IMG/VR virus record: IMGVR_UViG_3300024503_000015
Coordinates: 1-64,000 of that record
Length of the DNA: 64,000 nucleotides
Strand: one strand, 5' to 3'
Shown one piece after another: positions 1-64,000 of this stretch (positions are counted from its first letter, which is position 1; each line of letters starts with the position of its first letter). The position numbers were made by a program, and so were the translations under genes. The notes beneath the pieces were generated by a model. It did not search any database and had not been told where the DNA came from. It saw only the letters and a list, made by a program, of their open reading frames with translations.

Positions 1-22
1 CTTGTCTATACAGGAGCGAACT

Positions 23-154
23 ATGTGGACAGCGAGCGAATATCTACGTCAAACCCCACCAAGACCATTAAAGTACAATGTCTTACAACGTGCCAATTCA
101 TGGCGCTATCATAACATGAAACCCCGCGGACAGATTCTAGATATACTAGCCTAA
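23..154 (+). CDS. small hypothetical protein (43 aa, not in ORF track)
   Basis: AGGAG RBS at 12-16, ATG at 23, open frame MWTASEYLRQ...GQILDILA to TAA at 154. Confidence 0.5.
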   Translation: MWTASEYLRQTPPRPLKYNVLQRANSWRYHNMKPRGQILDILA

Positions 155-182
155 CAGCCCATGCTAGTATAATTACTAGTAT

Positions 183-413
183 ATGCTACACACTTACCTT
201 CCCCGAGCAATTTCCGCAGTTCTCAGCATAGTGCAAAGCACAGGCCTACGCAACCGTGTCTATGCCATGGAGGATCGTTTGGACATATTAGAAGTAGCCA
301 TAGAAGACATAGCTCGTATCAATGCACACAGTCCTGAGCCAAATCCCTTAATCACCAATATAGTTGCTAACGTACAGCGTCATCACGAATCCATCAGAGA
401 ATATATACCCTAA
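183..413 (+). CDS. hypothetical protein
   Basis: ORF in a run of co-directional small genes; start uncertain. Confidence 0.55.
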   Translation: MLHTYLPRAISAVLSIVQSTGLRNRVYAMEDRLDILEVAIEDIARINAHSPEPNPLITNIVANVQRHHESIREYIP

Positions 414-426
414 ACTATATAAGTGT

Positions 427-609
427 ATGGACGATAGAGATATTTTTATACAGACTAAACAGGGCCAGTTCGAATACGATGCAGACTACGACATATATCG
501 TAGACGGCCAGAACCTAGGGATTTGACACACTTTCAGCAGTTTGGTTGGATATATGTCTTAGCCATATTGACTGTGATCGCCTACTATGTTACACTAATT
601 CAAGGATAA
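427..609 (+). CDS. small membrane protein
   Basis: ATG at 427 (MDDRDIF) avoids overlap with upstream gene; C-terminal hydrophobic helix WIYVLAILTVIAYYVTLI. Confidence 0.6.
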   Translation: MDDRDIFIQTKQGQFEYDADYDIYRRRPEPRDLTHFQQFGWIYVLAILTVIAYYVTLIQG

Positions 610-616
610 GTACAGT

Positions 617-685
617 ATGAAAGCACCTTATGTTATAGTTGTAGCACTATTAGTTCTATATTCTTATATACATTGGCTTTGGTAA
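617..685 (+). CDS. 22-aa single-TM micropeptide (not in ORF track)
   Basis: MKAPYVIVVALLVLYSYIHWLW; ATAAGTA late-promoter-like box 4 nt upstream. Confidence 0.4.
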   Translation: MKAPYVIVVALLVLYSYIHWLW

Positions 686-716
686 AAACTGCCAGGGCTG
701 ACTGTTAAGTACCCTA

Positions 717-744
717 GCAAAATTTTTTACGCAGAATTTTTTGC
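717..744. repeat. tandem 14-bp near-palindromic repeat
   Basis: GCAAAATTTTTTAC / GCAGAATTTTTTGC back to back in intergenic DNA. Confidence 0.5.
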
Positions 745-774
745 ATTTCTGCAAATACCCATTAAGGAGCGCAA

Positions 775-1056
775 ATGGCCAAGAAGACCAGCAGTAAAAC
801 AGTTAAGCCAGAATCAGTACTGCCCACAGATGACTTTAGTAAATTGTCAGAAGATCAAACAGCAGAGATCCTAGAAGTAACCTTTGAAACTATCTGCAAT
901 CGTTTGGAACAAAGTGGTGTAGATCCTGATTTGATTACTGGCATACTGTTTAATCACTTTACTCAACGCTTGTGCGATGTTAATGATCGTGAACAGTATG
1001 AAATGATCCTAGAGATGGCCTTAGAAACCGCTTGGGACGAACAGACTATACATTGA
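775..1056 (+). CDS. hypothetical acidic protein
   Basis: TAAGGAG RBS upstream; 93-aa ORF followed by terminator. Confidence 0.8.
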   Translation: MAKKTSSKTVKPESVLPTDDFSKLSEDQTAEILEVTFETICNRLEQSGVDPDLITGILFNHFTQRLCDVNDREQYEMILEMALETAWDEQTIH

Positions 1057-1067
1057 TTCTGTGAATA

Positions 1068-1096
1068 AGGTGCGTATATTATGCACCTATTTTTTT
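1068..1096 (+). terminator. intrinsic terminator
   Basis: AGGTGCGTA-TAT-TATGCACCT stem (one G-U) followed by T7. Confidence 0.7.
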
Positions 1097-1154
1097 GCGC
1101 TGGCGCTTCGCGGCTTCGCCGCTTAGAGACTCTCGCCCTGGTTAAATAAGTGTA

Positions 1155-1802
1155 ATGAAAACTGCCTGTGTGTTCATTGCTGACCCTTACTGCTCTGTTC
1201 AATGCGCTAATGGACTGCTTGGGGTATTGAGTGAGGATTTTCGCATACGCATATTTGGCGCAAGGCCCTTGGAACAGGGCTTTTTTCATGACTGCGATTT
1301 GCTAGTCATTCCTGGGGGCGAAGGAGACAGTGAAAGTTTCCATAGACTCATGCGTAATCATCGAGAGGCCATAAGGGCTTATGTTCAGCAGGGTGGTGCT
1401 TATCTAGGCGTCTGTATGGGTGCTTACTGGGCGGGCAGTCACTACTTGGATATCTTGGACAATCTGGACACCGTACAGTATATCACACAGCCCGGAGCAG
1501 ATACTCGACGCCCTCATGCCAAAAACATTAGGGTAACTTGGCAGGGTGTGGCAACAACAATGTTCTTCTATGATGGCTGTGCCATAGTGGGCCCGGGAGA
1601 GCGAACTGTCTGGGCTACCTATGCCAACGGAGACGCCATGGCAGTGATACAACGTCGCACGGGCCTAATAGGCTGTCATCCTGAAAGTGAACCGTTTTGG
1701 TATGACTACCCTAGTTGGATGCGGGGACATTTCCACCAGGGCAGGGATTGGCTAAGGCTAAGAGAGTTTGTACAGGCTCTGGTTAAAACGGACTATCAGT
1801 AG
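1155..1802 (+). CDS. BPL_N-like class I glutamine amidotransferase-fold protein
   Basis: IPGG, nucleophile elbow GVCMGAY and HPE triad motif. Confidence 0.8.
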   Translation: MKTACVFIADPYCSVQCANGLLGVLSEDFRIRIFGARPLEQGFFHDCDLLVIPGGEGDSESFHRLMRNHREAIRAYVQQGGAYLGVCMGAYWAGSHYLDILDNLDTVQYITQPGADTRRPHAKNIRVTWQGVATTMFFYDGCAIVGPGERTVWATYANGDAMAVIQRRTGLIGCHPESEPFWYDYPSWMRGHFHQGRDWLRLREFVQALVKTDYQ

Positions 1803-3252
1803 GGTCTGAACCACCGCCCATGTTATTCAAAAACTGACGTAGGCGTGTGCTGTCTGTCTGTGCTCGAACCTTGGGTATGGCTATGCCCTGCTGTGGATCT
1901 ATTTCGCCGGTAACTGGGTCTACGGACTGCGGTGCTTCTGCGGTGCTCTTGCGTTTTAAATCATCAATGATACTTGAGCTCTTTGGACGGTATTCACTGT
2001 CGCTCTGTCCTTCCAATCCTGGGTCTGTGATGCGTAGTGTATCAATATCAAAGTCTAGGTCAATCTTCATACCCACGCCGCTACTACTACGAGTTTTCAT
2101 TAACTGTATCTGATACTTGCCACGTTCACGCATAGCACGGCTGGTAAAGATACCAAACACGTTATCCGCTGTTTGAATCTTACTAAGTCCGCCTGAAATG
2201 TGACTGTGATCAAATTCAACTTCTTCCACAGCACCACGGTTCAACTGTGCCGCTGTAACAAACACACATTGTTTTTCCATGGCCAAGTTTCTAAGTTCTT
2301 CTGCCACATACTTGTCCTTGACGAACAGGTTTTCTGCACTAATCTTCTTACTGATTGGCAGTAACAGGTCCATATAGTCTACCAGCAGTACGTCCACCTT
2401 ACGACCCATTTTAATTTCATACTCTTTCAAGTAAGCACGAATGTCGTTAGTTGTTTTACCCGATGGCATATACTTGACTTGGAAAGCACCGGACTTCTTA
2501 CCAATCATCTTGACTTTCATTTCAACATTGTCAAGATCCTTGAAAATCTCCTTGGTACTGATGCCTGTGGTCATTGAATCCACACGCATACTAACCAATG
2601 CTTCACTGAGTTCCAATGTTAGGTATACAACGTTTAAACCTTGTAAGGCCCAGTTTACGCCAAGGTTAGCAAGAAAGAGGGATTTACCAGCACCGCTTCC
2701 ACCGGCAAAAATGTTAAGTTCTCCACGGTTCATGCCTCCAAATAATCTCTTGTCCACTGTGTCCCAGCCAGTCTTGACCTGCCCGTTCTTATCTTTAAGA
2801 CCCAGCAAGCGACCTTTAGGATCACTCCAATAGTCTGTACCCATGTCCTTTTGTAGGCCAATCTGTACAGCCTTTTTGATCAGTTCTTCCACAGGACCAT
2901 AGTCACCCTTTTCCAGCATGTCTGCTGATTCTAGAATAGCTCGCTCAAGGCCTTTGTGTTTGGTAAATGTTTCAAACTCCAACATCAGCCAATCGTAGTG
3001 TTCGTCTTTGAGTACACCTGGATTGTTCAGCTCAGTCTTAGTTGCAGCCTTGACCATTTCAAATGTAGGCAGTGCGTTGTGCTCTGTTACATAGGTGTTC
3101 AAAAACTCTGCACAGTCCTGTAGTTTGCGATCAAATAATGTGGGATCAAAAATGCTTTGACAGCGTACAAATGTACCTGCGTCACTGAGCATCATTTCTA
3201 AATATAGTTTCTGGATATCATATCCATAGTCAGTGTTTTGTCTAGTAGCCAT
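1783..3252 (-). CDS. gp41: DnaB-like replicative helicase (T4 gp41-like)
   Basis: Walker A GGSGAGKS, LELSE, VDYMDL, TAAQLNR, MKTRSS. Confidence 0.93.
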   Translation of the reverse strand: MATRQNTDYGYDIQKLYLEMMLSDAGTFVRCQSIFDPTLFDRKLQDCAEFLNTYVTEHNALPTFEMVKAATKTELNNPGVLKDEHYDWLMLEFETFTKHKGLERAILESADMLEKGDYGPVEELIKKAVQIGLQKDMGTDYWSDPKGRLLGLKDKNGQVKTGWDTVDKRLFGGMNRGELNIFAGGSGAGKSLFLANLGVNWALQGLNVVYLTLELSEALVSMRVDSMTTGISTKEIFKDLDNVEMKVKMIGKKSGAFQVKYMPSGKTTNDIRAYLKEYEIKMGRKVDVLLVDYMDLLLPISKKISAENLFVKDKYVAEELRNLAMEKQCVFVTAAQLNRGAVEEVEFDHSHISGGLSKIQTADNVFGIFTSRAMRERGKYQIQLMKTRSSSGVGMKIDLDFDIDTLRITDPGLEGQSDSEYRPKSSSIIDDLKRKSTAEAPQSVDPVTGEIDPQQGIAIPKVRAQTDSTRLRQFLNNMGGGSDPTDSPF

Positions 3253-3260
3253 AGTTTTTA

Positions 3261-4208
3261 TTATACTTTAATTTTAATGTGTTTGCAATCTTGCCATTGC
3301 CAATTCCAAATACGATTTCGTGTATGATAGGCCACTGCTCCTATACTGCTACTAGGATCGCCTGGATTAGGCAAACTCCAGATATAGTCAAACTTTGGTT
3401 CAACTACACTGGCATTGGCCTTACTGTTCATAGCACAGCCGCCCATATAGACTAGACAGTCTGCACCAGTTAGATCTTTGGCTGTACGCATAACCATATC
3501 AACCTGTTCTGTGAACACTTCCTGTACAGCGGCCGCTATGTCACACTGGTCCTGAAGATTTCTAATTTCGTGCGGCCAATCGTTGATGCCTCTGTGCATA
3601 TTTTTATGAGCATACACCAATGTGCCCATGTATTCTTTTACATCAAAATATACACGATCAGGATCACCTTGGTCACTCATCTGTTGTAGTAGATGTTCCT
3701 GTTTAATTGGTTCTAGTCCGCATAACTTTGTAAACGCACTATAGAATAACCCCAAACTGTGGGGATAAGTGCGACTCCAAACCTTCTTAAGTTCTCCGTG
3801 CTTACCTTCCCAGATAGTTGCACATTCAAATTCGCCTATAGCGTCGAGAACTACCACAGCACAGTGATTAAATGGGCTAGTGTAATAGCCTGAGGCGGCA
3901 TGACTGGCATGATGTGGAGTATAGGTCACTGGAGCATAGTGTACTCTTATTTTATTCAAGTAGCGTCCGGGTAGCACCGACATATCCAATGCTGTTTTAT
4001 ATTGTCCAGCGTAGACCTGTCTTGCTTTTTTAACCCAAGGACGTTCGTACCAAAAAATTCTATCAGGTGCACCGTGATGTAGTGCTTCTGTTATAACGGC
4101 TGTGTCAAACTCATCTTCTTTGCAACTAACCCAAGATTGAAGAGCGCCATTTTTAAACACAGCCAGGCTACTGCCGTGATTAAGAGCGTTAATACCCCAG
4201 TGAATCAT
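3261..4208 (-). CDS. carbamoyltransferase (NodU/CmcH family), N-terminal Kae1-like domain only
   Basis: HHASHAASGYYTSPF, DAIGE, SLGLFYSAFT, GGCAMN, PNPGD motifs; 315 aa with no C-terminal domain. Confidence 0.85.
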   Translation of the reverse strand: MIHWGINALNHGSSLAVFKNGALQSWVSCKEDEFDTAVITEALHHGAPDRIFWYERPWVKKARQVYAGQYKTALDMSVLPGRYLNKIRVHYAPVTYTPHHASHAASGYYTSPFNHCAVVVLDAIGEFECATIWEGKHGELKKVWSRTYPHSLGLFYSAFTKLCGLEPIKQEHLLQQMSDQGDPDRVYFDVKEYMGTLVYAHKNMHRGINDWPHEIRNLQDQCDIAAAVQEVFTEQVDMVMRTAKDLTGADCLVYMGGCAMNSKANASVVEPKFDYIWSLPNPGDPSSSIGAVAYHTRNRIWNWQWQDCKHIKIKV

Positions 4209-4309
4209 TTGTAGATATATGGATCCTTCTTGCGAAGAGCTTCCATCCTTTTCTTGAATTTTCTATCTTCAAAGAACTTTTTAATTCTTGCTATTAATTT
4301 AAGAACCAT
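4205..4309 (-). CDS. 34-aa basic peptide coupled to the carbamoyltransferase (not in ORF track)
   Basis: MVLKLIARIKKFFEDRKFKKRMEALRKKDPYIYK; its TGA overlaps the carbamoyltransferase ATG (ATGA). Confidence 0.65.
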   Translation of the reverse strand: MVLKLIARIKKFFEDRKFKKRMEALRKKDPYIYK

Positions 4310-5289
4310 TGTTTTGCCTTTAGTTTAATTTTTAATTCTGTGTCTTCTGTTTCGGACACAATCTTATATAAGGTCTGTAAGCGACCTAATTTTTTAACTG
4401 CATCATTGACGTCTTTAACACCTTCGGGCCAACTGGGCATACTAACGCTGTATCTGTTAGCAATAGCCTGTTCAACTGTGCGCTTTCCATCTGCGTCCCT
4501 GTCTGGAACAACAATAACCTTGCGGCCAAGTCTATTGATTAGCAGAGCCTGTTTATCCATGATTTCTGCGCCAAGGATTGCAACTGCATCTATACTTAGT
4601 GCGTCTACAGGACCTTCGACTACTATCACGAATTCCCTGTCCTGTGTTTGACAGTCCAAATTAAACACATATCCAGGAGTTTGATCCGATATGTATTTGG
4701 GTTTACCTTCTATAACTTTACGAGCAGTATGCCCAACAATACGTCCGTCTAATCTAAATGGTATAATTAATCTATCAGCAAACCCTGCCACAGGACACCA
4801 ATAAAAATCATCCAATGGATTTAAGTTTCTGGACCATACATATTCAACTACTGTGTCAAATTGTGCTCTAAGATCCGCGGGTAATTTTGTTAAATGTTCC
4901 AGCCATTCTTTAATTTGTAGACTGCCTTCGGGCAATGGTTTATCTTCAAACTTAGGAATAGTAACTGCTTCCAATGCCTGTTCATCGGATTGGATCTTTA
5001 GTGCTTCTAAAGTAATTTTATTAATGACATCGTCAGGTGCGCCCATCCAACTTAATAGATTACGCATCTTACGAGTTAAATGTCTGCCTGGTTGATAACT
5101 GGCTTTGTAGCCGCAGTTGAAGCAATGATAACTAATACCATCGCCATTTTGAATCATACCACCACGCTGTCTAGTATCTGCTGTTGTGCCATTATGGTGA
5201 CAGCAGACCGCGTTAAACTTTACCCAACCACTGGGTGTTTGTTTCCGTTTTGCAGGGAGGTACGAATAGATTATCTCACCAATACTCAT
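4294..5289 (-). CDS. gp61: DNA primase (T4 gp61-like)
   Basis: Zn-binding CC..HCFNC, TOPRIM VEGPVDA and PDRDADG, KDVND. Confidence 0.9.
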   Translation of the reverse strand: MSIGEIIYSYLPAKRKQTPSGWVKFNAVCCHHNGTTADTRQRGGMIQNGDGISYHCFNCGYKASYQPGRHLTRKMRNLLSWMGAPDDVINKITLEALKIQSDEQALEAVTIPKFEDKPLPEGSLQIKEWLEHLTKLPADLRAQFDTVVEYVWSRNLNPLDDFYWCPVAGFADRLIIPFRLDGRIVGHTARKVIEGKPKYISDQTPGYVFNLDCQTQDREFVIVVEGPVDALSIDAVAILGAEIMDKQALLINRLGRKVIVVPDRDADGKRTVEQAIANRYSVSMPSWPEGVKDVNDAVKKLGRLQTLYKIVSETEDTELKIKLKAKQWFLN

Positions 5290-5299
5290 ATAGAGTATT

Positions 5300-6403
5300 T
5301 TAGTTTCTTACTATTACTTTGTCAACTTTTCCGGTAAAACCTGTTCCAGCAACACTGGTATATGTTCTATCCGATGTGGATAAACTTGCTTCACCCAGAA
5401 TAGATGCAGACAGGATACTACGAGTATAACTTGGTAATGAACCGTAAATTGGTCCTTGGATGGCTGTTACTGTTACTATAGCATCATTGGCTGGACTTGT
5501 TCCGCCCAGTGACGTGCCTAATAGTTTAATCTTATCGCCAATATCATATTGTCTGCCACCGTCTGGTATGCCAACAATAGTGTATGTACTACCTAACTTT
5601 TGAATATCAAATGTTGCGGTGCTACTGCTACTAGATTTATTATAACCAAAACGCATAAATCTGTAACCTGTGTTTTCGATAACTTTGGTTACGCTACTTG
5701 CACTGGTAACTTCTACTGTATCAATTAATTTCCAAGTCACGCTAGATGCTGTGCTTTTATCTGAGGTTGCATAAACATTAACAAAACCGTTGAACGGATC
5801 TGTTGTATCTGGTACTACTTCAATTTCTACGCTACCAATTACTGTACTATCTGTGGCGGTACTGTAATCATCATTTAAGTAAGTGCCGAAAGGTACAATT
5901 TCACTTAAGAACTGATTACGGTCAAATTCAAAGTTAAAGACCTTTGCCACATCAATAATGTCACCAAAGCCGAGTTTTTCATTATAACCATCCATTAACT
6001 GTACATTGCCAAATAATTCAAATTGCCCGTCTACATAGATAGGACTGTTAGTTGTACCGTCTGTTAGATAAGCCGCCATGCGTAGCATCTGTGGGTCAAT
6101 GTCTGCTATTGTGCTACTGCTAATAGTCAGCGTCATCTGTCCTAATTGACTAGGAACTGCTATGGCTGTGGCAGTAAACAAGTTCTTCTGATCTGCGTCA
6201 AAGAACTTAACAACTGCGGTTTGACCTACCACTGTCTGCTTGCGTTGCTCTGAATTCCTAACATCTAATTGTATGGTATTATCAATACCTTTATATAATT
6301 TTAATTGGCGTTGGTACACTTGTCTATACTCCGTGTTGAATCCTACTCTATCTGTAGTAACAGTGATTTTATTTGGTACTAAATAAAACTGAATTTTTTG
6401 CAT
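5300..6403 (-). CDS. putative virion structural protein
   Basis: Beta-rich, Thr/Ser-rich; GGRQYDIGDKIKLLGTSLGG module; ATAAATA late box upstream. Confidence 0.55.
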   Translation of the reverse strand: MQKIQFYLVPNKITVTTDRVGFNTEYRQVYQRQLKLYKGIDNTIQLDVRNSEQRKQTVVGQTAVVKFFDADQKNLFTATAIAVPSQLGQMTLTISSSTIADIDPQMLRMAAYLTDGTTNSPIYVDGQFELFGNVQLMDGYNEKLGFGDIIDVAKVFNFEFDRNQFLSEIVPFGTYLNDDYSTATDSTVIGSVEIEVVPDTTDPFNGFVNVYATSDKSTASSVTWKLIDTVEVTSASSVTKVIENTGYRFMRFGYNKSSSSSTATFDIQKLGSTYTIVGIPDGGRQYDIGDKIKLLGTSLGGTSPANDAIVTVTAIQGPIYGSLPSYTRSILSASILGEASLSTSDRTYTSVAGTGFTGKVDKVIVRN

Positions 6404-6436
6404 TGGCTTAATTTCGCTTATTCAAGGTTATAACAG

Positions 6437-6443
6437 TATTTAT
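6437..6443 (-). promoter_or_regulatory. T4-type late promoter box
   Basis: CATAAATACT on the - strand upstream of 5300..6403. Confidence 0.6.
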
Positions 6444-6813
6444 GGTAAAATTAACGGAAGACATCAGAGAAAACTTCCCCTTTATTTCAGTAGTTCATTA
6501 TGGCGGGCTAGAATACGTAGGCATCATTATTAATCAAGATCAATACGTTACTAGCCTTTACAATTACGAAGCACTAAAAACAGAAGAAGATCGCAAGAGT
6601 TTCCTGAGTCTGGGCGAAGCATGGTGGTGGGAAAGTAACCGTACAATTCCTATCAATATCTTCTTAAAATTAGAGATGGAGCAGTTCAAATACTCCGTAA
6701 TGACTATGAATACTAAAGATGTATCCGTAGTATTTGGCCCTACTATAAATCTTCACAACATTTCGATTAAGCGTGTAAAGCGTAAGGTAATACAGTTAGT
6801 TAGAAAACGTTAA
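6442..6813 (+). CDS. hypothetical protein
   Basis: 123-aa ORF filling the gap between - strand genes; WWWESNRTIPINIFL motif. Confidence 0.75.
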   Translation: MVKLTEDIRENFPFISVVHYGGLEYVGIIINQDQYVTSLYNYEALKTEEDRKSFLSLGEAWWWESNRTIPINIFLKLEMEQFKYSVMTMNTKDVSVVFGPTINLHNISIKRVKRKVIQLVRKR

Positions 6814-7388
6814 CTAAATCCGTAACTGATATTTTCACAGATTAAATTCATTTGCACAACTACTGCCTGAGCGTAAGCAATAGCGTGTGCCTTCTTAAAA
6901 TAGTATTCATCGTTCTCCGGTTTCGTCCATACTTCCTTCATCACCGAAGTCCATTCTTTCCCAATCAGATAACGTTTCGCCGGACGTATCATCGCTAGGA
7001 CTGCACCTAATTGCTCTATGCTCCGTGGTTTCATTTCTCTTAGAATAGAACCATAACCGTTGACGTGAAACAGCAGATTGTTGAAATCGTCTTGCTCCAA
7101 AAGATCCCATAAGGGTTCAGTCTCCATAAGTTGAATGAGATGCTGTTCATCTCGTACACCTTCGTAAATACCAACATTCAAGAAATCTATCTTGAAATAA
7201 CCTCTTGCTTCTGCTTCTTTATAATCTATTGTGCTTAGGCCTGTGGCAGGATTGTAAGGGATAGAAGTACAATATATGCCTGTGTTGTGCTTTTTAAAAC
7301 TACCATTATCTTCTATAGTCGCAACGACATGCTCTAATTTTTCTAGAGCTTTATTTCTGTCTGCAAAGTCTATGTCAATATCTGGCAT
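6810..7388 (-). CDS. minimal DNA polymerase III alpha (DnaE)-like catalytic protein
   Basis: PDIDIDF, KHNTGIY, KIDFLN, AMIRP, YYFKKAHAIAYA match DnaE palm/fingers motifs in order. Confidence 0.85.
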   Translation of the reverse strand: MPDIDIDFADRNKALEKLEHVVATIEDNGSFKKHNTGIYCTSIPYNPATGLSTIDYKEAEARGYFKIDFLNVGIYEGVRDEQHLIQLMETEPLWDLLEQDDFNNLLFHVNGYGSILREMKPRSIEQLGAVLAMIRPAKRYLIGKEWTSVMKEVWTKPENDEYYFKKAHAIAYAQAVVVQMNLICENISYGFS

Positions 7389-8122
7389 TATAAATTACCT
7401 TCTTTAACTACTTCGGCTATTAGTTCTTTGTCTGCGGGATATGTTCTGAATCGTCTTGCCCAATATTCTGGATCTAAAACTTCGAATACAATGTTTAATT
7501 GTTCGTCATTGAATTTGCCTAATAATGCCCTTCCGCTGTCACAGTTCAATACTAACCATGGACTAATCTTTCCGTCCTTGATTGCGTACACAGCTCGATT
7601 AACACTTACATACTTAAAGTAATGATTCCACTGGCTACTATTTTCATTTGCCCAGTCCATCATTGTAGTTATACTACGCTGTAAAGCCACTTCGGCAGGT
7701 TCTTTCTTTATTAAGTCTAGAACATATTTATAGTACAATTCTTCTCTACACCAGTGATCTAGTTTAACTCCACTGGTAACAACAAAGTCAATGTATCTAT
7801 CTGGATACAAGGGATTTACGTTGCTGAGAAAACTGCCAAACTTTACAAAGGCATTGTAGTAAGGACTTTTAGCAAACTCGTCATAAGTTTTAACGTGTTT
7901 GGCTTTCTGTGTCAGTTGAAAGAATCTAACATAGGTTTGATAGCCTAGTACAACGTGTTTTTCGTCTTTGGCCAAGTGTCTACGTTTTTGCTCACACATA
8001 TGGACCGTAAGGGTAGACTCTTTAACATAAGCACTACCGCAGTACTGACAAACGTATGGTTTTTCAACTGTGGACAATTTTATTTTAATTCCTTTGTGTT
8101 TCTCAAAAACATCTAAGTTCAT
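7388..8122 (-). CDS. zinc-finger protein of the replication cluster
   Basis: YVCQYCGSAYVKESTLTVHMC C2H2/C2HC-like finger; coupled to both neighbours. Confidence 0.65.
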   Translation of the reverse strand: MNLDVFEKHKGIKIKLSTVEKPYVCQYCGSAYVKESTLTVHMCEQKRRHLAKDEKHVVLGYQTYVRFFQLTQKAKHVKTYDEFAKSPYYNAFVKFGSFLSNVNPLYPDRYIDFVVTSGVKLDHWCREELYYKYVLDLIKKEPAEVALQRSITTMMDWANENSSQWNHYFKYVSVNRAVYAIKDGKISPWLVLNCDSGRALLGKFNDEQLNIVFEVLDPEYWARRFRTYPADKELIAEVVKEGNL

Positions 8123-8586
8123 AATGCCTTTTTAATATCTTTATCTTCCCAACCAAGATCCTTAAGACGTTGCTTAACTTCTTTTTCTGTAGTCATGCTA
8201 GACATAAGTTCGAGTTCGTCTTCTTTCAAGTGTGGATATAGTGTTTCCAATACTTTGATAACTTTACTGTTACCTTCTTTCTTTTTATATCCAATCCATT
8301 CGTGAAAATGAATTTTCTTTTCTTCATTACCAGTCATACAAACAAGATACCACAGTAACTTAGGATGCTTACTAAGACTAAAGTAATGCTTGTTAAAGTA
8401 CTCGTTAGTTTTGAAGATAGCCAACTCTTGCGTTTCTCTGTCGCTGGTTTTAATAGAGCTGGCATACCTAAGCAATAGATAAAGACTGATTTGCTTTCTC
8501 TGTTCTTCTGTGAAATTATCCCATAGATCTCTGGCGCCCATATCAATGGCCGCTGTTTCATCTTTGATAGTTAGTTTATCACTCAT
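8119..8586 (-). CDS. possible clamp loader small subunit (T4 gp62-like)
   Basis: Size and LLRYAS..NEYFN..HEWIGYKKK pattern reminiscent of gp62; replication context; start placed at MSDKL. Confidence 0.45.
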   Translation of the reverse strand: MSDKLTIKDETAAIDMGARDLWDNFTEEQRKQISLYLLLRYASSIKTSDRETQELAIFKTNEYFNKHYFSLSKHPKLLWYLVCMTGNEEKKIHFHEWIGYKKKEGNSKVIKVLETLYPHLKEDELELMSSMTTEKEVKQRLKDLGWEDKDIKKAL

Positions 8587-9205
8587 CTTTAGGAACAATC
8601 CTTACATCAAATGCCATTACAGTTCTATTACCCTTACCCTTCCAAGGATAAACTGTGTGTGGCAGATGGCTTGGAAATACAATAACAGTACCTGGTGTAG
8701 GTTTATATTTCCAATTATCTGTCATAATAAATTTACCAACATCTCTAGTTTGTGGTAATCTAAATGCTACATTGCCGTCTGTTGGAGACAAATTTTCATC
8801 TAAATCTGGAGCAGTGATATAAATGTTTCCGCTGATATTGCCGCCTGGATGTGTATGTAATTCTTGATAGTCTCCCTGCGTCTGACGAATAGTCCAGATG
8901 CTGGTAACAACAGGCTTACACAGTTTTAAATCTTCAGTTCCGCTTTGTGCTGTAATAATTTCCATGTAGCCAGTACAGATGTTTTCAATCCATTTGACTA
9001 ACCAAGAAACATCAATGTTTAGTTGATTAGGATATACTTGTATCTGCTGTCCTCCGCGAATACTAATAAATGGATTATCTGCATCATTCAATTCGGGGTG
9101 TCCGTGTAACATCTCAGACAGACTAAAAATTTGACTAAACTCAACTGGTGGTACTTGGTCAATAGCCAACACAGTTGGTTGAAAATATGCTACCTTTAAA
9201 CTCAT
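8579..9205 (-). CDS. 2OG-Fe(II) oxygenase (TIGR02466-like)
   Basis: HTH..ISGNIYI..FPSHLPHTVYP..R. Confidence 0.85.
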   Translation of the reverse strand: MSLKVAYFQPTVLAIDQVPPVEFSQIFSLSEMLHGHPELNDADNPFISIRGGQQIQVYPNQLNIDVSWLVKWIENICTGYMEIITAQSGTEDLKLCKPVVTSIWTIRQTQGDYQELHTHPGGNISGNIYITAPDLDENLSPTDGNVAFRLPQTRDVGKFIMTDNWKYKPTPGTVIVFPSHLPHTVYPWKGKGNRTVMAFDVRIVPKDE

Positions 9206-9477
9206 TGTTGTTTATCCTTGACAATATTATAGATTAGTATAGCACGATCCAGTGATCGTTGTAAAGACGTATTGGTCTTTGCAGTTTCCCGAACATTCTT
9301 CCAAAGTCTTGCTTCTTTAGATGCTAGGAATGTTTCCCTGCCATTACCAGGACGTTTGGGATCGTAATCCCAACCGATGGCTACTCGTGTACTAGGATCT
9401 GCACCTATTTCTCGAGCATAGGTAACTCCGTCTGCTCTTTCATAGATATAAGTTGCACCAGGTTTAAGTTGTCCCAT
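9202..9477 (-). CDS. hypothetical protein
   Basis: Start at MGQLKPGATYIYER, directly after the stop of 9479..9985. Confidence 0.7.
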   Translation of the reverse strand: MGQLKPGATYIYERADGVTYAREIGADPSTRVAIGWDYDPKRPGNGRETFLASKEARLWKNVRETAKTNTSLQRSLDRAILIYNIVKDKQQ

Positions 9478-9478
9478 A

Positions 9479-9985
9479 TTATAACAATTTGTAGTGGTTA
9501 ATAATTTCGCTTTGACGGCTAATGTCTTTAGTAAAAAATGCACAATGCGGTTTAGTGCCTTCATACAATGGAACTGTCAACAATTGGTTATTTTTCATTT
9601 TAGGAAAAAACCATTTAACATCATTGTAGACATTAACAATTTCAATTTGTGCGTACTCGTGTTTAAATGCACTCAATGGATTAAAAATAAATGCTTCAAA
9701 CCCTCTATCATTAAGACTAGTTAAGGGCAGTACTTCCAATTCATTGCCGCATTCGCTGTCACCTACTGCTATACTCCAGTCAATGGGCATAGTTACTTCA
9801 TGTCCGCCAATGTTAAGGACCATGGCAGGACTGTTAAAACTTTCTAAAAATATCAGTGGTATGAAAAAGAAATCTGGATTGTTAGGATCATTATTGTCTA
9901 ATACACTAAATCTAATATCGTCTTCTAATTCATCTGGCATCTTAGACAAGTCGAAACTTTTGTCATCTAAGGTTAAAATATACAT
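9479..9985 (-). CDS. hypothetical beta-rich protein (possible degenerate Hint fold)
   Basis: GGAG RBS; 168 aa directly downstream of UvsW. Confidence 0.7.
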   Translation of the reverse strand: MYILTLDDKSFDLSKMPDELEDDIRFSVLDNNDPNNPDFFFIPLIFLESFNSPAMVLNIGGHEVTMPIDWSIAVGDSECGNELEVLPLTSLNDRGFEAFIFNPLSAFKHEYAQIEIVNVYNDVKWFFPKMKNNQLLTVPLYEGTKPHCAFFTKDISRQSEIINHYKLL

Positions 9986-10002
9986 TTATTCTCCGTTTAT
10001 TA

Positions 10003-11463
10003 TTATTCCCAATTTACCTTTTCAATGGTGAAAGGGTATTTGGCTTCTTTGTAGAATTTCTTTCGCTCTGTTAAGTGCCTTTTTGCATATTTGCAAGTAG
10101 ATGTTATGTCCCAGATTTGGACGAAGTCTTTATCCTCTGCCTTTCTAATGCCACGCCCAATGCTTTGTATAACTCGGACAAAGCTCTTTCCGGGCTCCAA
10201 AAGAACCAGATTAAAAATCCTAGGAATATTAAGACCCACAGCGGCCACACCATAAGTCGCCACAATAACCTTGTTATCACTGTCTTTAACTTCATCGTAA
10301 TGTTCCTTTCGCTCCGTGAGCTTGACTTCTCCGCTGATGAACACGGATCCTGGTATTGCATCTACAATCTGTCTACCTGCATCGAGCCTATCTACTAGTA
10401 TTAATGTGTTGCCTGAGTCTTTAATTGAATTGCATAGTTTTGCGATATAACCGACCCTGTCAACGTCTGTGACAAGGTACTTTAATTCTTCTTGGTATGT
10501 TCTAAATTCTTTAACGTCCATTAACTGAACAATGTTAACGTGACACTGACTGAGCACACCTTTTTCCTGTAATGTATGTGCGCTGATACGATTAACCACA
10601 GGACCGAGTGTTGCTAAAATACTGTGGAAGTTAATTTCTTCTTTGGGAACTGTACCAGTTAAGCCCCAACGAATAGGAGCATTAGCCATGTTCTGGCTTA
10701 ACAATTTCTTCAACACTTCCGCCTTGGCCATGTGTACTTCGTCGACAATTACACAGACTACGCCTTCTAAGAATTCTGCTAGACTTAATGTATCACTGTC
10801 GTAACTTTTCTTGTCTAAGATGTTTAGACTTTGCCATGTGCAGATAGTATGTGTGCGACCTAGTTCTTTTCTATCGCCAAAATATACTCCAACATCTAAG
10901 CCAACGTTCTTATAATCTTCTTCGGTTTGTACCACTAGGCCTTTGTTAGGAACAATAACCAATGAACGACCGTAAGGTTCGACAAGTGCGCTTAATGTTG
11001 CTGTGATAATTGTCTTGCCAGCGCCTGTGGCTAGTTCTTGTAAACCCTGTGGATTCTCCATAAATCCATTGATAGCATCTAATTGATAGTCACGCAGTAC
11101 AATAGGCTGTCCGGCTATAGGATGTCCTTTAGGCCATACCTTCCCTTGGTCGGCCCAATACTGATCTGTAATCTTTGCAAATTCAAATTTATGTGGATTG
11201 CGTAGGTCTTCAATCTCTTCGATATCAACTCCGCACTCTTCTAATATGCCTAGGATAACATCGAGATGATTAAGATAACCATTCCCGCCAAGACCAAAAA
11301 ACGTAGTAGTTCCATCCCATCTTCCTAATTTATACTGAGGCATATGGCGAGCATATGGTAATTCAAATTTAAGTGCATTAGAGATCTTCCTGCGAATCTC
11401 TACAGGTAATCCGTCTATCTTAATATTAACTTCGTCTCTGATGACAATTTTACAACTGGACAA
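10003..11463 (-). CDS. uvsW: SF2 DNA helicase UvsW
   Basis: LRDYQ, ATGAGKT, DEVH, GLTGT, QSIGRGIR. Confidence 0.92.
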   Translation of the reverse strand: MSSCKIVIRDEVNIKIDGLPVEIRRKISNALKFELPYARHMPQYKLGRWDGTTTFFGLGGNGYLNHLDVILGILEECGVDIEEIEDLRNPHKFEFAKITDQYWADQGKVWPKGHPIAGQPIVLRDYQLDAINGFMENPQGLQELATGAGKTIITATLSALVEPYGRSLVIVPNKGLVVQTEEDYKNVGLDVGVYFGDRKELGRTHTICTWQSLNILDKKSYDSDTLSLAEFLEGVVCVIVDEVHMAKAEVLKKLLSQNMANAPIRWGLTGTVPKEEINFHSILATLGPVVNRISAHTLQEKGVLSQCHVNIVQLMDVKEFRTYQEELKYLVTDVDRVGYIAKLCNSIKDSGNTLILVDRLDAGRQIVDAIPGSVFISGEVKLTERKEHYDEVKDSDNKVIVATYGVAAVGLNIPRIFNLVLLEPGKSFVRVIQSIGRGIRKAEDKDFVQIWDITSTCKYAKRHLTERKKFYKEAKYPFTIEKVNWE

Positions 11464-12697
11464 TTTGTCTTGTTCCTTTTATTCTTCCATGTCTTACGGA
11501 CACTGAGTTATTATAATAGTAAACTGTAGAAAAGTCATTCAGGTACGCTGAAGTTTTTCCATGTTCGTATGTTGATGTTACTAGAGCAGTTCTAGGTTTC
11601 CAGTCTGCGTTAAAAAGTGGTTTAGGTATGCGATTTTTAGACACAAATACCACTTTAGTCTTTGAGTCTATATAATTATTTAAGTGGTTATCCCTGACGA
11701 ATTGGTTAAACTCCTCGTGGTCAGGATTACCATTTTCTAATCTAAAGAACACAGTTATTTCTCCGTCGTTGCATCGTTGCATCAAACACTGACACAACCC
11801 TTTGATCTGAGAAATTGCTTCTTTTGTCTCGTCAACTATTACCAAAAGCGGCCATTGCTTTAATGCGTCTAATATATCAAAGAGACTATCCATAGTATGT
11901 TCTTCGGGATTAAGACGAAATCTTGTCTCCGGAGAAACCAGGATAGTTTTAATTAAATTATTAGGGCTGATCTCGGTGATTTTTTCAATAATTTTGCGAT
12001 TTTTATGGTAAATTCCACAATTTTTCACCCTGTCTAAAAAAACAAGAAAATCTGAGTCTTTACGATCAGGCATCTCTTTATCTAAGTATTCTTGACAACG
12101 AAAATTTATATTTTTCAAAACTGGTTCGTTGTCAACAATATCCACGTAAGGTGCAAAATTGTCAGGATTTAGGTAAATTTCTTCGATTTTTTCATATAGT
12201 GCTTCTACGTCTTCAGTAATGATAAATCCCAATGGGCGTAGTGTGTTGACTATAAGGTAAAGGTCTTGTTCGTTGAATGATAACTTCTTTTCACCTTTGG
12301 TCTCTTGACAACTTGCAGTTAGTTGTTCTTGTAAATTTGACCAAATTCCGGCAAATTTCTTAGAAAATACGAATTTTATTAAAACTTTGATTTTGTTGTC
12401 TGAGTCGGTGACCAAGGATATCGTTTGCGTTCTATCAATTTGTCTTATAGGCAAACGTAGTGTCTTAAGTGCCAGCAAACTTTCCACATCTACCGAATTT
12501 TGTTCTAAGCCAAGCCGATATTTTTCAATTTTTTTGATGGCTAAGTCTAATTGCCTGTCGGTCAGCGCAGTACCGCGGTTAACTTGTCGTGCAAGACTTT
12601 TGACTAGATTAACTTCTCCAAAGTCAATACGAATATTCACGGCACGACTAGTTAGTCCTGCTAAAATTTCTAATGCGTCCTCAACGGTATGTGTCAT
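11450..12697 (-). CDS. hypothetical protein upstream of UvsW
   Basis: 415-aa ORF overlapping the uvsW start. Confidence 0.75.
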   Translation of the reverse strand: MTHTVEDALEILAGLTSRAVNIRIDFGEVNLVKSLARQVNRGTALTDRQLDLAIKKIEKYRLGLEQNSVDVESLLALKTLRLPIRQIDRTQTISLVTDSDNKIKVLIKFVFSKKFAGIWSNLQEQLTASCQETKGEKKLSFNEQDLYLIVNTLRPLGFIITEDVEALYEKIEEIYLNPDNFAPYVDIVDNEPVLKNINFRCQEYLDKEMPDRKDSDFLVFLDRVKNCGIYHKNRKIIEKITEISPNNLIKTILVSPETRFRLNPEEHTMDSLFDILDALKQWPLLVIVDETKEAISQIKGLCQCLMQRCNDGEITVFFRLENGNPDHEEFNQFVRDNHLNNYIDSKTKVVFVSKNRIPKPLFNADWKPRTALVTSTYEHGKTSAYLNDFSTVYYYNNSVSVRHGRIKGTRQIVQL

Positions 12698-12728
12698 ATT
12701 TTATATTATAACACATTTTTTGACGTTG

Positions 12729-13574
12729 TCAACGATTTAGTACATTTAATATACGTTTTTGTGGAATGCCTTGGCTAATCTCATCAACGGTCCATTCGGT
12801 GTGTAGTATTTGATGAAACCAATTTTGTCTGTCAGGCAAGAAAATTTCATTAATTTTTGAAATACTAGAACTAAGTGGATGTGCCAGACTGGTTTTATCA
12901 CAAATTATAGGTATTCCTGCGATTGCCGCTTGGGTGCCAGGGCCACTGTTGTGACTAATCACACAATGATGGTCAAATGCAATGTCAAATTTGTCATAAG
13001 TGCCTGGAATTTTATTAGGTTGTTCAAAAATTATACCAGGTATAGGTGCAGTACCAATCGGATGACGAGGATGGGGTCGAAAAATTATGGGTCTGTCTGT
13101 ATATTTTTGAATTTCGGCAACTTTTTGAGATAACCAGGTTCTAGTAGTGGGCTGATTTTGCCATTGTAGGCTTCTTTCATGTTGGCCAACAATTAATATA
13201 GAATTTTTTCTCGAAGATTTTACATCCTGAAGACCTATACCTAATTTTCTCGCTCTGTCATAGTCGATATTTTCGGTATTTCCGTAAATTCCTTCATTGC
13301 TGATGTGATTAGCAGAAATTTTCCATGTACGACCTCGATCCAGTGCTCCAACTTCAATGATGAATACTGGTTTATTCATACTGCGGTAGTGCGTATAGAC
13401 ATTTTCGTTCATACGCATACGACCATTCCACAAAACACTCCAAATCACAGCACAATCTGCATCTTTGCTGTTTTCTCTCGGCTCAATACCAATTTGTCTA
13501 CAGCCGTCAAGGAATGATCCCCATATAGGTTCCGATTGTAATGCTGTCTGATTAGGAAAGTAGGCTATCTTCAT
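12729..13574 (-). CDS. GT-B glycosyltransferase-like (capsule synthesis KpsS-like)
   Basis: RPHP and HNSGPGTQAAIAGIPII motifs; start at MKIAYF next to promoter box. Confidence 0.65.
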   Translation of the reverse strand: MKIAYFPNQTALQSEPIWGSFLDGCRQIGIEPRENSKDADCAVIWSVLWNGRMRMNENVYTHYRSMNKPVFIIEVGALDRGRTWKISANHISNEGIYGNTENIDYDRARKLGIGLQDVKSSRKNSILIVGQHERSLQWQNQPTTRTWLSQKVAEIQKYTDRPIIFRPHPRHPIGTAPIPGIIFEQPNKIPGTYDKFDIAFDHHCVISHNSGPGTQAAIAGIPIICDKTSLAHPLSSSISKINEIFLPDRQNWFHQILHTEWTVDEISQGIPQKRILNVLNR

Positions 13575-13577
13575 AGA

Positions 13578-13589
13578 GTAAATATTTAC
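13578..13589. promoter_or_regulatory. palindromic bidirectional late promoter
   Basis: GTAAATATTTAC perfect palindrome in a 15-bp divergent intergenic gap. Confidence 0.7.
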
Positions 13590-14384
13590 ATGATTATACC
13601 GCCACTGCAAGGAAAATTAAGCCACACCGATTTTTTCATCTATGGAGCCTGTGATGAGAAATATTTTGATGAATTTGGAAAATCTTTAATTAACAGCATT
13701 CAAAAAAATAGTAATAATAATATTCACATTCATTTGTTTAATCCTAGACAAGATCAATTAGATTTTTGTCAAAATAAAAATGTTTCTTACTCGTATGAGT
13801 ATGCTCCTTTAGATTTATTTTTAAATGCCGCAAACAAGTGGTCGCAAAATTTAATTAATCCTGATGATTTAGAGAGAAAACAACGTATTTTAAAATCTAT
13901 GGAAAAAGGCGGCGACAAATCTATTATTGAACGAGTACAAAAAACTTATTTTGCCTGTGCTAGATTTATACGTTTAAAAGAATTAATACAACCAACACAA
14001 CCATTCTTTTCTATAGATGTTGATGCTGTTGTTAGAAAAAATATTGTTTCATTAGCATCTACTAAACATTTTTATATACACCAAGTTCCAGGAAAGAAAT
14101 CTAGATTTTTAGCAGGAGGACTGATGTCTCCAGGAAATGTTGAAACAAGTCAGTTTCTATCAGAATATGCAAATCTTCTTGAAATTAATTTAAAAGGCGA
14201 TTACATTTATTGGGGATTGGACCAAGATGTACTTTTACCACTAGTGCCAAAGTACAATTATGGAAATTTACCCATGTCATACATCGACTGGGAAATGAAT
14301 GCTCACAGTTGCATCTGGACTGCTAAAGGTGTTAGAAAAAGTTTAAAGATTTTTGTAGAAGAACAATCGCGTTATTTGATATAA
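13590..14384 (+). CDS. GT-A nucleotide-diphospho-sugar transferase-like protein
   Basis: YFACARF, DVD (DxD), WGLDQDVL. Confidence 0.6.
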   Translation: MIIPPLQGKLSHTDFFIYGACDEKYFDEFGKSLINSIQKNSNNNIHIHLFNPRQDQLDFCQNKNVSYSYEYAPLDLFLNAANKWSQNLINPDDLERKQRILKSMEKGGDKSIIERVQKTYFACARFIRLKELIQPTQPFFSIDVDAVVRKNIVSLASTKHFYIHQVPGKKSRFLAGGLMSPGNVETSQFLSEYANLLEINLKGDYIYWGLDQDVLLPLVPKYNYGNLPMSYIDWEMNAHSCIWTAKGVRKSLKIFVEEQSRYLI

Positions 14385-15322
14385 TTTCTCATGTGATTCC
14401 AGCATCTGCCCGATCTGGTATCGTCGAAACTCCAATGACATTGTGCAAGTTTCTTAATCCACTGTTCTCTATCTGCTAGTATAGGATTTTCTAATTTACT
14501 AAAATCTGTATTAGCAACATCGCCTCCTTGACTGTAACTAGGATCGTCTGTAATAAAAGCAGGTATACCTTCTATTGGAGCAACGGCACTAGGCGTACTA
14601 TTATGACAAACTAGTGCCCAACAATTAATTAAATCTTCAGTGATATGTCTTTCTTGAGGACTAATTGTAGCATTATATTTTTTTAATAACGGTGCATAAT
14701 TTGAAAAATTCTTCCAGTCTCCGGGATGCCAACGAATAACAACGGGACGGTCAGAATAAGTTCTTATTTTAGTAAATGTTTCCTCTAACCACTTCATTAG
14801 ATTGTAACCTCGCATACTCCAACCCATGGGGCGTTGTAGTGTAATAAGAATATGATTTCCAGTTGAACGCCACGGTTTTAAATCCATATCATAATCGCGT
14901 TTAATATTGTTCCAGTTTTCTTCTCCAGGATTATCGTTACAATAGATACCTGTTGCCGGAAATACGCCATTGAAACTATATCTTAAATATTTTTTAGGGT
15001 TTTCTTTATTCTTATAGATGAACACGTTACTATCAATACTAAGCCAATATCTTCCATTTTTAATCTGTGTGTCCATTACCATTTTACGAACTTTATAATG
15101 GTCCAACGTAGTTTTACTTGGATTTGCATCGAAGGCATTTCCAATAATTGCACCCACGTCACAAGGTTCATATTGATAAGAAGTTGTAGTAGATGCCAGG
15201 TCTCCACATTTTGCGGCGCCTTCTGCAAAGTATGTTAGTGCATTTACTTTCTCGGTGCCATTGATATGCTTAGGTAGGCTACTAAGATAACTTTTAATAA
15301 TTAATTGTTTCGCGTTGTTCAT
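14372..15322 (-). CDS. GT-B glycosyltransferase-like (KpsS-like paralog)
   Basis: RWHP and HNSTPSAVAPIEGIPAF motifs. Confidence 0.65.
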   Translation of the reverse strand: MNNAKQLIIKSYLSSLPKHINGTEKVNALTYFAEGAAKCGDLASTTTSYQYEPCDVGAIIGNAFDANPSKTTLDHYKVRKMVMDTQIKNGRYWLSIDSNVFIYKNKENPKKYLRYSFNGVFPATGIYCNDNPGEENWNNIKRDYDMDLKPWRSTGNHILITLQRPMGWSMRGYNLMKWLEETFTKIRTYSDRPVVIRWHPGDWKNFSNYAPLLKKYNATISPQERHITEDLINCWALVCHNSTPSAVAPIEGIPAFITDDPSYSQGGDVANTDFSKLENPILADREQWIKKLAQCHWSFDDTRSGRCWNHMRNYIK

Positions 15323-16274
15323 TTTCTAAAACCATTCTCCAAGCATCGCCTGTTATCATTTCTTCTAGATGAAATTGTCCGTAGGCCAGCGAACTACACC
15401 ACTTATAAACAAAACTCTCGTCAGGGTAAAACGGTGTTTCTATCTTTGACAAATCTTTTAAACACACCGGATCCGCCGCAGTAGGTGCTGTAGTAAATGC
15501 AGGTATTCCATAGGCTACTGCTTCTATGGCCGCAATACTATTAAGTGTGACTACAGCAAAAATATCTTCGTCTAGTGCTTGATATATTGTTTTTTTAAAC
15601 GTTCTATCTGGCCTTGACATTTTTTCTCTAATAACAATTTCTCTATCTGTATATTTTTTTAATGTATCAACAGTAGACGCAATCCAAGAATCTTTTGTAT
15701 AACCGTAGTTCCCTGCAGATTTATCAATTGGTGCTATCAGTAAAATTTTGCTGCCGGATTTTTTCCATCCTTTCCATTTTAAATTTTCATCTATGGCACA
15801 AAGTTGTTCCCATCTGTCACCGGGCACATTTAAAATTTTTTCGTGTTGCATGGAATTTTTTACAATTCTATGCCATAATTTTTTAGCATTTGGATTAACA
15901 GTTGTTCTGTAGTTTCCAAAGTATCCAGTTTCTATAAAATAATAATCTAATCCTTTGTCTTTAACTAAGTTAATATAATCGGTAGATGCAATGCCTCTAA
16001 CTAATATTGGTTTAGTGATATTTTTAACAAATTTAAATTCGTTATACAGTTGTATATCTTTATCAGGAAAACTAATCATAGTTAACGCTGTTAAATCTGT
16101 ATCTGCAATTAATCGAAGAAAAAGATTCTGTTTTTGTTCTAAAATAACGTTATTATTTTTCTTTCTAAGTTCTTGTATTTCGTGATAAATTTTATAAACG
16201 ATTTGTGCTTGATCGATTATTCTATCTATATTCGATGTACTGGTAGACTTAGCCAGTGCCGTCGGAATAATCAT
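15294..16274 (-). CDS. GT-B glycosyltransferase-like (KpsS-like paralog)
   Basis: ETGYFG and VVTLNSIAAIEAVAYGIPAF motifs. Confidence 0.65.
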   Translation of the reverse strand: MIIPTALAKSTSTSNIDRIIDQAQIVYKIYHEIQELRKKNNNVILEQKQNLFLRLIADTDLTALTMISFPDKDIQLYNEFKFVKNITKPILVRGIASTDYINLVKDKGLDYYFIETGYFGNYRTTVNPNAKKLWHRIVKNSMQHEKILNVPGDRWEQLCAIDENLKWKGWKKSGSKILLIAPIDKSAGNYGYTKDSWIASTVDTLKKYTDREIVIREKMSRPDRTFKKTIYQALDEDIFAVVTLNSIAAIEAVAYGIPAFTTAPTAADPVCLKDLSKIETPFYPDESFVYKWCSSLAYGQFHLEEMITGDAWRMVLENEQRETINY

Positions 16275-17028
16275 TAAAAATTCCCCACATTAAAGTTTTT
16301 GTCAGCGAGTCTTTGCCGTCTACGTCAATTGCCGCACGACCCATTAATTGATTGTGAAATTCTAAATTTACAACGAATTTATTCATAGCAGTATCTGCGG
16401 GTAATACTTCTTCTCTGTAAGCATCTACTAATTTTTTTGCTCCTGCAGGTGTAATTCCGTAACCCACGGCTCCAGGCATCGATGTGTTTGGTAATTTAAG
16501 TGCTTCTGCTTTTTTTGGCGGATTATATAGATATTCAGCATATTTTGGATTTTCGTAAGCACTCTTTCCAGTACATAACATTAATATATCAGTCCATACT
16601 ACTGGAGTATATCCTCTTTCAAATATTACATCATCTTCAAAAATAAAAATAGGCTCGTCTAATTCTATACATAGTTTCCAAAGTCTATAATGGCTGTAAA
16701 AACAACCAATAACTCCTGGTCTTAAAGTTTTTTCCTGTAATTTCGGATCTGTAGATATATCTATTCTTATATTAATACTTCCTACTTCTTCTGGAAATTC
16801 GGAGTCAGGAAATCTAGATTTATATTCATCTATAGAGATAGTTTCAGTTTTTATTCCATATTTGGCAACCCGTCTCTTATCTTGTTTAAAAAGATAAACA
16901 CCTTCGTCTCCATATGTTCCTTCAAATATTTGTGCATCGAACCCGTATTCGATTAATTTTTCTAAAACTTGTGCAGAACTATTTGCTGAACTAGGTATCT
17001 TAGTTAAAGATATAACAAATGCTTTCAT
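16249..17028 (-). CDS. glycosyltransferase family 25
   Basis: AFVISL, GCFYSHYRLWK, IFEDDV. Confidence 0.85.
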   Translation of the reverse strand: MKAFVISLTKIPSSANSSAQVLEKLIEYGFDAQIFEGTYGDEGVYLFKQDKRRVAKYGIKTETISIDEYKSRFPDSEFPEEVGSINIRIDISTDPKLQEKTLRPGVIGCFYSHYRLWKLCIELDEPIFIFEDDVIFERGYTPVVWTDILMLCTGKSAYENPKYAEYLYNPPKKAEALKLPNTSMPGAVGYGITPAGAKKLVDAYREEVLPADTAMNKFVVNLEFHNQLMGRAAIDVDGKDSLTKTLMWGIFNDYSDGTG

Positions 17029-17702
17029 ACAGAAAAAACTACCTCATGTCTATAACGATCAACAATTTTATAATTATAAAATTTTAATAAATTTTCAATT
17101 TCTGAAAAAGGTTTATTATATCTGTCGCCGTGGCCAACTTCTTCGACTGCTATCACAGGAAGATATTTTTCAATGGTATTTTTTGCACCATTTAGTGCAT
17201 ACCATTCATATCCTTCAATATCAAGGTGTATAAAAGAACATGCGTCTAAATTTAAATCGTCGATTAATAATGTTGGAATTTTATCAGGCCTGATACCGTT
17301 GCGTTGCATTTTTATTAAATTGGTTTTTATATCTATATGGTTTTTACCTCTGTCGTGATCTCTATATGTAACATTAACTAAATTTCTAGAATCGCCGAGA
17401 CATGCCTGATATTTCATAATGTGTCTCTCAGGATTGTTTAACGTAAGACACAGAAAATTAATATTATCAGGCTCGAATACGTAAACCCTTTCAAAACATT
17501 TTGCATACAGTTGTGTAAACCATCCCATATTGCCACCGGCCTGTACTATAACTTCTTTATTTGAAACAAACGACATTAAATGTTCAGGGAGATCAATTTC
17601 TTTTTTAGTAAAATTATAACAGGCAGTTTCATTTTTTGCCCACCAGAGCCCGTCACGATTTTCTAAATATTCATTAATCATTTGATATCTCTTTGTTGAC
17701 AA
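17025..17702 (-). CDS. FkbM-family SAM methyltransferase
   Basis: QAGGNMG, VFEPD, LDIEGYE..LNGA. Confidence 0.85.
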   Translation of the reverse strand: MSTKRYQMINEYLENRDGLWWAKNETACYNFTKKEIDLPEHLMSFVSNKEVIVQAGGNMGWFTQLYAKCFERVYVFEPDNINFLCLTLNNPERHIMKYQACLGDSRNLVNVTYRDHDRGKNHIDIKTNLIKMQRNGIRPDKIPTLLIDDLNLDACSFIHLDIEGYEWYALNGAKNTIEKYLPVIAVEEVGHGDRYNKPFSEIENLLKFYNYKIVDRYRHEVVFSV

Positions 17703-18364
17703 TACTCGGTTAGTATGCGTTCACGATGCCATTCGTTGCCCTGTGGCGTATCGGCAAACTCGTGAAAGCAAGGTGCTCCTAGAGTATAATGTAATAATTT
17801 AGCATCCGGATTAGCACCGTACTCGTCAGGAAGCCAATTCCATTCCTTAGGTAATTCTCCAACGCGACTGTCATCGGTCCATTCAAATCTATGTAAATGT
17901 GCGCCTGTAGATTTTTGAATATATTCTGGTGTTAGTTTTTTAGTTGGGAAATTACTACAATTGAATAACATTACACTACTCCAGTTTTTACGTGGATAGT
18001 CTTCATTCTTTGAACCAAGATACTTAACAGGCATCTTTGTCTTGTAATCGTGTTTTACAACCTGCACATCTTTACTAGTTTCTTTAAGTTCCCACAACTC
18101 TGCAATATCTCCTCGAACAATCATATCGCCGTCCATAAAGATAGCATGACCAGAAAAGCCAGTTAAGTAAGGCACAAGGAATCTACTATAGATGAATTGA
18201 TTACTACCGTCTGTGTGCGTTTCGGTATAATCTTTAAAATTGTTTAATGCTAAAGGTGTGATACTAACAGGTACACTAGAGTTTCTAATGATACTGTTAG
18301 CGCATACATGGTATGCTATTGCTTCTCTGGGATCATACCCAATAAAAATAGGAATAGGTCGCAT
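17678..18364 (-). CDS. GT-A glycosyltransferase (GT8-like)
   Basis: IFIGYDPRE, SRFLVPYL, FMDGDM, YPRKNWSS, LHYTLG. Confidence 0.85.
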   Translation of the reverse strand: MRPIPIFIGYDPREAIAYHVCANSIIRNSSVPVSITPLALNNFKDYTETHTDGSNQFIYSRFLVPYLTGFSGHAIFMDGDMIVRGDIAELWELKETSKDVQVVKHDYKTKMPVKYLGSKNEDYPRKNWSSVMLFNCSNFPTKKLTPEYIQKSTGAHLHRFEWTDDSRVGELPKEWNWLPDEYGANPDAKLLHYTLGAPCFHEFADTPQGNEWHRERILTEYCQQRDIK

Positions 18365-18372
18365 AATAGTAG

Positions 18373-18378
18373 TATTTA
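18373..18378 (-). promoter_or_regulatory. late promoter box at the head of the GT operon
   Basis: TTAAATACT on the - strand, 8 nt before ATG 18364. Confidence 0.55.
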
Positions 18379-18399
18379 ACCATTATGCAACCTGGGAGT

Positions 18400-18855
18400 T
18401 TATAGCGTGGCGTCTTCCATACCAGCAACACGTAATTTAACAATGTTAGTAATCTGCCATTGTTTTTGATCCAGTGCTTTGGTAATGCCTAGCCATTTGT
18501 TTCTTAGCAGAGCAAATTCGTTGATAATCTTTTCCATATCAACAACATCTGCTTCGCCTTCAACATATTTTTCTACATCTCTACTGCTTAATGCACGAGC
18601 ATAATTTTCTAAATATTTTCGGAAATGACTGCTCTTAAGTCTTCGTAATTCAATATTCAAATACTCGAGAACAGCCTCTATTTCCTGTAGTTGGCTAAAA
18701 CGTTGTTCCACAATGCCTGGCATACTGGCCGCTGCCTTTTCTAAATTACCCGTTATACGGCATTCATTCCTTGCGGCCAATAATTCGGCTTCAAAGTATG
18801 TTACAGCATCTGGAATATTACTGATATCATCAGCAATTTTGTTATACCAACCCAT
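18400..18855 (-). CDS. uvsY: recombination mediator UvsY
   Basis: Helical 151 aa; YVEGEADV and WQITNIVKLRVAG; next to UvsX. Confidence 0.8.
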   Translation of the reverse strand: MGWYNKIADDISNIPDAVTYFEAELLAARNECRITGNLEKAAASMPGIVEQRFSQLQEIEAVLEYLNIELRRLKSSHFRKYLENYARALSSRDVEKYVEGEADVVDMEKIINEFALLRNKWLGITKALDQKQWQITNIVKLRVAGMEDATL

Positions 18856-19106
18856 TAGTCCTCGTCATAGTCGTGTGAATCATAATCAATCTCGTCCTCA
18901 GTTTCGCCATCCCAGTCATCGAGATAGTATTCGATAGCGGCATCAAGATCTTCGTCTCCGCCTATTGCGGCTTTGAAAACATGATCCTGAACACCGTTAT
19001 CGGCGAGGATATCAACGTACTTACTTGCGACAGTTTCAATTTGCTTTTTATCAAAAAACTCTTTTAGTCCTGTCCATATATCAATGATATGATCTTCATT
19101 CAACAT
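18855..19106 (-). CDS. hypothetical acidic protein
   Basis: Coupled between uvsX and uvsY. Confidence 0.75.
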   Translation of the reverse strand: MLNEDHIIDIWTGLKEFFDKKQIETVASKYVDILADNGVQDHVFKAAIGGDEDLDAAIEYYLDDWDGETEDEIDYDSHDYDED

Positions 19107-20163
19107 TTTCTAAAATCTCTCCAGTTTCAAGGTCGATGTTAGATTGTACAATAGGATTCTTAGCAAAGTCAACCATGACTTTATCCAGGCATCCGTCTTC
19201 ATTGCGTTCCCACTCTTTACGATAGAACTTCAATTCTTCCGACCCTGCGTATTTAAGTCGATTGCCATCTTTTTGCAAGAAACCCTTGGCTTCAAACAAG
19301 TCTACCAATCCACTGTAGGGATTCATACCTGTCTCGTAAGGGATTTTAACTTGAACACTTTCAAAAGGTTTAGCATAGCGTGTCTTCATAATCTTACAAG
19401 CCGCACGAATACCTTTAACTTCTGAAATTTTGTTGCCGTCTTCGTCTTCTTTAAGTTTGAGCTTTTTCATAGCAACAACAATACTTGATGCGTAGATAAA
19501 GCCCTGTCCACCTGAAATTTTATCATCGGGATCAAACATATCTTGACTAGCGTATGTATGGTTAGTTGCTACCAAACCAACGTTGTTGCTACCAAACATG
19601 TTTACACAGTTACGAACAAGTGCTGTAAGTGCTTTAGGCTTACGGCCCATATCACCTTTCAAATCGCCTGCTTCAAACTGATTAACGTCTGTAGGTGTTA
19701 ACAACATACCCAACGAGTCAATAACAAACAAGACCTTTGGACGGTCTTCCATTACCTTGTACTCTTTCATAAACTCATTGATAGTTTTAGCAACGTCATC
19801 AATCATAGCCATGTTAAGTTTTAGTAATTTGTCTTCGCTGGTGTCTACGCCAAGTGCGTGTAACCATTTCTCGTCCAAGGCGTTTTCGCTGTCAATTAAG
19901 ACAACATAGATACCTTGTTCCTGTGCGTGACGTACAATATTGCCAGAACAAATATATGATTTGCCTGCACCAGATTCGCCAGCGAATACAGTAACCTTGC
20001 CCAAAGGAATACCTCTATGGAAGTCACTGCTAATCAAATAGTTTAGCGCATAGTTACCAGTGCTAACCCAGTCAGTTGGGTCTTGGAAACCTACACTAAG
20101 TCCGTCGATGCTCTTAGTTAGAGTTTTACGGAATTTAGATAAATCAAATGCTTTAGTTGCCAT
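19096..20163 (-). CDS. uvsX: RecA-like recombinase UvsX
   Basis: GESGAGKS, DSENA, VIDSLG, NHTY, SGGQG. Confidence 0.93.
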   Translation of the reverse strand: MATKAFDLSKFRKTLTKSIDGLSVGFQDPTDWVSTGNYALNYLISSDFHRGIPLGKVTVFAGESGAGKSYICSGNIVRHAQEQGIYVVLIDSENALDEKWLHALGVDTSEDKLLKLNMAMIDDVAKTINEFMKEYKVMEDRPKVLFVIDSLGMLLTPTDVNQFEAGDLKGDMGRKPKALTALVRNCVNMFGSNNVGLVATNHTYASQDMFDPDDKISGGQGFIYASSIVVAMKKLKLKEDEDGNKISEVKGIRAACKIMKTRYAKPFESVQVKIPYETGMNPYSGLVDLFEAKGFLQKDGNRLKYAGSEELKFYRKEWERNEDGCLDKVMVDFAKNPIVQSNIDLETGEILENVE

Positions 20164-20164
20164 G

Positions 20165-20356
20165 TTATTGATCCAATTCCATTGAATTTGCTTCTTTGAT
20201 GACAGCGATTAGTTCTTCTTCAGTAGTACACATAATCTTGGCTGTCTTCCAATCTTCTTTTTTATCACGACCGCTGACTTCGATCATGAATCCATTGTCA
20301 TAACGATTTACAGTAAATGACTCAGATACTTTCGCTAATTTAGATAATTTTGCCAT
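20165..20356 (-). CDS. small hypothetical protein
   Basis: AGGAGA RBS; 63 aa between gp32 and uvsX. Confidence 0.75.
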   Translation of the reverse strand: MAKLSKLAKVSESFTVNRYDNGFMIEVSGRDKKEDWKTAKIMCTTEEELIAVIKEANSMELDQ

Positions 20357-20380
20357 TTTATTCTCCTTATAGTGGCGAGA

Positions 20381-20405
20381 AGTATAGAGGCGGAACCTCT
20401 ATACT
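20381..20405 (-). terminator. stem-loop downstream of gp32 (terminator or stabiliser)
   Basis: AGTATAGAGG-CGGAA-CCTCTATACT perfect 10-bp stem. Confidence 0.6.
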
Positions 20406-20417
20406 TTCTCTAATTGC

Positions 20418-21395
20418 TTATTGCTTTTGACGATTGCGAATCATCGCAAGAATGTCTTCTGCACGACCGCTACCACTTGCTGGAGCAGAGGCTGTTTCAG
20501 CCTTTGGTGCAGGAGCACTTACTTTAGGAGCAGGTGCTTCGTCTGGATCAATGTTATGGTCTGCCGCTGGAGCAGATGTACCTGCTGTTGGGTCGCCTGT
20601 TACAGAACCCATACCTGCTGGACGGAAGTATTGTCCCCATGCTTCTTTGTCAAACGGTTCACCGTCAACTGATGCTTGGAACATTTCTTTGATAACTTTG
20701 AGCTCAACATCACCTGGCTTCTTAGGCAAGAAGTCATTTAAGTTGAATAAACCGTGTGCCTTGACTGCGTCAAGTTCTGCATCGGTTAATGGGCGTTCAC
20801 GACGGCTCCACTTTGATGTAGAATAATCAGCATAGCCACCTTTGCTGGTCTTGACCAATTTAAAGTCAACGCCACGTGCGAAGTCTGTTGGCAATTCTTC
20901 CAACTCTGGGTCAACTAATGCTGACTTGATTAATTGGAAAATTTGTGGACCGATAATGAATCGGCGAATTGGATTTTCTGGATGTGAATCTTCTTTCAAT
21001 CCGTCTTCTACTACAAAGCCTTGGAAAATGTATGAACGCTTTTTCCAGTACTTACGACCCAAGTCTTCAAGACTCTTATCCTTAAACCAACCACGCACCT
21101 CACTAAGGATTGGGCAAGTTTCACCATACATTTCCATACATGGTACTTGAACTTGTACTGGTTTAGAATCTGTTTCGCCTTTAATACCAGCGAAAGGTAA
21201 CTTGATCATTAGGCGTTCTGCCCAAAAGAAAGTATTGTCTCCATTACCATCTGGTAGGAAACGTACTGTGGATTCTTTGTTTTGATCTAAGTTCCAGAAC
21301 GGATAGATTGCGTTGTCACCAACGGGGCGGTCACCGCCGCTTGATCTTGTTTCTTGTGCCTGTAGTTTTGCACGAATTTCTGCTAATGTGGCCAT
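20418..21395 (-). CDS. gp32: single-stranded DNA binding protein (T4 gp32-like)
   Basis: VRFLPD, CP..YWKKRSY, GYADYSTSKW; strong AAGGAGA RBS. Confidence 0.88.
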   Translation of the reverse strand: MATLAEIRAKLQAQETRSSGGDRPVGDNAIYPFWNLDQNKESTVRFLPDGNGDNTFFWAERLMIKLPFAGIKGETDSKPVQVQVPCMEMYGETCPILSEVRGWFKDKSLEDLGRKYWKKRSYIFQGFVVEDGLKEDSHPENPIRRFIIGPQIFQLIKSALVDPELEELPTDFARGVDFKLVKTSKGGYADYSTSKWSRRERPLTDAELDAVKAHGLFNLNDFLPKKPGDVELKVIKEMFQASVDGEPFDKEAWGQYFRPAGMGSVTGDPTAGTSAPAADHNIDPDEAPAPKVSAPAPKAETASAPASGSGRAEDILAMIRNRQKQ

Positions 21396-21431
21396 AATGT
21401 TCTCCTTTTAATATGCCTGTTTTGCCTTATA

Positions 21432-21494
21432 TTTGTTTTACACCAACTGTAAAACAAAAAGTGCATACATTGTATTGTACGCACTTTTATTTAT
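21432..21494 (-). promoter_or_regulatory. gp32 leader: ATAAATA box plus two tandem hairpins
   Basis: ATAAATA at 21488-21494; 13-bp stem 21457-21488 with a G-U pair on the - strand; perfect 11-bp stem 21432-21458. Confidence 0.65.
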
Positions 21495-21526
21495 TATCGC
21501 AAGAGAAATCCTGCGCTAAATGTGAT

Positions 21527-22126
21527 TTATTTTGCCAATCCTGCTAGACGTAAGATATCTTCTTTCTTAAACGGTCTATCAATTAAATTAGGATTCTTTG
21601 GTGCTGTTTTTTGTGATGCAGGTGTGGCAGTTGTTGGGCCGGTTGGTGTTGCAGGTTCTGCCGATTTAGTACTTGGAACACTATCAACGCGATTTCTGCG
21701 AGGTTGAGGTTTGTAAATGTCATCAGCCGCATCAGCCGCTTTGTCAGCAGTTTTGGCTCCAGACTTTTCTACTTCCTTTAAGACCTTTTCTTTAACTGCC
21801 TTGCCCATTGCTTCCTTAACAGGTTGAGGAATCGCTTCGATAATTTTTTCTCTTGCCGCTTTGGAAAGACTTTTTAGAGGACCTTTCATTGCGGCAATTT
21901 CAAAAACTAATATTGCCCAGTCTGTTATATCCATTGAGTTGGGATCTTTATAAATTTTTACAGCGTAATCGTATATGTCCCAAACTGTCCATACAGTAAA
22001 AACAGCACCTATAAGTGCGGCGATAGTCATGCCTCCCAGTCCAGGAATTACCGTAGCACCAATGGCTCCGATAATTGGAAGGAATTCATTTAACTGTCTG
22101 TTTTCTGTTATTTCTCTTAAACGCAT
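21527..22126 (-). CDS. putative internal head protein with hydrophobic segment
   Basis: N-terminal MRLREITE..LNE, TM-like segment, C-terminal DILRLAGL. Confidence 0.55.
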   Translation of the reverse strand: MRLREITENRQLNEFLPIIGAIGATVIPGLGGMTIAALIGAVFTVWTVWDIYDYAVKIYKDPNSMDITDWAILVFEIAAMKGPLKSLSKAAREKIIEAIPQPVKEAMGKAVKEKVLKEVEKSGAKTADKAADAADDIYKPQPRRNRVDSVPSTKSAEPATPTGPTTATPASQKTAPKNPNLIDRPFKKEDILRLAGLAK

Positions 22127-22129
22127 ATA

Positions 22130-24115
22130 TTAGAAATCGTTGCCAGCCATACCTTGGCTTACTGGTGCTGGAGGAGTTTTACCTGGATTTTGTTTTTTCC
22201 ATTGTGCTAAATTCTGTGCCTTCCAGTTTGATAGACTCTGCTGTTTAGCGGCATCAATTTGTTGTTGTGGAGTCTGTGCTTGTGCAGGAGCAGGTTGTCC
22301 ACCTTGTGCTGGCGCAAATCCTGCGGCACTTCCTTGAGCGGAAGGTTGTGCAGGTGCTTGTGCAGGAGCAGGTTGAGCCGCTGGTGCAGGTGCTTGTGCA
22401 GGTGCCGCTGGTTGACTATATTGTTGTTGTGCGGCTGCAAACGCTCCTGATTTCTTTGGAGCATATTCATCTGCTGGAGCCGCGGCTGGTGCTTGAGCTG
22501 GAGCAGGTGTTGCTGGTTTTGTTTGTCCTTGTGCAGGAGCCGCGGCTGGTGCCGCTCCGCCTGCTGGTGCTCCGCCTGCTGGTGCTGCCGCACCTTGTGC
22601 TGGTTGTTGTGACTTGGCCGCTTGCATAGCCTTTTGTGTGGCTGGACCCATCTTACCATCAACCGCTATACCAGCCGCTTGTTGAAACTTTTTAATTGCA
22701 GCCTCCAACTCCCCAACTGATGTAGCATCGGCGGCTTCTTGAATAGCGCCTTGCATACTTTCAAAGTCAGGTCCTTCTTGTGCGGGCATCATTTGTTCTT
22801 TAGAGCTTAGTCTTTCAACTACTTGACTAGCAAATTGTCCAGCGTGTTCGCCAAAACGTTTTTCAACAGCAATCTTTACACCCTCTTCGCCTTTAGGAAA
22901 AGTTCCTTGCTCTTGATCGTACATACTCATAATAAATTCTACAACTTCGCGAGCATTTGGTGCTTGTGTAGGAGCAGGCTGTGCCATAGGCGGCTCTTGA
23001 ACATCATATTCGAATGTTGTAATGTCATCTAAATGCTGTTCGTAATCTGCCAAATGATTATGTTCTTCTAAATCGTCATCGTCACATACGCATGGATTCT
23101 TCTCGCAAACATCGCAAACTTTGCCTTTGCCTTCACCAACTAAATCTTCATATCCTAATGCTTTTGGTTGATCTACTAGTCTGTAGATAAATGGGAATAC
23201 AGATTTAAGTTCTTCGTTGAATGTACGGATTGTCAGTGCATCTACCCAACTATTAACTGTTTCTTCTGGGATAGGTAATTCTCTTGCAGGCGCAAAACTT
23301 TCTGCAAACTCTGCATAATAACTTTGACGCTGTAGTTTTGAAATCTGTTCTTTAATATCGGAAATACGTGATAGTACTAATTCGGATACATCGCTTAGTG
23401 CTTCTTGTAAGCCGTTACGCTGAGTGTAATTTTTAAATTGACGTAATTTGCTTAGTTCTTCGCTTAATCCAGATATGTGTGTGCCAATTGCATCATATAC
23501 AGTACCGCCGTTGGCTACGTGAGTGGCCATTGCACGAGCACCATTTAAGTGGCGGTGTGGATAACGGAATCTTTCTCCAGCGGCGTTTTCGATGTAAATG
23601 CTATCAATGTGCATTGTACGTCCTGCTGGAATATTGTAATTAACTGGTTGACTGTGCTTGACGATAATCTTCGCTTCACCCATGTCTTGGAAACTAGTCT
23701 TGCTAGTACCCCATAGTTTTGATTCACTCATTTTTGTATCTCCGTTTTCCTGTGCCAGATATTCATAATCTCTTTTGTCTAGATTTGTTTTTGTAATATC
23801 TCTAGTATCAAAGTTCAGCATGTTCGACTTGGCAAACATACGCAATTCTTTCAAAAAATCGTACCAATGTTTTTTAGCATCTGTGTGCTCGCCTTCCACC
23901 ATGGATTCATTGTAAATCACAGTTAAACTATCGTCGTCTAACTTGATATTAACGTGCCCTAAACTAGCACCCTCGTGAGTAAAATCCAAGTCAAAAAAGC
24001 GAGCAGTTGCTGGGTCTGTAATAACAACACCTGCTTGATCCCCTAGTTTTACATTGGAGAATCTGCTACGAACTTTGTTGAAAAGGTCAGTGGAAATTGT
24101 GGTCAAATCTTTCAT
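22130..24115 (-). CDS. putative virion protein with peptidoglycan-binding domain and Ala/Pro/Gln tail
   Basis: AIKKFQQAAGIAVDGKMGPATQKAM resembles PG_binding_1; low-complexity C-terminus; late box 5 nt upstream. Confidence 0.65.
   Translation of the reverse strand: MKDLTTISTDLFNKVRSRFSNVKLGDQAGVVITDPATARFFDLDFTHEGASLGHVNIKLDDDSLTVIYNESMVEGEHTDAKKHWYDFLKELRMFAKSNMLNFDTRDITKTNLDKRDYEYLAQENGDTKMSESKLWGTSKTSFQDMGEAKIIVKHSQPVNYNIPAGRTMHIDSIYIENAAGERFRYPHRHLNGARAMATHVANGGTVYDAIGTHISGLSEELSKLRQFKNYTQRNGLQEALSDVSELVLSRISDIKEQISKLQRQSYYAEFAESFAPARELPIPEETVNSWVDALTIRTFNEELKSVFPFIYRLVDQPKALGYEDLVGEGKGKVCDVCEKNPCVCDDDDLEEHNHLADYEQHLDDITTFEYDVQEPPMAQPAPTQAPNAREVVEFIMSMYDQEQGTFPKGEEGVKIAVEKRFGEHAGQFASQVVERLSSKEQMMPAQEGPDFESMQGAIQEAADATSVGELEAAIKKFQQAAGIAVDGKMGPATQKAMQAAKSQQPAQGAAAPAGGAPAGGAAPAAAPAQGQTKPATPAPAQAPAAAPADEYAPKKSGAFAAAQQQYSQPAAPAQAPAPAAQPAPAQAPAQPSAQGSAAGFAPAQGGQPAPAQAQTPQQQIDAAKQQSLSNWKAQNLAQWKKQNPGKTPPAPVSQGMAGNDF
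22140..22620 (-). repeat. coding low-complexity Ala/Pro/Gln repeats
   Basis: Repeated PAQAPA/APAGG units. Confidence 0.8.
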
Positions 24116-24120
24116 AGTAG

Positions 24121-24127
24121 TATTTAT
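24121..24127 (-). promoter_or_regulatory. late promoter box
   Basis: ATAAATA 5 nt before ATG 24115. Confidence 0.65.
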
Positions 24128-25722
24128 TAGAATCCTGTTGAAACAAATATAGGCATTGGTGGCTCGTAATCGTTCTCGTCATCCTCAAATCTGCCCGTCA
24201 TAACTTCAAATACACGCTGATCCCAGTCTGCCATTACAGAACTCATACGTACTGCTAGAAGCATTGCCGATACTAAATCGTCAGTTTCGCCCGATTTTGC
24301 TTTAAAACTGATACCTGAAGCAATAAAAGCCTTTAGTTCTGATATCAGTGCTTTACTGTTTACTTTTAACTTGTTAGACTCGATTAAGTGTTTTAGTCTG
24401 CTACAAGCCGATATTTTACTGCGATGTGTAGTATTAAATCCCTTGCGGAACTTGCGAACATGCCCTTTGCGTATTGGTTCTGCTATAAACATTCCGGGTA
24501 TGTTTTCTTCGCCCACGTTCTTAACTACAATTAGTGCCGCCTCGCCTACTGTGTTATTTTCAATACTCCAGTAGATGTTACTGCCCTGTGTTTTTGGACA
24601 GCAGTCTGCAATATACTTGTTGATATCTTTAAGTATTTTTATCTGTCCTTCGATGGCAGTAGTATTGTGTTGCCACTCTGCTACCTGTATCATTGTGGGC
24701 AATTCTAAAACTTGTATGGCCGCATAGTTGCCTCCAGTGCCCAGTGCCGGATCTAAAGCAACGGCATATATCATATCGTCGGTGGGCTGTTTGTACCAAC
24801 GACATTGTCCCATTTTAAGGATTGGTTCTTTGCCTTCCATGCCAGCAAGACAGATACTGTTAATCAGTGTTTCGTCATAGACTAAGAATTCGCAACCGTA
24901 TTCTCGACGGAATCGTTCTTCACCGATGCGTCCTAGTTCTACAGTTTTCCAGGCTTCATCTCTATCTGGATGTTCCCACCATTCGCTTCTAAAACTGTGG
25001 AATCCATTAACACCTACATCAGTGCTGTTGCCGTGCTCGTCAAATTTCTTTTCTGCTTCTTTCCAAATAGTAGCAAATGTGTCTTCGTCACTGTTAGGTG
25101 TGCTAGTAATAATAGCACGACCACCAGTTGCTAGTGTTGGCGAAATAGATGTCCAAAACTCGTCTGCAATGTTTGGTTGTACAAATGCAAACTCATCACA
25201 GTATAGTAAGGATATTGACATACCGCGACCAGTGTTGCCAGTAGTAGTTGCTGATACAATACGTGATCCATTATCAAATTCTATACTCCCTTTGTTATAG
25301 TTTGTTACACCACAGCGTATGTGGTCTGGACAGTCTTCATAGGCATAGCGTATGCGTTGCATAATTTCCTGACTGCCTGTATATTTGTGTGCGGCAACAA
25401 GAATAGTCTGGTCTGGATGGAACATAGCATACCACAACAAATAGCCAGCCGCACAGGTAGTCTTACCACTTTGACGTGGTAACATATTGATATTAAATCT
25501 GTGGTTGTGATAACTATCTAGTAAGTTTACCTGATACTCATATGGTTCAAATAATAACTTACCTTTAACTGGGTGCTGTATGTAAAAGAAATTCTTAGCA
25601 AAGTATAGATAACCAGTTGATGGGTCAGCACACTGGGCTAAGTCGGCAATCTGTTGTTCCGTGAAACGTTCTTGCCTGTGGGCTTTCTTAATTAATACGC
25701 CGTCTAATGTTTTTCCTGCCAT
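24127..25722 (-). CDS. gp17: terminase large subunit (T4 gp17-like)
   Basis: PRQSGKTT, LLYCDEFAF, ITSTPN, ALDPA, DDLVSA. Confidence 0.95.
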   Translation of the reverse strand: MAGKTLDGVLIKKAHRQERFTEQQIADLAQCADPSTGYLYFAKNFFYIQHPVKGKLLFEPYEYQVNLLDSYHNHRFNINMLPRQSGKTTCAAGYLLWYAMFHPDQTILVAAHKYTGSQEIMQRIRYAYEDCPDHIRCGVTNYNKGSIEFDNGSRIVSATTTGNTGRGMSISLLYCDEFAFVQPNIADEFWTSISPTLATGGRAIITSTPNSDEDTFATIWKEAEKKFDEHGNSTDVGVNGFHSFRSEWWEHPDRDEAWKTVELGRIGEERFRREYGCEFLVYDETLINSICLAGMEGKEPILKMGQCRWYKQPTDDMIYAVALDPALGTGGNYAAIQVLELPTMIQVAEWQHNTTAIEGQIKILKDINKYIADCCPKTQGSNIYWSIENNTVGEAALIVVKNVGEENIPGMFIAEPIRKGHVRKFRKGFNTTHRSKISACSRLKHLIESNKLKVNSKALISELKAFIASGISFKAKSGETDDLVSAMLLAVRMSSVMADWDQRVFEVMTGRFEDDENDYEPPMPIFVSTGF

Positions 25723-25726
25723 ACTT

Positions 25727-25732
25727 TATTTA
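25727..25732 (-). promoter_or_regulatory. late promoter box
   Basis: TAAATA 4 nt before the terminase ATG. Confidence 0.6.
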
Positions 25733-25735
25733 ACG

Positions 25736-25763
25736 AAAAAAATGGGCTCCGAAGAGCCCATTT
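25736..25763 (-). terminator. intrinsic terminator with UUCG tetraloop
   Basis: AAATGGGCTC-TTCG-GAGCCCATTT-TTTT on the - strand. Confidence 0.85.
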
Positions 25764-25798
25764 GGCATTGTCTTAATCACAATGCAACCGCCGACGAA

Positions 25799-26539
25799 TT
25801 ACTTGCCTTCTTTGATTTCTCTGTAGCGTTGATCCAATGCTTGACGAATGCTTTCTGCTCTTACGGCCATTGCATTGTCGCCATCTTGCGCTTTAGCATA
25901 CTGTTGTTTTTCTTTATTTAAACCACCTGACAAATCTTTAATCAATGTATTGTGGTCACTGTATTGTTCGTCTGGTTCGTTAGCATAGGCTTCCTCTGCA
26001 TTTTCGTAACCGCTAGGATCTTTAACACGTAGGTCTGCTGGGTCTTTTGGTTCGTTCATGCCGCCGCCGGCGTCTGTAGTTACGCTGTCTACACCTGCGT
26101 ATGCTTCTTCAGGACTGTTAGAATATTCTTTTTCAATACCTGCCTTGCGAACTAAATCTTTAATTTGATCCATGCCACGGTCGCCATCTGCACCTGCTGG
26201 TTTCATTTCAGGCTCATCGCCCATTTCATCACCAGGTTCTTCCCCGCCAATTTTTGTAACTTTAATTGGCATATCTAAGCCTACTGCTGGCATTGGCATG
26301 CCCATTGGTGCTGGCATGTGATCGTGTCCTAGACCAGACTCTGCTGAGCGCATTAAATTTAACAATTCTTTAATATTGTCTACACCTTGTGCGTTTAAAT
26401 TTACACTCATTGTTACTGGAGGTGTGCTTGGAGAACCCATTGGGCCTGGCATGCCACACTCTTCGATATTCTCGTTTAACTGAGTTGTTGTTTCTGCTTT
26501 AGCACCAGTAACGATGCCTAATAATTTTTTCATGTCCAT
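25799..26539 (-). CDS. acidic low-complexity virion or scaffold-like protein
   Basis: QLNENIEE, IKDLVRKAGI, repeated EEAYA; in packaging cluster. Confidence 0.55.
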   Translation of the reverse strand: MDMKKLLGIVTGAKAETTTQLNENIEECGMPGPMGSPSTPPVTMSVNLNAQGVDNIKELLNLMRSAESGLGHDHMPAPMGMPMPAVGLDMPIKVTKIGGEEPGDEMGDEPEMKPAGADGDRGMDQIKDLVRKAGIEKEYSNSPEEAYAGVDSVTTDAGGGMNEPKDPADLRVKDPSGYENAEEAYANEPDEQYSDHNTLIKDLSGGLNKEKQQYAKAQDGDNAMAVRAESIRQALDQRYREIKEGK

Positions 26540-26541
26540 GA

Positions 26542-27108
26542 TTATTTTCCTTTTAGAGTTTTGGAGCCAATTGGACTTATACTAGCCCCAGACTCTGGCA
26601 TTTCAGATGCTTTTTCTTTATGTACTTGTGAATCCTGACGAGACTTTGCATCTGCAACTAAGCCTTTTAAGAAACTTGATACGTGCTTGTCACCAACTTT
26701 GTCCTGAGCACTTTCGCCACCAAGATCTTCTTTGGCGAGAAGTGCTTCGCCTTGTTCTTTATTAAAATTTACTTCTACTTGTTCTGCTTCTTGATTAGCA
26801 GTACGAACTCTTACACGGTTCTTTTCACAACCACATACTTGACAGATATAGTTTTCTAAAACCTGTGTAGTAGTAGGGTAGTTAACTTCAACACTGAATA
26901 CTGTAACATTTGTGTTTTCTAATTCTGGGAAATCTAAATGGCGCTCTGCAATAGGTAAGCGTTTGCCGTTATCCATTTTTACAATGGAAAAACGTTCCAT
27001 AGCACCTTTAAGTTTAGTCTTAGTTTCTTCGTCTAAATCGCCGGCGATTTTAATCTTAAACTCGTATGTTTTTTTGCTTTCTGTTAAGTATTCGTTAAAT
27101 GATTTCAT
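26542..27108 (-). CDS. putative head-associated protein
   Basis: Start MKSFNEYLTES resembles the T4 capsid-targeting sequence; ATAAATA at 27126-27132. Confidence 0.6.
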   Translation of the reverse strand: MKSFNEYLTESKKTYEFKIKIAGDLDEETKTKLKGAMERFSIVKMDNGKRLPIAERHLDFPELENTNVTVFSVEVNYPTTTQVLENYICQVCGCEKNRVRVRTANQEAEQVEVNFNKEQGEALLAKEDLGGESAQDKVGDKHVSSFLKGLVADAKSRQDSQVHKEKASEMPESGASISPIGSKTLKGK

Positions 27109-27128
27109 AGTTTTCCCCACTACTGTAT

Positions 27129-27635
27129 TTATTTCATATTCTTTAATTTTTCCAGCAGACTATTGCGGTCTGTAATCAAGTAGCCTTCGCCTTGAATGTC
27201 GTCCTCGTCTCCTGCTGGTTTAGCCTCTTGATCTAACTTCTGCTTTTTGAGCTGTAGTTCAATCATCTTGAGCTTTTTGTCTATCTTTGCTGATTTAGCA
27301 TCTATAGCATTTTTAAGTGCGGTCTGTGCTACTTCAAAAATTCTGGCACTATAGCGTGGTTCAACGTTCATGCCCAGGTCAACTAAATCGTCATAGGCAT
27401 CTGTGGCCTTTTGTGCTAGTGCATCTAATTCGCTGTCTGCAATATCGCCTAGTCCTTTAACCTGAGGTAATGCGGCAGCAATCTTGTCAATTTCTCCAAT
27501 ATCGCGGAATAGGTTTTCCGCTGGGGCATTATCACGAGCTAGTTGCTTTTCTGCTTTCCTGTGATTCTTTTCTTCGTTTTTAACGATTTCTTGATTTTCA
27601 GGTAAATTGAGTAATTCTTCAAGTTTTTTAGTCAT
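27129..27635 (-). CDS. terminase small subunit (gp16-like)
   Basis: Coiled coil with RYSARIFEVA and terminal DRNSLLEKLK; ATAAGTA 4 nt before MTKKLEE; near gp17. Confidence 0.6.
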   Translation of the reverse strand: MTKKLEELLNLPENQEIVKNEEKNHRKAEKQLARDNAPAENLFRDIGEIDKIAAALPQVKGLGDIADSELDALAQKATDAYDDLVDLGMNVEPRYSARIFEVAQTALKNAIDAKSAKIDKKLKMIELQLKKQKLDQEAKPAGDEDDIQGEGYLITDRNSLLEKLKNMK

Positions 27636-27642
27636 ACAATAC

Positions 27643-28080
27643 TTATCGCTTACCGTTATGGAAAATATCATTTTCCGATACAACTCTGAACATTATACCC
27701 TGCTGTTTACACCAAGCACGACAAGCCGCCCACTTGGCTTGATTTTTAATATATGCGGCCTGGTTAGTTTTACTACGTCCTACTTTTTCTAATACTGCTT
27801 GACTAGCAGGTTTAACTTCCCAGACTTCTGCGTGTTTACGTCCGTTTTTATCATTATAGACTACAAAAAAATCTGGTACATAGATAGTATGCTTGCCAGT
27901 TAAAGGATCTCTATAAGGAACTTTAACTACTTCACTGCCCCACTTTTCGATGGCTTGATTATTATCGAACATCTGCATTACTGCCCATTCCCAACTACTT
28001 CTGTAGGTAGGAGTTCTATTACCCATATACTTTTCTGGATTTTTTAAAGCGAACTTACCTTGTGCAAACTTGCTGGCCAT
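27643..28080 (-). CDS. gp4: head completion nuclease (T4 gp4/TnsA-like)
   Basis: YRSSWE, YVPDF, EVKP, KWAACRAWC. Confidence 0.85.
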   Translation of the reverse strand: MASKFAQGKFALKNPEKYMGNRTPTYRSSWEWAVMQMFDNNQAIEKWGSEVVKVPYRDPLTGKHTIYVPDFFVVYNDKNGRKHAEVWEVKPASQAVLEKVGRSKTNQAAYIKNQAKWAACRAWCKQQGIMFRVVSENDIFHNGKR

Positions 28081-28081
28081 A

Positions 28082-28465
28082 TTATACTACTATGTTTCTG
28101 CTTTCCAGTAAGTCGCCTTGACCTTGTTGACGATATCCTAGGGTAGATATCTTTTGTCTGTTATAGTTAAGGACTTCTGCAACTACGGCACTAAGTTTAA
28201 TATCTTCCAGACCTTTTAGTGTGTCTAACAATGTAAACACATTTACGCCGTCTATTTTAGCCTGTTGTAATAATACAATAGCAGTGGCTTGGCTGGCCAG
28301 ATCGTCAAAGCCTCTTTTTTGAAAGAAGCCAACTGTGGCATCGATTTGATCTGCTGGAAAACTAATAGGCTCAATGAAATAAGCATCAAAAAATGATTTT
28401 ACTTTTTCACCGGAATCTGTTTGCTCTGTTTGCGGTAAGTTACTGCTCTGTGATATGTTTGACAT
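28082..28465 (-). CDS. hypothetical structural-cluster protein
   Basis: 127-aa ORF coupled in a late operon. Confidence 0.7.
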   Translation of the reverse strand: MSNISQSSNLPQTEQTDSGEKVKSFFDAYFIEPISFPADQIDATVGFFQKRGFDDLASQATAIVLLQQAKIDGVNVFTLLDTLKGLEDIKLSAVVAEVLNYNRQKISTLGYRQQGQGDLLESRNIVV

Positions 28466-28467
28466 GA

Positions 28468-29967
28468 TTATCCTAAAAATCCTGGTAGTTTTGCTATAGC
28501 AGCCGACGCAATATTTGATACAGTTGGATCATTATTTTCTAATGCCTTTATTACGGCTGCTTCGGCTTGTGCTTTTGTTGCCGCTGGCAACGAGTCGTAT
28601 GCTTGCGCGGCCTGCTGAGGAGTAATTGCGATTCCGGCAGTTGCTCCGGCTGTGACTGCAACACCTGTAGCGAATCCTGCAACAAACCCATTGGCAAAGG
28701 CTTGTCGTGCTACTGCTGCCTTTGCCGCTGGATTGTTATTTAAAGTTTTGATCATTTGATCATTTGTCTTTCCAGAACTAGCAGCCACCGGTGCAAGTGC
28801 TTTAGTTGGTGCATTAGCCGCACTACTTGCCTTTTTAGGGAACAATACATTAGCCACACCGCTAACGTCAATTCCTGTGCTGGCACCAAGTGCAGATTTA
28901 AAAATACTAAATCCTTCTTCGCGTAGTCCTTCTTTAGTTAGTTTCTTAGCATTGTTATAAACGTTAATGCCTTTAATTAGTGTACCTAGTGTGAATCCAT
29001 TGCCGCCTGGTCCGAGATCACTAAGGATATCACCGATGCCACCAAGTACGCCGCCTTGACCAAACAAACTAGTTACACCGCCGCCTAATAATCCTAATGG
29101 GCTAGGCTGATTATCATAAAACTCTGTAGCAAATCCTTTTGGATTGCCACGACTAACTGCGCCGGCACCATATATAACTGCTTCATAGGCAACCTGCATG
29201 GTGTTACCAGATGCTTCTGTACTGCTGGTAGCAAGACTGTCATGACTCCAACTTGTAATTACTGGATTAATTAATGTATAACTCTGATACTGATGTCTTG
29301 CTAATTGGAATATTTGAATGCTACTAAAGAAAGGAGCACCGCTACCATTATCTAGGCCATAACGATATGTGTTTAGTGCGGAGCCTTTGTAACTATTACG
29401 CTGATAAGCGGCAGGCACACCTGCATCTGAGCTACCTAGGAATCCTTTAACTGCGCCTAGTAGTCCATTGCTTCCAGGTATAAAGCCTGCTATTAAATTT
29501 CCTACACCAGACAATAATGATCCTGCGGCAGATGATCCTGCACTACCGCCATGTTTACTGTCTGCAAAATAATAACCATAATACATAGCCCATAGGTTTG
29601 TTGTTAGGCCAAAGTTGTCATCATGAAATCCAACGCTAATTGGATCATATTCTAACTTAGTATGGATTTGTCTTTTTCTGTTATATTGTATTGGCTTTTC
29701 AACCTGAGCTCTAAACTTAGGAAGATCAATAGACTTAACCAACATATTGATAGCAGTACCGTGTTTCTGAATATCAAATTTTGCTGATCCTAAAGCACGT
29801 GGATTAATGTTGAATACCACGTGATACATCCACTTGCCTTTGGGAGCAAGTCGCATAGCCTGACTATTATAAAGTCTTGCCGCGTGTTGGAAATCGCCTA
29901 GCGTACCTTTAGGGTTACCTAGTCCTTGTCCTACGTTGTTTAAAAATCCGTTGAGTATGTTTGCCAT
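28468..29967 (-). CDS. tail-tube-fold baseplate/tube initiator protein (gp54/gp48-like)
   Basis: VKSIDLPKF..QYNRKR..YDPISVGFHDD tube-like motif; Gly/Ala-rich C-terminus. Confidence 0.6.
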   Translation of the reverse strand: MANILNGFLNNVGQGLGNPKGTLGDFQHAARLYNSQAMRLAPKGKWMYHVVFNINPRALGSAKFDIQKHGTAINMLVKSIDLPKFRAQVEKPIQYNRKRQIHTKLEYDPISVGFHDDNFGLTTNLWAMYYGYYFADSKHGGSAGSSAAGSLLSGVGNLIAGFIPGSNGLLGAVKGFLGSSDAGVPAAYQRNSYKGSALNTYRYGLDNGSGAPFFSSIQIFQLARHQYQSYTLINPVITSWSHDSLATSSTEASGNTMQVAYEAVIYGAGAVSRGNPKGFATEFYDNQPSPLGLLGGGVTSLFGQGGVLGGIGDILSDLGPGGNGFTLGTLIKGINVYNNAKKLTKEGLREEGFSIFKSALGASTGIDVSGVANVLFPKKASSAANAPTKALAPVAASSGKTNDQMIKTLNNNPAAKAAVARQAFANGFVAGFATGVAVTAGATAGIAITPQQAAQAYDSLPAATKAQAEAAVIKALENNDPTVSNIASAAIAKLPGFLG

Positions 29968-29972
29968 ATAAT

Positions 29973-29979
29973 TATTTAT
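29973..29979 (-). promoter_or_regulatory. late promoter box
   Basis: GATAAATA 5 nt before ATG 29967. Confidence 0.65.
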
Positions 29980-30006
29980 CGGCTAAGAAAAAGTGTGCAG
30001 ATAAAG

Positions 30007-30031
30007 AAAAAGGACACCGAAGTGTCCTTTT
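30007..30031 (-). terminator. intrinsic terminator with UUCG loop after the tail tube gene
   Basis: AAAAGGACAC-TTCG-GTGTCCTTTT. Confidence 0.85.
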
Positions 30032-30050
30032 ATATTGCTCCCGGAACTAA

Positions 30051-30671
30051 TTATCCACCTGTAGCGAGAGTTCCTAGAGCTCTTCCTACTGCTGTACCAA
30101 CGCCAGTGCCTTGTGGGCTCTGGATTGCGTTATCGTACTGAATAGTTAAATCAATAGTTACTGCGTCGTTACTACCGTAGTTTACAGTACCATAAGATGC
30201 TGTTGTTAAGAAGCATCCATAAATTTCCCAAGTTTCTAAAACTGTAGGAACGTTAGCACCGTTACCACCGTCCAACATTTCTAATCTAGTAGTAAACTTA
30301 TAGTCAATACCAGATGCTGCCGAACTTTGTTCAAAAAAGTCAAATTGTTTCTGTAGTTGCTCACCGACTAACTTTTGCACTTCACCTGTGGCATCGTCAC
30401 GCAATTTGCATGTGATTGGGTTCCACTTGTGTTTACCAGCCATGTAAACACGGCTGTTGTACACTGGTAATTCTACAGAATCAAATGTTACTTCTGGACG
30501 TTTTGCTTCAACAACTTGCTTGGTTAAGTTTGTTGTTGGTGTTGATACCCCAAAATTCTCAAATGAAATTCTGAATCTGTAAGACAGTTTAGGCATCAAC
30601 AAGCCTTGAGAGCTTGCTGACTGGTCACTGGCTAAGGGCACCGATAATCTGCTTAGTGTTGAAATAGACAT
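30051..30671 (-). CDS. gp19: tail tube protein (gp19-like)
   Basis: YMAGKHKWNPITCKLRDD, WEIYGCF, LTIQYDNA; directly after the sheath gene. Confidence 0.85.
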   Translation of the reverse strand: MSISTLSRLSVPLASDQSASSQGLLMPKLSYRFRISFENFGVSTPTTNLTKQVVEAKRPEVTFDSVELPVYNSRVYMAGKHKWNPITCKLRDDATGEVQKLVGEQLQKQFDFFEQSSAASGIDYKFTTRLEMLDGGNGANVPTVLETWEIYGCFLTTASYGTVNYGSNDAVTIDLTIQYDNAIQSPQGTGVGTAVGRALGTLATGG

Positions 30672-30691
30672 TCTCTATAATCTCCTGTAAT

Positions 30692-30698
30692 TATTTAT
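30692..30698 (-). promoter_or_regulatory. late promoter box
   Basis: GATAAATA followed by AGGAGA RBS upstream of the tube gene. Confidence 0.65.
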
Positions 30699-30705
30699 CT
30701 TAGCC

Positions 30706-33700
30706 TTATAGCCCTGCAATCTCGCCAGTATTCTTCAAGCGTACTGGAATGTAAATGAATTCCACAGCCTTAACTGGTTCAATAGCAATGTCTACATACA
30801 ATTCGTTTCTATCGATTCTGTTAGGTGTATTGTTACTTTCGTCACAAACAACTAAGAAGTCGTATAGAGCACGTTGTCCGACTAACTCTAACAACAGACT
30901 TTCAACCTGTTGCTTGATTTCGTCCCTAGTGATCTTGTCATTAGGTTCGAAGATGTATGGTTTAGCAAGTTTGTTCAACTGGCTACGTAGGTAAATTACC
31001 AAACGTGCTACGTTGATTCTATCTAGGGCAGAAGCGTTTCTTGCACGAGTCTTCTGTCCAAAGTTTACTAAACCTGCTCCAGTGAAGAATGTGATTGGGT
31101 TAACTTTTACGTTATACAATGTATCACGTTGTCCTTCATTTAGAGCAACTGATTGGAACTCGCCTTCTGCTGTTACATAACCAACTGCTGTTGCGTTAGT
31201 AATGCCGCCACGACGTGTTCCTGCTGGTGCAAACCATGGATAACTTACTTGGTCACTTAGTGCAATCATACGGCAAATCATGTGACTTGGAGGAACAGCA
31301 ATATCGCGTCCTGCATTGTCACTTGTAAAGCCCCATGGATAGAACACACCTAAGTATTCATCGTAACTTACAAGTCCGTTATCATCGTCTTGTAGACTTA
31401 GAGCAACGTTGTTACCCCAGTCGTTAATTGTTGTAGCATCTGGAGTTAAGCGTGGAGGAGTATCGCCTACAACAAAAGTTGTTAAACCTCTGTCATAGTT
31501 CAATGAAACCATTTCGCCAATTAGCTCTGGATATCCTGGGCAAGCCATTAAGTTGAATGAACGAACTTCTGTATCGCGGATATCTTCGTTGCTGTTTACC
31601 AATGCTTGTAATGCTTGGATAATAACCTTACGCTGTGCATGACGTCCAAATGAACCGCTACCATCTGCTTGGTTACCAGATTCAGTAACCCAACGATGTG
31701 GATAGTAGGCTTCCATTGATACATCGCCCATACGTCCGTTGTCTGCTTGTAGGTCAACATAATTGCGCTTGAAACGCTTAACGTTGAAGCCACTGCGACG
31801 TAGGTTGAATAGAATCATACCACGTGGATATAGTGCAGGATCTGGAGCATCGAAGTCTAGGAAATCGCTATTCCATAAGTCTGCGATTGTGCTAGGGTTC
31901 ATTTCGCCACCGCTAGTTGCCCAACGTGCATCGGCAAATAATACGCCGTTTTCTGTTGTTTGATCTGATGTGTCTAATGTTACCCACTTCAATGTATCAC
32001 CGTTCCAACGTTTGATTACTGGATAGTTTTCAATGTCGCTGGTGTCGATCCAAAGTTGTCCATCTGCTTCTGCATTGATTTCTGTAGTGCCATCTGCGAA
32101 CATTGTTGGTTCAGAAGCACTTACAATAGGACCTGCTGGGTCTGTGTTTGGATAACCGCCAACGGCCTTTCCATAACCTACCCAAGTACTACCATCGTGT
32201 ACCATAATATCCACTTCATCAACAACTGAACTATACCATAGTTCGCCGTCTGCAACTAGTGTAGTTGGAGCGGCTGTGTCAATGAAATAACTTTGTGTTG
32301 TGCCAGCAAATGTACGTGGAATCCAGTTAGAAGCAACATACTCGTATGTTGCATCAGATTCGCCTAGAATATAAACGTTAGTGTTCTCGCTGATAAATCC
32401 TAGTCTACCAACTGCTGAAGCACCTGTTGCGCTGTCGCCAACGTCAGCAAAACGAATATCGCCACCAACTGTGTTTTCAATCTTAACACGGTTGTCTGAG
32501 GTTACGCTGGCTTCAATAGCACCAATGTTAGCACTATTAATTGCGGCTGCGATGTTTGCGGCTGTTGTTGCGGCCACACCTGATGCAGTAAATGTTACAA
32601 CACCTTGCGCTAGTGTAGCACTACCTGCTTGTCCAGCACCAAGGCTAATAGCATAATCTTGTCCAGAAGTTAATGTTGTTAAACCAATTTGAACTGTATT
32701 AACTACTGTTGAACCGCTACGTGCTCTACGCATTACACGGAATTCTGCTAAAGGCTGTGCAAATTCATCGTAATTGTATTGTACATACACAGAATTAACA
32801 GGAATACCAATACCGCCCTTAGTTGGGTCAATACCGTAGTTTGCCGCTTGGTTAGTAGCATACAACGGAGCACTGGCTTCGTCCCATAACTGTGTAGTAC
32901 CGTTGTAAATCTTAACTCTCCAACGAGCACCTAAGTTAGGTTCAGTTGTCTTCATCCATACAGAACCTGTAGGACGAGCAATGTTTCCGCTCTTATTACG
33001 CTTCCATAATGGAACGTCTGTATGCGGACTAATCTTGAAATCTGGAGCATAATATGTTCCAGCAACAATACCTAGTTGAGAAATGTTTGTACTTGCGCTG
33101 GTAACTTCGATACTGTTAACATCGTTTGTAGTTGCAAATAAATGCACTTGACCATTCACAACACGAGCACCTACTCCTGGAACTTGTCCATCTAATGCTG
33201 TTGCTACTTCTGTGGCTGTTCCGCCCGAGAATGGCACAGATGATCCAGGTGTTACGCCGTTTACTACAATAGTCATAGCGCCTGAAGTATATGGTGCGGC
33301 ACTAACAGTAGCAGTTGGAGTTACCACAGGATGAGCTGTTGCCCATGCGCTAGAACCAATCTGTACCCATGTTGCTGTACCAACTGAACCATCATCTTCA
33401 AATTGGCTCTTGTAATAAACTTTTACCAAGTGGCCAGTTGATGTGTTGTCAGCATTGTATGAAATTGCGTATGTACCAACTGCACCAACGCTGTTTGCTG
33501 GAGTACCAGTTGTAACGATTGTTGGAACTTTGTTAGTAAAACTCTGTCCGCCTGTTGAAGTAGCGGCAGCACCGTTCCATTCAAAAATACCATATGTAGT
33601 TGCATCGCTGTCTAACCAGAATGTACCATCTGCTGGTGCACCGCCTGGAGCGTCTGCGCTTGCCACTAGTTTTTCCAAGTCTAAGTCAGCGCGAACAACG

Positions 33701-34023
33701 AATGCACTATTACTTACACCTAAATAACTGTAAGCGGCTTGTAGGCCGTATTCGTTCAACTCACCCGCATGTATTGGATTGTTGTTAGCGTCAACACGGA
33801 ATGTTGGGTCGCCAAATGTGTCAACTAAATCACGTTGACTTGTAATTAAATAAACCTTGCCGGCGTTAGCGGCTAGTGTACCTGATGCTGTACCTGTACC
33901 AGCACCGTTAGTTTTGTCCTGTGCCGAAGCAACAATAAACAGTGGGCGTGTACCGGGTTCAGCAGGTGTGTAAAAACTTTCGTCAATTACGGAAACCTGT
34001 ACGCCTGGGGAAGTTAAAGCCAT
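30706..34023 (-). CDS. gp18: tail sheath protein (gp18-like), enlarged
   Basis: SPGVQVSVIDES, PWFAPAGTRRG, DRINVARL, FEPND, IEPVKAVEFIYIP. Confidence 0.95.
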   Translation of the reverse strand: MALTSPGVQVSVIDESFYTPAEPGTRPLFIVASAQDKTNGAGTGTASGTLAANAGKVYLITSQRDLVDTFGDPTFRVDANNNPIHAGELNEYGLQAAYSYLGVSNSAFVVRADLDLEKLVASADAPGGAPADGTFWLDSDATTYGIFEWNGAAATSTGGQSFTNKVPTIVTTGTPANSVGAVGTYAISYNADNTSTGHLVKVYYKSQFEDDGSVGTATWVQIGSSAWATAHPVVTPTATVSAAPYTSGAMTIVVNGVTPGSSVPFSGGTATEVATALDGQVPGVGARVVNGQVHLFATTNDVNSIEVTSASTNISQLGIVAGTYYAPDFKISPHTDVPLWKRNKSGNIARPTGSVWMKTTEPNLGARWRVKIYNGTTQLWDEASAPLYATNQAANYGIDPTKGGIGIPVNSVYVQYNYDEFAQPLAEFRVMRRARSGSTVVNTVQIGLTTLTSGQDYAISLGAGQAGSATLAQGVVTFTASGVAATTAANIAAAINSANIGAIEASVTSDNRVKIENTVGGDIRFADVGDSATGASAVGRLGFISENTNVYILGESDATYEYVASNWIPRTFAGTTQSYFIDTAAPTTLVADGELWYSSVVDEVDIMVHDGSTWVGYGKAVGGYPNTDPAGPIVSASEPTMFADGTTEINAEADGQLWIDTSDIENYPVIKRWNGDTLKWVTLDTSDQTTENGVLFADARWATSGGEMNPSTIADLWNSDFLDFDAPDPALYPRGMILFNLRRSGFNVKRFKRNYVDLQADNGRMGDVSMEAYYPHRWVTESGNQADGSGSFGRHAQRKVIIQALQALVNSNEDIRDTEVRSFNLMACPGYPELIGEMVSLNYDRGLTTFVVGDTPPRLTPDATTINDWGNNVALSLQDDDNGLVSYDEYLGVFYPWGFTSDNAGRDIAVPPSHMICRMIALSDQVSYPWFAPAGTRRGGITNATAVGYVTAEGEFQSVALNEGQRDTLYNVKVNPITFFTGAGLVNFGQKTRARNASALDRINVARLVIYLRSQLNKLAKPYIFEPNDKITRDEIKQQVESLLLELVGQRALYDFLVVCDESNNTPNRIDRNELYVDIAIEPVKAVEFIYIPVRLKNTGEIAGL

Positions 34024-34064
34024 ATCCTTATCTCCTAATTAGCTCTTCTTTTAAGCTCTAACAA

Positions 34065-34070
34065 TATTTA
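34065..34070 (-). promoter_or_regulatory. late promoter box for the sheath gene
   Basis: CTAAATA upstream of the AGGAGA RBS of gp18. Confidence 0.55.
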
Positions 34071-34129
34071 GCGGAGATTCGGTAAAATGCTCTGTTATAC
34101 AACCATGAAAAGGGTCCGAAAAGGGGTGG

Positions 34130-34137
34130 TATAAATA
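34130..34137 (+). promoter_or_regulatory. T4 late promoter consensus
   Basis: Perfect TATAAATA 4 nt before ATG 34142. Confidence 0.75.
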
Positions 34138-34141
34138 GTTT

Positions 34142-34477
34142 ATGCGACCTTTATGCAAGATCTGTCAAAAGAAACCCTGTGCTATAAACTATTACAAGGG
34201 TAAACGTGCTTATTATAGAACTAAGTGCGATGGTTGTGCCAGCGGCACTAGTCAAGGTATGCCTGTGTGGTACAGACTAGGTTATAGACAAAAAGATTAT
34301 TGCGAAAAATGCGGGTACAAAAGTAAGTTTAAAGAAGTGTTTAATGTCTTCCACGTAGACGGAGATTTAACTAACTGTAGACCCGCTAACCTTAAAACTG
34401 TGTGTGCAAATTGTCAACGGTCTTTACACCGCGAGGGAGTGAAGTGGCGGCAAGGAGATCTAACACCAGACTTCTAA
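34142..34477 (+). CDS. HNH-like zinc-binding endonuclease-family protein
   Basis: CxxC pairs; HVDGDLTNCRPANLKTVCANC. Confidence 0.75.
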   Translation: MRPLCKICQKKPCAINYYKGKRAYYRTKCDGCASGTSQGMPVWYRLGYRQKDYCEKCGYKSKFKEVFNVFHVDGDLTNCRPANLKTVCANCQRSLHREGVKWRQGDLTPDF

Positions 34478-35072
34478 CTTCAGCGTATAAGTCGTCTATA
34501 CTGCCGTTATTATCCAATACTACATCAAAGTCTGTACCTACCCAACTAGTTTCACTAGCATGGATTTTCTTCATTTTTAACTCGTTGATTGCCACATTAT
34601 TACCCTGATTTGCCTGCACAGCAGTATCATACCATTCAGGTAATTCGCCACGTTTTACCCATACAATAATGCCGCCAGCATCGCGAATTGATTTAATTTC
34701 GTTAGGAAATCTACAGTCCGAAATTACCACATCGTCTGGACTATTGCGTAGTTTGTTTTCTAAACTGGCGATCCAAATATCGTCGTGAAACCCTTTGCGA
34801 CATACTTCTGTACCCCAATATTGCAATATGTATCTTGGAGTAAGATTAGGCATATCTAAGCGTTCTGCCCACCAAGGATCTACCTGCTCACGCCATTCAC
34901 GGGCCGCTTTGGTGCGCCCTTCCAGCATGGTTCTGTCCCAACCAAATACTGCTGACACAGCATCTTTCAGCGTGTTAGCAAAACTTTCTCTTCTAAATTC
35001 GTGGAAATTAACCAGATAATCGGCAATAGTATCTTTGCCCGAACCAATAAACCCGCACACACCTATAATCAT
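34392..35072 (-). CDS. deoxynucleoside monophosphate kinase (T4 gp1-like)
   Basis: GFIGSGKDT, FANTLKD, PRYILQYWGTE, SDCRFPNE, HASE. Confidence 0.92.
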   Translation of the reverse strand: MIIGVCGFIGSGKDTIADYLVNFHEFRRESFANTLKDAVSAVFGWDRTMLEGRTKAAREWREQVDPWWAERLDMPNLTPRYILQYWGTEVCRKGFHDDIWIASLENKLRNSPDDVVISDCRFPNEIKSIRDAGGIIVWVKRGELPEWYDTAVQANQGNNVAINELKMKKIHASETSWVGTDFDVVLDNNGSIDDLYAEVRSLVLDLLAATSLPRGVKTVDNLHTQF

Positions 35073-35125
35073 ATGACCTCCGTTTATAGCCTATAATACA
35101 CTGGGCTAAACTAGTTGTCAAGTTT

Positions 35126-35482
35126 TTATACGCCGTATTTGTTCTTTTTTGGCTTTGCTACTGGACTAGTAGTATTGATAGTTTTGATTTCTGAACTATC
35201 GTTGGATGAGACTGCATTGGATTTGACACCCATAATCTTGTCTGCTTTTTTGATAATCTCACGGTCGGCTTCGGTATAACCCACAGTCAGCAACTTAGAT
35301 CCGTAAGGACCGTCTGTGTACATATCATCTTCCGGAGATGTAGCCAATGCTATACCATACCTGTAAGAATGATAAGGACTGCTGTTATCTAATGTTGGGT
35401 GTATTCTGCCGCCTGGCAAAGACGATTTAACACTTTTACGCAAAGGTTTTGTCGATTCATCTATAAATTCTTTAGCTCGCAT
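35126..35482 (-). CDS. putative internal head protein
   Basis: N-terminal MRAKEFIDES, like a capsid-targeting sequence. Confidence 0.55.
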   Translation of the reverse strand: MRAKEFIDESTKPLRKSVKSSLPGGRIHPTLDNSSPYHSYRYGIALATSPEDDMYTDGPYGSKLLTVGYTEADREIIKKADKIMGVKSNAVSSNDSSEIKTINTTSPVAKPKKNKYGV

Positions 35483-35484
35483 AA

Positions 35485-36261
35485 TTAACCTATGATAAAA
35501 GTATAACCTCTGCCGCCAGCAACCTGTGTGGCTAAATCTTTTTCAAGATTTTCAATTTCAGTTGTGGCTTCTGTTTTTAATGTAGCACCGTTTAGGCTAG
35601 TTCCGCCTTGTGGACCAGCAATCTGTGCGAACTTTTCACGTGCTTGTCCTAGCATTAGTTTACAGTTTGCCAAGGTGTAGTCCTTGACCCATTGTTGTGC
35701 ATAGACATCATTTAAGATACCAATGTCAGGGCGGTAATTATAGCAGTAGAGCAATAGCTCTTCATCCGAGTTTCGTGGACGCTGTAATAGTGTAAGTTTG
35801 TGTGATTGACTATGCCATTTAAATTCAATAAAACTACCAAACATACGACCGATCATTTCCTGGTACTGAGCAAATAGTTCGTAGGTTAATATACCGCCCA
35901 TATTGGAGCTCGAAAGCAGATATGTGTTTGTGTAGGCTAGGTTAAATGGTTCAAATATTGTACCACCCGATCCGCTACCGGTTCGTGAACCAATGCTTCT
36001 GCGGAATATTTGACGTACTTCTATAACCTCTTTAGGCAGAGTGTATGTGTTTTGATCTTGTACAGTAGTTAAGAACATATAACTTTCTTCTACTGAACTA
36101 TCGCCTCTCTGTCTGTATTTTCCTAGAGCACGTTCCAATGCTGTTTCGTAATGCTTAGGATCTAATTCCACATCAACCATGCCGTCGCCCAGCATGTTTT
36201 TGCAGTAGTCATAGACTGCTGTTTTTGCTTGTTGTAGTTCGTTGATTTCTGTAGTTGGCAT
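35485..36261 (-). CDS. gp13: neck protein (T4 gp13-like)
   Basis: LGDGMVDVELD, WVKDYTLANCK, KFAQIAGPQGGTSLNG. Confidence 0.85.
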   Translation of the reverse strand: MPTTEINELQQAKTAVYDYCKNMLGDGMVDVELDPKHYETALERALGKYRQRGDSSVEESYMFLTTVQDQNTYTLPKEVIEVRQIFRRSIGSRTGSGSGGTIFEPFNLAYTNTYLLSSSNMGGILTYELFAQYQEMIGRMFGSFIEFKWHSQSHKLTLLQRPRNSDEELLLYCYNYRPDIGILNDVYAQQWVKDYTLANCKLMLGQAREKFAQIAGPQGGTSLNGATLKTEATTEIENLEKDLATQVAGGRGYTFIIG

Positions 36262-36286
36262 GAGTCGGTTTCCGTGAATGCTCTAA

Positions 36287-36302
36287 TATTTAGCGTTAAA
36301 TA
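36287..36302. promoter_or_regulatory. divergent late promoter pair
   Basis: TATTTA-GCGT-TAAATA between gp13 (-) and the QueC-like operon (+). Confidence 0.6.
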
Positions 36303-36309
36303 CCCTGTG

Positions 36310-36771
36310 ATGCTAGACAATGAAACACACAAAGATTTAGACTTTTGGACTAATTTAAAGTGGCCGGCGGCTCCTAACGAGGACGATTATTGTGTCTTTG
36401 AACAATATTGCACGGGCAAAGTTTTACTGCTAGGAAGCACTAAAATGCTATTGCCTTTGTGTACAGAAGCATGGGATTTAGAACCTAAGTATGCGGATCC
36501 TAAGATTAAGAATCGAGACTGGTTTACACTAAACGAACATTGGGACACAATCATAGTAGACGGCGCATTAGCATTTGGTCAAGATTACTGCGAGAAACTA
36601 TTAAAAGTTGTGTTGCCTAATTGTAACAGATTCATAGCTCGTGCGTTCTTAAATCCCAACTGGCCTACCAAATATGCTGTGTACTTTCCTAGGGCAAACG
36701 AGCTAACTCCACAACCTAAAGAACATCCTATTAACGAAGTTTATACATTTTACATATGGAACAACAAATAA
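36310..36771 (+). CDS. possible degenerate class I SAM methyltransferase-fold protein
   Basis: KVLLLGST..WDLEP..WDTIIVDGAL pattern; start at MLDNET 7 nt after TAAATA. Confidence 0.45.
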   Translation: MLDNETHKDLDFWTNLKWPAAPNEDDYCVFEQYCTGKVLLLGSTKMLLPLCTEAWDLEPKYADPKIKNRDWFTLNEHWDTIIVDGALAFGQDYCEKLLKVVLPNCNRFIARAFLNPNWPTKYAVYFPRANELTPQPKEHPINEVYTFYIWNNK

Positions 36772-37355
36772 AACCTACTATCCTTGCCATGTACTCGGGC
36801 GGCTTAGACAGTCTAGGCATGGTTTACAAACTGCTAACAGAAGATGCGTATAAGGATTATGACATTCATATACATCATGTACACAACAAGAATGTAGAAC
36901 AGCGTTGGCGGGCTGAACAGATTGCTGTAGATCTAGCCACTAAAGAATTAAAACGATTAGGCTTTGAATTTGCCTACAGTGAAAGTGAAATAGGCACACA
37001 ACCGTTTGGTATGAACTTTTTATTTGACACAGATACTATGAATTTCTTTGCTGGCTATGTCTGTAGCGTTAATCCTGACATTAAAAAAGTTGCCATGGGT
37101 ATGCAGGCTAATGATCATAATCAACGCTTAGAGGATCGTCGTATTCGTGCTAACAAAATACTTGAAGCATTTACACCTGCTGAAAAGATATTTCCTGTAA
37201 TGAATATGACCAAGCGTGAGATCTATGACATGCTACCAGAAAGCCTGCGTAACATGTTTTGGAGTTGTCGTGTGCCTGTATACAGTGAAAAAAATATCAC
37301 ACCCTGTGGACGGTGTGATACTTGTCGTAAACTCAAAGAGCAAGGTATTCGTTAG
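36756..37355 (+). CDS. QueC-like PP-loop ATPase
   Basis: SGGLDS PP-loop; WSC..PCGRCDTC Zn site. Confidence 0.8.
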   Translation: MEQQIKPTILAMYSGGLDSLGMVYKLLTEDAYKDYDIHIHHVHNKNVEQRWRAEQIAVDLATKELKRLGFEFAYSESEIGTQPFGMNFLFDTDTMNFFAGYVCSVNPDIKKVAMGMQANDHNQRLEDRRIRANKILEAFTPAEKIFPVMNMTKREIYDMLPESLRNMFWSCRVPVYSEKNITPCGRCDTCRKLKEQGIR

Positions 37356-38044
37356 AATCCATACTTGGCTTTAGTGGCTGTGTATGTTGAACTAGTAATA
37401 CTAGTATCGATTGATAAATCGTTAAATTTTCCTTGATATCTTGCAGAAGTTACCATATATGTAGTATCAACTACACCAATACCAAAATATGTAAAGCCTG
37501 TATCGCTAACGTGTCTAACGCCACTACCGATATTCTGTGTCACTGCTGTTTCATTATTTAGGCTCATACCAATAGTTGTAGTTGAGTTGTCAAAATACAG
37601 GTAGACGTGATTCCAAGCATTTAGGTTTACGCTGCCGGTAGATGTAATTGCCTGCAATGCCGACATACCCCAAAATCTTCCCTTTAACTTGTTAGAACTA
37701 TCAATCTCTAACATAGAATAGTGCCAATTGGTATTTTCCGCTGCCTGTCCTACCTCGTCTAGTACAATTACATTATTAAGAGCAGGATAGAACCACAGAT
37801 TAATGTTAAGTGTTGCGGAATTACCAAATGCGTTAGATATCAAATACTCTGTTCCAGTTAGAGTATGTACCGACCCAGTGGTAGTATCTGGGAAGGTATA
37901 TGCTCCGTAGGTAGTTGTAACAGCATTGGTTGAACCCCAATTCTGTGAAGCACTATTATATAAAAACGAACCTTGAGGTGTTATTGGCCCTGGAGGAGCA
38001 ATAACACCACGCCCTACCACTGACATTATTTGTGTTACTGGCAT
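37352..38044 (-). CDS. LamG/concanavalin-A-like domain virion protein
   Basis: INLWFYP, LNAWNHVYL, terminal YTATKAKYGF. Confidence 0.65.
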   Translation of the reverse strand: MPVTQIMSVVGRGVIAPPGPITPQGSFLYNSASQNWGSTNAVTTTYGAYTFPDTTTGSVHTLTGTEYLISNAFGNSATLNINLWFYPALNNVIVLDEVGQAAENTNWHYSMLEIDSSNKLKGRFWGMSALQAITSTGSVNLNAWNHVYLYFDNSTTTIGMSLNNETAVTQNIGSGVRHVSDTGFTYFGIGVVDTTYMVTSARYQGKFNDLSIDTSITSSTYTATKAKYGF

Positions 38045-38045
38045 C

Positions 38046-41000
38046 TTAGTCCTCGTTTGTGATGTCGTTGCCAGTTAGCAACCAACCGTTACTGCTAATC
38101 TTCATCAGTGTAGCAGTCTGTATGCCTTGGAAACTCCAAGTGCTTGGGTTTTGATTTCCATTAGTACTCCAAATCTGAGGAGCATTAGGATCCCCATAAC
38201 TCTCTGGTTGTACATAAATTTTATATGCGTTTCCTGTGATACTGTTTGTGTTGATCAGTGTAATCACTGTGCCTACTGGGAATGGAACATTGTCATTGCG
38301 AGGGACTGTGATGTACAAGGTTTGAACATAAGTGACATTAGGTATAGTTTGATTAATAATAAATCTACCGCGGTCACTTAACTGTAATGTATAATTCCAA
38401 CTGCTGTTTGGATTAAATCCTGTACTTGGAGGAATGTCGCTAGGGTTATGATCCAGCACATTACCATCAGCAAAGGTAATAGATTCTACACCAACTATAC
38501 CATTTGGTATTTCGTTTAAGTTAACAACTCGTTCTTGGAATCTCCATTGTGATAGTGCGAGTCCAGTAACCTCAATATCTGTTGATGCTGAACTGGTTTT
38601 TGCTTCGATGCCAAGAGCTAATAGGTCATTTGTAGCCCAGTCAGTTTCTGCGTTCCATACCTGATCAGCGTGTGTCTTGATTTCCCAAACATTGTTAACA
38701 GGTGTAAATTCATCTGTGGTATCCATGGTGAACATCACAGCGTTGGTATAGTTGGTGCTAAACAAGTTAGAATAACCAACTAGAGTTGCCTGCCCTTTAC
38801 CTAGTATAAAGTTATCATAAGGTTCACCATTGTATTCAAGGTTTATGCTTTCACCACCGGTGTAGTGCATACTTCTGCCCCAAACTGGCTGTAGGCTTGA
38901 AGTAAACTTGTTTAACATAAAAACACCGTACGGACCAATCCAAATAGCACCGCCTGATCCGCCAACATAGACCTGCTCATTACCGTCAAGGTCTATTTCT
39001 AGTTTTACCTTAGGAGCCAAGCCCCACAAGCCTGTTGCCCCTATACGACTCTGTAGTGCGCCAGTATAATCTAGTTTGGTCAGTGTGCCTTGATTGTAGT
39101 TGGTTGTAACATATATACTGCCGTCTACTGAGCTGACTGCTAGACTGCGAACTCCGTTTCCGTCTGCTAGAATTCCTTTGAGCCAACCAGTTGAACCGTT
39201 GGTGTTTAACTTCCAAATAAAACTATGGTTGGTAGGTGTACCATCTATGTAGCCGCCAACCAATACACCACTAGCAGGAACTTCTGCTACAGTATAGGCT
39301 GTACCGCTTCCATAGTTAATTGCTGGATCTAAGTAGCGTGTCCATCCGCTGGTCCATACCCAAGGGCGAGTAGCCAAGTGTCTTGAAATAGTAAATGTGC
39401 CGCCAGTAAAGTCAACACTACCGTAACCCATAGCAAATCCCATATCAATGCGTATGGTTTTTCTAGAAGCAACTCCAGCCGGCGAACTACCAGGGCCAAC
39501 TAGAGCATCTCCTGACACTTGAGCAAGGAATGTTAAATCATTACCATTGGCAGTATAGAAAGTGGCCACGCTTAGATTAATGTCTGAACTGTCAATGGTA
39601 ACAGCCCAGTTATCACCACTGCTGACAATGCTTATAACGTCGTGTGTGCCTGCGTTGTAGGACACAGTATATGATGCCCAGTTTAGTTGATCGTACAGAT
39701 CAGGATATGTTGCCTTGTCGAAGTATGCTGTAATGTCGGCGCCCGGTGAAACTGAGTTTGGTGTTGCAGTCACAGTTGACATAGCATCAACACCGCCTAG
39801 TAGACTACCTGGTATCTTAAGTTCATCGTTGATAGCGTATCCACTACCTTGAGTAGTAACAGTGAGATCGTATGTTCCACCACCGTTATAACCTACAGTT
39901 ACTCTAGCAACTGCTCCAGCACCGCTACCTGTAACAGTGGTTATAGGTACGTCACGATACATGCCTACTCCAGTGGTTAGGAATTGATCACCAGTAATAC
40001 TAGTACCTGTCATGTACCAGTCACCGTTGGTTTCTGGGTAAATATTCTCTAACTTTGTCTGTGCTGATGGTAATTCAATAATGCCTACACCAGTGTTGCC
40101 TGTGGCTGTAATAGCACTGGAGACCAATGTTTCGCCCCAGGTTTTACCAACTACGACCCAACCAAGTGTTGAGTGGTATATCATGCTATTAGCACGAATA
40201 GTATTGTCTGGATCGTAGATGTCTGTGGTAGATTTAACTTCGCCAGTGGTGCTGTCTTGAACCACTAGTTTAAGATATAGAGTTGTTCTACCATTGTTGG
40301 TTTTTACTACCGAGGCCACTTCACCGTCGTGGTAAGCAATGGCCTGTGGTTCAAACCCTGTTATAACTGAGCCTTCGCTGTAGTTGCTCCAGATTAGATT
40401 GCCATCACGGCCATACTTGCTGATGATAGCATCAGCTCTCCAGCAATGTTCACCACCTACATAGTAGTCACCGTGTTCGTCAACAGCAATACAATCAAAT
40501 GTTAGGTCGCTGGTATTGCCGTCTGAAGTGACGTTGTTTCCATCACCGTAGACTGCGGCCCAGGTACTGCCCTTGCGATTGATGCGTAGGTTACTGCTTT
40601 CAACTGCGACATCGTTTTCACTGTGTAGGCGTACACCTGCTGGTGCTGTGCCTGCTTCTTTAGCAGAAACATAGTTGCTGTCAGTGCCTAAGAACAGTTC
40701 TATTTCACCGGTATGTCCTGACATGTGGATGTGTTTGCTGTCTATTACAGGACTGCCGCCACCGGCATAGATGTCCATATAATGACCCCAATCATTTGCG
40801 GCTGTAAGATCAGGTTTGATTCTTGCTTTCTTCTTCTCAGGTGCTGAATAATCGCTAGATGTTATTGTTACAGGATAACGAGGTAGTGTGTCGCTGCCAG
40901 TTACAGCATCACCGGACCAATCTATAGCGGTGTATAAGCCGTTGACTGTGACATTACTGATAGTTCTTACTTCACCTTGACGGAAAGTAATCGTGTCGCC

Positions 41001-43751
41001 CACTTCTACTCCAGTAACATCAGTGGTATAGAACCAATCTTGATTTCCGTTACCATCTGCTTCACCGCCTTGTCCGTTAAAGTAATCAGTGTAGACTGTG
41101 CGTTTAAAACCAGTGCCTGCACTACTGCCGTCACCTATTAGTTCAGCACCATTAATAAATCCACCGTTAGGTAATTGTAGGGAACCGTCATTCTTAAACA
41201 CCCACTCGTTGTTGTAGTTGCTACCATTACTGCTGGTATAAATGTGTACTTCGCCGTTGTTAACAGAACCTTGACCAGCACGAATGTTTACATCACCACC
41301 ATCCCCTGTTCCGCCGCTACCTTGGTTAGTACTACCTGCGTTAATATCAACAAATCCGCCTGCGCCATACCCCCACTGGACATCACCGCCTTCAATCTTT
41401 ACATATCCGCCTTCGGTGTGGGCGCCGCCTTCTGTACCTGCTTGTCCAACACCGCCACGGATTTTAATGTCACCGCCTGAGCCAACGTTGCCACTGGAGT
41501 TTTCACCGCCAGTACCGGCCCATAGATAAATGTCACCACCTTCACCGACAGCAGAATCTCCCCAACCGCCATAACCACGCTGACCTTGGATAATTAATCG
41601 TCTAGCACTTGGATTGTTACTATTAGGTGCCGGACCTGTAATAATAGTTTCACCTACTGTCGGGTCATTACCCATTTGTAGTGTTGGTCCATCTATAGTA
41701 TAACCTGGCTCGTAAGCAGTCATCTCTATAGCAGGTAATGCAATAGTACCATCGCTGTTTAGAGTGAACGAGTAAGAGCCATTAGTAAGACTACTACCAC
41801 TAGTTGTTGTCACGTATGAATCAATGTCGTTCATATACTCTGGTTCGCCTGGGCTACCAGTAAATGTATCTGTTAATGTCCAAGTGGCACCACCGTCGGT
41901 AGATACAAACATTTCTTCATCGTCGTTGCCAGCATAAAATTTACCGTTCGAATAGTGTAATGCGTCAATGTATTGTCCGTGACTAAATGTTAGTGTACCT
42001 GATACAAATGAGCCAAGCCCAGAAGAATCAAACGCTGTACCCATATTAGCATTCGTATATAAAAAATTGTTATTGTCAACATAGTATGTTCCGTTGTAGT
42101 CCGATGGAGTACAATTAGACAACACAATCTTTTCATTGGTTAAGGCAGTTTTAGTACCAAATGTAATAGTTGCCGTACTTGACTGGGTAATATCAAAATC
42201 TGTTGCTGTATATGGCTTAGGAATGCTTACAAACGGACCGTTTGGAATAGCAGGCCAGTATAGTATCTGACCGTCATTAGTAGACATCATAATTGTTGTG
42301 ATACCGTTGTAATCACCAAACACAACTTCTGATACATCCGGTTCGTAGTTTATTGTACTGACAAACATACTGCCTGTATCTGCAAGCGTAAATTCACTGA
42401 ATACCCCAGATGTTGGGTTTGCGTTGGAATTTTGATACCAAGCGTCTTGAGAACTACTATTAGTCTGCATTATATGCCAGCCAGTAAAGAATCCAGCGGC
42501 AGCATACGCTATTTTTGTAAACGATTGGTCTAATCCAAATCCACTGAAATCAATCCAGTTAGTCTGCCCCATTGATGTTGTAATATCTGTAGTGTAGAAC
42601 GCACCTAGGTTGTTATCGCTGGTAATTAGAAGGAATCCAGTGCCGTTGGTTTCAATGTCATAGAATGCCGCATTGGCTGTATATCCACTGCCACTATTAA
42701 ATGCGGCAAGGAAACCACTATCAAGAGACACAGGTGTCCAACTTGTTCCGTTAGAACTATATAGTATAACTGGTAGGTTATCAGTGTTGCTACCTACTGC
42801 TACAAATTTTTCAATGCTGGCAAAATATTTTACTTGATTAAAACTAAAACTGTCAAAACCAGTAACTTCAGTCACCGTTCCCGGAGTAGATGTTGATGCG
42901 TACCATAATGCTCCATTATTACCATTACTTACATCAACAGCGTTAGCAGTATATACAATCATATCAGGGCCAACAGCAACTCTGCCTACTCCAAGCATAT
43001 TAGTTGTATATTCTGTCCACGATAAGCCGTCGGAGGAAGTAAATGATCTGCCATCAGAGTTAACAGCAACATATAATGTTGAAGTACTACCACCACCACT
43101 TTGTCCAGTGTAGGCTGTTGTTTGTATTGTACCGTCTGGGAATGTTAGGCTACCGTCGTTGTTAAAACGCCAAGTTGAAGTATCTTCACCTGCTTTAATA
43201 GTTACACCATTGCCGCCGCTGACACGTAGAGCGTTACTATCCTCGCCCTCGTCTTGATCAATGTAACCATAACTGAACCAAATTTGGCCGCCGTCTGGCA
43301 TATCTATATTAGGTCCATTTAGTACAAACTCATTATCACCGCTGGTTAATCTGTCTCCGCTTCCACTACCGCCGCCAATTTCACTAGTGGCATCTGAATC
43401 TTCCGGATCTTCTGCTTCGTTTTCTTCTCCTGGATTAATAACTTTTGTGGCGACAAACTTCCCGCCGACGTTAGTAAGTTTAATATTATCAAGATAGATA
43501 CTGCCGCCTGCGGTATAAACGTGACGCCATTGTTTTGTTGGACTACCTAGGTCGTAGGTGTTATCTGCGCTAGGAATAATGTTAGTGGATGGATCATAAA
43601 TGCTTGGTAACAATGACCATATAGTTGAACCATCACCAATTTTTAAAATATTGTTAGTGGTGTCATATCCCGGTTCACCTTGCGCCAGTACTGGATCTTC
43701 TAATGCCCAGTTAGCCGCTGTGTCTCTTCTTAATTTAATCTGCGTTGCCAT
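38046..43751 (-). CDS. long tail fibre / receptor-binding protein (1901 aa)
   Basis: N-terminal QIKLRRDTAANW..GEPGYDT..KIGDG, YDLGSPTKQW, BNR-like SxDGxxW repeats, GGDxxIxxG repeats, second propeller-like region. Confidence 0.85.
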   Translation of the reverse strand: MATQIKLRRDTAANWALEDPVLAQGEPGYDTTNNILKIGDGSTIWSLLPSIYDPSTNIIPSADNTYDLGSPTKQWRHVYTAGGSIYLDNIKLTNVGGKFVATKVINPGEENEAEDPEDSDATSEIGGGSGSGDRLTSGDNEFVLNGPNIDMPDGGQIWFSYGYIDQDEGEDSNALRVSGGNGVTIKAGEDTSTWRFNNDGSLTFPDGTIQTTAYTGQSGGGSTSTLYVAVNSDGRSFTSSDGLSWTEYTTNMLGVGRVAVGPDMIVYTANAVDVSNGNNGALWYASTSTPGTVTEVTGFDSFSFNQVKYFASIEKFVAVGSNTDNLPVILYSSNGTSWTPVSLDSGFLAAFNSGSGYTANAAFYDIETNGTGFLLITSDNNLGAFYTTDITTSMGQTNWIDFSGFGLDQSFTKIAYAAAGFFTGWHIMQTNSSSQDAWYQNSNANPTSGVFSEFTLADTGSMFVSTINYEPDVSEVVFGDYNGITTIMMSTNDGQILYWPAIPNGPFVSIPKPYTATDFDITQSSTATITFGTKTALTNEKIVLSNCTPSDYNGTYYVDNNNFLYTNANMGTAFDSSGLGSFVSGTLTFSHGQYIDALHYSNGKFYAGNDDEEMFVSTDGGATWTLTDTFTGSPGEPEYMNDIDSYVTTTSGSSLTNGSYSFTLNSDGTIALPAIEMTAYEPGYTIDGPTLQMGNDPTVGETIITGPAPNSNNPSARRLIIQGQRGYGGWGDSAVGEGGDIYLWAGTGGENSSGNVGSGGDIKIRGGVGQAGTEGGAHTEGGYVKIEGGDVQWGYGAGGFVDINAGSTNQGSGGTGDGGDVNIRAGQGSVNNGEVHIYTSSNGSNYNNEWVFKNDGSLQLPNGGFINGAELIGDGSSAGTGFKRTVYTDYFNGQGGEADGNGNQDWFYTTDVTGVEVGDTITFRQGEVRTISNVTVNGLYTAIDWSGDAVTGSDTLPRYPVTITSSDYSAPEKKKARIKPDLTAANDWGHYMDIYAGGGSPVIDSKHIHMSGHTGEIELFLGTDSNYVSAKEAGTAPAGVRLHSENDVAVESSNLRINRKGSTWAAVYGDGNNVTSDGNTSDLTFDCIAVDEHGDYYVGGEHCWRADAIISKYGRDGNLIWSNYSEGSVITGFEPQAIAYHDGEVASVVKTNNGRTTLYLKLVVQDSTTGEVKSTTDIYDPDNTIRANSMIYHSTLGWVVVGKTWGETLVSSAITATGNTGVGIIELPSAQTKLENIYPETNGDWYMTGTSITGDQFLTTGVGMYRDVPITTVTGSGAGAVARVTVGYNGGGTYDLTVTTQGSGYAINDELKIPGSLLGGVDAMSTVTATPNSVSPGADITAYFDKATYPDLYDQLNWASYTVSYNAGTHDVISIVSSGDNWAVTIDSSDINLSVATFYTANGNDLTFLAQVSGDALVGPGSSPAGVASRKTIRIDMGFAMGYGSVDFTGGTFTISRHLATRPWVWTSGWTRYLDPAINYGSGTAYTVAEVPASGVLVGGYIDGTPTNHSFIWKLNTNGSTGWLKGILADGNGVRSLAVSSVDGSIYVTTNYNQGTLTKLDYTGALQSRIGATGLWGLAPKVKLEIDLDGNEQVYVGGSGGAIWIGPYGVFMLNKFTSSLQPVWGRSMHYTGGESINLEYNGEPYDNFILGKGQATLVGYSNLFSTNYTNAVMFTMDTTDEFTPVNNVWEIKTHADQVWNAETDWATNDLLALGIEAKTSSASTDIEVTGLALSQWRFQERVVNLNEIPNGIVGVESITFADGNVLDHNPSDIPPSTGFNPNSSWNYTLQLSDRGRFIINQTIPNVTYVQTLYITVPRNDNVPFPVGTVITLINTNSITGNAYKIYVQPESYGDPNAPQIWSTNGNQNPSTWSFQGIQTATLMKISSNGWLLTGNDITNED

Positions 43752-43763
43752 TGTTAATCCTCA

Positions 43764-44042
43764 TTAATATGTTGTTGCGGCATTTCCGCCATCAATCAAA
43801 ACTGTCAAATTTAACTTATTGTCTTCGTCTACGTATGTGGCTGTTATACCGTTGTGTGTACCATTAGTAAACATTGCTGCCGCATAATCTTGGGCTAATT
43901 CTTGTAATTCAGCCGCAGAACCTTGCCCTGCTAGAACATATAATTCTTCAAAATTTTGATTGGTTTTGTTAAAGGCATCGCGTAAAGTATCGCCGTCTTT
44001 GGCGTTTAACGCTGTTCCGATGTTAATTGTTTGTATGGCCAT
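43764..44042 (-). CDS. short baseplate/fibre connector with T4 gp9/gp10-like N-terminus
   Basis: INIGTALNAKDGDTLRDAFNKTNQNFEELY. Confidence 0.7.
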   Translation of the reverse strand: MAIQTINIGTALNAKDGDTLRDAFNKTNQNFEELYVLAGQGSAAELQELAQDYAAAMFTNGTHNGITATYVDEDNKLNLTVLIDGGNAATTY

Positions 44043-44070
44043 AATTTCGTCCCAATAAGCTCGCTTCCAG

Positions 44071-44091
44071 TATTTATCGCTACGATAAATA
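44071..44091. promoter_or_regulatory. inverted-repeat divergent late promoter pair
   Basis: TATTTATCG-CTA-CGATAAATA perfect 9-bp inverted repeat. Confidence 0.7.
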
Positions 44092-44098
44092 TATTACT

Positions 44099-45706
44099 AT
44101 GCCAAGATTAAGCCTTTACAAACCCGAAAAATCGCAGGATTACAAGTTTTTTGACCGCACAGTCTACGAGATGTTTCAAGTAGGCGGTGTAGACGTCTAC
44201 GTACACAAATACATAGGCACAGACGACGGTTCTGTGGTCAAAGATCATACACAAATTCAGGATCTACTGTTCCTAGAAAACAGAGATAGAAAATACAGCG
44301 ACGATATCTACACACTTCGCGGGCACTATCAGGTACAGGACATTGATTTTAACCTCAGTCAATTTGGGCTTTTCTTAAGCAACGATACAATTTTTATGAC
44401 TGTTCACATCAATAATAGTGTGGACTTACTAGGTCGTAAAATCATGGCGGGAGATGTTATAGAACTACCCAACTTAAAAGACGAGCATGCCATGAACGAC
44501 TATGCCACTGCTTTGAAACGCTTTTATGTAGTAGAAGAAGTTAATCGTGCCGCAGAAGGTTTTTCAGCCACTTGGTATCCGCACTTGTATCGTGTAAAAT
44601 TAAAGAGCATAGTAGACAGTCAAGAATACAAAGATCTGCTGGATCGTCCAACAGAGTCTGACAATTATGCTGGGGAGTGGAGCCCTAATATGAACTACTA
44701 TCCTGGGCAGGTGGTAAAATACAAAGGCACGCTCTACGAAGTAACGCAGGAAGTTGTGGGCAATATTCCTGGATTAACTGAAACTACGATCGAACCCACA
44801 GTTACAGATGCCTGGGCAGACTATTATACAGTCAGCACCACCGATACTCTTAGAGATCTAATGAGTACCTATGAAAAAGAAAAGGCAATTAATGATGCAG
44901 TTGTAGCAGAAGCAGAAGCAGATGCTAAGAAAAGTGGCTACGAAACTAGTCATTTTTATACAGTTAAAGTTGATCAAAGTACTGGCACAGTTGATTTAAC
45001 GTTGGTAACATCTGATACTGATATTTCCGTAGATACAAATGTAAGTTCTAGTCCTTTACCTTTAAAAGATGGTTACACTGGATACCTATTAGGCGACGGT
45101 ATTGCTCCTAACGGTCCAATAGTCGACACTACTGATATCACTATTCCAGAAGGACAGGTAGATGCACAGTTTGGATTTGGTATACAGTTCCCGAGTACTG
45201 CCAGCACTGGCGATGTATTTTTAAGAACAGACTTTTTACCTAATCGCATGTTTAGATACGATGGTCGAAGATGGGTCAAACAAGAAGATAATGTACGTAT
45301 GACTATGAGCAACAGTGACGATACACGTCAGACACAGCGTACTGGATTTGTTAATAATACTCAGAAGTCAGGAATTAATCAATTGGCCACCGATGTTGTT
45401 TATATCGACTTGCTTGGAGATCCAATTTGGGAAAGCGGCAGTATCACACAAGATTTACAAATTACAACAACGTCTGTGTTTATTCAGACCAACGTTGCAT
45501 ACAATAAAAACTATCTAGTCGAAGTATGGTTAGATGAACAGAGTAAAGCAACAAAGATTACTACATCCGAAGTCAGCGGTGCATTAGCATTCACTATCGG
45601 ACACCCTGTACAGGATAATTCTGTAATTAGATATACAATCTATGACAAGGTAGTAACACAAAGACAGAGCCTTAGTAAGGCTCTTAGACCACAGGCGGAC
45701 AACTAA
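44099..45706 (+). CDS. neck protein (T4 gp14-like) with insertions
   Basis: DLLFLENRDRKY, LSQFGLFL, GDVIELP; CBM-like insert WSPNMNYYPGQVVKYKGTLYEV. Confidence 0.7.
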   Translation: MPRLSLYKPEKSQDYKFFDRTVYEMFQVGGVDVYVHKYIGTDDGSVVKDHTQIQDLLFLENRDRKYSDDIYTLRGHYQVQDIDFNLSQFGLFLSNDTIFMTVHINNSVDLLGRKIMAGDVIELPNLKDEHAMNDYATALKRFYVVEEVNRAAEGFSATWYPHLYRVKLKSIVDSQEYKDLLDRPTESDNYAGEWSPNMNYYPGQVVKYKGTLYEVTQEVVGNIPGLTETTIEPTVTDAWADYYTVSTTDTLRDLMSTYEKEKAINDAVVAEAEADAKKSGYETSHFYTVKVDQSTGTVDLTLVTSDTDISVDTNVSSSPLPLKDGYTGYLLGDGIAPNGPIVDTTDITIPEGQVDAQFGFGIQFPSTASTGDVFLRTDFLPNRMFRYDGRRWVKQEDNVRMTMSNSDDTRQTQRTGFVNNTQKSGINQLATDVVYIDLLGDPIWESGSITQDLQITTTSVFIQTNVAYNKNYLVEVWLDEQSKATKITTSEVSGALAFTIGHPVQDNSVIRYTIYDKVVTQRQSLSKALRPQADN

Positions 45707-47136
45707 TGCAATGGTTTTATGACGGCCAAATAAGGCGATATATTGGACAGGTAATCCGTATGTTAAGCGGATTTAAGTATCAAACAGGTGACGGAAAACA
45801 AATTACCGTGCCTGTAATCTACGGCGATATGACTCGTCAAGTAGGTCAAGTAATCAAAGACAATTCAGAAAATAAACTGCCCAGCGCACCTCGTATAGCA
45901 GTCTACATTACTGGCTTGGCTATGGATAAAACTCGCTTAGGTGATAGTACTTTTGTTAGCAAAGTGCATATTCGTGAACGAGAATATGACGATGTCACGG
46001 GCGAATATACTGCTAAACAAGGTAATAATTTTACTGTTGAGCGACTAATGCCAACACCATATAAGCTCACTCTTAAAGCAGATATATGGACTACAAACAC
46101 AGATATGAAACTGCAAATTATGGAGCAGATTCTAATGTTGTTTAATCCAAGTTTAGAAATACAAACAACAGATAACTTCCTAGACTGGACTAGTTTAAGT
46201 GTTGTAGAACTAACAGATATCACCTTTAGTTCTAGAAGTATTCCTGTAGGTGCTGAAACAGAAATTGATGTAGGCAGTTTAACGTTTGAAACTCCTATAT
46301 GGATCAGTGCTCCTACTAAAGTTAAGAAATTAGGTGTAGTAACAGATGTATTAATGAATATCTTTGATGCTACAGGTAATTTAACACCAGATTTTGTCAG
46401 CGGCAAGCCAGCGGCAGTAGAATTTAATAACGTTGCGGGCTACGGTATATTAGTTTATAACAATAAATTAAGTTTATTAAAGGGCAGAGAACCTTTATTA
46501 ATCGACGATGCTGCCGATTCGGTGTTTACTAAAATAGGTGCAGATATAAGTTGGAATTTTATATTTGAACAGTACCCTGGTAAATTTAGAACAGGTGTTA
46601 GTCAAGTGTTTTTAATTCAAGACGACGGTAATCAGATAGTGGGCACTCTCAGCGAAGACGCAGACGATAGTACAATATTACACGTTAATTGGGACCAAGA
46701 TACATTCCCAACTAACACACTGATAGCCAATGCTAATAATTCTGTTCTTAGAGGATCTGTAGATGCTATTGTTGACCCAACAAGATTCAATCCACGTCCA
46801 AGATTACCAGGTGGCGCATTAGATTGGCCCGACATGACCAATGGTCCTATTAGATACATTATTTTAGAAAGCATAGGCGACACTATTAATGATGATGGAC
46901 CAGACGGGTGGAAAAATCAAGACGGCACAGACTTCTATGCCGAAGCAAACAGTATTATAGAATGGGCAGGTACACACTGGGAAGTAGTATTAGACCCTGC
47001 GGATCCTGACCTAGTAGGCACACCTGTATATATTACCAATCTTAGAACCGGTATACAATACAAATTCTTAGACGGAGAATGGACAAAATCATTCGAAGGC
47101 GAATATCGAAAAGGGCACTGGCGTTTGATATTCTAA
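45706..47136 (+). CDS. gp15: tail sheath stabiliser/terminator (T4 gp15-like), extended
   Basis: FYDGQIRRY, VPVIYGD, PTPYKL, QIMEQILMLFNPS. Confidence 0.8.
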   Translation: MQWFYDGQIRRYIGQVIRMLSGFKYQTGDGKQITVPVIYGDMTRQVGQVIKDNSENKLPSAPRIAVYITGLAMDKTRLGDSTFVSKVHIREREYDDVTGEYTAKQGNNFTVERLMPTPYKLTLKADIWTTNTDMKLQIMEQILMLFNPSLEIQTTDNFLDWTSLSVVELTDITFSSRSIPVGAETEIDVGSLTFETPIWISAPTKVKKLGVVTDVLMNIFDATGNLTPDFVSGKPAAVEFNNVAGYGILVYNNKLSLLKGREPLLIDDAADSVFTKIGADISWNFIFEQYPGKFRTGVSQVFLIQDDGNQIVGTLSEDADDSTILHVNWDQDTFPTNTLIANANNSVLRGSVDAIVDPTRFNPRPRLPGGALDWPDMTNGPIRYIILESIGDTINDDGPDGWKNQDGTDFYAEANSIIEWAGTHWEVVLDPADPDLVGTPVYITNLRTGIQYKFLDGEWTKSFEGEYRKGHWRLIF

Positions 47137-47149
47137 ACTAAGTAAGTGC

Positions 47150-47584
47150 ATGAAAGAACAGATAGTCTGCTCTGGCGCACTTTTCTATGCCAAAAACACT
47201 AAACGATTCCTACTGCTACAAAAAGCAGAAGGCAAACACGCGGGCACATGGGGGTTAGTTGGCGGCACTAACGTCGAAGGCGAAACTGCATGGCAAGGGC
47301 TTCAACGAGAAATCGAAGAAGAAATTGGTTCTGTTCCAAAAATAATCAAAACAATTCCTATAGAAACGTTTGTTAGTAATGACAGCGTTTTTAATTTCCA
47401 CACCTACCTTTGTGTTATAGAACAAGAATTTATTCCTGTACTAAGCAAAGAGCACAATGGATGGGCATGGTCAACTGTAGATAGTTCTCCTAAACCTTTA
47501 CATCAAGGTTTGCGTAGCAGTTTTAGCAACAAAACTATCAGAACAAAATTACAAACTATTTTTGATATTGTAGAGTTAATTTAA
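47150..47584 (+). CDS. Nudix hydrolase
   Basis: Nudix box GGTNVEGETAWQGLQREIEEEIG. Confidence 0.9.
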   Translation: MKEQIVCSGALFYAKNTKRFLLLQKAEGKHAGTWGLVGGTNVEGETAWQGLQREIEEEIGSVPKIIKTIPIETFVSNDSVFNFHTYLCVIEQEFIPVLSKEHNGWAWSTVDSSPKPLHQGLRSSFSNKTIRTKLQTIFDIVELI

Positions 47585-48168
47585 TGTGGCCCATCCATCA
47601 CCAAAAACCACCAAACGAACCTTATATTTGGATTAAGAACGTTTTTACTGACGAAGAAATTGCACGTATTATTGCTATTGGTAAATCTAAGCCGTCTGTA
47701 GACGGTGGTGTCGAAAATAAAGATCAAGATGCACAATGGGCAAGACGTAGTAAAATCTCGTGGATAGGACCAGATGCTTCCACTGTTTTTATTTTTGAAC
47801 GCTTAACAGATGCTATTACAAAAGTAAACAAGGCATTTTACGACTACGAATTAACCCAGATAGAAGATTTACAATTTTCCGAATACGACGAGTCTTATCA
47901 GGGTATGTATAGAAATCACACAGACGACGGATATGATTCAAATCATTATAGAAAATTAAGTTTTACTCTACAATTATCAGACCCGAGCGATTATGAGGGC
48001 GGTGATTTAAATATCTATCGCTTTAAATTAGACGAACCAATGACAGTGAAAAAAGAAAAGGGTATGTTGGCAGCATTTCCTAGTTGGTCTATTCACGAAG
48101 TAACGCCGGTTACCAAAGGAACACGTTATACACTAGTAGGATGGGTACATGGGCCAAAGTTTCGTTAA
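47584..48168 (+). CDS. 2OG-Fe(II) oxygenase (prolyl-4-hydroxylase/PKHD-like)
   Basis: HTD, RKLS..QLS..YEGG, HEVTPVTKGTRYTLVGW. Confidence 0.9.
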   Translation: MWPIHHQKPPNEPYIWIKNVFTDEEIARIIAIGKSKPSVDGGVENKDQDAQWARRSKISWIGPDASTVFIFERLTDAITKVNKAFYDYELTQIEDLQFSEYDESYQGMYRNHTDDGYDSNHYRKLSFTLQLSDPSDYEGGDLNIYRFKLDEPMTVKKEKGMLAAFPSWSIHEVTPVTKGTRYTLVGWVHGPKFR

Positions 48169-48721
48169 CATTAAACCGGTGAATTTATGGCCTACCACTG
48201 TGTATGTTTCTGAAATACGCATTTTAGATATGCCTAGTATGATTTCTGAAATTTATAGACTACAATCCACGGAGTCTGCTGTTAAAAAATCAAACTATGG
48301 TGGCTGGCAAAGCGAAGTAAATTTATTTGACAATCCTGCGTTTGCTCAATTAACTGATGAAATAGCCAGTACTGTGTTTTGGTTGTTTAATAAAAATATC
48401 TCTATCAAACAAATGTGGGCCTGTGTTAACAAGCACAAAGATTTTAATGTAATTCACGCACATGGTAATGAATATCACCTAAGCGGCGTATTTTATTTGA
48501 AAGTTCCCGTTGACTCGGGTAATATATGCTTCAGAGATCCGAGGCCAGCGGCTATTAATTCCACTACAAATAGAATTTTTAATCAGGGTGATAGCGAAAA
48601 TTTTATTCCCTATGAAACGGAATTAATATTGTTTCCGTCATTTTTAGAACATTTTGTCATGCCCAACGAGTCACAAGAAGATCGCATTTCCGTAAGTTTT
48701 GATCTAGTCTTTGGAGAATAA
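48149..48721 (+). CDS. 2OG-Fe(II) oxygenase (TIGR02466-like)
   Basis: GGWQS, HAH, LSGVFY, DPRP, FPSFLEHFV..RISVSF. Confidence 0.88.
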   Translation: MGQSFVNIKPVNLWPTTVYVSEIRILDMPSMISEIYRLQSTESAVKKSNYGGWQSEVNLFDNPAFAQLTDEIASTVFWLFNKNISIKQMWACVNKHKDFNVIHAHGNEYHLSGVFYLKVPVDSGNICFRDPRPAAINSTTNRIFNQGDSENFIPYETELILFPSFLEHFVMPNESQEDRISVSFDLVFGE

Positions 48722-48723
48722 TC

Positions 48724-49377
48724 ATGTGGATGAATGACAAAATATTAATTATAGATAATTTTTACAAAGATCCTGACAAAATACGAAAGTTTGCTCTTAA
48801 TCAAGAATTTAAAAATTGTAAAGAAGCCAATGCAGGAGGCAACTGGCCTGGGCGAAGAACAAGTTTCTTACACAATCTTAATCAAGAATTGTCCGACGAA
48901 TTTCATAATGCGTTTCTTGGAAATTTATTAGAAAATAATCCTATAAAATACGGCGGATATATTGAAACAAATTTTCAACTGTGCTACGAATCCGATGGAG
49001 ATTCTTGGGTACACTACGACACGCCCACGTGGCATTGTACTCATGTTGGTGTTGTGTATTTGCATCCAAATCCTCCTGATAATTCAGGAACTTTGTTTTA
49101 CAAATTTAACGAAGAACACAGACAAGAGTTTGAAGAATATGCCGCACGTAATAATCATTTGTGGTTTAAATTAAATCGAGATCAGGACAGCAAAGAATTT
49201 CATAAATTTTTTAAACAGACAATGTCTATACCTAACGTATATAATCGTGCTATAATTTATGGACCAAATGCTTGGCACAAATCGGATAGGTATTTTGGTT
49301 CAACGCCTGAGACGGGTAGACTATTTCAACCATTTTTCTGTAACCTTAATTTTATATATGATGAACAAGAAACCTAA
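48724..49377 (+). CDS. 2OG-Fe(II) oxygenase-like (DUF6445-like)
   Basis: IIDNFYKDPD, WPGRR, HYD, YNRAI..WH. Confidence 0.75.
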   Translation: MWMNDKILIIDNFYKDPDKIRKFALNQEFKNCKEANAGGNWPGRRTSFLHNLNQELSDEFHNAFLGNLLENNPIKYGGYIETNFQLCYESDGDSWVHYDTPTWHCTHVGVVYLHPNPPDNSGTLFYKFNEEHRQEFEEYAARNNHLWFKLNRDQDSKEFHKFFKQTMSIPNVYNRAIIYGPNAWHKSDRYFGSTPETGRLFQPFFCNLNFIYDEQET

Positions 49378-50008
49378 ATTAGCCATATACGGGGATAGTT
49401 TTTCAGATCCGTCGTGGGTACAAAACGACTATTTGTCGTGGCCTGAGATGTTAGAACAGAAATACACTGTCAAAAATTATTCTCTTACAGGTTCTAGCAT
49501 GTGGTGGAGTTATGATAAATTTTTAGAAACTCACGCCAGTTACGATTTGGCAATATTTGTGGTAACAGTTCCGGGCAGAATTCATGTAGAATATAACAAT
49601 AAGCATTTGAATTTAAATCCTAGTACATGGCCAGTATGGGATGGCATTAACATTGGAGAAATGTATTTTAGGTACTTTTATTCCAGCAAACGAGAAACTG
49701 CGTTTCATAATTTTATGGTTAATGACATATTACAGTATCAGGATGTGTTAGTTGTCCCTGCATTTTTAGAAAGTTTGCCTAATTTAAATTCTTGGTCATT
49801 GTGCCACTATGCTGATTTAGAATTACAATTCTATGGTCTAGATCATCCAGGTAACAATGAAAACAGAAAATGTCATTTAACCAAAGAAAATAATCTTATG
49901 GTATACAACAAAATTATCAATGCTATTGATAATAAGGATCAAATTTTAAAATTAAATCCTGAAGATTTTGTGCAACCTGCGGATCCTATGGAATGTTATT
50001 GGAAATAA
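49358..50008 (+). CDS. SGNH/GDSL hydrolase-like protein
   Basis: IYGDSFS, SWP, terminal CHLTKENN; start moved to MMNKK. Confidence 0.65.
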   Translation: MMNKKPKLAIYGDSFSDPSWVQNDYLSWPEMLEQKYTVKNYSLTGSSMWWSYDKFLETHASYDLAIFVVTVPGRIHVEYNNKHLNLNPSTWPVWDGINIGEMYFRYFYSSKRETAFHNFMVNDILQYQDVLVVPAFLESLPNLNSWSLCHYADLELQFYGLDHPGNNENRKCHLTKENNLMVYNKIINAIDNKDQILKLNPEDFVQPADPMECYWK

Positions 50009-50009
50009 T

Positions 50010-50591
50010 ATGAAGGAAGATTACAAAGTTATCAAAGGATTTGCAGATGCAGATACTTGCAATCGTATGGTTGAAAAATTAGACGACTTTTATAAAAAAG
50101 GTTATAACTTGCCGCCGGATAATCAGTGTCCGTCTAGTCCTACTTTTTATGGAATTTTTAATGACGAATCAAAATTGTGGTTACCTAAAATAGAAGAACT
50201 AGTGGAAAAGAAGTTATTTCCAACATACACTTACTCAAGGATTTATACAAAAAATGAAGCGTTAAATCCACATATCGATAGGTTTGAGTGCGAATATAGT
50301 TTTACACTTACTTTAAAATACGATAAAAATATATGGCCCATTTATGTTCAGTCTGGCAATAGAGGGCATGAAATTTTATTAGACGTTGGAGATATCTTAA
50401 TTTATAAAGGTGTTAAAAATCTACACTGGCGGCATGCGTTAGAAAATGATTTTCACTATCAGGGGTTTTTCCATTATGTAGATAAGCAGGGTCCTTATTC
50501 TGATAGAAGATTTGACGGACGACATAGTTTTGCGTCCACACAAGAAGTAATAGACGAAGTAATTAGGAGAAGAAATGTATTACAACAGTGA
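50010..50591 (+). CDS. 2OG-Fe(II) oxygenase
   Basis: PTYTYSRIY, HIDR, HWR, FFHYV. Confidence 0.82.
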   Translation: MKEDYKVIKGFADADTCNRMVEKLDDFYKKGYNLPPDNQCPSSPTFYGIFNDESKLWLPKIEELVEKKLFPTYTYSRIYTKNEALNPHIDRFECEYSFTLTLKYDKNIWPIYVQSGNRGHEILLDVGDILIYKGVKNLHWRHALENDFHYQGFFHYVDKQGPYSDRRFDGRHSFASTQEVIDEVIRRRNVLQQ

Positions 50592-51174
50592 ATATCAATA
50601 CATGACATTTGATGTTCCGCATGTTGTTGAAAATATTGCAGACATTCAACGCATGACAGACATAGGTATTGATAAATTTAAAAGAAAATTTAATGCACGT
50701 AATTATGCTGTTGGCACAGACAACATTACCTGGCAGTTTGCTAACTATAATGTGTTTGGTCTTTGTTCTTGTAATCAATGGTTCTATGATATCTATACAA
50801 GTTTAATCGACGGAATTAGACAATATCACGAACTAGCGGGTATCGAAAAGCCAAAACAACTATGGTTGCAGGCTTGGATTAACAGTCATAAAAATGGACA
50901 GGTTCTTAAAACACATAATCATGATTGGCCTTTACACGGATTTATGGCTATAGATCCTAAGAAAAGTCATACTGTGTTTACAGATAAGCCTAACGGCAAA
51001 GAGTTGTACAGAGTTGAAAACAAAGTAGGACAGTTTTACATAGGCCCTGGTAGTAGATTTCATCATGTAGAAATTTTAGAACCGTACGAGGGTGAACGAA
51101 TTACATTTGGATTTGACTTAGAGCATCGAGATAGAATTTTTGATAACATGGGATTTATTCCAATTATTATATGA
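50575..51174 (+). CDS. 2OG-Fe(II)/cupin oxygenase-like protein
   Basis: AWIN..HNH..HHV..RITFGFD. Confidence 0.7.
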   Translation: MYYNSEYQYMTFDVPHVVENIADIQRMTDIGIDKFKRKFNARNYAVGTDNITWQFANYNVFGLCSCNQWFYDIYTSLIDGIRQYHELAGIEKPKQLWLQAWINSHKNGQVLKTHNHDWPLHGFMAIDPKKSHTVFTDKPNGKELYRVENKVGQFYIGPGSRFHHVEILEPYEGERITFGFDLEHRDRIFDNMGFIPIII

Positions 51175-51809
51175 GTTATTATCAAACATTTAATTCGTTT
51201 GGCTATATTATTGAAGACGTTCCTAAAGAAATTATGGACACTTTGTGGAAGGAAGTTAAAGAAATACAAAAAGACTTTGACCATGCTTCTGCTACTAACC
51301 ACACGTTGGCTGGTAATATTCAGAGAGAATATTCATTAAAAGACTCCATTTCGGTAGTAGAGCCATTTGCATTTAATGTAGCCGAAACTTATAACGAGCT
51401 GTTCAAATATAATTCTAATATCAGCGTGTTTAAACCAGGGCGATTAGATTTCGCTGTAGACACACTATGGGTTAATTTTCAGAAAAAATATGAATTCAAT
51501 CCAGCGCATACACATCTAGGTCTATATAGTTTTGTAATATACTTACAAATTCCATATGACCTCAATGAAGAGTTGGCTGCAAGTCCTGGGGTAAACTCTA
51601 ATAAAAATCTAGCATCAGCATTTGAATTTTTCTATGTAAATTCGTTTGGTAAAATAACTAAAAATCCTATATTCATGGATAAGACATGGGAAGGGAAAAT
51701 GTTGTTGTTTCCAGCAGAATGTATGCACGAAGTACACCCATTTTATACGTCCGACGATTACAGGATTTCCGTAGCAGGTAATATTGCTATCCAAGCCGGA
51801 TCTAAGTAA
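51171..51809 (+). CDS. 2OG-Fe(II) oxygenase
   Basis: WVNFQKKYEFNPAHTH, FPA..HEVHPF..RISVAGN. Confidence 0.85.
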   Translation: MSYYQTFNSFGYIIEDVPKEIMDTLWKEVKEIQKDFDHASATNHTLAGNIQREYSLKDSISVVEPFAFNVAETYNELFKYNSNISVFKPGRLDFAVDTLWVNFQKKYEFNPAHTHLGLYSFVIYLQIPYDLNEELAASPGVNSNKNLASAFEFFYVNSFGKITKNPIFMDKTWEGKMLLFPAECMHEVHPFYTSDDYRISVAGNIAIQAGSK

Positions 51810-51827
51810 ATCACAAAAATACCCCAC

Positions 51828-51833
51828 TAAATA
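51828..51833 (+). promoter_or_regulatory. late promoter box inside the oxygenase island
   Basis: CTAAATA then TAAGGAGA RBS before 51860. Confidence 0.5.
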
Positions 51834-51859
51834 TTGTCGAATTAAGGAGAATTACATAT

Positions 51860-52471
51860 ATGTCTAACAAATTACCAGAAATTTTTTATCTCGAAAACGT
51901 TGCAAAGCAAGATGTTTTTGCTAACATTATTGCAGATTTAAACGACGGAGTTTGGAAATACGGTGTTATAAAAATTAATGCCGCTGGCTTTGATATCGAA
52001 GATAACGCAAACTTTTGGTCTGTAGATATGGTTAAAAATCGTTGGACAGAAGTATTATTTCAGGATATTATTGACAAACTCGAAGCACTAGATCCTAGAG
52101 TCAAAGGTTATAACTTTAAAAGTCTTGACGTTGTTGCCGGCGGCAAAACATTTGGCCTAGACGGAAATATACACGTTGACAGAGAGTTTGAATTTAATTC
52201 AAACGGCGACGGTTATATGACAATGTGTTATTTTCCTAATAAAGAATGGAGCCCGGAATGGGGCGGTGAACTGCAATTTTTTGACAATCAAGGAAATATT
52301 ATAGCCAGTTATTATCCAATGCCTAATACTTGTATTGTATTTGACAGTAACATTCCTCACAGAGGCCTTGCTCCTAACAGAAATTGTACAGAATTAAGAA
52401 AATATATTTCTTTTAAGACGTTTGTTAATAAGTTTGATTTTAGTGGCGATATTGAAGCCGAAGTTAAATGA
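51860..52471 (+). CDS. 2OG-Fe(II) oxygenase (prolyl hydroxylase-like)
   Basis: HVD, WSPEWGGEL, FDSNIPHRG..R. Confidence 0.85.
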   Translation: MSNKLPEIFYLENVAKQDVFANIIADLNDGVWKYGVIKINAAGFDIEDNANFWSVDMVKNRWTEVLFQDIIDKLEALDPRVKGYNFKSLDVVAGGKTFGLDGNIHVDREFEFNSNGDGYMTMCYFPNKEWSPEWGGELQFFDNQGNIIASYYPMPNTCIVFDSNIPHRGLAPNRNCTELRKYISFKTFVNKFDFSGDIEAEVK

Positions 52472-53241
52472 TTCAAAATTTATTTGCGTTACCTATCTAC
52501 AAAACTAATATTTTTGACTCTGATATAGACTTTGGAGTCATAAGGTCTACGCTTGAACAACAATACAAGGAAATAAAATTTCATGTTGGGTTGGAAAAAA
52601 ATGGCGGTATAAGTACCTACGGCACTAATAGAAATTTGCATGAAGTACCAGAATTTAAAGCATTGTGCGATTTAATTTTGTATCATGCAAATTTATATTG
52701 GAAAGTCCTGGATATCAACGACGGTCTGCGCCCTGCAATAGACGAGTGCTGGTCTAATAAACACGTTAACGGTAGTTTTACTGACTGGCATTCTCATAGT
52801 ATGCACCCTATTGTTGTAAGTTTTTATCTAAGTGCTCCTGAACGTAGTGGAGGAATAGTGTTTACTAATCCTATGGAATACAGTATTACACACATTCCTT
52901 ACAATCGTCCTGTAGAAGAAAAAATTAATACCACAATTCATATTAAATCAGGCGATGTGTTAATGTTTCCTGGATGGTTGAGACATAAAACTGAAGTAAG
53001 TCACACTGATGATGAACGTATAGTAATCACATTTAATTTAAGATACAGCGGAGTATACTTAGATTCTCAACAACCATATCCGGTCGTTAAAGAAACTACA
53101 ATGCCTGATAATTTTTCAACTCCCGTAATAGTGGAATCGAATAACAGTACCATGGATTATTTGTTTAATAAGTTACATACTCAGGAAATTATTATAAATC
53201 AATTAAAAGCAATGCTCACTGGAGGCGCTGATGGAAGATAA
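52468..53241 (+). CDS. 2OG-Fe(II) oxygenase (TIGR02466-like) with C-terminal extension
   Basis: HSH, FPGWLRHKT..RIVITFN. Confidence 0.85.
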   Translation: MIQNLFALPIYKTNIFDSDIDFGVIRSTLEQQYKEIKFHVGLEKNGGISTYGTNRNLHEVPEFKALCDLILYHANLYWKVLDINDGLRPAIDECWSNKHVNGSFTDWHSHSMHPIVVSFYLSAPERSGGIVFTNPMEYSITHIPYNRPVEEKINTTIHIKSGDVLMFPGWLRHKTEVSHTDDERIVITFNLRYSGVYLDSQQPYPVVKETTMPDNFSTPVIVESNNSTMDYLFNKLHTQEIIINQLKAMLTGGADGR

Positions 53242-53497
53242 AAAAGTACCTCGTGTTATAAGAAACCTTGATACATCGCAACGTAGAGTTCACTTCAACG
53301 AAAAAATTTTACTAGTCCCAAGAGAAGTAGAACAAAAACGTTTAGAAATATGCAATAACTGTAAGTCGTATGAAAATTACGGCTGTACTATTACTGGATA
53401 TTTTATGCCCAAGACCGTAAGAAATAAATCACAAAGTTGTCCTTATGGTAAATGGACTAGTTGGTATAGTTTTAATGATAATTTTAAGGACGAATAA
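53231..53497 (+). CDS. small Cys-rich protein (DUF6171-like)
   Basis: RLEICNNC..GC..CPYGKW. Confidence 0.6.
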   Translation: MEDKKVPRVIRNLDTSQRRVHFNEKILLVPREVEQKRLEICNNCKSYENYGCTITGYFMPKTVRNKSQSCPYGKWTSWYSFNDNFKDE

Positions 53498-54258
53498 TGT
53501 CAGTTGTAAAAGTAGGATATACTCCATGGTTTGAAAAATCTCCAAATACTAGCGGACTGGGTCCGCTAAATTATTACGGCTGGAACGAAATTATTCATTT
53601 TGATTTAGAAAAGTTAGACACATGGAAAGATTCAAAAGTAGGATTTATGAAATGCCCTGCATTTGTAAAGTATAACGAACAAACATGGGTAATACGTTCT
53701 TTAATTGATGTAGAATTGCACTGGGACAAATATAATAAAGTTTTAAGCAGTAATCTTCCAAGTCTTGCACACGATGCTATGGTCAAAGTTCACTGGGGAG
53801 ATTTTAATCCTGAAGTTGATAAACCTATAGTTGCATTAAACAGCGCCATGCTGTTCTATGCAGACGAAGAAGTATGGGTAGACTTTTTACCTCCTTATAA
53901 TCATATCGATTTAAGATGGAGATTGATGCCTGGCAGTTTTAATATTTGTAATTGGCAACGTCCGCTGGTTCCTACTTTTGAAATGCTCAATGACAGAATT
54001 GAATTTAAGAGAGGACAGCCGTTAGCCTATGTAAGATTTAGAGCAAGAGACCCACAGGCAATGTTTCAATTAAACAAACAACCAAGAACAGAAGAACTCG
54101 ATCATATTGTAAATTCTTCTGTGTCTCTTAAATCATATCAAAACAATTTAAGTTGGAAAATTGTGTCGGGGGTCATTCCAAATAGATTACGTCCAAAGAA
54201 ATTAGTAAAATCAGAACCTTGGATTTGTAGATTCTTTAGAAGGATCTTAAAAAAATGA
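53497..54258 (+). CDS. hypothetical protein, possible dUTPase-like beta fold
   Basis: KCPA motif and FKRGQPLAYVRF; resembles 60260..60994. Confidence 0.55.
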   Translation: MSVVKVGYTPWFEKSPNTSGLGPLNYYGWNEIIHFDLEKLDTWKDSKVGFMKCPAFVKYNEQTWVIRSLIDVELHWDKYNKVLSSNLPSLAHDAMVKVHWGDFNPEVDKPIVALNSAMLFYADEEVWVDFLPPYNHIDLRWRLMPGSFNICNWQRPLVPTFEMLNDRIEFKRGQPLAYVRFRARDPQAMFQLNKQPRTEELDHIVNSSVSLKSYQNNLSWKIVSGVIPNRLRPKKLVKSEPWICRFFRRILKK

Positions 54259-55715
54259 TCAAGTCCGTTTGCATATTAGGTGGAGGTACTAGCGGACTAA
54301 TAACGGCACTAGTACTCAATAAGTGGTATCCTACCATGGATATTAAAATTATCGAGTCTCCCACTATAGGTATTGTCGGCGTCGGAGAAGGTAGTACAGA
54401 ACATTGGAAACAGTTTATTAATACTGTAGGGATTACTCTACAAGAATTAATGTTAGAAACTGGTGCTACTTTCAAAGCAGGTATTAGATTTGAAAATTGG
54501 AATGGTGACGGCACATTTTATATGCACGCTCTACATGCCGATTATACGCAACTAATGGGTAACGGGTTGCCAGGAGTAATGGTCAAATTAATTTCTGAAG
54601 ATCAGCCGCACTTATATCCAGATAATGTCATTAATTCCATACATTACTTTCCTATCGATGCCAGTGTAAATCAATATCATTTTGATACGTTTAAACTTAA
54701 TAAATTTTTACACAAGAAATGTATCGAACGCGGAGTAGTTGTTGTTGAAGATGATATAGACGACGTTGAAATTGACAGTCAAGGATACATTAGTTCTTTA
54801 ATTAACAAAGACGGTGTCAAATATACAGCAGATTTCTTTGTAGATTCTTCTGGGTTCAGAAGAGTCATTAGTTCTAAACTTGGCGCAAAGTGGAATGATT
54901 GTAAAGAATATTTACCCATGGACAGAGCGTTTGCTTTTCCTACACCCAGTGACGACGAGTTTCCAAGTTGGACCCTGAGTCGTGCATTATCCAGCGGATG
55001 GTCATGGAGAATACCAACGCAAGAACGCTATGGCAACGGTTACGTTTATTCCAGTGAATTTTTATCCGACGATCAAGCATTGTCTGAAATGCAACAGTAC
55101 TATAAAGATCCTATACAAGTAGGTAAAAGTTTTAAGTTTAGTGCAGGTTATGTTGATAAATTCTGGATTAAAAATTGTGTTGCAGTAGGTCTTGCTGGAA
55201 GTTTTGTTGAACCTCTCGAGGCTACTAGCATAGGAACTAGTATTCAACAGGCGTTTGCACTAGGATCAGCACTGGCATCTTGGACTAAAGGCAACGAAAA
55301 AATAGCGGACAAATATAATCAACAATTTGAAGCAGTTGCTAAAAACATTATTGACTTTGTACAGTTACATTACATCACTCAACGTAACGATACACCATTC
55401 TGGCGTAGTTGCAAAGATTTAAAGTTGACCGAGTTTAATAAAGATACACTGGAACACTTTAAAACAGTTGTGCCAAGTAGAGCATATTTTCCCAGTCACT
55501 GGGTGTTATTTACAGAACAGAACTGGTTACAAGTATTACACGGTTTAAAATTATTTGATATAGAAAAAATAAAACAAATATGGATGTCTCAGGATCCCTC
55601 TGTTATTACTGAAACAGATAAAATATACGACAATATATTATTATACCAACGCGATGCTCTTAAATTTAATCACAGAGGCGCAATTGAATTCTTAGCAAAA
55701 GAAGTGAAACGATGA
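54255..55715 (+). CDS. flavin-dependent (tryptophan) halogenase homologue 1
   Basis: GGGTSG, GVGEGS, ATFK (catalytic Lys), WSWRIP, FVEPLEATS. Confidence 0.92.
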   Translation: MIKSVCILGGGTSGLITALVLNKWYPTMDIKIIESPTIGIVGVGEGSTEHWKQFINTVGITLQELMLETGATFKAGIRFENWNGDGTFYMHALHADYTQLMGNGLPGVMVKLISEDQPHLYPDNVINSIHYFPIDASVNQYHFDTFKLNKFLHKKCIERGVVVVEDDIDDVEIDSQGYISSLINKDGVKYTADFFVDSSGFRRVISSKLGAKWNDCKEYLPMDRAFAFPTPSDDEFPSWTLSRALSSGWSWRIPTQERYGNGYVYSSEFLSDDQALSEMQQYYKDPIQVGKSFKFSAGYVDKFWIKNCVAVGLAGSFVEPLEATSIGTSIQQAFALGSALASWTKGNEKIADKYNQQFEAVAKNIIDFVQLHYITQRNDTPFWRSCKDLKLTEFNKDTLEHFKTVVPSRAYFPSHWVLFTEQNWLQVLHGLKLFDIEKIKQIWMSQDPSVITETDKIYDNILLYQRDALKFNHRGAIEFLAKEVKR

Positions 55716-57211
55716 AAACCATCGCAATATTAGGCGGAGGAAGTGCTGGCTGGTTAACTGCTTTGTTTGTTAAACAAGTGTGGCCTGCCTGCGATGTGAC
55801 AGTAATAGAAGACCCTAATACTCCACCTATTATTGCTGGAGAAAGTGGTTCCGCATCCCTTAATAAACTATTCAACTTTTTAGAAATTCCGTTTGATGAC
55901 TGGATAGTGTCTGTAAATGCCATGCCTAAACTCGGCGGCAAATTTGTAAATTGGAACGGAATAGGAACAGAGTTTGTTCATGGGCTTATACCAGACTGGT
56001 ATAGATTAGACTTTAATGCTAAGTTTCCAGAGTTTGGATTGGGTAATGATTTTTTAGCCTGTTCATTGGCGGAAGGCATACCTACTGAAAAAATATTCTA
56101 CAACGGATCGTTACAGCGTGTGAATAAATTGCCTATCAGTCCTAGTAGTGTAGGTAAATTTAATGTTATTACACTACCTATGTGGCACTTCGACAGCCGC
56201 GCCAATGCCGACTATATGAAACGTCGCGGCATAAGCAAGGGGATTAAACTAATCGAAGGCAAGTATATTAAATCTAATAAAGCACTCAACGGTGACATTG
56301 ATTCTATTACATTAGATACTAGGGATCAAATAAATGCAGATTGGTTTTTTGATTGCTCCGGATTCGCCAGACTACTTCTACAAAAAGAATTAAATGAACC
56401 TTTTAAGGATTTAAGCGAATATTTTCCTGCTAGGGCAGTTGTAGCATGGTGGAACGAGCCTGTACTTAAAAATTATACCGAAATGACAGCATTGAAAAAT
56501 GGATGGTCTTGGAATATTAATTTAAAACATAGGGCAGGTAATGGATACATTTACGACCCCGACAGAATTACTGCGGATCAGGCAATAGACGAAGCAGAAA
56601 AATATTTTAATATAAAGATAGATCCGGTGGCTAATTTAAAATTTACACCTGGGTTGTTTTTAAATTCTTGGAAAAATAATGTAATTGCCGTTGGAATTAG
56701 TTCGGGATTTTTAGAGCCGTTGGAGTCGAACGGACTAGCATCTGTTGCTGAACAATTAAAAATATTGTCAGAATTTTGGTCTCCCGACAGTAATACCGTG
56801 TATGAACAAAAATCATTTAATGACAAATATCAAAAAATAATGTTTGATATCAGCGATTTCCTTTCACTACATTATCGAGGACACAGAAATGATTCCGATT
56901 TTTGGCAGGATCATAACTCTAATCCACAGCGTATATCGGCGTCATTACAGCATAAATTAGATCTATGGAAATCTGGATCATTAGGTATCGACAATACAGA
57001 AGTATATGCTTTAGAAAATTATGCAGTTGTTATCCAAGGACTGGATTTAATCAATAAAGACAAACTTAGACAACGTCTATTATCCAAACGGTCAACTATA
57101 TTTGAAGACTTTCACCAATCATACCAAAAATTATCTAACGATGTTGACAACATAACATCAATCTGCTATACTTTAGAAGAATGGGTAAAATTGGTTTATG
57201 AAAACAATTAA
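55712..57211 (+). CDS. flavin-dependent halogenase homologue 2 (divergent)
   Basis: GGGSAG, AMPK, WSWNIN, FLEPLESNG. Confidence 0.88.
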   Translation: MKTIAILGGGSAGWLTALFVKQVWPACDVTVIEDPNTPPIIAGESGSASLNKLFNFLEIPFDDWIVSVNAMPKLGGKFVNWNGIGTEFVHGLIPDWYRLDFNAKFPEFGLGNDFLACSLAEGIPTEKIFYNGSLQRVNKLPISPSSVGKFNVITLPMWHFDSRANADYMKRRGISKGIKLIEGKYIKSNKALNGDIDSITLDTRDQINADWFFDCSGFARLLLQKELNEPFKDLSEYFPARAVVAWWNEPVLKNYTEMTALKNGWSWNINLKHRAGNGYIYDPDRITADQAIDEAEKYFNIKIDPVANLKFTPGLFLNSWKNNVIAVGISSGFLEPLESNGLASVAEQLKILSEFWSPDSNTVYEQKSFNDKYQKIMFDISDFLSLHYRGHRNDSDFWQDHNSNPQRISASLQHKLDLWKSGSLGIDNTEVYALENYAVVIQGLDLINKDKLRQRLLSKRSTIFEDFHQSYQKLSNDVDNITSICYTLEEWVKLVYENN

Positions 57212-58694
57212 AAGTATAATAGTATTAGGTGGCGGCACCAGCGGATTAATTACTGCCTTGATGTTAAAAAGGCAACATGAACATTTAGATATTAAAGTTA
57301 TCGAAAGTTCTTCCGTTGGAGTTATAGGTGTAGGGGAAGGCGCTACAGAACATTGGAGATACTTCTGCGAAACTATAGGTGTTAGGTTAGAAGATACGCT
57401 GGTTGCCTGCGATGCTACTCTTAAAACAGGAATAAAATTTAGTAATTGGGGTGTGCCTGATTACTGGCATGCTACCTGTGAACCTTATGCAAGACCCGCT
57501 GGAGATTATCTAGCAGTTTACGCTAAATTAATTGCAGAAGGTGCTGGTCCTTTAGACATTATTCAAAAACGTACAATCGATAGCACAGTACCCGAAGATT
57601 GGGTAAATCTTAATGTTCCTTGCCCTGTTAATCAATTTCATTTCAATACATTTTCCACCAACGACTACTTACATAAGTTGTGTAAAGAAAGAAACATTCC
57701 TACAATAGATGATAAAATTGTAGATGTAATCTTAGACGACAACGGATATGTTAAAGAACTAATTGGAGAAAATGCCGTACACTCGGCAGATTTCTTTGTT
57801 GACTGTTCTGGTTTTGCCAAAGTGATAATGAAAAAACTTGGAGCAAAGTGGGAAAGTTATAAAGATAATCTTTGGGTTAATAGTGCTATTGCATTTCCTA
57901 CAGAAGATACAGACGAATATCCAATTTACACCAGCGCAACCGGTATGGATTATGGTTGGATGTGGAATACTCCCGTACATGGTCGATGGGGCAACGGCTA
58001 TGTGTTCAGTGACAAGTACATAGATTTCGACCAGGCGCAGGCAGAAGTCGAAGCAAAGTTAGGTAGAAAAATAAACATAGCAAAGAAAATCAAGTTTGAT
58101 GCAGGTAAACTTGACCGCACTTGGATTAAAAACTGCGCTAGTATCGGCTTATGTTCTAGTTTTGTAGAGCCACTAGAAAGTAGTGCCATTAGTCAAACTA
58201 TTTTGCAGACTTTTTTAATTATGAATTTATTGCCTAGTTGGACCAACAGTCCAGACGAAGTGGCCGGAATATACAATAAACGAGTAGACGACATCTGCGA
58301 AAATATTTTAGATTTTATTGCAGTACATTACTACGTACCCAGAGAAGATACAGCATTCTGGAAGGATCTTAAAAATAACAGAGACACCTGGGTACCTAAA
58401 AGATTAAAAGATAATTTAGAAAAGTGGAGCAAACGACTGCCATTGGTATTAGAATTTGATCAAAAGTATGTACTGTTTACTGCTGATAATTGGATAGTTA
58501 CATTACACGGATTAAATCTCTTAAATCCAGAACGTGTCAAACATGAATATATGATGCTGACTCCGGAAATTAGACAGCATTGTGATAGGATTGTCGACGA
58601 ACAAAAACATTTAGAAAATACATTACCTCATATTCCACATAAAGTAGGTCTTGAAAAATTTATAGGTAATTATAATAAAGCCTTAGGAAAATAA
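57198..58694 (+). CDS. flavin-dependent halogenase homologue 3
   Basis: GGGTSG, GVGEGA, ATLK, WMWNTP, FVEPLESSA. Confidence 0.92.
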   Translation: MKTIKSIIVLGGGTSGLITALMLKRQHEHLDIKVIESSSVGVIGVGEGATEHWRYFCETIGVRLEDTLVACDATLKTGIKFSNWGVPDYWHATCEPYARPAGDYLAVYAKLIAEGAGPLDIIQKRTIDSTVPEDWVNLNVPCPVNQFHFNTFSTNDYLHKLCKERNIPTIDDKIVDVILDDNGYVKELIGENAVHSADFFVDCSGFAKVIMKKLGAKWESYKDNLWVNSAIAFPTEDTDEYPIYTSATGMDYGWMWNTPVHGRWGNGYVFSDKYIDFDQAQAEVEAKLGRKINIAKKIKFDAGKLDRTWIKNCASIGLCSSFVEPLESSAISQTILQTFLIMNLLPSWTNSPDEVAGIYNKRVDDICENILDFIAVHYYVPREDTAFWKDLKNNRDTWVPKRLKDNLEKWSKRLPLVLEFDQKYVLFTADNWIVTLHGLNLLNPERVKHEYMMLTPEIRQHCDRIVDEQKHLENTLPHIPHKVGLEKFIGNYNKALGK

Positions 58695-58695
58695 A

Positions 58696-60267
58696 ATGTC
58701 AAAAATCAATAGCATAGTTGTAGTCGGAGGTGGTAGCGCCGGTTGGATGACTGCCGCAACTCTTATAAAATTCTTTCCAGAAAAAACTATCTCTTTAATT
58801 GAAAGTGCAGATGTTCCTACTGTAGGGGTGGGCGAAAGCACATTAGGTCAAATTAATGAATGGCTACACATACTTGATATTAAAGAAGACGATTTTATGA
58901 AATACACAGATGCTGGTCTTAAGATGAGCATCAAATTCACAGACTGGGCAGGCAAAGGATCTGGTGGATTTCATTATCCTTTCGGAGACTCCTGGAATGT
59001 GGGAACAGTATTCGGTGTAAACGACTGGTTTATTAAAAAGGCCAAGTATCCTGGAACTCCAAATACAGATTTTGCAGAGTGTTTCTTTCCCGCTATGCAG
59101 TTAGTTAATCAAAATAAAATTATTAAAAATGAAAATGATGAGCTACCTGGTTGGCGCTACGACAGCGATGTGGCTTATCACTTTGATGCTACTAAGTTTG
59201 GTATGTGGCTACGTGAAGAATATTGTAAGCCCCGAGGAGTTCAGCATATTGTAGGCACTATCAAAGAAGATATCGAAACTGATAGCGCAGGTGTTAAGTG
59301 TGTTGAGCTAACTACAGGTGAAAAAATCACAGCAGATTTATACATCGACTGCACAGGTTGGAAAAGTCTACTACTAGGAAAAGCACTAGGTGTGCCATTC
59401 GAGAGTTATTCAGACATACTACCCAATAACAGCGCATGGGCAACTAGAATGCCTTATACAGACAAAGAAAGTCAGTTGGAACCTTACACTAACTGTACTG
59501 CTATTGAACACGGCTGGGTGTGGAATATTCCCTTATGGTCTAGAATTGGTACTGGTTATGTATTCAGTGATGCTTATGTATCCAACGAAGATGCGTTAGA
59601 AGAATTTAAACGTTACTTGAAGGAAAATAATCCTGCAGATTTAATCGACACATTAGAATTTAAATTAATTAAAATGCGTGTAGGTATTCACGAAGAACTC
59701 TTCCATAAAAATGTTTGTGCTATTGGACTAAGTGCAGGATTCATAGAACCATTAGAGTCTAATGGCTTGTTCACCGTACACGAATTTTTGCATAGATTAG
59801 TTAAAACTTTATCTCGCGATGATATAAGTTTAATTGATAAAGTTGGATTTAACGAAGCAAATCGAGGAGACTTCAGAGCGTTTGCAGAGTTTGTAAGTAT
59901 GCACTACTTATTAAGCCAACGCAGTGACACTCAATATTGGAGAGATGCTAGAGAGCGTAAATTTAATAATGGAAAAAGAATTCCAGGTGACTTTTTAGGG
60001 TATGGATTTGATAATGCCATCTTTAAAAGAGATGTTCAATCAATGTACGACTCAAGTACAGGTGGCGCACTTTTCATTGCCGCTGGATTAAATTATTTCC
60101 CTATTACAGAATCAGTTATCAAACGATCAGAATTTAAATTTAATAGACGGTTAGATTATGTTAATGATTCATTTGATATTTGGGAGTCAAATAAAACTTA
60201 TTGGAAAAAGATTGCAGATGCCGCTCCTACTTTATATCAGTTCTTAAAAGACAAGTATAATGTTTAA
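58696..60267 (+). CDS. flavin-dependent halogenase homologue 4
   Basis: GGGSAG, GVGEST, AGLK, WVWNIP, FIEPLESNG. Confidence 0.93.
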   Translation: MSKINSIVVVGGGSAGWMTAATLIKFFPEKTISLIESADVPTVGVGESTLGQINEWLHILDIKEDDFMKYTDAGLKMSIKFTDWAGKGSGGFHYPFGDSWNVGTVFGVNDWFIKKAKYPGTPNTDFAECFFPAMQLVNQNKIIKNENDELPGWRYDSDVAYHFDATKFGMWLREEYCKPRGVQHIVGTIKEDIETDSAGVKCVELTTGEKITADLYIDCTGWKSLLLGKALGVPFESYSDILPNNSAWATRMPYTDKESQLEPYTNCTAIEHGWVWNIPLWSRIGTGYVFSDAYVSNEDALEEFKRYLKENNPADLIDTLEFKLIKMRVGIHEELFHKNVCAIGLSAGFIEPLESNGLFTVHEFLHRLVKTLSRDDISLIDKVGFNEANRGDFRAFAEFVSMHYLLSQRSDTQYWRDARERKFNNGKRIPGDFLGYGFDNAIFKRDVQSMYDSSTGGALFIAAGLNYFPITESVIKRSEFKFNRRLDYVNDSFDIWESNKTYWKKIADAAPTLYQFLKDKYNV

Positions 60268-60994
60268 AAAGAAACAAGAACCGATTATTACATTTACTTG
60301 TAGAGAGTGGGCTATAAGGACTCACGCTCCTGTGTTGCCTGCTGGAAACTTTTTGCCTAAAGAATATGAAGAATTGCATCCTGGAAACATTTGTCCGTTT
60401 GATCATTTTAATTCTGCATCGTTGTTAAGTGTAAGATTATGTCCTGCGGTAAACAATTATTTGCAGGCAGGGTATGTTATTCCGGCATGGTGCGATATTG
60501 AAATAAAATTTCAAAACGACCAATATCATGTAAACTACAGTAATTTAAACTATCAACATAGAACACATCCTGAAGAACAGTTTGGTGAGATGTTTAATAG
60601 ATTTAAATTTAGAACAGATATTAAAATTGACAATCCGTGGAGTATCTATACAGCACCTGGGTATAGTTTAATGTGGATGCCTATGTGGTTTCATAATGCA
60701 AATTATCAAGCAGTACCTGCTATTGTAGATTCTGACAGAGTGCCAAATCATAATCCAATTAATATCATGTTGTTCGAACCCAAGGACACATTAATTAAAA
60801 TGGGCGATCCGTTAGTTCAAGTTATTCCATTTAAGAAGGAAACTATTACCGCCGTTAGCAGAGAATATAACGAATCTGATGCTAAAAGAAAAGACTCCTT
60901 GTTGGGACTAGGACAGTTAAGCAGATATGGCTGGAGACAATTTATAAAAAATAAAGTTAATTATCTATTAGATAGGAAAGATTTAGACTTATGA
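60260..60994 (+). CDS. hypothetical protein, possible dUTPase-like beta fold
   Basis: LCPAV..GYVIPAWCD, NPW..TAPGYS, IKMGDPLVQVIPF. Confidence 0.6.
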   Translation: MFKKKQEPIITFTCREWAIRTHAPVLPAGNFLPKEYEELHPGNICPFDHFNSASLLSVRLCPAVNNYLQAGYVIPAWCDIEIKFQNDQYHVNYSNLNYQHRTHPEEQFGEMFNRFKFRTDIKIDNPWSIYTAPGYSLMWMPMWFHNANYQAVPAIVDSDRVPNHNPINIMLFEPKDTLIKMGDPLVQVIPFKKETITAVSREYNESDAKRKDSLLGLGQLSRYGWRQFIKNKVNYLLDRKDLDL

Positions 60995-61629
60995 TTGGTA
61001 GTGCTAAGTCCAAAGAATTTTTTAAATTTCAAGATTCTTTAAAACCTCAGATATCATTCGATGATATTATAGTTATTGACGACGTGATTAATCACATGTA
61101 TCAAGATGATCTTGAAAAAACACTATTAAGCGAAATGAGTATTCCTTGGTTTTTATTGGACGACATTACATACTCTAATACTAGAAAAGTTAAAAAACAA
61201 AATCTTGGACTAGTGCATCCTATAGTGCCAACATTTAATGGCATGAGTCCTGTGTATAATTTATTATTACCGCTGTTATATGAAGCATTGACAAAAATTG
61301 ATTTTAAATTGTCGAATATAATTCAAGCCAGATCTTTTTTACAATTTCCCACAGAACAAACCAGCATTAATAATCCGCACGTTGATGACAACATACCGCA
61401 CATAGTTTGTCTTTATTATGTCAATGACAGCGATGGCGATACAATAATATATGATCAAACCACAGATATTGTGCCCAATGTTCCTGGCATTAATGAAGAA
61501 GTGTTTACTATCAAACAACGAGTAACTCCCAAAAAAGGACGAGTAGTATTGTTTAACGGAAAACATTATCATAGCAGTAGTACTCCTACACAAGGAAGAC
61601 GTTGTATTATAAATTTTGATGTGGAATAA
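60991..61629 (+). CDS. 2OG-Fe(II) oxygenase
   Basis: PHVD, LYYVNDSDGDT, PKKGRVVLFNG..HSSS..R. Confidence 0.87.
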   Translation: MIGSAKSKEFFKFQDSLKPQISFDDIIVIDDVINHMYQDDLEKTLLSEMSIPWFLLDDITYSNTRKVKKQNLGLVHPIVPTFNGMSPVYNLLLPLLYEALTKIDFKLSNIIQARSFLQFPTEQTSINNPHVDDNIPHIVCLYYVNDSDGDTIIYDQTTDIVPNVPGINEEVFTIKQRVTPKKGRVVLFNGKHYHSSSTPTQGRRCIINFDVE

Positions 61630-61630
61630 A

Positions 61631-62305
61631 ATGATAGATATAAATGAAATTTTAGTATTAGATGATGTTATCTGTCCGCAGTATCAGGATATGATAGAAA
61701 ATTGGTTATTATCTCCGTCTAGTACTTGGCAGTTTTCTCGAGATGTTGCATTAGCAGACAACGTGATTGACAAACTAGATTTAAAAACTAAACCTGGTTT
61801 TGCAAAATCGTTTTATAGTGTAAGAACTGGATCTACTAGTGATTTGTATCCTATGATTTTACCTATGGTGTTTGAATCTTTTCATAAGGCAAATCTGCCA
61901 TTTGATAATGTATTGTTTTCAAGAAGTTTTTTAACATTTCCTGTGCCTGGATGCGGTCCTAACGACTTTGATCATATTCATGTAGACACTCCTGAAGATC
62001 ATATGGTGTGTTTATATTATGCCAGCGACAGCGATGGCGGCGATACTGTATTTTTTGATAAAACAGTAAAGGATATTTTAGAAACGCAGGAAATAAAGGC
62101 CCAATTAGAGGGCAAAGATCTAACATTTTATGATCAAACTATTCTGGAATTGATCGATAGTCAAGTTGATAAGACTAATTTTAGTGTTATTAAAAGAGTA
62201 ACTCCAAAAAAGGGAAGGGTAGCAATATTCAACGGTGCAAGGTATCATAGTGCGGCTAGATGCAATAGCGGTCACCGTTTAGTTGTTAATACGTGTGTAA
62301 GATGA
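61631..62305 (+). CDS. 2OG-Fe(II) oxygenase (paralog of the preceding gene)
   Basis: HVD, LYYASDSDGGDT, PKKGRVAIFNG..HSA..R. Confidence 0.87.
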   Translation: MIDINEILVLDDVICPQYQDMIENWLLSPSSTWQFSRDVALADNVIDKLDLKTKPGFAKSFYSVRTGSTSDLYPMILPMVFESFHKANLPFDNVLFSRSFLTFPVPGCGPNDFDHIHVDTPEDHMVCLYYASDSDGGDTVFFDKTVKDILETQEIKAQLEGKDLTFYDQTILELIDSQVDKTNFSVIKRVTPKKGRVAIFNGARYHSAARCNSGHRLVVNTCVR

Positions 62306-62877
62306 TAATATCAGTTGGTGCTATTCCTGTAGGAATATTTGAATGGAAAGAATTTACCGATCACAAAGATGCGATTGTTGATCTATGCCTTAGAGAAGAA
62401 AAACCTAATGTCATAGAATCTAATATTGCACCTAAGGTTAAAACAAACTTATGGGAATCTAATTTTAGTTTCTTACAGCAACATTCAGAGTTAAAAGCTC
62501 TTGATACTTGGTTAAACAGTACTACTAGAGACTTTGTTAATGCTGTAAACAAATCGGATTATCATATAGCAATTACAGAAAGTTGGGCACACGTTACTCG
62601 TCCATTGGGTCAGCATGAACCACATAGACACCCAGACTCTACCTGGAGTGGTATATTTTATATAGATGCCGATGAGCCGCAGAGCGGAAATAATATATGG
62701 TTTAATATGTTTAAGTTGCCCGAACGTCCCGGGCTAGAATTTTTTGATGAAAATTTCTCTGCAGAATTTATTCCTGGACGCTTAATAATATTCCCAAGTA
62801 TAATGTTGCATTATGCAAAACCATACTTGGGAAAAGATAGAAGAATATTAATTGCGTTTAATAGTGTCTGTGTTTAA
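62302..62877 (+). CDS. 2OG-Fe(II) oxygenase (TIGR02466-like)
   Basis: ESW..HRH..WSGIFY..FPS..LH..R. Confidence 0.85.
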   Translation: MIISVGAIPVGIFEWKEFTDHKDAIVDLCLREEKPNVIESNIAPKVKTNLWESNFSFLQQHSELKALDTWLNSTTRDFVNAVNKSDYHIAITESWAHVTRPLGQHEPHRHPDSTWSGIFYIDADEPQSGNNIWFNMFKLPERPGLEFFDENFSAEFIPGRLIIFPSIMLHYAKPYLGKDRRILIAFNSVCV

Positions 62878-63515
62878 TTCACAGATACTGTAACAATGCT
62901 ACCTGTATTATCTACTTCAGATACTGTAACAGCACAATTATAATCATTACCTGACAATGTAATTACATCGTTGGCTTTGTATCCTGTGCCGCCAGTTGTA
63001 GCAATAACCTGATACACATCGCCTGCTTTTCTTACTTTAAACTTAGCACCAGATCCTTTGCCACCTGTTCCGCTAACTTCTGAAAATAACTGAACAAACT
63101 GTCCATCAGATGTATACCATTGTGTAGTTGTAGAAGCAATAGGGTTTGCTGGATCGTAGGCTACAGGCTTAGGAATTGATTCTTTTACGGCTAGTATAGA
63201 TTGGAACCAAGCACCGTCTGCTGAAATACCACCAGTATCTCTAATTTCTTTCCATAACATATCCATTTGATCGCCTGCTGGAGGGTATGCACGTTGACGT
63301 TGCATAGTAAATGGCTCTACAGGATTTCCAAATTCGTCTTTAGATGCCGCATGTGGGTCTTCAAATGTTAACTCTTCTGGATCATACAGGTAGTATGTGT
63401 CAGCATCATCGGGACAATCTACCCAATACAATGCTGAGTGTACTTCAAATTCTTCTCCGATGTTAACAATCTGAATTACTCTAGAGTTGTTGCTATCAAT
63501 TAGTGCTCGTTTCAT
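62874..63515 (-). CDS. tail fibre assembly-associated protein
   Basis: WVDCPD, RQRAYP..DQMDMLW..VKESIPKP; C-terminal GGTGYKANDVITLSG module. Confidence 0.65.
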   Translation of the reverse strand: MKRALIDSNNSRVIQIVNIGEEFEVHSALYWVDCPDDADTYYLYDPEELTFEDPHAASKDEFGNPVEPFTMQRQRAYPPAGDQMDMLWKEIRDTGGISADGAWFQSILAVKESIPKPVAYDPANPIASTTTQWYTSDGQFVQLFSEVSGTGGKGSGAKFKVRKAGDVYQVIATTGGTGYKANDVITLSGNDYNCAVTVSEVDNTGSIVTVSVN

Positions 63516-63523
63516 AATAATCC

Positions 63524-64000
63524 TTATCTATATTCATAAACTATACAAATTCCAGACTGGCCGCTTCTGCCACCTTGTCCGTTATGGTTCGGTGCAATGG
63601 CTACTCCGCCTGTACCTGGTGCTGCCGTACTACTTGAAGTACTCCAGTCAGGTCTATCGCCTTGCAAACAACCACCAAAATATGTTCCGCCACCAATTCC
63701 GCCCGAAGCGTTTGATGTGGAATATTGGTCCATATTATTATGACTGCCTCCCATACCTCCATAGGTATTTATACTACCGCCATAACCTATTCCACCATGT
63801 CCACCGCTGTGCTGTGTATTTCTATTTGCGCCGTAACCGCCGCCTGCTGATAGATAAGCACCAAAACTAGTTGTACCACCATCAGGACTAAATCCAAAAT
63901 ATGCTCCGCCGGACCCGCCACCGCCGATAGTAACTGTTACTGTTGTTATACTCGTAGCGGTAATAATACCTTCGCTAAAGCCACCTCCACCTCCACACTC
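63524..64000 (-). CDS. Gly-rich tail fibre/adhesin C-terminus (5' end outside window)
   Basis: Frame is open from the window edge: GGGGGFSE..VTVTIGGGG..TTSFGAYLSAGGG..GQSGICIVYEYR. Confidence 0.8.
   Translation of the reverse strand, partial: ECGGGGGFSEGIITATSITTVTVTIGGGGSGGAYFGFSPDGGTTSFGAYLSAGGGYGANRNTQHSGGHGGIGYGGSINTYGGMGGSHNNMDQYSTSNASGGIGGGTYFGGCLQGDRPDWSTSSSTAAPGTGGVAIAPNHNGQGGRSGQSGICIVYEYR

What the first reader, a model, noticed from the sequence alone, without database searches (positions are those of the whole stretch)
606..47150. Widespread leaderless late transcription
Seen: a TAAATA/ATAAATA/ATAAGTA box ends only 4-8 nt before the ATG, with no room for a Shine-Dalgarno, for genes starting at 617, 1155, 13574, 13590, 18364, 24115, 25722, 27635, 29967, 34142, 36310, 44099 and 47150. 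High-demand genes (sheath, tube, gp32) instead have the box further upstream plus an AGGAGA RBS. Known: T4 gp55-dependent late promoters are a lone TATAAATA box with initiation a few nt downstream. Inference: many late mRNAs start at or near the AUG, giving two translation tiers that could set protein stoichiometry or evade host translation defences.
Basis: partly seen in the sequence, partly recalled or inferred. Interest (0 to 1): 0.6.

Follow-up and report, generated by a model that had tools for sequence, protein, structure and literature searches.

The report
Phage promoters placed directly against start codons
In this river jumbo phage and its many uncultured relatives, a T4-type late promoter box (TAAATA) sits a conserved 4-8 bases before the ATG of a subset of genes, so their mRNAs probably begin at the start codon and lack a ribosome-binding site, while the most abundant virion proteins keep a short leader with a strong one.

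Summary
All 13 sites carry the stated box 4-8 nt before an ATG; 617 opens only 22 codons and is not a credible gene.

- Spacing: across the 270-kb genome, TAAATA is about 3-fold depleted. Its distance to the next ORF-opening ATG is bimodal: 4-8 nt with no SD, or 17-30 nt with GGAG between.
- Conservation: orthologues in up to 56 distinct IMG/VR relatives keep the box at 4-8 nt (mode 5) for five genes, in 96-100% of cases. The spacer sequence varies, position -1 is a pyrimidine, and N-termini are conserved from Met1.
- Sigma factor: the genome encodes a gp55-like late sigma. With T4 geometry, a 5-nt spacer puts +1 on the A of ATG.
- T4 comparison: T4 has no box closer than 13 nt.
- Not late-specific: sigma70-like promoters show the same split, 6-7 nt or 17-28 nt.

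Leaderless initiation is therefore well supported by geometry and conservation, but no 5' ends could be mapped because only assembled RNA contigs were available. "Widespread" is overstated: about 14-17 of roughly 288 genes. The expression-tier idea fits the gene functions. The defence-evasion idea has no support.

The parts
25727..25732 (-). Late box TAAATA, 4 nt before the TerL ATG (25722). It lies immediately 3' of an intrinsic terminator.
   Evidence: Orthologues keep the box at 4-7 nt in 49 of 51 distinct upstreams, and the terminator stem shows compensatory changes.
25740..25763 (-). Terminator hairpin plus T-run, upstream of the TerL box.
   Evidence: The hairpin is kept with covarying stems in about 50 relatives.
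24121..24126 (-). Late box, 5 nt before the ATG at 24115 (661-aa virion protein). It directly follows the TerL stop codon.
   Evidence: 56 of 56 orthologue upstreams have the box at 4-7 nt.
29973..29978 (-). Late box (cGATAAATA), 5 nt before the ATG at 29967 (499-aa tube-like protein).
   Evidence: 28 of 28 orthologues have the box at 4-5 nt.
30008..30031 (-). Terminator after the tube gene, upstream of the 29967 box.
   Evidence: RNA-library contig depth falls from 20-51 over the tube gene to 1-5 downstream of it.
34132..34137 (+). Late box, 4 nt before the ATG at 34142 (111-aa HNH-like protein).
   Evidence: 46 of 47 orthologues have the box at 4-7 nt.
44086..44091 (+). Late box, 7 nt before the ATG at 44099 (535-aa virion protein). 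It stands back to back with the divergent box at 44071-44076.
   Evidence: 47 of 47 orthologues (42-100% aa identity) have the box at 4-8 nt.
13579..13588 (.). Palindrome TAAATATTTA, forming two overlapping divergent late boxes: the + box is 5 nt before ATG 13590, the - box is 8 nt before ATG 13574.
   Evidence: Both are kept in 3 relatives at 45-81% aa identity.
18373..18378 (-). Late box, 8 nt before the ATG at 18364 (228 aa).
   Evidence: Kept only in close relatives (91-93% identity) and absent from 13 more distant orthologues.
1143..1148 (+). Late box, 6 nt before the ATG at 1155 (215 aa).
   Evidence: No orthologues were recovered, so geometry is the only support.
36297..36302 (+). Late box, 7 nt before the ATG at 36310 (153 aa).
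   Evidence: No divergent orthologue was recovered.
27640..27645 (-). Variant box GATAAGTA, 4 nt before the ATG at 27635 (TerS-like, 168 aa). Its TAA is the stop codon of the upstream gene.
   Evidence: TAAGTA lies at 4-7 nt in 32 of 47 orthologue upstreams.
47139..47144 (+). Variant box TAAGTA, 5 nt before the ATG at 47150 (Nudix hydrolase).
   Evidence: TAA[G/T/C]TA lies exactly 5 nt before the ATG in 33 of 33 orthologues.
607..612 (+). TAAGTA, 4 nt before the ATG at 617. The claimed site is not supported as a gene start.
   Evidence: The ORF is only 22 codons.
30692..30697 (-). Late box with a leader: 20 nt before the tube ATG (30671), with AGGAGA between.
   Evidence: Orthologues have the box at 16-27 nt plus GGAG.
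34065..34070 (-). Late box with a leader: 41 nt before the sheath ATG (34023), with TAGGAGA between.
   Evidence: 24 of 24 orthologues have the box at 25-43 nt.
27126..27131 (-). Late box with a leader: 17 nt before the ATG at 27108 (virion protein), with GGGGA between.
21488..21493 (-). TAAATA box 92 nt before the gp32 ATG (21395), followed by a conserved hairpin and then AAGGAGAA.
12705..12732 (-). Sigma70-like promoter TTGACA-N16-TATAAT, ending 7 nt before the ATG at 12697 with no SD.
   Evidence: Kept in 4 relatives with varying spacer sequence.
5297..5325 (-). Sigma70-like promoter TTGACA-N17-TAAAAT, ending 7 nt before the ATG at 5289 with no SD.
3260..3288 (-). Sigma70-like promoter TTGCAA-N17-TATAAT, ending 7 nt before the ATG at 3252 with no SD.

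Best explanation
Core claim. The TAAATA boxes (extended consensus cGATAAATA) are -10-like late promoters read by host RNA polymerase carrying the phage's gp55-like sigma factor. In T4, the box spans -13 to -6 and transcription starts 6 nt after its last A.

Two designs. This phage clade uses the box in two ways.
- With a leader: the box sits 17-30 nt from the ATG. The RNA starts just before a GGAG Shine-Dalgarno and has a 12-25 nt leader. Tube, sheath, baseplate and fibre genes use this form. The major capsid gene also has a strong SD but lies inside an operon.
- Without a leader: the box sits 4-5 nt from the ATG (7-8 nt in some lineages). The predicted +1 is then the A of AUG, or a conserved purine 3 nt before it. 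The mRNA is leaderless and must be translated by direct ribosome binding to a 5'-terminal AUG. TerL, TerS, the HNH-like protein, the Nudix protein, the tube-like paralogue, minor virion proteins and a gp25-like baseplate protein use this form.

Sigma70 promoters. The same two designs occur with sigma70-like early promoters, at 6-7 nt or 17-28 nt after TATAAT. Leaderless expression is therefore a general mode in this phage, not a late-only trick.

Likely role. Leaderless translation is usually inefficient in proteobacteria. The most likely role is a compact, low-output expression tier for proteins needed in small amounts, each with its own promoter placed after a terminator.

Shown versus inferred.
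- Shown: motif, spacing, conservation and the sigma factor gene.
- Inferred: the start-site position, leaderless translation and the output difference.
For: - Spacing: it is bimodal with an empty gap at 9-16 nt, both in the genome and in 1.9 Mb of related contigs. There the counts are d4 = 68, d5 = 183, d6 = 5, d7 = 37, d8 = 7, then 1-6 per bin, then a broad second peak.
- Statistics: the controls and shuffles are given.
- Orthologue conservation: 226 of 229 distinct upstreams of five genes keep the box at 4-8 nt while the spacer sequence varies.
- Start-site signature: position -1 is T in 86% and C in 10% of box-adjacent orthologue upstreams, against 35-51% T elsewhere. This is the Y(-1)R(+1) start-site preference. 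For 7-nt spacers, an invariant A preceded by T lies at the 5th nt after the box.
- Start codon: it is always ATG, and N-termini are conserved from Met1, for example MRPLC in 41/44 and MPRLS in 45/51.
- Terminators: intrinsic terminators lie directly upstream of the TerL and tube-like boxes, so a new initiation is needed. RNA-library contig depth drops 5-20-fold after the tube terminator.
- Sigma factor: the gp55 homologue matches phrog_12791 at 6e-76 and phrog_234 at 3e-24, and T4 gp55 by BLASTP at 8e-10. It keeps N13, R57, F86, Y97 and T99 of the T4 base-flipping pockets (residues from PMC7892883).
- T4 geometry: the flipped adenines at -12, -9 and -8 place the last A of the box at -6.
- Internal consistency: the sigma70-like mode of 6-7 nt and the late-box mode of 5 nt each match their own -10-to-+1 distance.
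Against: - No 5' end was mapped. The only RNA data were assembled contigs, and some cross the predicted start sites, for example 25467-25760 in X21 and 29762 onwards in X20. This shows read-through RNA or DNA carry-over.
- gp33 and a T4-type sliding clamp were not found. Activation may therefore differ from T4.
- The start-site distance is borrowed from T4/E. coli and is untested for this sigma factor and host.
- 24115 lies 11 nt after the TerL stop codon, so termination-reinitiation could also translate it.
- The host is unknown, probably a betaproteobacterium, so its capacity for leaderless translation is unknown.
- Several box-adjacent sites (1155, 36310, 18364) lack deep conservation.
Confidence: 0.72

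Rival explanations
1. The box next to the ATG is a translation signal rather than a promoter. It would act as an A/U-rich, S1-type or otherwise non-SD ribosome-recruiting element on polycistronic late mRNAs that start further upstream.
For: - Many genes in this genome lack a clear SD (128 of 288 by a strict rule).
- Some RNA-library contigs run across the predicted start sites.
- 24115 and 27635 sit immediately after upstream stop codons.
Against: - The identical hexamer occurs 17-30 nt upstream of SD-led genes, where it cannot be the ribosome site.
- It is depleted about 3-fold genome-wide on both strands, as expected for a promoter.
- Terminators lie directly upstream of two boxes.
- A gp55 homologue is encoded.
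- Sigma70-type -10 hexamers show the same abutting geometry at their own characteristic distance.
- The spacing is sharp to one nucleotide.
Confidence: 0.1
2. The boxes are real late promoters, but the adjacent ATGs are not the functional starts, or the transcripts carry leaders of several nt because the start site lies elsewhere. The mRNAs are then short-leadered rather than truly leaderless.
For: - Spacers of 7-8 nt exist, and an invariant A lies 3 nt before the ATG in the 7-nt class.
- The start-site distance is inferred only from T4.
Against: - N-termini are conserved from Met1, and ATG is invariant in all orthologues.
- The dominant spacers are 4-5 nt. Even a 3-nt leader has no room for an SD, and such mRNAs are generally treated as leaderless. 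One study uses <10 nt as the threshold (PMC8244752).
Confidence: 0.12
3. The pattern is a chance product of AT-rich intergenic sequence, stop codons (TAA) and gene-start calling.
For: - The TAA of several boxes doubles as the upstream stop codon.
- My start-calling rule favoured box-adjacent ATGs in a few genes.
Against: - 15 same-composition hexamers and 18 one-mismatch variants show no such peak.
- Shuffles give 1.8 against 14 observed.
- A count using only longest-ORF starts still gives 12.
- Conservation in up to 56 divergent relatives.
Confidence: 0.02

Closest known systems
Bacteriophage T4 late transcription (gp55-dependent TATAAATA promoters)
   Same: - A lone -10-like A/T box with no -35 element.
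- A phage-encoded gp55-family sigma factor that retains most T4 pocket residues.
- Boxes ahead of virion genes.
- The leader-bearing form (box, short leader, GGAG, ATG) looks just like T4, where 24 box-to-ATG distances span 13-52 nt.
   Different: - The core is the 6-mer TAAATA with a cGA preference in place of T4's TA, and the 6-mer itself is depleted genome-wide.
- About a third to 40% of boxes abut the ATG at 4-8 nt. T4 has none closer than 13 nt.
- The sigma factor carries a roughly 125-aa insertion.
- gp33 and a T4-type clamp were not detected.
Leaderless genes marked by a -10 element next to the ORF (Deinococcus-Thermus, Actinobacteria, Thermus phages)
   Same: A promoter -10 element lies a few bp upstream of the ORF, with a strict spacing requirement and no SD. 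This is described for Deinococcus-Thermus (PMC12340547). It has also been used as a genomic proxy for leaderless genes (PMC3160421). From my own recollection, not checked here, the middle and late transcripts of Thermus phages phiYS40 and P23-45 are largely leaderless.
   Different: - Here the abutting element is a phage-specific gp55-type late box as well as a sigma70 box.
- The host is probably a betaproteobacterium, a group not known for abundant leaderless genes.
- Only a defined subset of genes uses the form.
Pseudomonas jumbo phage PA5oct and Rak2-like jumbo phages (closest cultured relatives)
   Same: TerL is 55% (PA5oct) and 44% (Rak2-like) identical. The sheath-tube-tube2...TerL module is syntenic. 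GATAAATA/TAAATA boxes with a leader and GGAG occur before some structural genes.
   Different: - In PA5oct, TAAATA is not depleted. The orthologues of TerL, 24115 and the TerS-region gene carry SDs or distant boxes, and the tube2 orthologue shows neither a box nor an obvious SD. Only one box-adjacent case was seen in 41 kb.
- The PA5oct omics paper reports sigma70-like motifs only, with no late box and no leaderless mRNAs (PMC7318152).

Membership tests
T4-type (gp55-dependent) late promoter system | A lone A/T-rich -10-like box (T4: TATAAATA) with no conserved -35 element | tested here: met
   The core TAAATA is invariant, with a weak cGA preference 5' of it. Positions -14 to -4 relative to the box show no conservation, and orthologue upstreams differ freely there.
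T4-type (gp55-dependent) late promoter system | A phage-encoded gp55-family sigma factor | tested here: met
   The gene lies at G000 112601-113431(-). It matches phrog_12791 at 6e-76 and phrog_234 at 3e-24, and T4 gp55 by BLASTP at 8e-10. N13, R57, F86, Y97 and T99 are conserved; H95 is F and L54 is Y.
T4-type (gp55-dependent) late promoter system | gp33 co-activator | tested here: not met
   phrog_254 gave one hit at E = 0.05. That ORF belongs to unrelated families. The record is estimated to be only 71% complete.
T4-type (gp55-dependent) late promoter system | gp45-type sliding clamp as activator | tested here: inconclusive
   phrog_223, PF09116 and PF02916 found nothing. The phrog control rang nowhere, the record is 71% complete, and a divergent clamp is not excluded.
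T4-type (gp55-dependent) late promoter system | Boxes precede late (virion and packaging) genes | tested here: met
   Sheath, tube, tube-like, TerL, TerS, adaptor, baseplate, fibre and virion proteins. Timing itself was not measured.
T4-type (gp55-dependent) late promoter system | Transcription starts about 6 nt after the last A of the box | not testable with these tools
   Only assembled RNA contigs were available. Indirect support: a conserved Y-R dinucleotide lies at the 5th-6th nt after the box.
Leaderless mRNA | A -10 element within about 10 nt of the start codon and no Shine-Dalgarno | tested here: met
   Spacers are 4-8 nt, and 0 of 14 such genes has an SD. G content between box and ATG in orthologues is low.
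Leaderless mRNA | AUG (not GUG or UUG) as the 5'-terminal start codon | tested here: met
   Every box-adjacent start in the genome and in all orthologues is ATG, with N-termini conserved from Met1.
Leaderless mRNA | Mapped primary 5' end at or within a few nt of the AUG | not testable with these tools
   The single read-laying run returned contigs only, with no read starts.

The most novel reading that the evidence does not exclude
A widespread clade of uncultured freshwater jumbo phages (hundreds of IMG/VR contigs, probably infecting Betaproteobacteria) has evolved, and holds under selection, a dual promoter architecture. In it, a gp55-type late sigma holoenzyme starts transcription exactly on the AUG of a fixed set of low-copy late genes. 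This would be the first T4-type late system that makes leaderless mRNAs. It would form a hard-wired low-output translation tier, and these mRNAs would not be affected by anything that targets SD-dependent initiation.
Probability: 0.55. Interest if true: 0.65.

Novelty: new variant of a known kind. Interest (0 to 1): 0.55.

Why it matters
- Transcription mechanism: if confirmed, gp55-type late transcription, studied for decades only with leader-bearing T4 promoters, can be positioned to the nucleotide to produce leaderless mRNAs. A large environmental phage clade would then use promoter-to-ATG distance as a two-state expression switch.
- Test system: it offers a natural system for studying start-site selection by a minimal sigma factor, and leaderless translation in a proteobacterial host.
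- Annotation: SD-based gene finders will miscall these starts. Longest-ORF calling here picked 13610, 36274, 27683 and 27120 instead of 13574, 36310, 27635 and 27108.
- Prediction: the TAAATA-N4-5-ATG rule allows late leaderless genes to be predicted directly from metagenomic sequence.

Tried and rejected
- Megablast of 12 kb against cultured phages found no match.
- RNA evidence: four riverine metatranscriptome runs were laid on 24750-30749. They are held only as assembled contigs, so no read starts are visible. Contig breaks near 25722 and 29967 are compatible with the model but not informative at depths of 1-6. The differences in contig depth between genes suggest RNA rather than DNA.
- PA5oct, Sinorhizobium phage Phosso and Yersinia phage fHe-Yen9-04 were examined as cultured models of the box-adjacent form. 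Their orthologues mostly use SDs, so published PA5oct RNA-seq cannot test this.
- The gp33 hit was spurious.
- T4-type clamp HMMs were negative.
- A phage-encoded ribosomal protein S21 or IF3, either of which could bias initiation, was not found.
- TAAGTA as a general variant box is not enriched genome-wide. It is accepted only at the two loci where it is conserved.
- The 617 site was rejected (22 codons).
- Literature searches found no description of leaderless gp55-type late mRNAs.
- Complex prediction, structure prediction and the large protein searches were not used, because they would not bear on the claim.

Full report
**What the window is.** The window is the first 64 kb of a single 270,181-bp IMG/VR virus record with 39.5% G+C, estimated 71% complete.
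- It carries T4-like modules: gp32-like SSB, UvsX, TerL, tail tube, a 1105-aa sheath and a gp15-like protein.
- Its closest cultured relative is Pseudomonas jumbo phage PA5oct, at 55% TerL identity. Sinorhizobium phage Phosso and Rak2-like phages follow.
- It has no nucleotide-level match among cultured phages.
- It comes from riverine metagenomes, and metatranscriptome runs also contain it.

**Check of the observation.**
- All 13 listed ATGs are preceded by the stated box with 4-8 intervening nt. Ten carry exact TAAATA and three carry TAAGTA.
- The ATG at 617 opens only 22 codons and is dropped.
- Across the genome, TAAATA is about 3-fold under-represented: 111 copies on both strands, against 283-372 expected and against 336-467 for its one-letter neighbours.
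- Nearly half of the copies (51) lie within 45 nt upstream of an ATG that opens at least 60 codons.
- The distance from box to ATG is bimodal: 17 copies at 4-8 nt, 2 at 9-16 nt and 21 at 17-26 nt. Nine control hexamers give flat profiles. The Fisher test gives p = 5e-11.
- Dinucleotide shuffles of the upstream regions give 1.8 +/- 1.3 against 14 observed at 4-8 nt, and 3.0 against 0 observed at 9-16 nt.
- In an unbiased hexamer count, TAAATA stands among the Shine-Dalgarno hexamers at -4..-8 and first at -17..-27.
- Same-composition permutations and single-mismatch variants show nothing comparable.
- No box-adjacent gene has an SD.

**Conservation.** Three IMG/VR scans recovered about 170 related contigs totalling 1.9 Mb. 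The table gives, for each gene, how many distinct orthologue upstream sequences keep the box.

| Gene (window ATG) | Box kept | Spacer |
|---|---|---|
| 24115, 661-aa virion protein | 56 of 56 | 4-7 nt |
| TerL (25722) | 49 of 51 | 4-7 nt |
| Tube-like protein (29967) | 28 of 28 | 4-5 nt |
| HNH-like protein (34142) | 46 of 47 | 4-7 nt |
| 44099, 535-aa virion protein (down to 42% aa identity) | 47 of 47 | 4-8 nt |

- The spacer sequence varies freely. Upstream of TerL, a terminator hairpin is maintained by compensatory changes.
- The variant box GATAAGTA before TerS (27635) is present in 32 of 47 upstreams. TAA[G/T/C]TA lies exactly 5 nt before the Nudix ATG (47150) in 33 of 33.
- Pooled over all contigs with identical contexts removed, the spacing counts are d4 = 68, d5 = 183, d6 = 5, d7 = 37 and d8 = 7. 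A trough of 1-6 per bin follows, then a broad second peak.
- By contrast, the leader-bearing genes (tube, sheath, 27108, 44042) have variable distances of 16-43 nt, always with GGAG between.
- All orthologue starts are ATG, and N-termini are conserved from Met1. The box-adjacent ATGs are therefore the real starts.

**What the box is.**
- The genome encodes a gp55-family late sigma factor at 112601-113431(-), next to a gp47-like gene.
- This protein aligns with T4 gp55 at E = 8e-10. It keeps N13, R57, F86, Y97 and T99, residues that form the pockets for the flipped adenines at -12, -9 and -8 in the T4 open complex (PMC7892883). It also carries an insertion of about 125 aa.
- Those adenine positions fix TATAAATA at -13 to -6. 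Here TAAATA would span -11 to -6, and +1 would be the 6th nt after the box.
- A 5-nt spacer, which is the mode, therefore puts +1 on the A of ATG.
- Position -1 is a pyrimidine in 96% of box-adjacent upstreams, against 35-51% T in other genes. This is the usual Y(-1)R(+1) start-site preference.
- In the 7-nt spacer class, an invariant A preceded by T lies at the 5th nt. This predicts a 3-nt leader.
- In leader-bearing promoters, the predicted RNA begins just at or before the GGAG.
- Intrinsic terminators lie directly upstream of the TerL and tube-like boxes.
- In four RNA libraries, contig depth is 20-51 over the tube gene and 1-5 beyond its terminator.

**Comparison with T4.** In the T4 genome, the 24 TATAAATA boxes that precede ORFs lie 13-52 nt from the ATG, all with SDs, and none is closer. 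The box-adjacent form is therefore not a general property of gp55 systems. PA5oct, Phosso and a Rak2-like phage have TAAATA boxes with leaders, but their orthologues of these genes do not abut the box. The PA5oct omics paper reports neither a late box nor leaderless mRNAs.

- Strong sigma70-like promoters (TTGACA-N16-18-TATAAT) show the same split. In the genome, 11 of 46 end 6-7 nt before an ORF-opening ATG with no SD. Examples in the window are 12697, 5289 and 3252.
- In the related contigs the counts are 17 at 6-7 nt, 1 at 8-16 nt and 45 at 17-28 nt.
- The arrangement is kept in relatives with varying spacer sequence.
- Six to seven nt is the sigma70 distance from the -10 hexamer to +1. Two different promoter types are thus each placed at their own correct distance, so that transcription would begin on the AUG. 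This is the strongest internal argument for a transcriptional reading over a translational one.
- It also shows that the phenomenon is not specific to late genes.

**Function.**
- Box-adjacent genes: TerL, TerS, an HNH-like protein, Nudix, a deoxyribonucleotidase-domain protein, a gp25-like baseplate protein, a tube-like paralogue, two virion proteins and several unknowns.
- Strong-SD genes: the major capsid protein (TAAGGAGAA, inside an operon), sheath, tube, large baseplate proteins and fibre proteins.
- This fits a low-output tier against a high-output tier, but expression was not measured.
- No S21 or IF3 gene was found that might bias initiation.
- The phage carries 32 tRNAs and a two-piece tmRNA of the betaproteobacterial type (RF01850, 129 bits). 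This points to a betaproteobacterial host.

**Limits.** No 5' ends were mapped. Some RNA-library contigs cross the predicted start sites. gp33 and a T4-type clamp were not found. The start-site distance is inferred from T4. Three window sites (1155, 36310, 18364) have little or no deep conservation. About 14-17 of roughly 288 genes are involved, so 'widespread' is too strong.

**Verdict.** This is a new variant of two known kinds, T4-type late promoters and leaderless genes, which are combined and conserved across a large uncultured clade.

Noticed in passing
Whole genome G000 (window included): The tetramer AGCT is about 6-fold avoided (138 copies against about 785 expected). Every surviving copy is GAGCT or AGCTC, so HAGCTD occurs 0 times where hundreds are expected. 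ACGCGT, ACGCGC, GCGCGC, GCGCGT and AGCGCT are also absent. This looks like restriction-site avoidance.
   Followed up: partly
G000 239,723-247,379, 252,503-252,576 and 258,267-258,730 (loci L175, L176): An array of 32 tRNA genes. It includes a tRNA with a CUA (amber-reading) anticodon. There is also a full-length two-piece tmRNA matching the betaproteobacterial model RF01850 (129 bits, E = 5e-40). This suggests a betaproteobacterial host.
   Followed up: partly
window 3260-3288, 5297-5325 and 12705-12732 (all - strand); 8 more sites elsewhere in G000: Sigma70-like TTGACA-N17-TATAAT promoters end 6-7 nt before ATGs with no SD. These are predicted leaderless early genes, and they are conserved in relatives.
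   Followed up: yes
window 21396-21493 (- strand): The gp32 leader runs as follows: a TAAATA box, a conserved 32-nt hairpin (21457-21488) with a T-run, an A/U-rich stretch, and then AAGGAGAA. The box is kept in 36 of 42 orthologues. The arrangement recalls the T4 gene 32 translational operator, although the hairpin could instead be the terminator of the upstream gene.
   Followed up: partly
window about 34107-34131 (+ strand): A conserved tandem AAAAGGG-N4-AAAAGGG lies immediately 5' of the late box of the HNH-like gene 34142 and is present in nearly all orthologues. It may be a regulator site.
   Followed up: no
window 13579-13588, 36287-36302 and 44071-44091: Divergent late boxes stand back to back or overlap. 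Examples are the palindrome TAAATATTTA, and TATTTATCG-cta-CGATAAATA. They drive genes on both strands from one short spacer.
   Followed up: partly
window 29989-30749: In four river metatranscriptome assemblies, the tube gene contig has a depth of 20-51 against 1-5 for neighbouring genes. One contig ends at 30046 in an Illumina adapter sequence, 5 nt past the tube stop codon and before the terminator hairpin.
   Followed up: no
G000 112601-113431 (- strand): The gp55-like sigma factor is 276 aa against 185 aa in T4. An insertion of about 125 aa sits between the conserved N-terminal KxNYxNNKxLL motif and the sigma-R2-like domain.
   Followed up: partly
window 13610/13574, 36274/36310, 27683/27635 and 27120/27108: Longest-ORF calling picks upstream TTG or GTG codons. 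Box position and orthologue N-termini instead point to the downstream ATGs as the real starts.
   Followed up: yes

What the first reader, a model, noticed from the sequence alone, without database searches (positions are those of the whole stretch)
6810..7388. 192-aa minimal family-C (DnaE) polymerase in a T4-like replisome
Seen: the protein begins at the palm motif PDIDIDF and then has KHNTGIY, KIDFLN, AMIRP and YYFKKAHAIAYA in order. Known: these correspond to E. coli DnaE PDFDVDF (D401/D403), KFDFLGL (D555) and YGFNKSH in a ~1160-aa protein, while T4 itself uses a family-B polymerase. Here the spacing between the two Asp motifs is only about 60 aa, so the thumb appears largely deleted, and the PHP, clamp-binding and OB domains are absent. 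The clean start and stop and coupling to upstream genes argue against a pseudogene. Inference: this is either the catalytic subunit of a multi-piece polymerase, with the coupled Zn-finger (7388..8122) and gp62-like genes as partners, or a repurposed nucleotidyltransferase.
Basis: partly seen in the sequence, partly recalled or inferred. Interest (0 to 1): 0.7.

Follow-up and report, generated by a model that had tools for sequence, protein, structure and literature searches.

The report
Half of a split mini-DnaE polymerase
This 192-residue gene is real and under strong selection, but it is one half of a two-gene, stripped-down relative of the bacterial replicative polymerase DnaE that a 2021 genomics paper already described in one group of giant phages, and whose biochemical activity has apparently never been tested.

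Summary
It is homologous to the DnaE/PolC catalytic core by PHROG, profile and fold comparison. It is not a complete minimal polymerase, because it lacks the phosphate-binding G-R-G-S loop. That loop lies in a 168-aa protein ("piece A") encoded 184 kb away in the same 270-kb jumbo-phage record. Piece A ends exactly where this ORF ("piece B") begins relative to DnaE. Both pieces occur in the same phage lineages, always far apart and always split at the same point. A rare natural 375-aa fusion joins them in the expected order. A complex prediction scored 0.92 against 0.00 for the best control. Catalytic residues are near-invariant and dN/dS is 0.04-0.07. The thumb, about 98 finger residues, and the PHP, clamp-binding and OB domains are absent, also from three complete relatives. 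An intact family-B polymerase is present. Iyer et al. 2021 (PMC7824862) already described this split minimal Pol III alpha of group 2.2 jumbo phages. Activity remains untested.

The parts
6810..7388 (-). Piece B: the C-terminal subunit (192 aa) of the split minimal DnaE-like enzyme. It carries the metal-binding Asp triad (D3, D5, D68), K66, and compressed finger motifs (R135-P136, K165, H168).
   Evidence: Its partner, piece A, lies outside the window at G000:C1:191418-191924 on the minus strand (168 aa; PF07733 at 46.5 bits; invariant GxGRGSxxxS).
7398..7402 (-). Shine-Dalgarno-like GAAGG, 9 nt upstream of piece B's ATG. The ATG shares base 7388 with the TAA stop of the upstream ORF.
   Evidence: Read directly from the sequence. 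Function is inferred.
7388..8122 (-). Upstream C2H2-like Zn-finger protein (244 aa, PHROG 11058, function unknown). It is a core gene of the same phage clade and of the same gene module. Partnership with piece B is not shown.
6442..6813 (+). Convergent 123-aa ORF (PHROG 11637, function unknown) whose 3' end overlaps piece B's 3' end by 4 nt. The arrangement is conserved in PA5oct, RaK2, Atu_ph07 and next to the natural fusion gene.
4294..5289 (-). T4 gp61-type DNA primase (Toprim domain). It is a conserved near neighbour of piece B in distant relatives and marks the replication module.

Best explanation
The ORF encodes the C-terminal subunit (piece B) of a two-subunit minimal C-family (DnaE/PolC-like) nucleotidyltransferase that is conserved across 'group 2.2' jumbo phages. 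Piece B supplies the strand carrying the Asp-x-Asp-x-Asp motif, the Lys-x-Asp strand (the third carboxylate), and a shortened finger region with the R-P and K-x-x-H motifs. Piece A is 168 aa and is encoded 184 kb away, next to the clamp-loader module. It supplies the start of the palm and the G-R-G-S phosphate-binding loop. The two chains are predicted to pair edge to edge, with B residues 2-9 against A residues 131-134. This rebuilds one Pol-beta-type sheet with a composite two-metal active site, so neither chain alone should be able to catalyse. Homology, the split architecture, co-occurrence, purifying selection, the predicted heterodimer and the natural fusion are shown here by computation. 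It is inferred, not shown, that the enzyme performs template-directed DNA synthesis in an accessory role (gap filling, primer extension or repair) beside the phage's intact family-B replicase. I put the identity and assembly at about 0.9 and the DNA-polymerase activity at about 0.5.
For: Homology: PHROG 11778 matches at E 6e-67, and family profiles hit only DnaE chains. Fold mapping: B residues 1-190 superpose on E. coli DnaE 400-784 (Z 8.9), Taq 461-841 (Z 9.7) and PolC 971-1299 (Z 9.5). A residues 61-168 superpose on E. coli DnaE 272-393 (Z 8.3) and M. tuberculosis DnaE1 303-413 (Z 10.5). Junction: A ends at ...EFLR, corresponding to DnaE 392, and B starts at MPDIDIDF, corresponding to DnaE 399/400. 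The split point is the same in PA5oct, Atu_ph07 and RaK2. Co-occurrence: B is in 96 phage records and A in 109, of which 14 are Bacillus phage records (those listed are annotated as DNA polymerase III alpha subunit); counts per host genus are otherwise nearly identical, and the two genes lie 14-224 kb apart. Fusion: three natural 375-376-aa clusters join A and B in that order, and PF07733 reads through the junction. Complex: score 0.92 against a best control of 0.00; this mark was reached by 58 of 80 solved complexes and 2 of 110 mismatched pairs, and the counts hold only roughly here because my own alignments were used; runs agree in at least 99% of contacts and the partner's pLDDT is at least 92. 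Conservation: in B, D3, D5, K66, D68 and P136 are invariant, and D7, H34, G37, R135, K165 and H168 are at least 90% conserved across 83-87 sequences that are at most 50% identical. In A, G134, G136, R137, G138, S139 and S143 are invariant. Selection: dN/dS is 0.04-0.07. Completeness: no further DnaE pieces and no PHP domain in three complete relatives. Context: B lies near the primase and A near the RFC-type clamp loader in all lineages examined. Literature: Iyer et al. 2021 reached the same reading independently.
Against: No biochemical data exist for any member in the literature I could search. The thumb is missing: about 84 residues between B 8 and B 55 relative to DnaE. About 98 finger residues (DnaE 641-739) are also missing. 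From my memory of the Pol III alpha literature, that finger segment holds arginines that bind the incoming dNTP, so a processive templated polymerase is not assured. There is no clamp-binding or OB domain, and an intact PolB with an exonuclease domain is present. The complex score may partly reflect the model's memory of DnaE's own intramolecular packing. The RNA-library evidence cannot exclude DNA carry-over.
Confidence: 0.8

Rival explanations
1. The A+B heterodimer forms as described, but it is a repurposed nucleotidyltransferase rather than a template-copying DNA polymerase. It might add nucleotides without a template, extend or modify primers, tail RNA, or make a nucleotide signal.
For: The thumb, about 98 finger residues, and the clamp-binding and OB domains are lost. 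An intact PolB replicase is already present. The Pol-beta nucleotidyltransferase superfamily includes many enzymes that are not polymerases (established knowledge).
Against: The retained finger motifs (R-P, K-x-x-H), which Iyer et al. assign to template binding, are near-invariant. Both genes sit in replication modules across distant phages. No effector-type or signalling neighbours were seen.
Confidence: 0.3
2. One reading: the 192-aa protein is itself the minimal catalytic polymerase, working alone or with the translationally coupled Zn-finger and 'gp62-like' neighbours.
For: The Zn-finger gene's stop codon overlaps piece B's start codon. The Zn-finger family has the same phyletic range as piece B, 93 against 96 records.
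Against: Piece B lacks the GS phosphate-binding loop that defines the Pol-beta-type active site; piece A carries it. Adjacency to the Zn-finger gene is lost in most lineages, and even in a relative whose piece B is 92% identical. ORF 8119-8598 has no clamp-loader match. The natural fusion joins B to A, not to the Zn-finger protein.
Confidence: 0.05
3. The two ORFs are decaying fragments of a once full-length DnaE (pseudogenes or an assembly artefact), or they are rejoined by a split intein or by RNA or DNA joining.
For: The pieces are colinear with DnaE and carry large deletions.
Against: At least 7,987 clusters at 90% identity are of uniform 192-210 aa length. dN/dS is 0.04-0.07. The catalytic residues are invariant. 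There is no intein or Hint domain, and no extra sequence at the junction. Each piece has its own start and stop codon. No joined form appears in the RNA-library contigs.
Confidence: 0.01

Closest known systems
Split minimal DNA polymerase III alpha of group 2.2 jumbo phages (Iyer, Anantharaman, Krishnan, Burroughs and Aravind 2021, Viruses 13:63, PMC7824862; PHROG 11778 for the C-piece)
   Same: The match holds in every respect tested. There are two distantly encoded genes. The N-piece binds NTP, and the C-piece binds Mg2+ and the template. The enzyme accompanies a family-B polymerase. No other Pol III domains are present. The relatives are the same (Atu_ph07, RaK2-like and PA5oct-like phages).
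   Different: There is no difference in kind. This copy comes from an uncultured riverine phage and is at most 52% identical to the copies in cultured phages. Three results here go beyond that paper: a rare natural single-chain fusion, a controlled heterodimer prediction, and residue-level mapping of the deletions.
Bacterial DnaE (Pol III alpha) and PolC, the family-C replicative polymerases
   Same: The Pol-beta-type palm has the GS loop and three carboxylates. The finger motifs R-P-G and Y-G-F-N-K-S-H are colinear. The fold match reaches Z 8-11 and is exclusive to this family.
   Different: The phage enzyme has about 360 residues in two chains, against about 1,160 in one chain. It has no PHP domain, thumb, clamp-binding domain or OB fold, and about 98 finger residues are deleted. 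Piece A has an N-terminal 60 residues with no DnaE counterpart.
Split-intein DnaE of cyanobacteria (DnaE-n / DnaE-c)
   Same: DnaE is encoded as two distant genes.
   Different: There are no intein halves here and the split site is different. Assembly is presumably non-covalent. The protein is a minimal core rather than a full-length DnaE.

Membership tests
Split minimal Pol III alpha of group 2.2 jumbo phages (Iyer et al. 2021) | The C-piece carries the Mg2+-binding Asp residues and the template-binding finger motifs, in a protein of about 190 aa | tested here: met
   PHROG 11778 at E 6e-67. D3, D5 and D68 are invariant, and R135-P136, K165 and H168 are conserved.
Split minimal Pol III alpha of group 2.2 jumbo phages (Iyer et al. 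2021) | A separate N-piece with the NTP-binding loop is encoded at a distant locus of the same genome | tested here: met
   G000:C1:191418-191924, 168 aa. PF07733 at 46.5 bits, above its cut-off. GVGRGSS is present. The gene lies 184 kb away.
Split minimal Pol III alpha of group 2.2 jumbo phages (Iyer et al. 2021) | It accompanies a family-B polymerase, and no other Pol III domains are in the genome | tested here: met
   A PolB of 889 aa has exonuclease and polymerase domains. There is no PHP domain and no further DnaE piece in this genome or in three complete relatives.
Split minimal Pol III alpha of group 2.2 jumbo phages (Iyer et al. 2021) | The two pieces reconstitute one enzyme | tested here: inconclusive
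   Prediction only. The score was 0.92 against 0.00 for the best control; 58 of 80 solved complexes and 2 of 110 mismatched pairs reached the mark; runs agree in at least 99% of contacts; the partner's pLDDT is at least 92. A natural fusion also supports it. No experiment exists.
Family-C DNA polymerase (DnaE/PolC) | A Pol-beta-type palm with a GS loop and three catalytic carboxylates | tested here: met
   Met only by the A+B composite. Piece B alone lacks the GS loop.
Family-C DNA polymerase (DnaE/PolC) | An N-terminal PHP domain | tested here: not met
   No PF02811 match in this genome or in three complete relatives, while all 14 control genomes matched.
Family-C DNA polymerase (DnaE/PolC) | A thumb and a complete fingers domain | tested here: not met
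   B residues 8-55 stand for DnaE 408-539, and B residues 140-151 stand for DnaE 641-739. About 84 and about 98 residues are therefore absent.
Family-C DNA polymerase (DnaE/PolC) | Clamp-binding and OB domains on a single polypeptide | tested here: not met
   The full-length DnaE profile phrog_405 matches only positions 359-429 and 442-809. The protein ends 19 residues after the K-x-x-H motif region.
Family-C DNA polymerase (DnaE/PolC) | Template-directed DNA polymerase activity | not testable with these tools
   This needs a primer-extension assay.
Split-intein DnaE | Intein N- and C-halves flank the split | tested here: not met
   No Hint or intein domain was found. DnaE homology runs to the last residue of A and starts at the first residue of B.

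The most novel reading that the evidence does not exclude
The A+B pair, or its natural 375-aa single-chain fusion, is a true template-copying DNA polymerase. It would work without a thumb, PHP domain, clamp-binding domain or OB domain, and would be by far the smallest family-C polymerase. It would act as a second, specialised polymerase in a PolB-based T4-like replisome, for example in primer hand-off, lagging-strand synthesis or gap repair.
Probability: 0.35. Interest if true: 0.75.

Novelty: already known. Interest (0 to 1): 0.35.

Why it matters
A family-C catalytic core of about 360 residues would define the minimum needed for this polymerase architecture. It would give a tractable model for how Pol III alpha evolved, which is Iyer et al.'s argument. 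It would also show a phage replisome that combines a family-B polymerase of the kind typical of archaea and eukaryotes with a bacterial-type polymerase. The family is very abundant in environmental phages, with thousands of 90% clusters, yet I found no published biochemical test of any member. The natural fusion identified here offers a single-chain construct for that first test. As a discovery the finding is not new, because both the family and its split architecture were published in 2021.

Tried and rejected
1. The Zn-finger and the presumed 'gp62-like' neighbours as partners. Adjacency is not conserved and there is no clamp-loader signature.
2. Modelling the natural fusion as one chain with a mixed alignment of A and B pieces. 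In A6, MAFFT laid the A pieces over the C-half (checked). A7 showed the same signs in its summary, with its only invariant column in the C-half. I used neither alignment.
3. Adding PA5oct, RaK2 and Atu_ph07 sequences to the structure jobs.
4. Expression evidence. Riverine metatranscriptome contigs cover both loci exactly, but coverage is even across all genes and DNA carry-over cannot be excluded.
5. The PA5oct omics paper does not mention either gene.
6. Three literature searches found no experimental follow-up.
7. The careful tree search did not finish in time, so only the quick tree was used.
8. Pseudogene, assembly-artefact and split-intein readings were rejected; see the rival explanations.

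Full report
OBSERVATION. The ORF at window 6810-7388 lies on the minus strand, runs from ATG to TAA and encodes 192 aa. The D5-to-D68 spacing is 63 residues. The start ATG shares one base with the TAA stop of the upstream Zn-finger ORF, and a GAAGG lies 9 nt upstream.

HOMOLOGY TO DnaE. By single-sequence search the similarity is weak: Pfam gives only a sub-threshold DNA_pol3_finger match. phmmer against the PDB gives four colinear patches on M. tuberculosis DnaE1 at E 0.23, including an identical MPDIDIDF. With better tools the similarity is decisive.
- PHROG 11778, a 197-position family labelled 'DNA polymerase', matches at E 6e-67.
- A profile of the family hits only DnaE chains, at E 3e-5. 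Residues 55-140 align to E. coli DnaE 539-641 and residues 151-182 to 739-771.
- An AlphaFold model has pLDDT 96.4 and pTM 0.88. Its top 17 Foldseek matches are all DnaE, with PolC at rank 20.
- VIA-align fits 184-188 of the 192 residues onto E. coli DnaE 400-784 (Z 8.9), Taq 461-841 (Z 9.7), M. tuberculosis 419-811 (Z 9.6) and PolC 971-1299 (Z 9.5). The next unrelated chain scores Z 2.9.

WHAT THE ORF LACKS, AND WHERE IT IS. The window is part of a 270,181-bp virus record estimated to be 71% complete. Searching that record with the DnaE palm family PF07733 and with a full-length DnaE profile found one further locus, at G000:C1:191418-191924 on the minus strand. It is a 168-aa ORF, which I call piece A.
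- It scores 46.5 bits against PF07733, whose cut-off is 23.9.
- It contains GVGRGSSVASY, the counterpart of DnaE's GRGSGAGS phosphate-binding loop.
- It ends at ...DWREFLR. In profile alignment this corresponds to E. coli DnaE ...FERFL (392).
- The window ORF, piece B, begins at the MPDFDVDF equivalent (399/400).
- A model of piece A (pLDDT 87.5) superposes residues 61-168 on E. coli DnaE 272-393 (Z 8.3), M. tuberculosis 303-413 (Z 10.5) and PolC 817-964 (Z 10.8). Residues 1-60 have no DnaE counterpart.
Together, A and B cover DnaE residues 272-784. About 84 residues are missing between the Asp-x-Asp strand and the KHxxG strand. From my memory of Lamers et al. 2006, this is the thumb, residues 433-510. 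About 98 finger residues (641-739) are also missing. Piece B alone therefore lacks one of the two signature elements of a Pol-beta-type active site.

THE SPLIT IS ANCIENT, CONSERVED AND FUNCTIONAL.
- tblastn finds piece B in 96 phage records and piece A in 109. Fourteen of the A records are Bacillus phage records; those listed are annotated as DNA polymerase III alpha subunit, and I take them to be full-length DnaE genes. Counts per host genus are otherwise nearly identical.
- In the relatives listed the two genes lie on the same strand and are far apart: 14 kb in Xoo-sp13, 15 kb in XacN1, 31 kb in 121Q, 33 kb in RaK2, 43 kb in PA5oct, 116 kb in SCTP-2, 182 kb in Atu_ph07, 224 kb in Phosso and 184 kb here.
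- Piece A ends at the same (E/D)FL(R/K) in PA5oct, Atu_ph07 and RaK2.
- Three complete relatives contain exactly these two DnaE-like loci and no PHP domain.
- In metagenomes, each piece has at least about 8,000 clusters at 90% identity. Lengths are uniform: 192-210 aa for B and 165-172 aa for A.
- Across 83-87 representatives that are at most 50% identical, D3, D5, K66, D68 and P136 are invariant. D7, H34, G37, R135, K138, K165 and H168 are at least 90% conserved.
- In piece A, G134, G136, R137, G138, S139 and S143 are invariant.
- dN/dS for piece B against three relatives is 0.04-0.07. The least saturated pair gives dS 1.18 and dN 0.047.

EVIDENCE THAT A AND B ACT TOGETHER.
1. A natural fusion exists. 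P0359 (375 aa) aligns to piece A over residues 14-180 (37% identity, E 9e-21) and to piece B over residues 189-370 (32% identity, E 5e-34), with about 8 linker residues between them. PF07733 reads continuously through the junction, over residues 97-207. Three such clusters come from independent assemblies. The gene sits at the B locus, next to a homologue of window ORF 6442-6813.
2. The fusion looks derived. In a quick maximum-likelihood tree, the three fusions form one clade (support 100). That clade is nested in a well-supported clade (96) of split-sized proteins, so the fusion looks like a late re-joining. The tree is midpoint-rooted and the careful search did not finish.
3. A complex prediction of A with B scored 0.92 against a best control of 0.00. 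This mark was reached by 58 of 80 solved complexes and 2 of 110 mismatched pairs, and the counts hold only roughly here because my own alignments were used. The runs agree in at least 99% of their contacts, and the partner's pLDDT is at least 92.
4. The lowest-error contacts pair B residues 6-8 with A residues 133-134. That places the Asp-bearing strand beside the strand that leads into the GRGS loop, as in a canonical Pol-beta-type sheet.
The pass may partly reflect the model's memory of DnaE's own fold, so it supports binding but does not prove it.

CONTEXT.
- The phage has an intact family-B polymerase of 889 aa with exonuclease and polymerase domains.
- Piece B lies in a conserved module with a convergent 123-aa ORF, a protein annotated as structural in relatives, and the gp61-type primase.
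- Piece A lies in a module with Cpn10, a MazG-like protein and the RFC-type clamp loader.
It is directly adjacent only here and in PA5oct-like phages. It is 350-1160 bp away in RaK2, 121Q, Atu_ph07 and Phosso, and about 10 kb away in Xoo-sp13 and CM1. An extra 60-aa ORF separates the two genes in a relative whose piece B is 92% identical.
- Riverine metatranscriptome contigs match both loci exactly and show no joined form. Coverage is even across all genes and DNA carry-over is not excluded, so this is weak evidence for expression.

MECHANISM. The shown steps, all computational, are the homology, the split, the co-occurrence, the purifying selection, the predicted heterodimer and the fusion. 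From these I infer an obligate heterodimer with a composite two-metal active site. Piece A positions the triphosphate through the GRGS loop. Piece B binds the metals through D3, D5 and D68, and binds nucleic acid through the retained finger helices. Template-directed DNA synthesis as an accessory to PolB is plausible, given the retained finger motifs and the replication-module context, but it is unproven. Loss of the thumb, of part of the fingers, and of the clamp-binding and OB domains keeps a non-polymerase nucleotidyltransferase role open. I put that rival at about 0.3.

COMPARISON WITH WHAT IS KNOWN. Iyer et al. 2021 (PMC7824862, sections 3.4.1 and 3.5 and Figure 3b) already described this feature. 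[quoted passage not shown] They proposed that it cooperates with PolB in synthesising one strand or in repair. My analysis reproduces this independently. It adds the natural fusion, the controlled heterodimer prediction, the residue-level deletion map, the dN/dS values and the scale of the family in metagenomes. I found no experimental follow-up.

VERDICT. The feature is already known, and this copy is an ordinary member from an uncultured riverine jumbo phage. Interest is moderate to low as a discovery, because the family was published in 2021. The untested biochemistry is still an open question.

Noticed in passing
L014:1066-2193 (ENA metagenome contig, 25% GC); proteins P0359, P0391 and P0392: These are natural single-chain fusions of piece A and piece B, 375-376 aa long. 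They sit at the B locus of an AT-rich relative and are nested among split forms in the tree. Iyer et al. 2021 do not mention them.
   Followed up: yes
window 6442-6813 (+): This 123-aa ORF of unknown function (PHROG 11637) converges on piece B, and their 3' ends overlap by 4 nt. The same tail-to-tail overlap is kept in PA5oct (17 nt), RaK2 (17 nt) and Atu_ph07 (14 nt), and a homologue lies beside the fusion gene.
   Followed up: partly
G000:C1:191745-191924 (residues 1-60 of piece A; outside the window): The N-terminal ~60 residues of piece A have no counterpart in DnaE or PolC structures. In the predicted complex they contact piece B (B residues 40-48). They may stand in for a missing domain.
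   Followed up: partly
window 7388-8122 (-): This 244-aa protein has an N-terminal C2H2-like zinc finger (PHROG 11058). It is a core gene of the same phage clade and is found only in viruses by the Atlas search. Its function is unknown.
   Followed up: partly
window 3261-4208 (-): This 315-aa ORF matches the carbamoyltransferase N-terminal domain (PF02543, E 1e-27). It lies just downstream of the primase gene, which is an unusual enzyme to find in a replication module.
   Followed up: no
window 8579-9205 (-): This 2OG-Fe(II) oxygenase (PF13759, E 3e-19) lies two genes upstream of the Zn-finger gene, counting the intervening ORF 8119-8598. Close relatives (L015-L017) keep it in that position.
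   Followed up: no
window 5300-6403 (-): This 367-aa ORF has no Pfam or PHROG match. It occupies the position between piece B and the primase where PA5oct, RaK2 and Atu_ph07 have a protein annotated as a virion structural protein.
   Followed up: no
hit H220 (Alishewanella phage Slickus01, 141,644-bp record): A piece B homologue (32% identity) occurs in a phage record well below the 200-kb jumbo threshold. The family may therefore not be limited to jumbo phages, or the record may be partial.
   Followed up: no

What the first reader, a model, noticed from the sequence alone, without database searches (positions are those of the whole stretch)
12729..18364. Late-expressed glycan-building island of six GT-like genes and an FkbM methyltransferase
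Seen: three paralogous GT-B KpsS-like genes sharing an NS-x5-6-GIP motif, one GT25, one GT8-like, one DxD GT-A and one FkbM methyltransferase sit between uvsY and uvsW, headed by late boxes, with an AT-rich central part. No nucleotide-sugar synthesis genes are present in the window. Inference: the phage builds a multi-sugar, O-methylated glycan. Late timing favours decoration of virion proteins, possibly on hydroxyl groups made by the oxygenase island, or host surface masking, over DNA glucosylation.
Basis: partly seen in the sequence, partly recalled or inferred. Interest (0 to 1): 0.6.

Follow-up and report, generated by a model that had tools for sequence, protein, structure and literature searches.

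The report
Late-type glycan-building island in a jumbo phage
A river-dwelling giant phage carries seven sugar-handling genes between uvsW and uvsY. Five form a scaffold kept across the whole phage lineage, and they carry the same promoter box as the virion genes, so the phage most likely builds its own glycan, but the target molecule is still unknown.

Summary
Window 12729-18364 encodes six glycosyltransferase-like proteins and one FkbM methyltransferase between uvsW and uvsY.

- **Gene identities.** GT25, FkbM and GT8 pass Pfam cut-offs. The DxD protein folds as a retaining GT-A enzyme. The three paralogues fold like retaining beta-Kdo transferases (KpsC, WbbB, KrkA; Z 13-14.5).
- **Failed motif.** All three paralogues lack the QXXXD aspartate nucleophile. 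Two keep the CMP-binding RxHP motif and one has lost it, so they are not members of those families.
- **Genome.** This is a riverine T4-related jumbo phage, 270 kb and about 71% complete.
- **Conservation.** Across 56 related loci, GT8, the three paralogues and the GT-A gene are kept in every locus that reaches their positions. GT25, FkbM and, in relatives, nucleotide-sugar genes swap in and out.
- **Timing signals.** All three transcription units start at an NTAAATA box that otherwise precedes virion genes. A gp55-like late sigma factor is encoded elsewhere in the genome. Flanking early genes use sigma-70 promoters.
- **DNA target.** No route to hydroxylated DNA bases was found here or in a 93%-complete relative.

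Best reading (0.4): a soluble late-expressed line that glycosylates a phage protein. Host LPS-type lipid (0.25) and DNA (0.12) remain rivals. Late timing alone does not exclude DNA.

The parts
12729..13610 (-). P1, a KpsC-like paralogue. The ORF runs from TTG at 13610, but the likely real start is ATG 13574. Its motifs are Q-H-E-R-S (Ser at the nucleophile position) and R-P-H-P.
   Evidence: Orthologues at 36-81% (99% in near-identical contigs) keep QHxxS and RPHP.
13578..13589 (.). Palindromic late-type box GTAAATATTTAC between the divergent start codons of P1 (13574) and P2 (13590). It places TAAATA 8 nt and 5 nt upstream of the two ATGs.
   Evidence: GTTAAATATTTAAC is conserved at the same place in L004, L005, L029, L042 and L057, although the proteins there are only 38-47% identical.
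13590..14384 (+). P2, a retaining-type GT-A glycosyltransferase of the GT6/GT8/GT24 clan with an invariant D143-V-D145. GC is 0.31. It is the least conserved scaffold gene.
14372..15322 (-). P3, a KpsC-like modified GT-B protein with motifs Q163-R-P-M-G167 and R197-W-H-P. It is the best-conserved island gene: 68-100% identity in 55 of the 56 related loci and 56% in L065, similar to UvsX.
15294..16274 (-). P4, a divergent KpsC-like paralogue that has lost both the Gln of QXXXD and the HP motif (P-I-D-K-S and R-E-K-M). The loss is conserved in its orthologues.
16249..17028 (-). GT25-family glycosyltransferase (E131-D-D). An accessory gene, found at this position only in the nearest relatives.
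17025..17702 (-). FkbM-family SAM methyltransferase. An accessory gene.
17678..18364 (-). GT8-family glycosyltransferase (D78-G-D80). First gene of the five-gene minus-strand operon and a scaffold gene (69-100% in relatives, 41% in L065).
18373..18379 (-). Late-type box TTAAATA, 8 nt upstream of the GT8 start codon.
   Evidence: GGTTAAATACTACTATT-ATG recurs in the six other contigs whose GT8 is 81-100% identical (L014, L017, L019, L020, L023, L060), and L012, L029 and L049 carry a TAAATA box in a different sequence.
18356..18393 (-). Hairpin after uvsY that overlaps the late box and the GT8 start codon. RNA-library contigs of uvsY end here.
   Evidence: High-depth contigs end at 18361 and 18367 in two metatranscriptomes.
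12705..12732 (-). Boundary feature rather than part of the island: a perfect sigma-70 promoter (TTGACA-16-TATAAT, preceded by TG) whose -35 hexamer contains the P1 stop codon. It drives the 415-aa ORF and uvsW.

Best explanation
The island is a cytoplasmic glycan-assembly line that the phage switches on with its late genes.

- **Scaffold.** Five genes (GT8, P4, P3, P2, P1) are kept throughout this jumbo-phage lineage. They build a core oligosaccharide from host nucleotide sugars: UDP-hexoses for the two GT8-like GT-A enzymes, and a CMP-activated ulosonic acid such as Kdo for P1 and P3, which keep the CMP-binding RxHP motif.
- **Mechanism of P1 and P3.** Both lack the aspartate nucleophile of retaining Kdo transferases. 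They probably transfer by direct displacement rather than through a covalent enzyme-sugar adduct.
- **P4.** It has lost the donor motifs and may be a non-catalytic partner or use another donor.
- **Accessory cassette.** In this phage it is GT25 plus FkbM, which would add a further hexose and an O-methyl group. Relatives carry other glycosyltransferases, methyltransferases and rare-sugar pathways in the same slots, giving strain-specific glycans on a common core.
- **Acceptor.** The most likely acceptor is a phage-made protein, probably a virion component.

What is shown: gene identities, folds, motif states, conservation pattern and promoter class. What is inferred: donors, mechanism, order of steps and acceptor.
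For: - **Identities and folds:**
- **Motif definitions:** PMC12887879 and PMC10148158.
- **Motif states:** P3 has QRPMG plus RWHP; P1 has QHERS plus RPHP; P4 has neither. These states are conserved in orthologues.
- **Family:** within the family, 19 of 51 members keep QXXXD. Two of 51 reach Pfam Capsule_synth.
- **Viral range:** the nearest Atlas clusters are all viral. BFVD hits include four Tetraselmis virus 1 proteins, two of them named 'capsule polysaccharide biosynthesis' proteins, at TM 0.69-0.76, and a CcrColossus protein.
- **Scaffold versus cassette:** seen in 56 loci.
- **Solubility:** no membrane segment in any of the seven proteins.
- **Late-type signals:** 45 of the 111 TAAATA sites in the genome lie within 60 nt upstream of a start codon. 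In the window they precede terminase, sheath, tail tube, adaptor and virion proteins. All three island units have one, and the boxes are conserved in relatives. A gp55 homologue gives E 6.5e-9.
- **Early signals on the flanks:** neighbouring genes use sigma-70 promoters.
- **Transcription in situ:** RNA-library contigs cover the island. In three of four runs the contigs break or drop in depth at the uvsY/GT8 junction.
- **Other phages:** the family sits beside a tail-protein gene and the lysis cassette in CcrColossus. In a spring podovirus it sits beside a TibC-type glycosyltransferase and the terminase.
Against: - No acceptor was identified, and nothing here shows a glycan on any protein.
- Known KpsC/WbbB/KrkA enzymes act on lipid or glycan acceptors, not proteins.
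- The family mix (Kdo-transferase-like, GT8, GT25) is also that of an LPS-core assembly line.
- The island lies among replication and recombination genes, not structural ones.
- 'Late' rests on promoter class and analogy with T4, not on a time course.
- Contig-level RNA data cannot give transcript levels or ends.
- P1, P3 and P4 lack the catalytic Asp and could be inactive or do different chemistry.
Confidence: 0.4

Rival explanations
1. The island remodels a host envelope glycolipid. The soluble enzymes act at the inner face of the inner membrane on lipid A-core, or on a phosphatidylglycerol-linked Kdo primer as KpsS and KpsC do. This would change the LPS core or capsule linker, for example to stop progeny virions re-adsorbing to debris or to exclude other phages.
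For: - The family mix matches LPS/LOS core assembly: Kdo-transferase-like fold, two GT8-like enzymes related to LgtC and to the LPS glucosyl- and galactosyltransferases, and GT25, the 'LPS biosynthesis' family.
- Such enzymes need no membrane segment.
- Donors would come from the host, which fits the absence of sugar-nucleotide genes.
- Three KpsC/S-like modules parallel KpsS plus the two modules of KpsC (PMC12887879).
- Relatives carry what look like O-antigen or capsule sugar pathways.
Against: - The transcription signals are late-type.
- No flippase, ligase or exporter lies in the island or the flanks examined.
- The nearest Atlas clusters are all viral, and the fold occurs in an algal giant virus whose host has no LPS.
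- P3 stays 68-100% identical across nearly all of a lineage (56% in the most distant locus, L065) that presumably infects several hosts.
- The Asp nucleophile of the capsule-linker enzymes is missing.
Confidence: 0.25
2. The island hypermodifies phage DNA by building an oligosaccharide on a hydroxylated base after replication. This would resemble T4 glucosyl-hmC, RB69 arabinosyl-5hoC, or the metavirome 5hmC glycans that include Kdo.
For: - The island sits inside the uvsW-uvsY-uvsX-gp32 replication and recombination module.
- A dNMP kinase is encoded at 34392-35072.
- There is precedent for GT-A (LPS-like) and GT-B phage enzymes adding one to three sugars, Kdo and heptose to 5hmC (bioRxiv 2023.12.21.572611).
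- Such transfers are said to happen late (PMC13326640).
- Variable cassettes fit an arms race with restriction systems.
Against: - No source of a hydroxylated base. The one ThyA homologue is canonical: 361 bits, with PCH and PFNIAS motifs carrying the dUMP-specific Asn.
- No Tet_JBP and no C5-methylase in 270 kb.
- A 93%-complete relative that has the scaffold has no ThyA homologue and no Tet_JBP.
- No T4 alpha-GT homologue, and no T4 glucosyltransferase family hit.
- The top solved structures are Kdo transferases, not beta-GT.
Confidence: 0.12
3. The scaffold makes a free or carrier-bound product that is neither a virion glycan, nor LPS, nor DNA. Examples would be a small-molecule glycoside, a storage or decoy polysaccharide, or glycosylation of a host protein. 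Alternatively, the KpsC-like trio are pseudoenzymes with a structural or regulatory role.
For: - All three KpsC-like proteins lack the Asp nucleophile, and P4 also lacks the CMP motif.
- P2's structural neighbours include protein-targeting enzymes: glycogenin, UGGT, GlyE and YeGT.
- No acceptor was identified.
Against: - P3 is under strong purifying selection, with Q163, R197, H199, P200, S242, G252 and P254 conserved. This argues for a working nucleotide-sugar site.
- The family consistently sits next to other glycosyltransferases and methyltransferases.
Confidence: 0.15

Closest known systems
Retaining beta-Kdo glycosyltransferases: KpsC and KpsS (GT107), WbbB (GT99), KrkA (GT140)
   Same: - Same modified GT-B fold: P3 scores Z 12.9-14.5 over about 250 residues against all three families, above generic GT-B proteins at 11.3 or less.
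- Same (K/R)XHP CMP-binding motif in P1 and P3.
- The Gln of QXXXD sits in the same register after the first strand of the C-terminal domain, 36 residues before the His.
- There are three modules, as in KpsS plus the two modules of KpsC.
   Different: - The nucleophilic Asp is Gly in P3 and Ser in P1 and P4.
- P4 also lacks the Gln and the HP motif.
- There is no Pfam Capsule_synth match for the window's proteins.
- The proteins are single-module, soluble and phage-encoded.
- Donor and acceptor are unknown.
Virus-encoded virion glycosylation: mycobacteriophage capsid and tail-tube O-glycans (Freeman et al. 2023, cited in PMC12619734); chlorovirus and mimivirus glycans (from my own knowledge)
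   Same: - Soluble virus-encoded glycosyltransferases, with methyltransferases in chloroviruses.
- A conserved core with strain-specific decoration.
- Expression with the virion genes.
- Structural homologues of P3 occur in a giant algal virus.
   Different: - No glycan has been shown here.
- The genes are not next to structural genes.
- The enzyme families differ from the mycobacteriophage ones.
Phage DNA sugar-hypermodification clusters: T4 alpha- and beta-GT, RB69/DLP3 arabinosylation, 5mYOX-linked glycosyltransferases
   Same: - Several glycosyltransferases of LPS-like ancestry in a T4-related genome, placed among DNA-metabolism genes.
- Variable sugar chemistry.
- Kdo has been reported as a DNA appendage.
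   Different: - Those clusters contain or neighbour a thymidylate-synthase homologue with altered specificity, or a C5-methylase plus TET-like oxygenase, often with a dCTPase and an extra kinase.
- None of the first three was found here or in a near-complete relative.
Bacterial group 2 capsule (kps) and O-antigen loci
   Same: - Conserved genes, including Kdo-transferase-like ones, flank a hypervariable cassette of glycosyltransferases and sugar-nucleotide pathways.
   Different: - No export or polymerase genes.
- A phage genome with late-type phage promoters.

Membership tests
Retaining beta-Kdo glycosyltransferases (GT99/GT107/GT140) | Modified GT-B fold shared by KpsC, WbbB and KrkA | tested here: met
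   P3 model has pLDDT 95. The top 15 VIA rows are all these enzymes, at Z 12.9-14.5 and rmsd 3.8-4.8 over 239-258 residues; the next family scores 11.3. P1 and P4 are inferred from homology of the C-terminal half only.
Retaining beta-Kdo glycosyltransferases (GT99/GT107/GT140) | QXXXD motif with an absolutely conserved Asp nucleophile (PMC10148158, PMC12887879) | tested here: not met
   P3 has Q163-R-P-M-G167, P1 has Q-H-E-R-S, and P4 has P-I-D-K-S. These states are conserved in orthologues. Within the wider family, 19 of 51 members do have QXXXD.
Retaining beta-Kdo glycosyltransferases (GT99/GT107/GT140) | (K/R)XHP CMP-binding motif | tested here: met
   P3 has R197-W-H-P and P1 has R-P-H-P; the family is 47/51 His and 48/51 Pro. 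The motif is not met in P4, which has R-E-K-M, a loss conserved in its orthologues.
Retaining beta-Kdo glycosyltransferases (GT99/GT107/GT140) | General-base Glu in the N-terminal domain, and use of CMP-beta-Kdo as donor | not testable with these tools
   A nearly invariant Asp (D55 of P3, 46/51) is a candidate base. No residue-level superposition or assay was available.
Pfam Capsule_synth (PF05159; KpsS/KpsC) | Match to the family profile above its cut-off | tested here: not met
   P1, P3 and P4 give no hit at E <= 0.1. Only 2 of 51 family members reach it, best E 9.4e-5. One related viral Atlas cluster has it in 18% of members.
GT8 (PF01501) | Profile match above cut-off, plus a DxD motif | tested here: met
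   P7 (17678-18364) scores 35 bits against a cut-off of 24.3 and has D78-G-D80. P2 has no Pfam match, but its fold is that of retaining GT-A enzymes (Z 14-15 to GT8, GT6 and GT24 members, all tied) and D143-x-D145 is invariant. P2 is assigned to the clan, not to the family.
GT25 (PF01755) | Profile match above cut-off | tested here: met
   74.7 bits against a cut-off of 24, over profile positions 3-199 of 199.
FkbM methyltransferases (PF05050 / TIGR01444) | Profile match above cut-off | tested here: met
   43.8 bits against 22.7, and 50.6 bits against 37.7. The substrate (sugar O-methylation) is inferred.
T4-type late transcription unit | A gp55-like sigma factor in the genome, and a TATAAATA-like -10 box just upstream of the unit that is shared with virion genes | tested here: met
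   A gp55 homologue lies at 112601-113431 (E 6.5e-9). The box is NTAAATA, not TATAAATA. It precedes eight structural or packaging genes in the window and all three island units, and it is conserved in relatives. Actual timing was not measured.
Phage DNA sugar-hypermodification cluster | A source of a hydroxylated base: a thymidylate-synthase homologue with altered specificity, or a C5-methylase plus TET/JBP oxygenase | tested here: not met
   Only a canonical ThyA is present. There is no Tet_JBP and no DNA_methylase. The 93%-complete relative G001 has no ThyA homologue and no Tet_JBP. This record is only about 71% complete.
Phage virion glycosylation system | Glycan covalently attached to a virion protein, dependent on the phage glycosyltransferases | not testable with these tools
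   Needs virions or co-expression followed by mass spectrometry.
Capsule or O-antigen export-coupled locus | ABC transporter or Wzx/Wzy, and ligase or export genes | not tested
   None appeared among the island or its flanks. No dedicated genome-wide search was run.

The most novel reading that the evidence does not exclude
P1 and P3 would found a large, mostly viral and so far unnamed glycosyltransferase family. It descends from the retaining Kdo-transferase fold but has replaced the Asp nucleophile (QxxxGW and QHxxS variants) while keeping the CMP site. That would make them direct-displacement CMP-ulosonic-acid transferases.

Together with two GT8-like enzymes, they would lay down a conserved acidic core glycan on virions of a widespread freshwater jumbo-phage lineage. 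Swap-in cassettes would then diversify that core, making the island in effect a phage 'serotype locus' organised like a bacterial capsule locus.
Probability: 0.2. Interest if true: 0.75.

Novelty: new variant of a known kind. Interest (0 to 1): 0.55.

Why it matters
**Scale of the family.** Phage-encoded glycans are only beginning to be recognised, on mycobacteriophage virions and on hypermodified DNA. The family behind P1, P3 and P4 has no Pfam model. It counts 4089 clusters at 50% identity with E <= 0.001 and is found in jumbo phages, T4-like pelagiphages, Caulobacter giant phages, podoviruses and an algal giant virus.

**A mechanistic test case.** The split between members with and without the nucleophilic Asp is a natural experiment on how retaining Kdo transferases work.

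**An evolutionary model.** A conserved five-enzyme scaffold with exchangeable sugar cassettes, found in at least 56 related loci, suggests that phages diversify a glycan the way bacteria diversify capsules. That would bear on phage-host recognition, on phage immunogenicity and stability, and on the annotation of thousands of 'hypothetical' viral genes.

Tried and rejected
**Searches that found nothing or failed**
- Megablast of 10000-19200 against 50,697 phage records: no match.
- Sequence search of the paralogue profile and of P2 against PDB: nothing meaningful.
- NCBIfam: nothing for P1-P4 or for the GT8 protein.
- The search for related loci with the family alignment in genome contigs failed because no conserved stretch was available, so bacterial contexts were not sampled.
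- T4 alpha-glucosyltransferase has no homologue in the genome.

**Readings considered and dropped**
- Cyanophage origin: the UvsW best hits are jumbo phages of Sinorhizobium, Agrobacterium, Pseudomonas and Vibrio at 50-57%.
- Canonical TATAAATA late boxes: only three in the window and none in the island.
- Identity with the 'moraphage' lineage (PMC12619734): could not be established.
- Longer tblastn 'matches' of about 1400 nt in some loci: probably the union of the P3 hit with the neighbouring P4 paralogue, not an insertion (inference, not checked).

**Limits of the evidence gathered**
- Short contigs for distant family members showed only methyltransferase, pyruvyl-transferase and GT4 neighbours, which says nothing about the acceptor.
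- RNA data were assembled contigs only. I report where they lie and do not treat them as transcript levels.

Full report
**What the window is.** The window is the first 64 kb of a 270,181-bp IMG/VR virus record with GC 39.5%, judged about 71% complete. UvsW (10003-11463) is 50-57% identical to helicases of Sinorhizobium phage Phosso, Agrobacterium phage Atu_ph07, PA5oct-like Pseudomonas phages and a Vibrio jumbo phage. This is a T4-related jumbo myovirus. The same DNA occurs at 99-100% of sampled words in 18 riverine metagenome runs and in part in six riverine metatranscriptomes.

**Gene order around the finding.**
- DnaB-like helicase, 1783-3252
- carbamoyltransferase N-domain protein, 3261-4208
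- primase, 4294-5289
- a 2OG-Fe(II) oxygenase, 8579-9205
- UvsW
- a 415-aa ORF with no family hit, 11450-12697
- the island
- UvsY, 18400-18855
- UvsX, 19096-20163
- gp32-like protein, 20418-21395
- then terminase, tail tube, sheath and other virion genes

**Checking the observation.** Seven ORFs fill 12729-18364.
- Three reach curated Pfam cut-offs: GT25 (74.7 bits), FkbM (43.8 bits, also TIGR01444) and GT8 (35 bits).
- P1, P3 and P4 are true paralogues. BLASTP gives 2e-12, 1e-11 and 3e-9 over the C-terminal half, and they are the only three copies in the genome. They share N-S-x9-G-I-P, not x5-6.
- P2, on the opposite strand, has an invariant D-x-D.
- The central genes are AT-rich, at GC 0.31-0.34 against 0.395.
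- No protein has a membrane segment.

**What the unannotated proteins are.**

P3 was folded with a 51-sequence alignment and gave pLDDT 95.2.
- Foldseek's best solved matches are KpsC, WbbB and KrkA.
- On re-alignment, all 15 top rows are these retaining beta-Kdo transferases, at Z 12.9-14.5 over about 250 residues. UDP-GlcNAc 2-epimerase follows at 11.3 and a polysialyltransferase at 10.5.
- Among predicted viral structures the matches are much closer. Four Tetraselmis virus 1 proteins (two of them named 'capsule polysaccharide biosynthesis protein') reach TM 0.69-0.76, alongside proteins of uncultured phages and of Caulobacter phage CcrColossus.

P2 also gave pLDDT 95. It matches retaining GT-A enzymes of GT6, GT8 and GT24 (BoGT6a, glycogenin, LgtC, GlyE, UGGT) at Z 14-15. 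These are all tied, so only the clan can be named.

**The membership test fails on the key residue.** The literature defines retaining Kdo transferases by three features (PMC10148158, PMC12887879):
- a QXXXD motif whose Asp forms the covalent Kdo adduct;
- a (K/R)XHP motif that binds CMP;
- a general base in the N-terminal domain.

In P3 the Gln and the RxHP motif sit in the expected register. Q163 follows the first strand of the C-terminal domain and H199 lies 36 residues later, against 38 in KpsC-N. The Asp position, however, is Gly (QRPMG). P1 has QHERS with RPHP. P4 has neither the Gln nor HP (PIDKS, REKM). Each state is conserved in the orthologues of that gene.

In the wider family the position is Gly in 27, Asp in 19 and Ser in 4 of 51 members. 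There are two co-varying signatures, QxxxDAS and QRxxGWS. The window's proteins therefore work from the same fold and probably the same type of donor, but they are not members of GT99, GT107 or GT140. They most likely do not use double displacement. That last step is inference.

**A very large, mostly viral family.**
- A profile search of 1.84 billion representatives found 4089 clusters at E <= 0.001 and 2527 at E <= 1e-10.
- None of the listed close homologues carries a Pfam domain or a name beyond 'hypothetical'.
- Only 2 of 51 sampled members touch Capsule_synth and 5 touch DUF6716.
- The nearest Atlas clusters are all viral.
- Some members are fused to TPR repeats and a GT-D-like domain.

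**Conservation: scaffold and cassettes.** I examined fifty-six related loci, four from JGI contigs of up to 341 kb and 52 from IMG/VR.
- GT8, P4 and P3 occur in every locus that reaches their positions. P2 and P1 occur in nearly all loci that extend far enough downstream.
- UvsX and UvsY lie upstream in most loci, and UvsW lies a few kb downstream in many.
- Identity to the window's proteins is 68-100% for P3 in 55 of the 56 loci (56% in L065), similar to UvsX (76-100%). GT8 is 69-100% (41% in L065), P4 43-100%, P1 36-99% and P2 38-100%.
- GT25 and FkbM at this position occur only in the nearest relatives. Elsewhere, distant GT25-like or FkbM-like genes (24-40%) sit in another slot and often on the other strand.
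- The gap between P3 and P2 ranges from 0 in this window to about 6.8 kb. In relatives it holds Polysacc_synt_2, RmlD/Epimerase, Epimerase_2, GT2, Gly_transf_sug, GT-D-like and methyltransferase genes.
- The slot before GT8 can hold a methyltransferase and a cytidylyltransferase-cupin fusion. Radical-SAM genes sit further upstream, around uvsX and uvsY.

This phage has a minimal cassette and no sugar-nucleotide genes anywhere in its 270 kb.

**Timing signals.**
- Canonical TATAAATA is absent from the region.
- The hexamer TAAATA occurs 111 times on both strands of the genome, and 45 of those lie within 60 nt upstream of a start codon in the sense direction.
- ATAAATA is 37-fold enriched in upstream gaps.
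- In the window the box precedes terminase, sheath, two tail-tube-like genes, a head-tail adaptor and three virion structural proteins.
- The island's three transcription units each start at such a box:
  - TTAAATA at 18379-18373, 8 nt before the GT8 ATG, which heads the overlapping GT8-FkbM-GT25-P4-P3 operon;
  - the palindrome GTAAATATTTAC at 13578-13589, which serves P2 (5 nt away) and P1 (8 nt away, using ATG 13574).
- Both elements are conserved in relatives, including loci whose P1 and P2 are only 38-47% identical.
- A homologue of the T4 late sigma factor gp55 lies at 112601-113431 (E 6.5e-9), behind a sigma-70-type promoter.
- The flanking 415-aa ORF, the primase and the dNMP kinase have near-perfect sigma-70 promoters.
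- By analogy with T4 spacing, the island mRNAs would be leaderless or nearly so. This is inference.

**RNA libraries.** Contigs from four riverine metatranscriptomes lie on the island. In two runs, high-depth contigs covering uvsY (about 26-28x) end at 18361 and 18367, at the hairpin 18393-18356. In a third, the high-depth (20x) uvsY contig is seen only from 18474 upward. Island contigs in these three runs are at 2-5x. In the fourth run the depths are similar. These are assembled contigs, so this is weak evidence. It suggests that the island is transcribed in nature and separately from uvsY.

**The target.**

*DNA.* This is a serious rival. Phage GT-A and GT-B enzymes of LPS-like ancestry add one to three sugars, Kdo and heptose to 5hmC, and such transfers are described as late events. 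Known pathways, however, need a hydroxylated base.
- The single ThyA homologue is canonical: 361 bits, with PCH and PFNIAS motifs.
- There is no Tet_JBP and no C5-methylase.
- A 93%-complete, 320-kb relative with the scaffold has neither a ThyA homologue nor Tet_JBP.
- No T4 alpha-GT homologue exists.

*Host LPS or capsule-linker remodelling.* This fits the enzyme families and their solubility. It fits poorly with three things: the late-type signals, the all-viral nearest relatives of the family in the Atlas search, and homologues in an algal virus.

*Protein, probably virion, glycosylation.* This fits the promoter class, the core-plus-decoration pattern, and the contexts in other phages. In CcrColossus the homologue gp128 lies just after a tail-protein gene and before the lysis cassette. 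Its neighbours are a sialyltransferase-like gene, an NDP-sugar transferase and a GT9-like gene. In a spring podovirus the homologue lies by a TibC-type glycosyltransferase, a methyltransferase, terminase and portal. In pelagiphage Mosig it lies among two methyltransferases, two glycosyltransferases and a sulfotransferase.

None of this shows a glycan on a protein. I commit to this reading at 0.4.

**Novelty and verdict.** Phage glycan islands are known in kind. What is new here:
- the unnamed, mostly viral KpsC-like family and its nucleophile-less branch;
- the three-paralogue, five-enzyme scaffold conserved next to uvsY across a freshwater jumbo-phage lineage;
- the capsule-locus-like cassette exchange;
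- the conserved bidirectional late-type box.

I rate it a new variant of a known kind, with interest 0.55.

Noticed in passing
window 3261-4208 (-): A 315-aa protein with only the N-terminal (Kae1-like) domain of NodU/Nol-type carbamoyltransferases (PF02543 at 1e-27; PHROG 1601). It is wedged between the replicative helicase and the primase. It could O-carbamoylate a sugar or a base.
   Followed up: no
window 11450-12732 (-): A 415-aa ORF with no hit in Pfam, PHROGs or NCBIfam lies between the island and uvsW. It is driven by a perfect TTGACA-16-TATAAT promoter, preceded by TG, whose -35 hexamer contains the P1 stop codon. It is conserved only in the closer relatives, at 48-100%.
   Followed up: partly
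G000 112601-113431 (-), outside the window: A homologue of the T4 late sigma factor gp55 (E 6.5e-9), itself behind a sigma-70-like promoter at 113484-113456.
   Followed up: partly
whole genome, e.g. window 13590, 18364, 24115, 25722, 27120, 29967, 44099: Thirteen genes have the TAAATA box only 3-8 nt from the start codon and no Shine-Dalgarno sequence. This suggests a class of leaderless or near-leaderless late mRNAs.
   Followed up: no
G000 208000-268000: Strong sigma-70-type promoters (at least 11 of 12 matches) are dense here. Of 43 in the genome, 39 are on the minus strand, many before ORFs too small for my gene caller. This is probably the early region.
   Followed up: no
G000 143365-144204 (-): A canonical thymidylate synthase (361 bits, with PCH and PFNIAS motifs). 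The 93%-complete relative G001 lacks any ThyA homologue.
   Followed up: yes
L004 10944-14808, L005 10910-14387, L012 10944-14384: The relatives' cassette pairs Polysacc_synt_2, RmlD/Epimerase and Epimerase_2 genes. From memory this resembles the CapE/F/G (WbjB/C/D) route to UDP-L-FucNAc-type sugars. Not tested.
   Followed up: no
L004 5032-6276, L005 2599-3753 and 5065-6231, L012 3290-4444 and 5756-7012: Relatives carry one or two radical-SAM genes, one with a SPASM domain, next to uvsX and between uvsX and uvsY. They are absent from this window.
   Followed up: no
P0225 and P0264 (metagenomic proteins): Family members of 1082 and 1143 aa are fused to TPR repeats and a GT-D-like domain. From memory, TPR repeats recall protein-targeting glycosyltransferases.
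   Followed up: no
window 16249-17028 (-): The GT25 protein also matches PHROG 61, annotated '2OG-Fe(II) oxygenase' (1e-9, profile positions 61-176 of 689).
   Followed up: no
window 34392-35072 (-): A T4-type dNMP kinase (PHROG 139 at 3e-52) behind a sigma-70-like promoter, sitting among virion genes.
   Followed up: no
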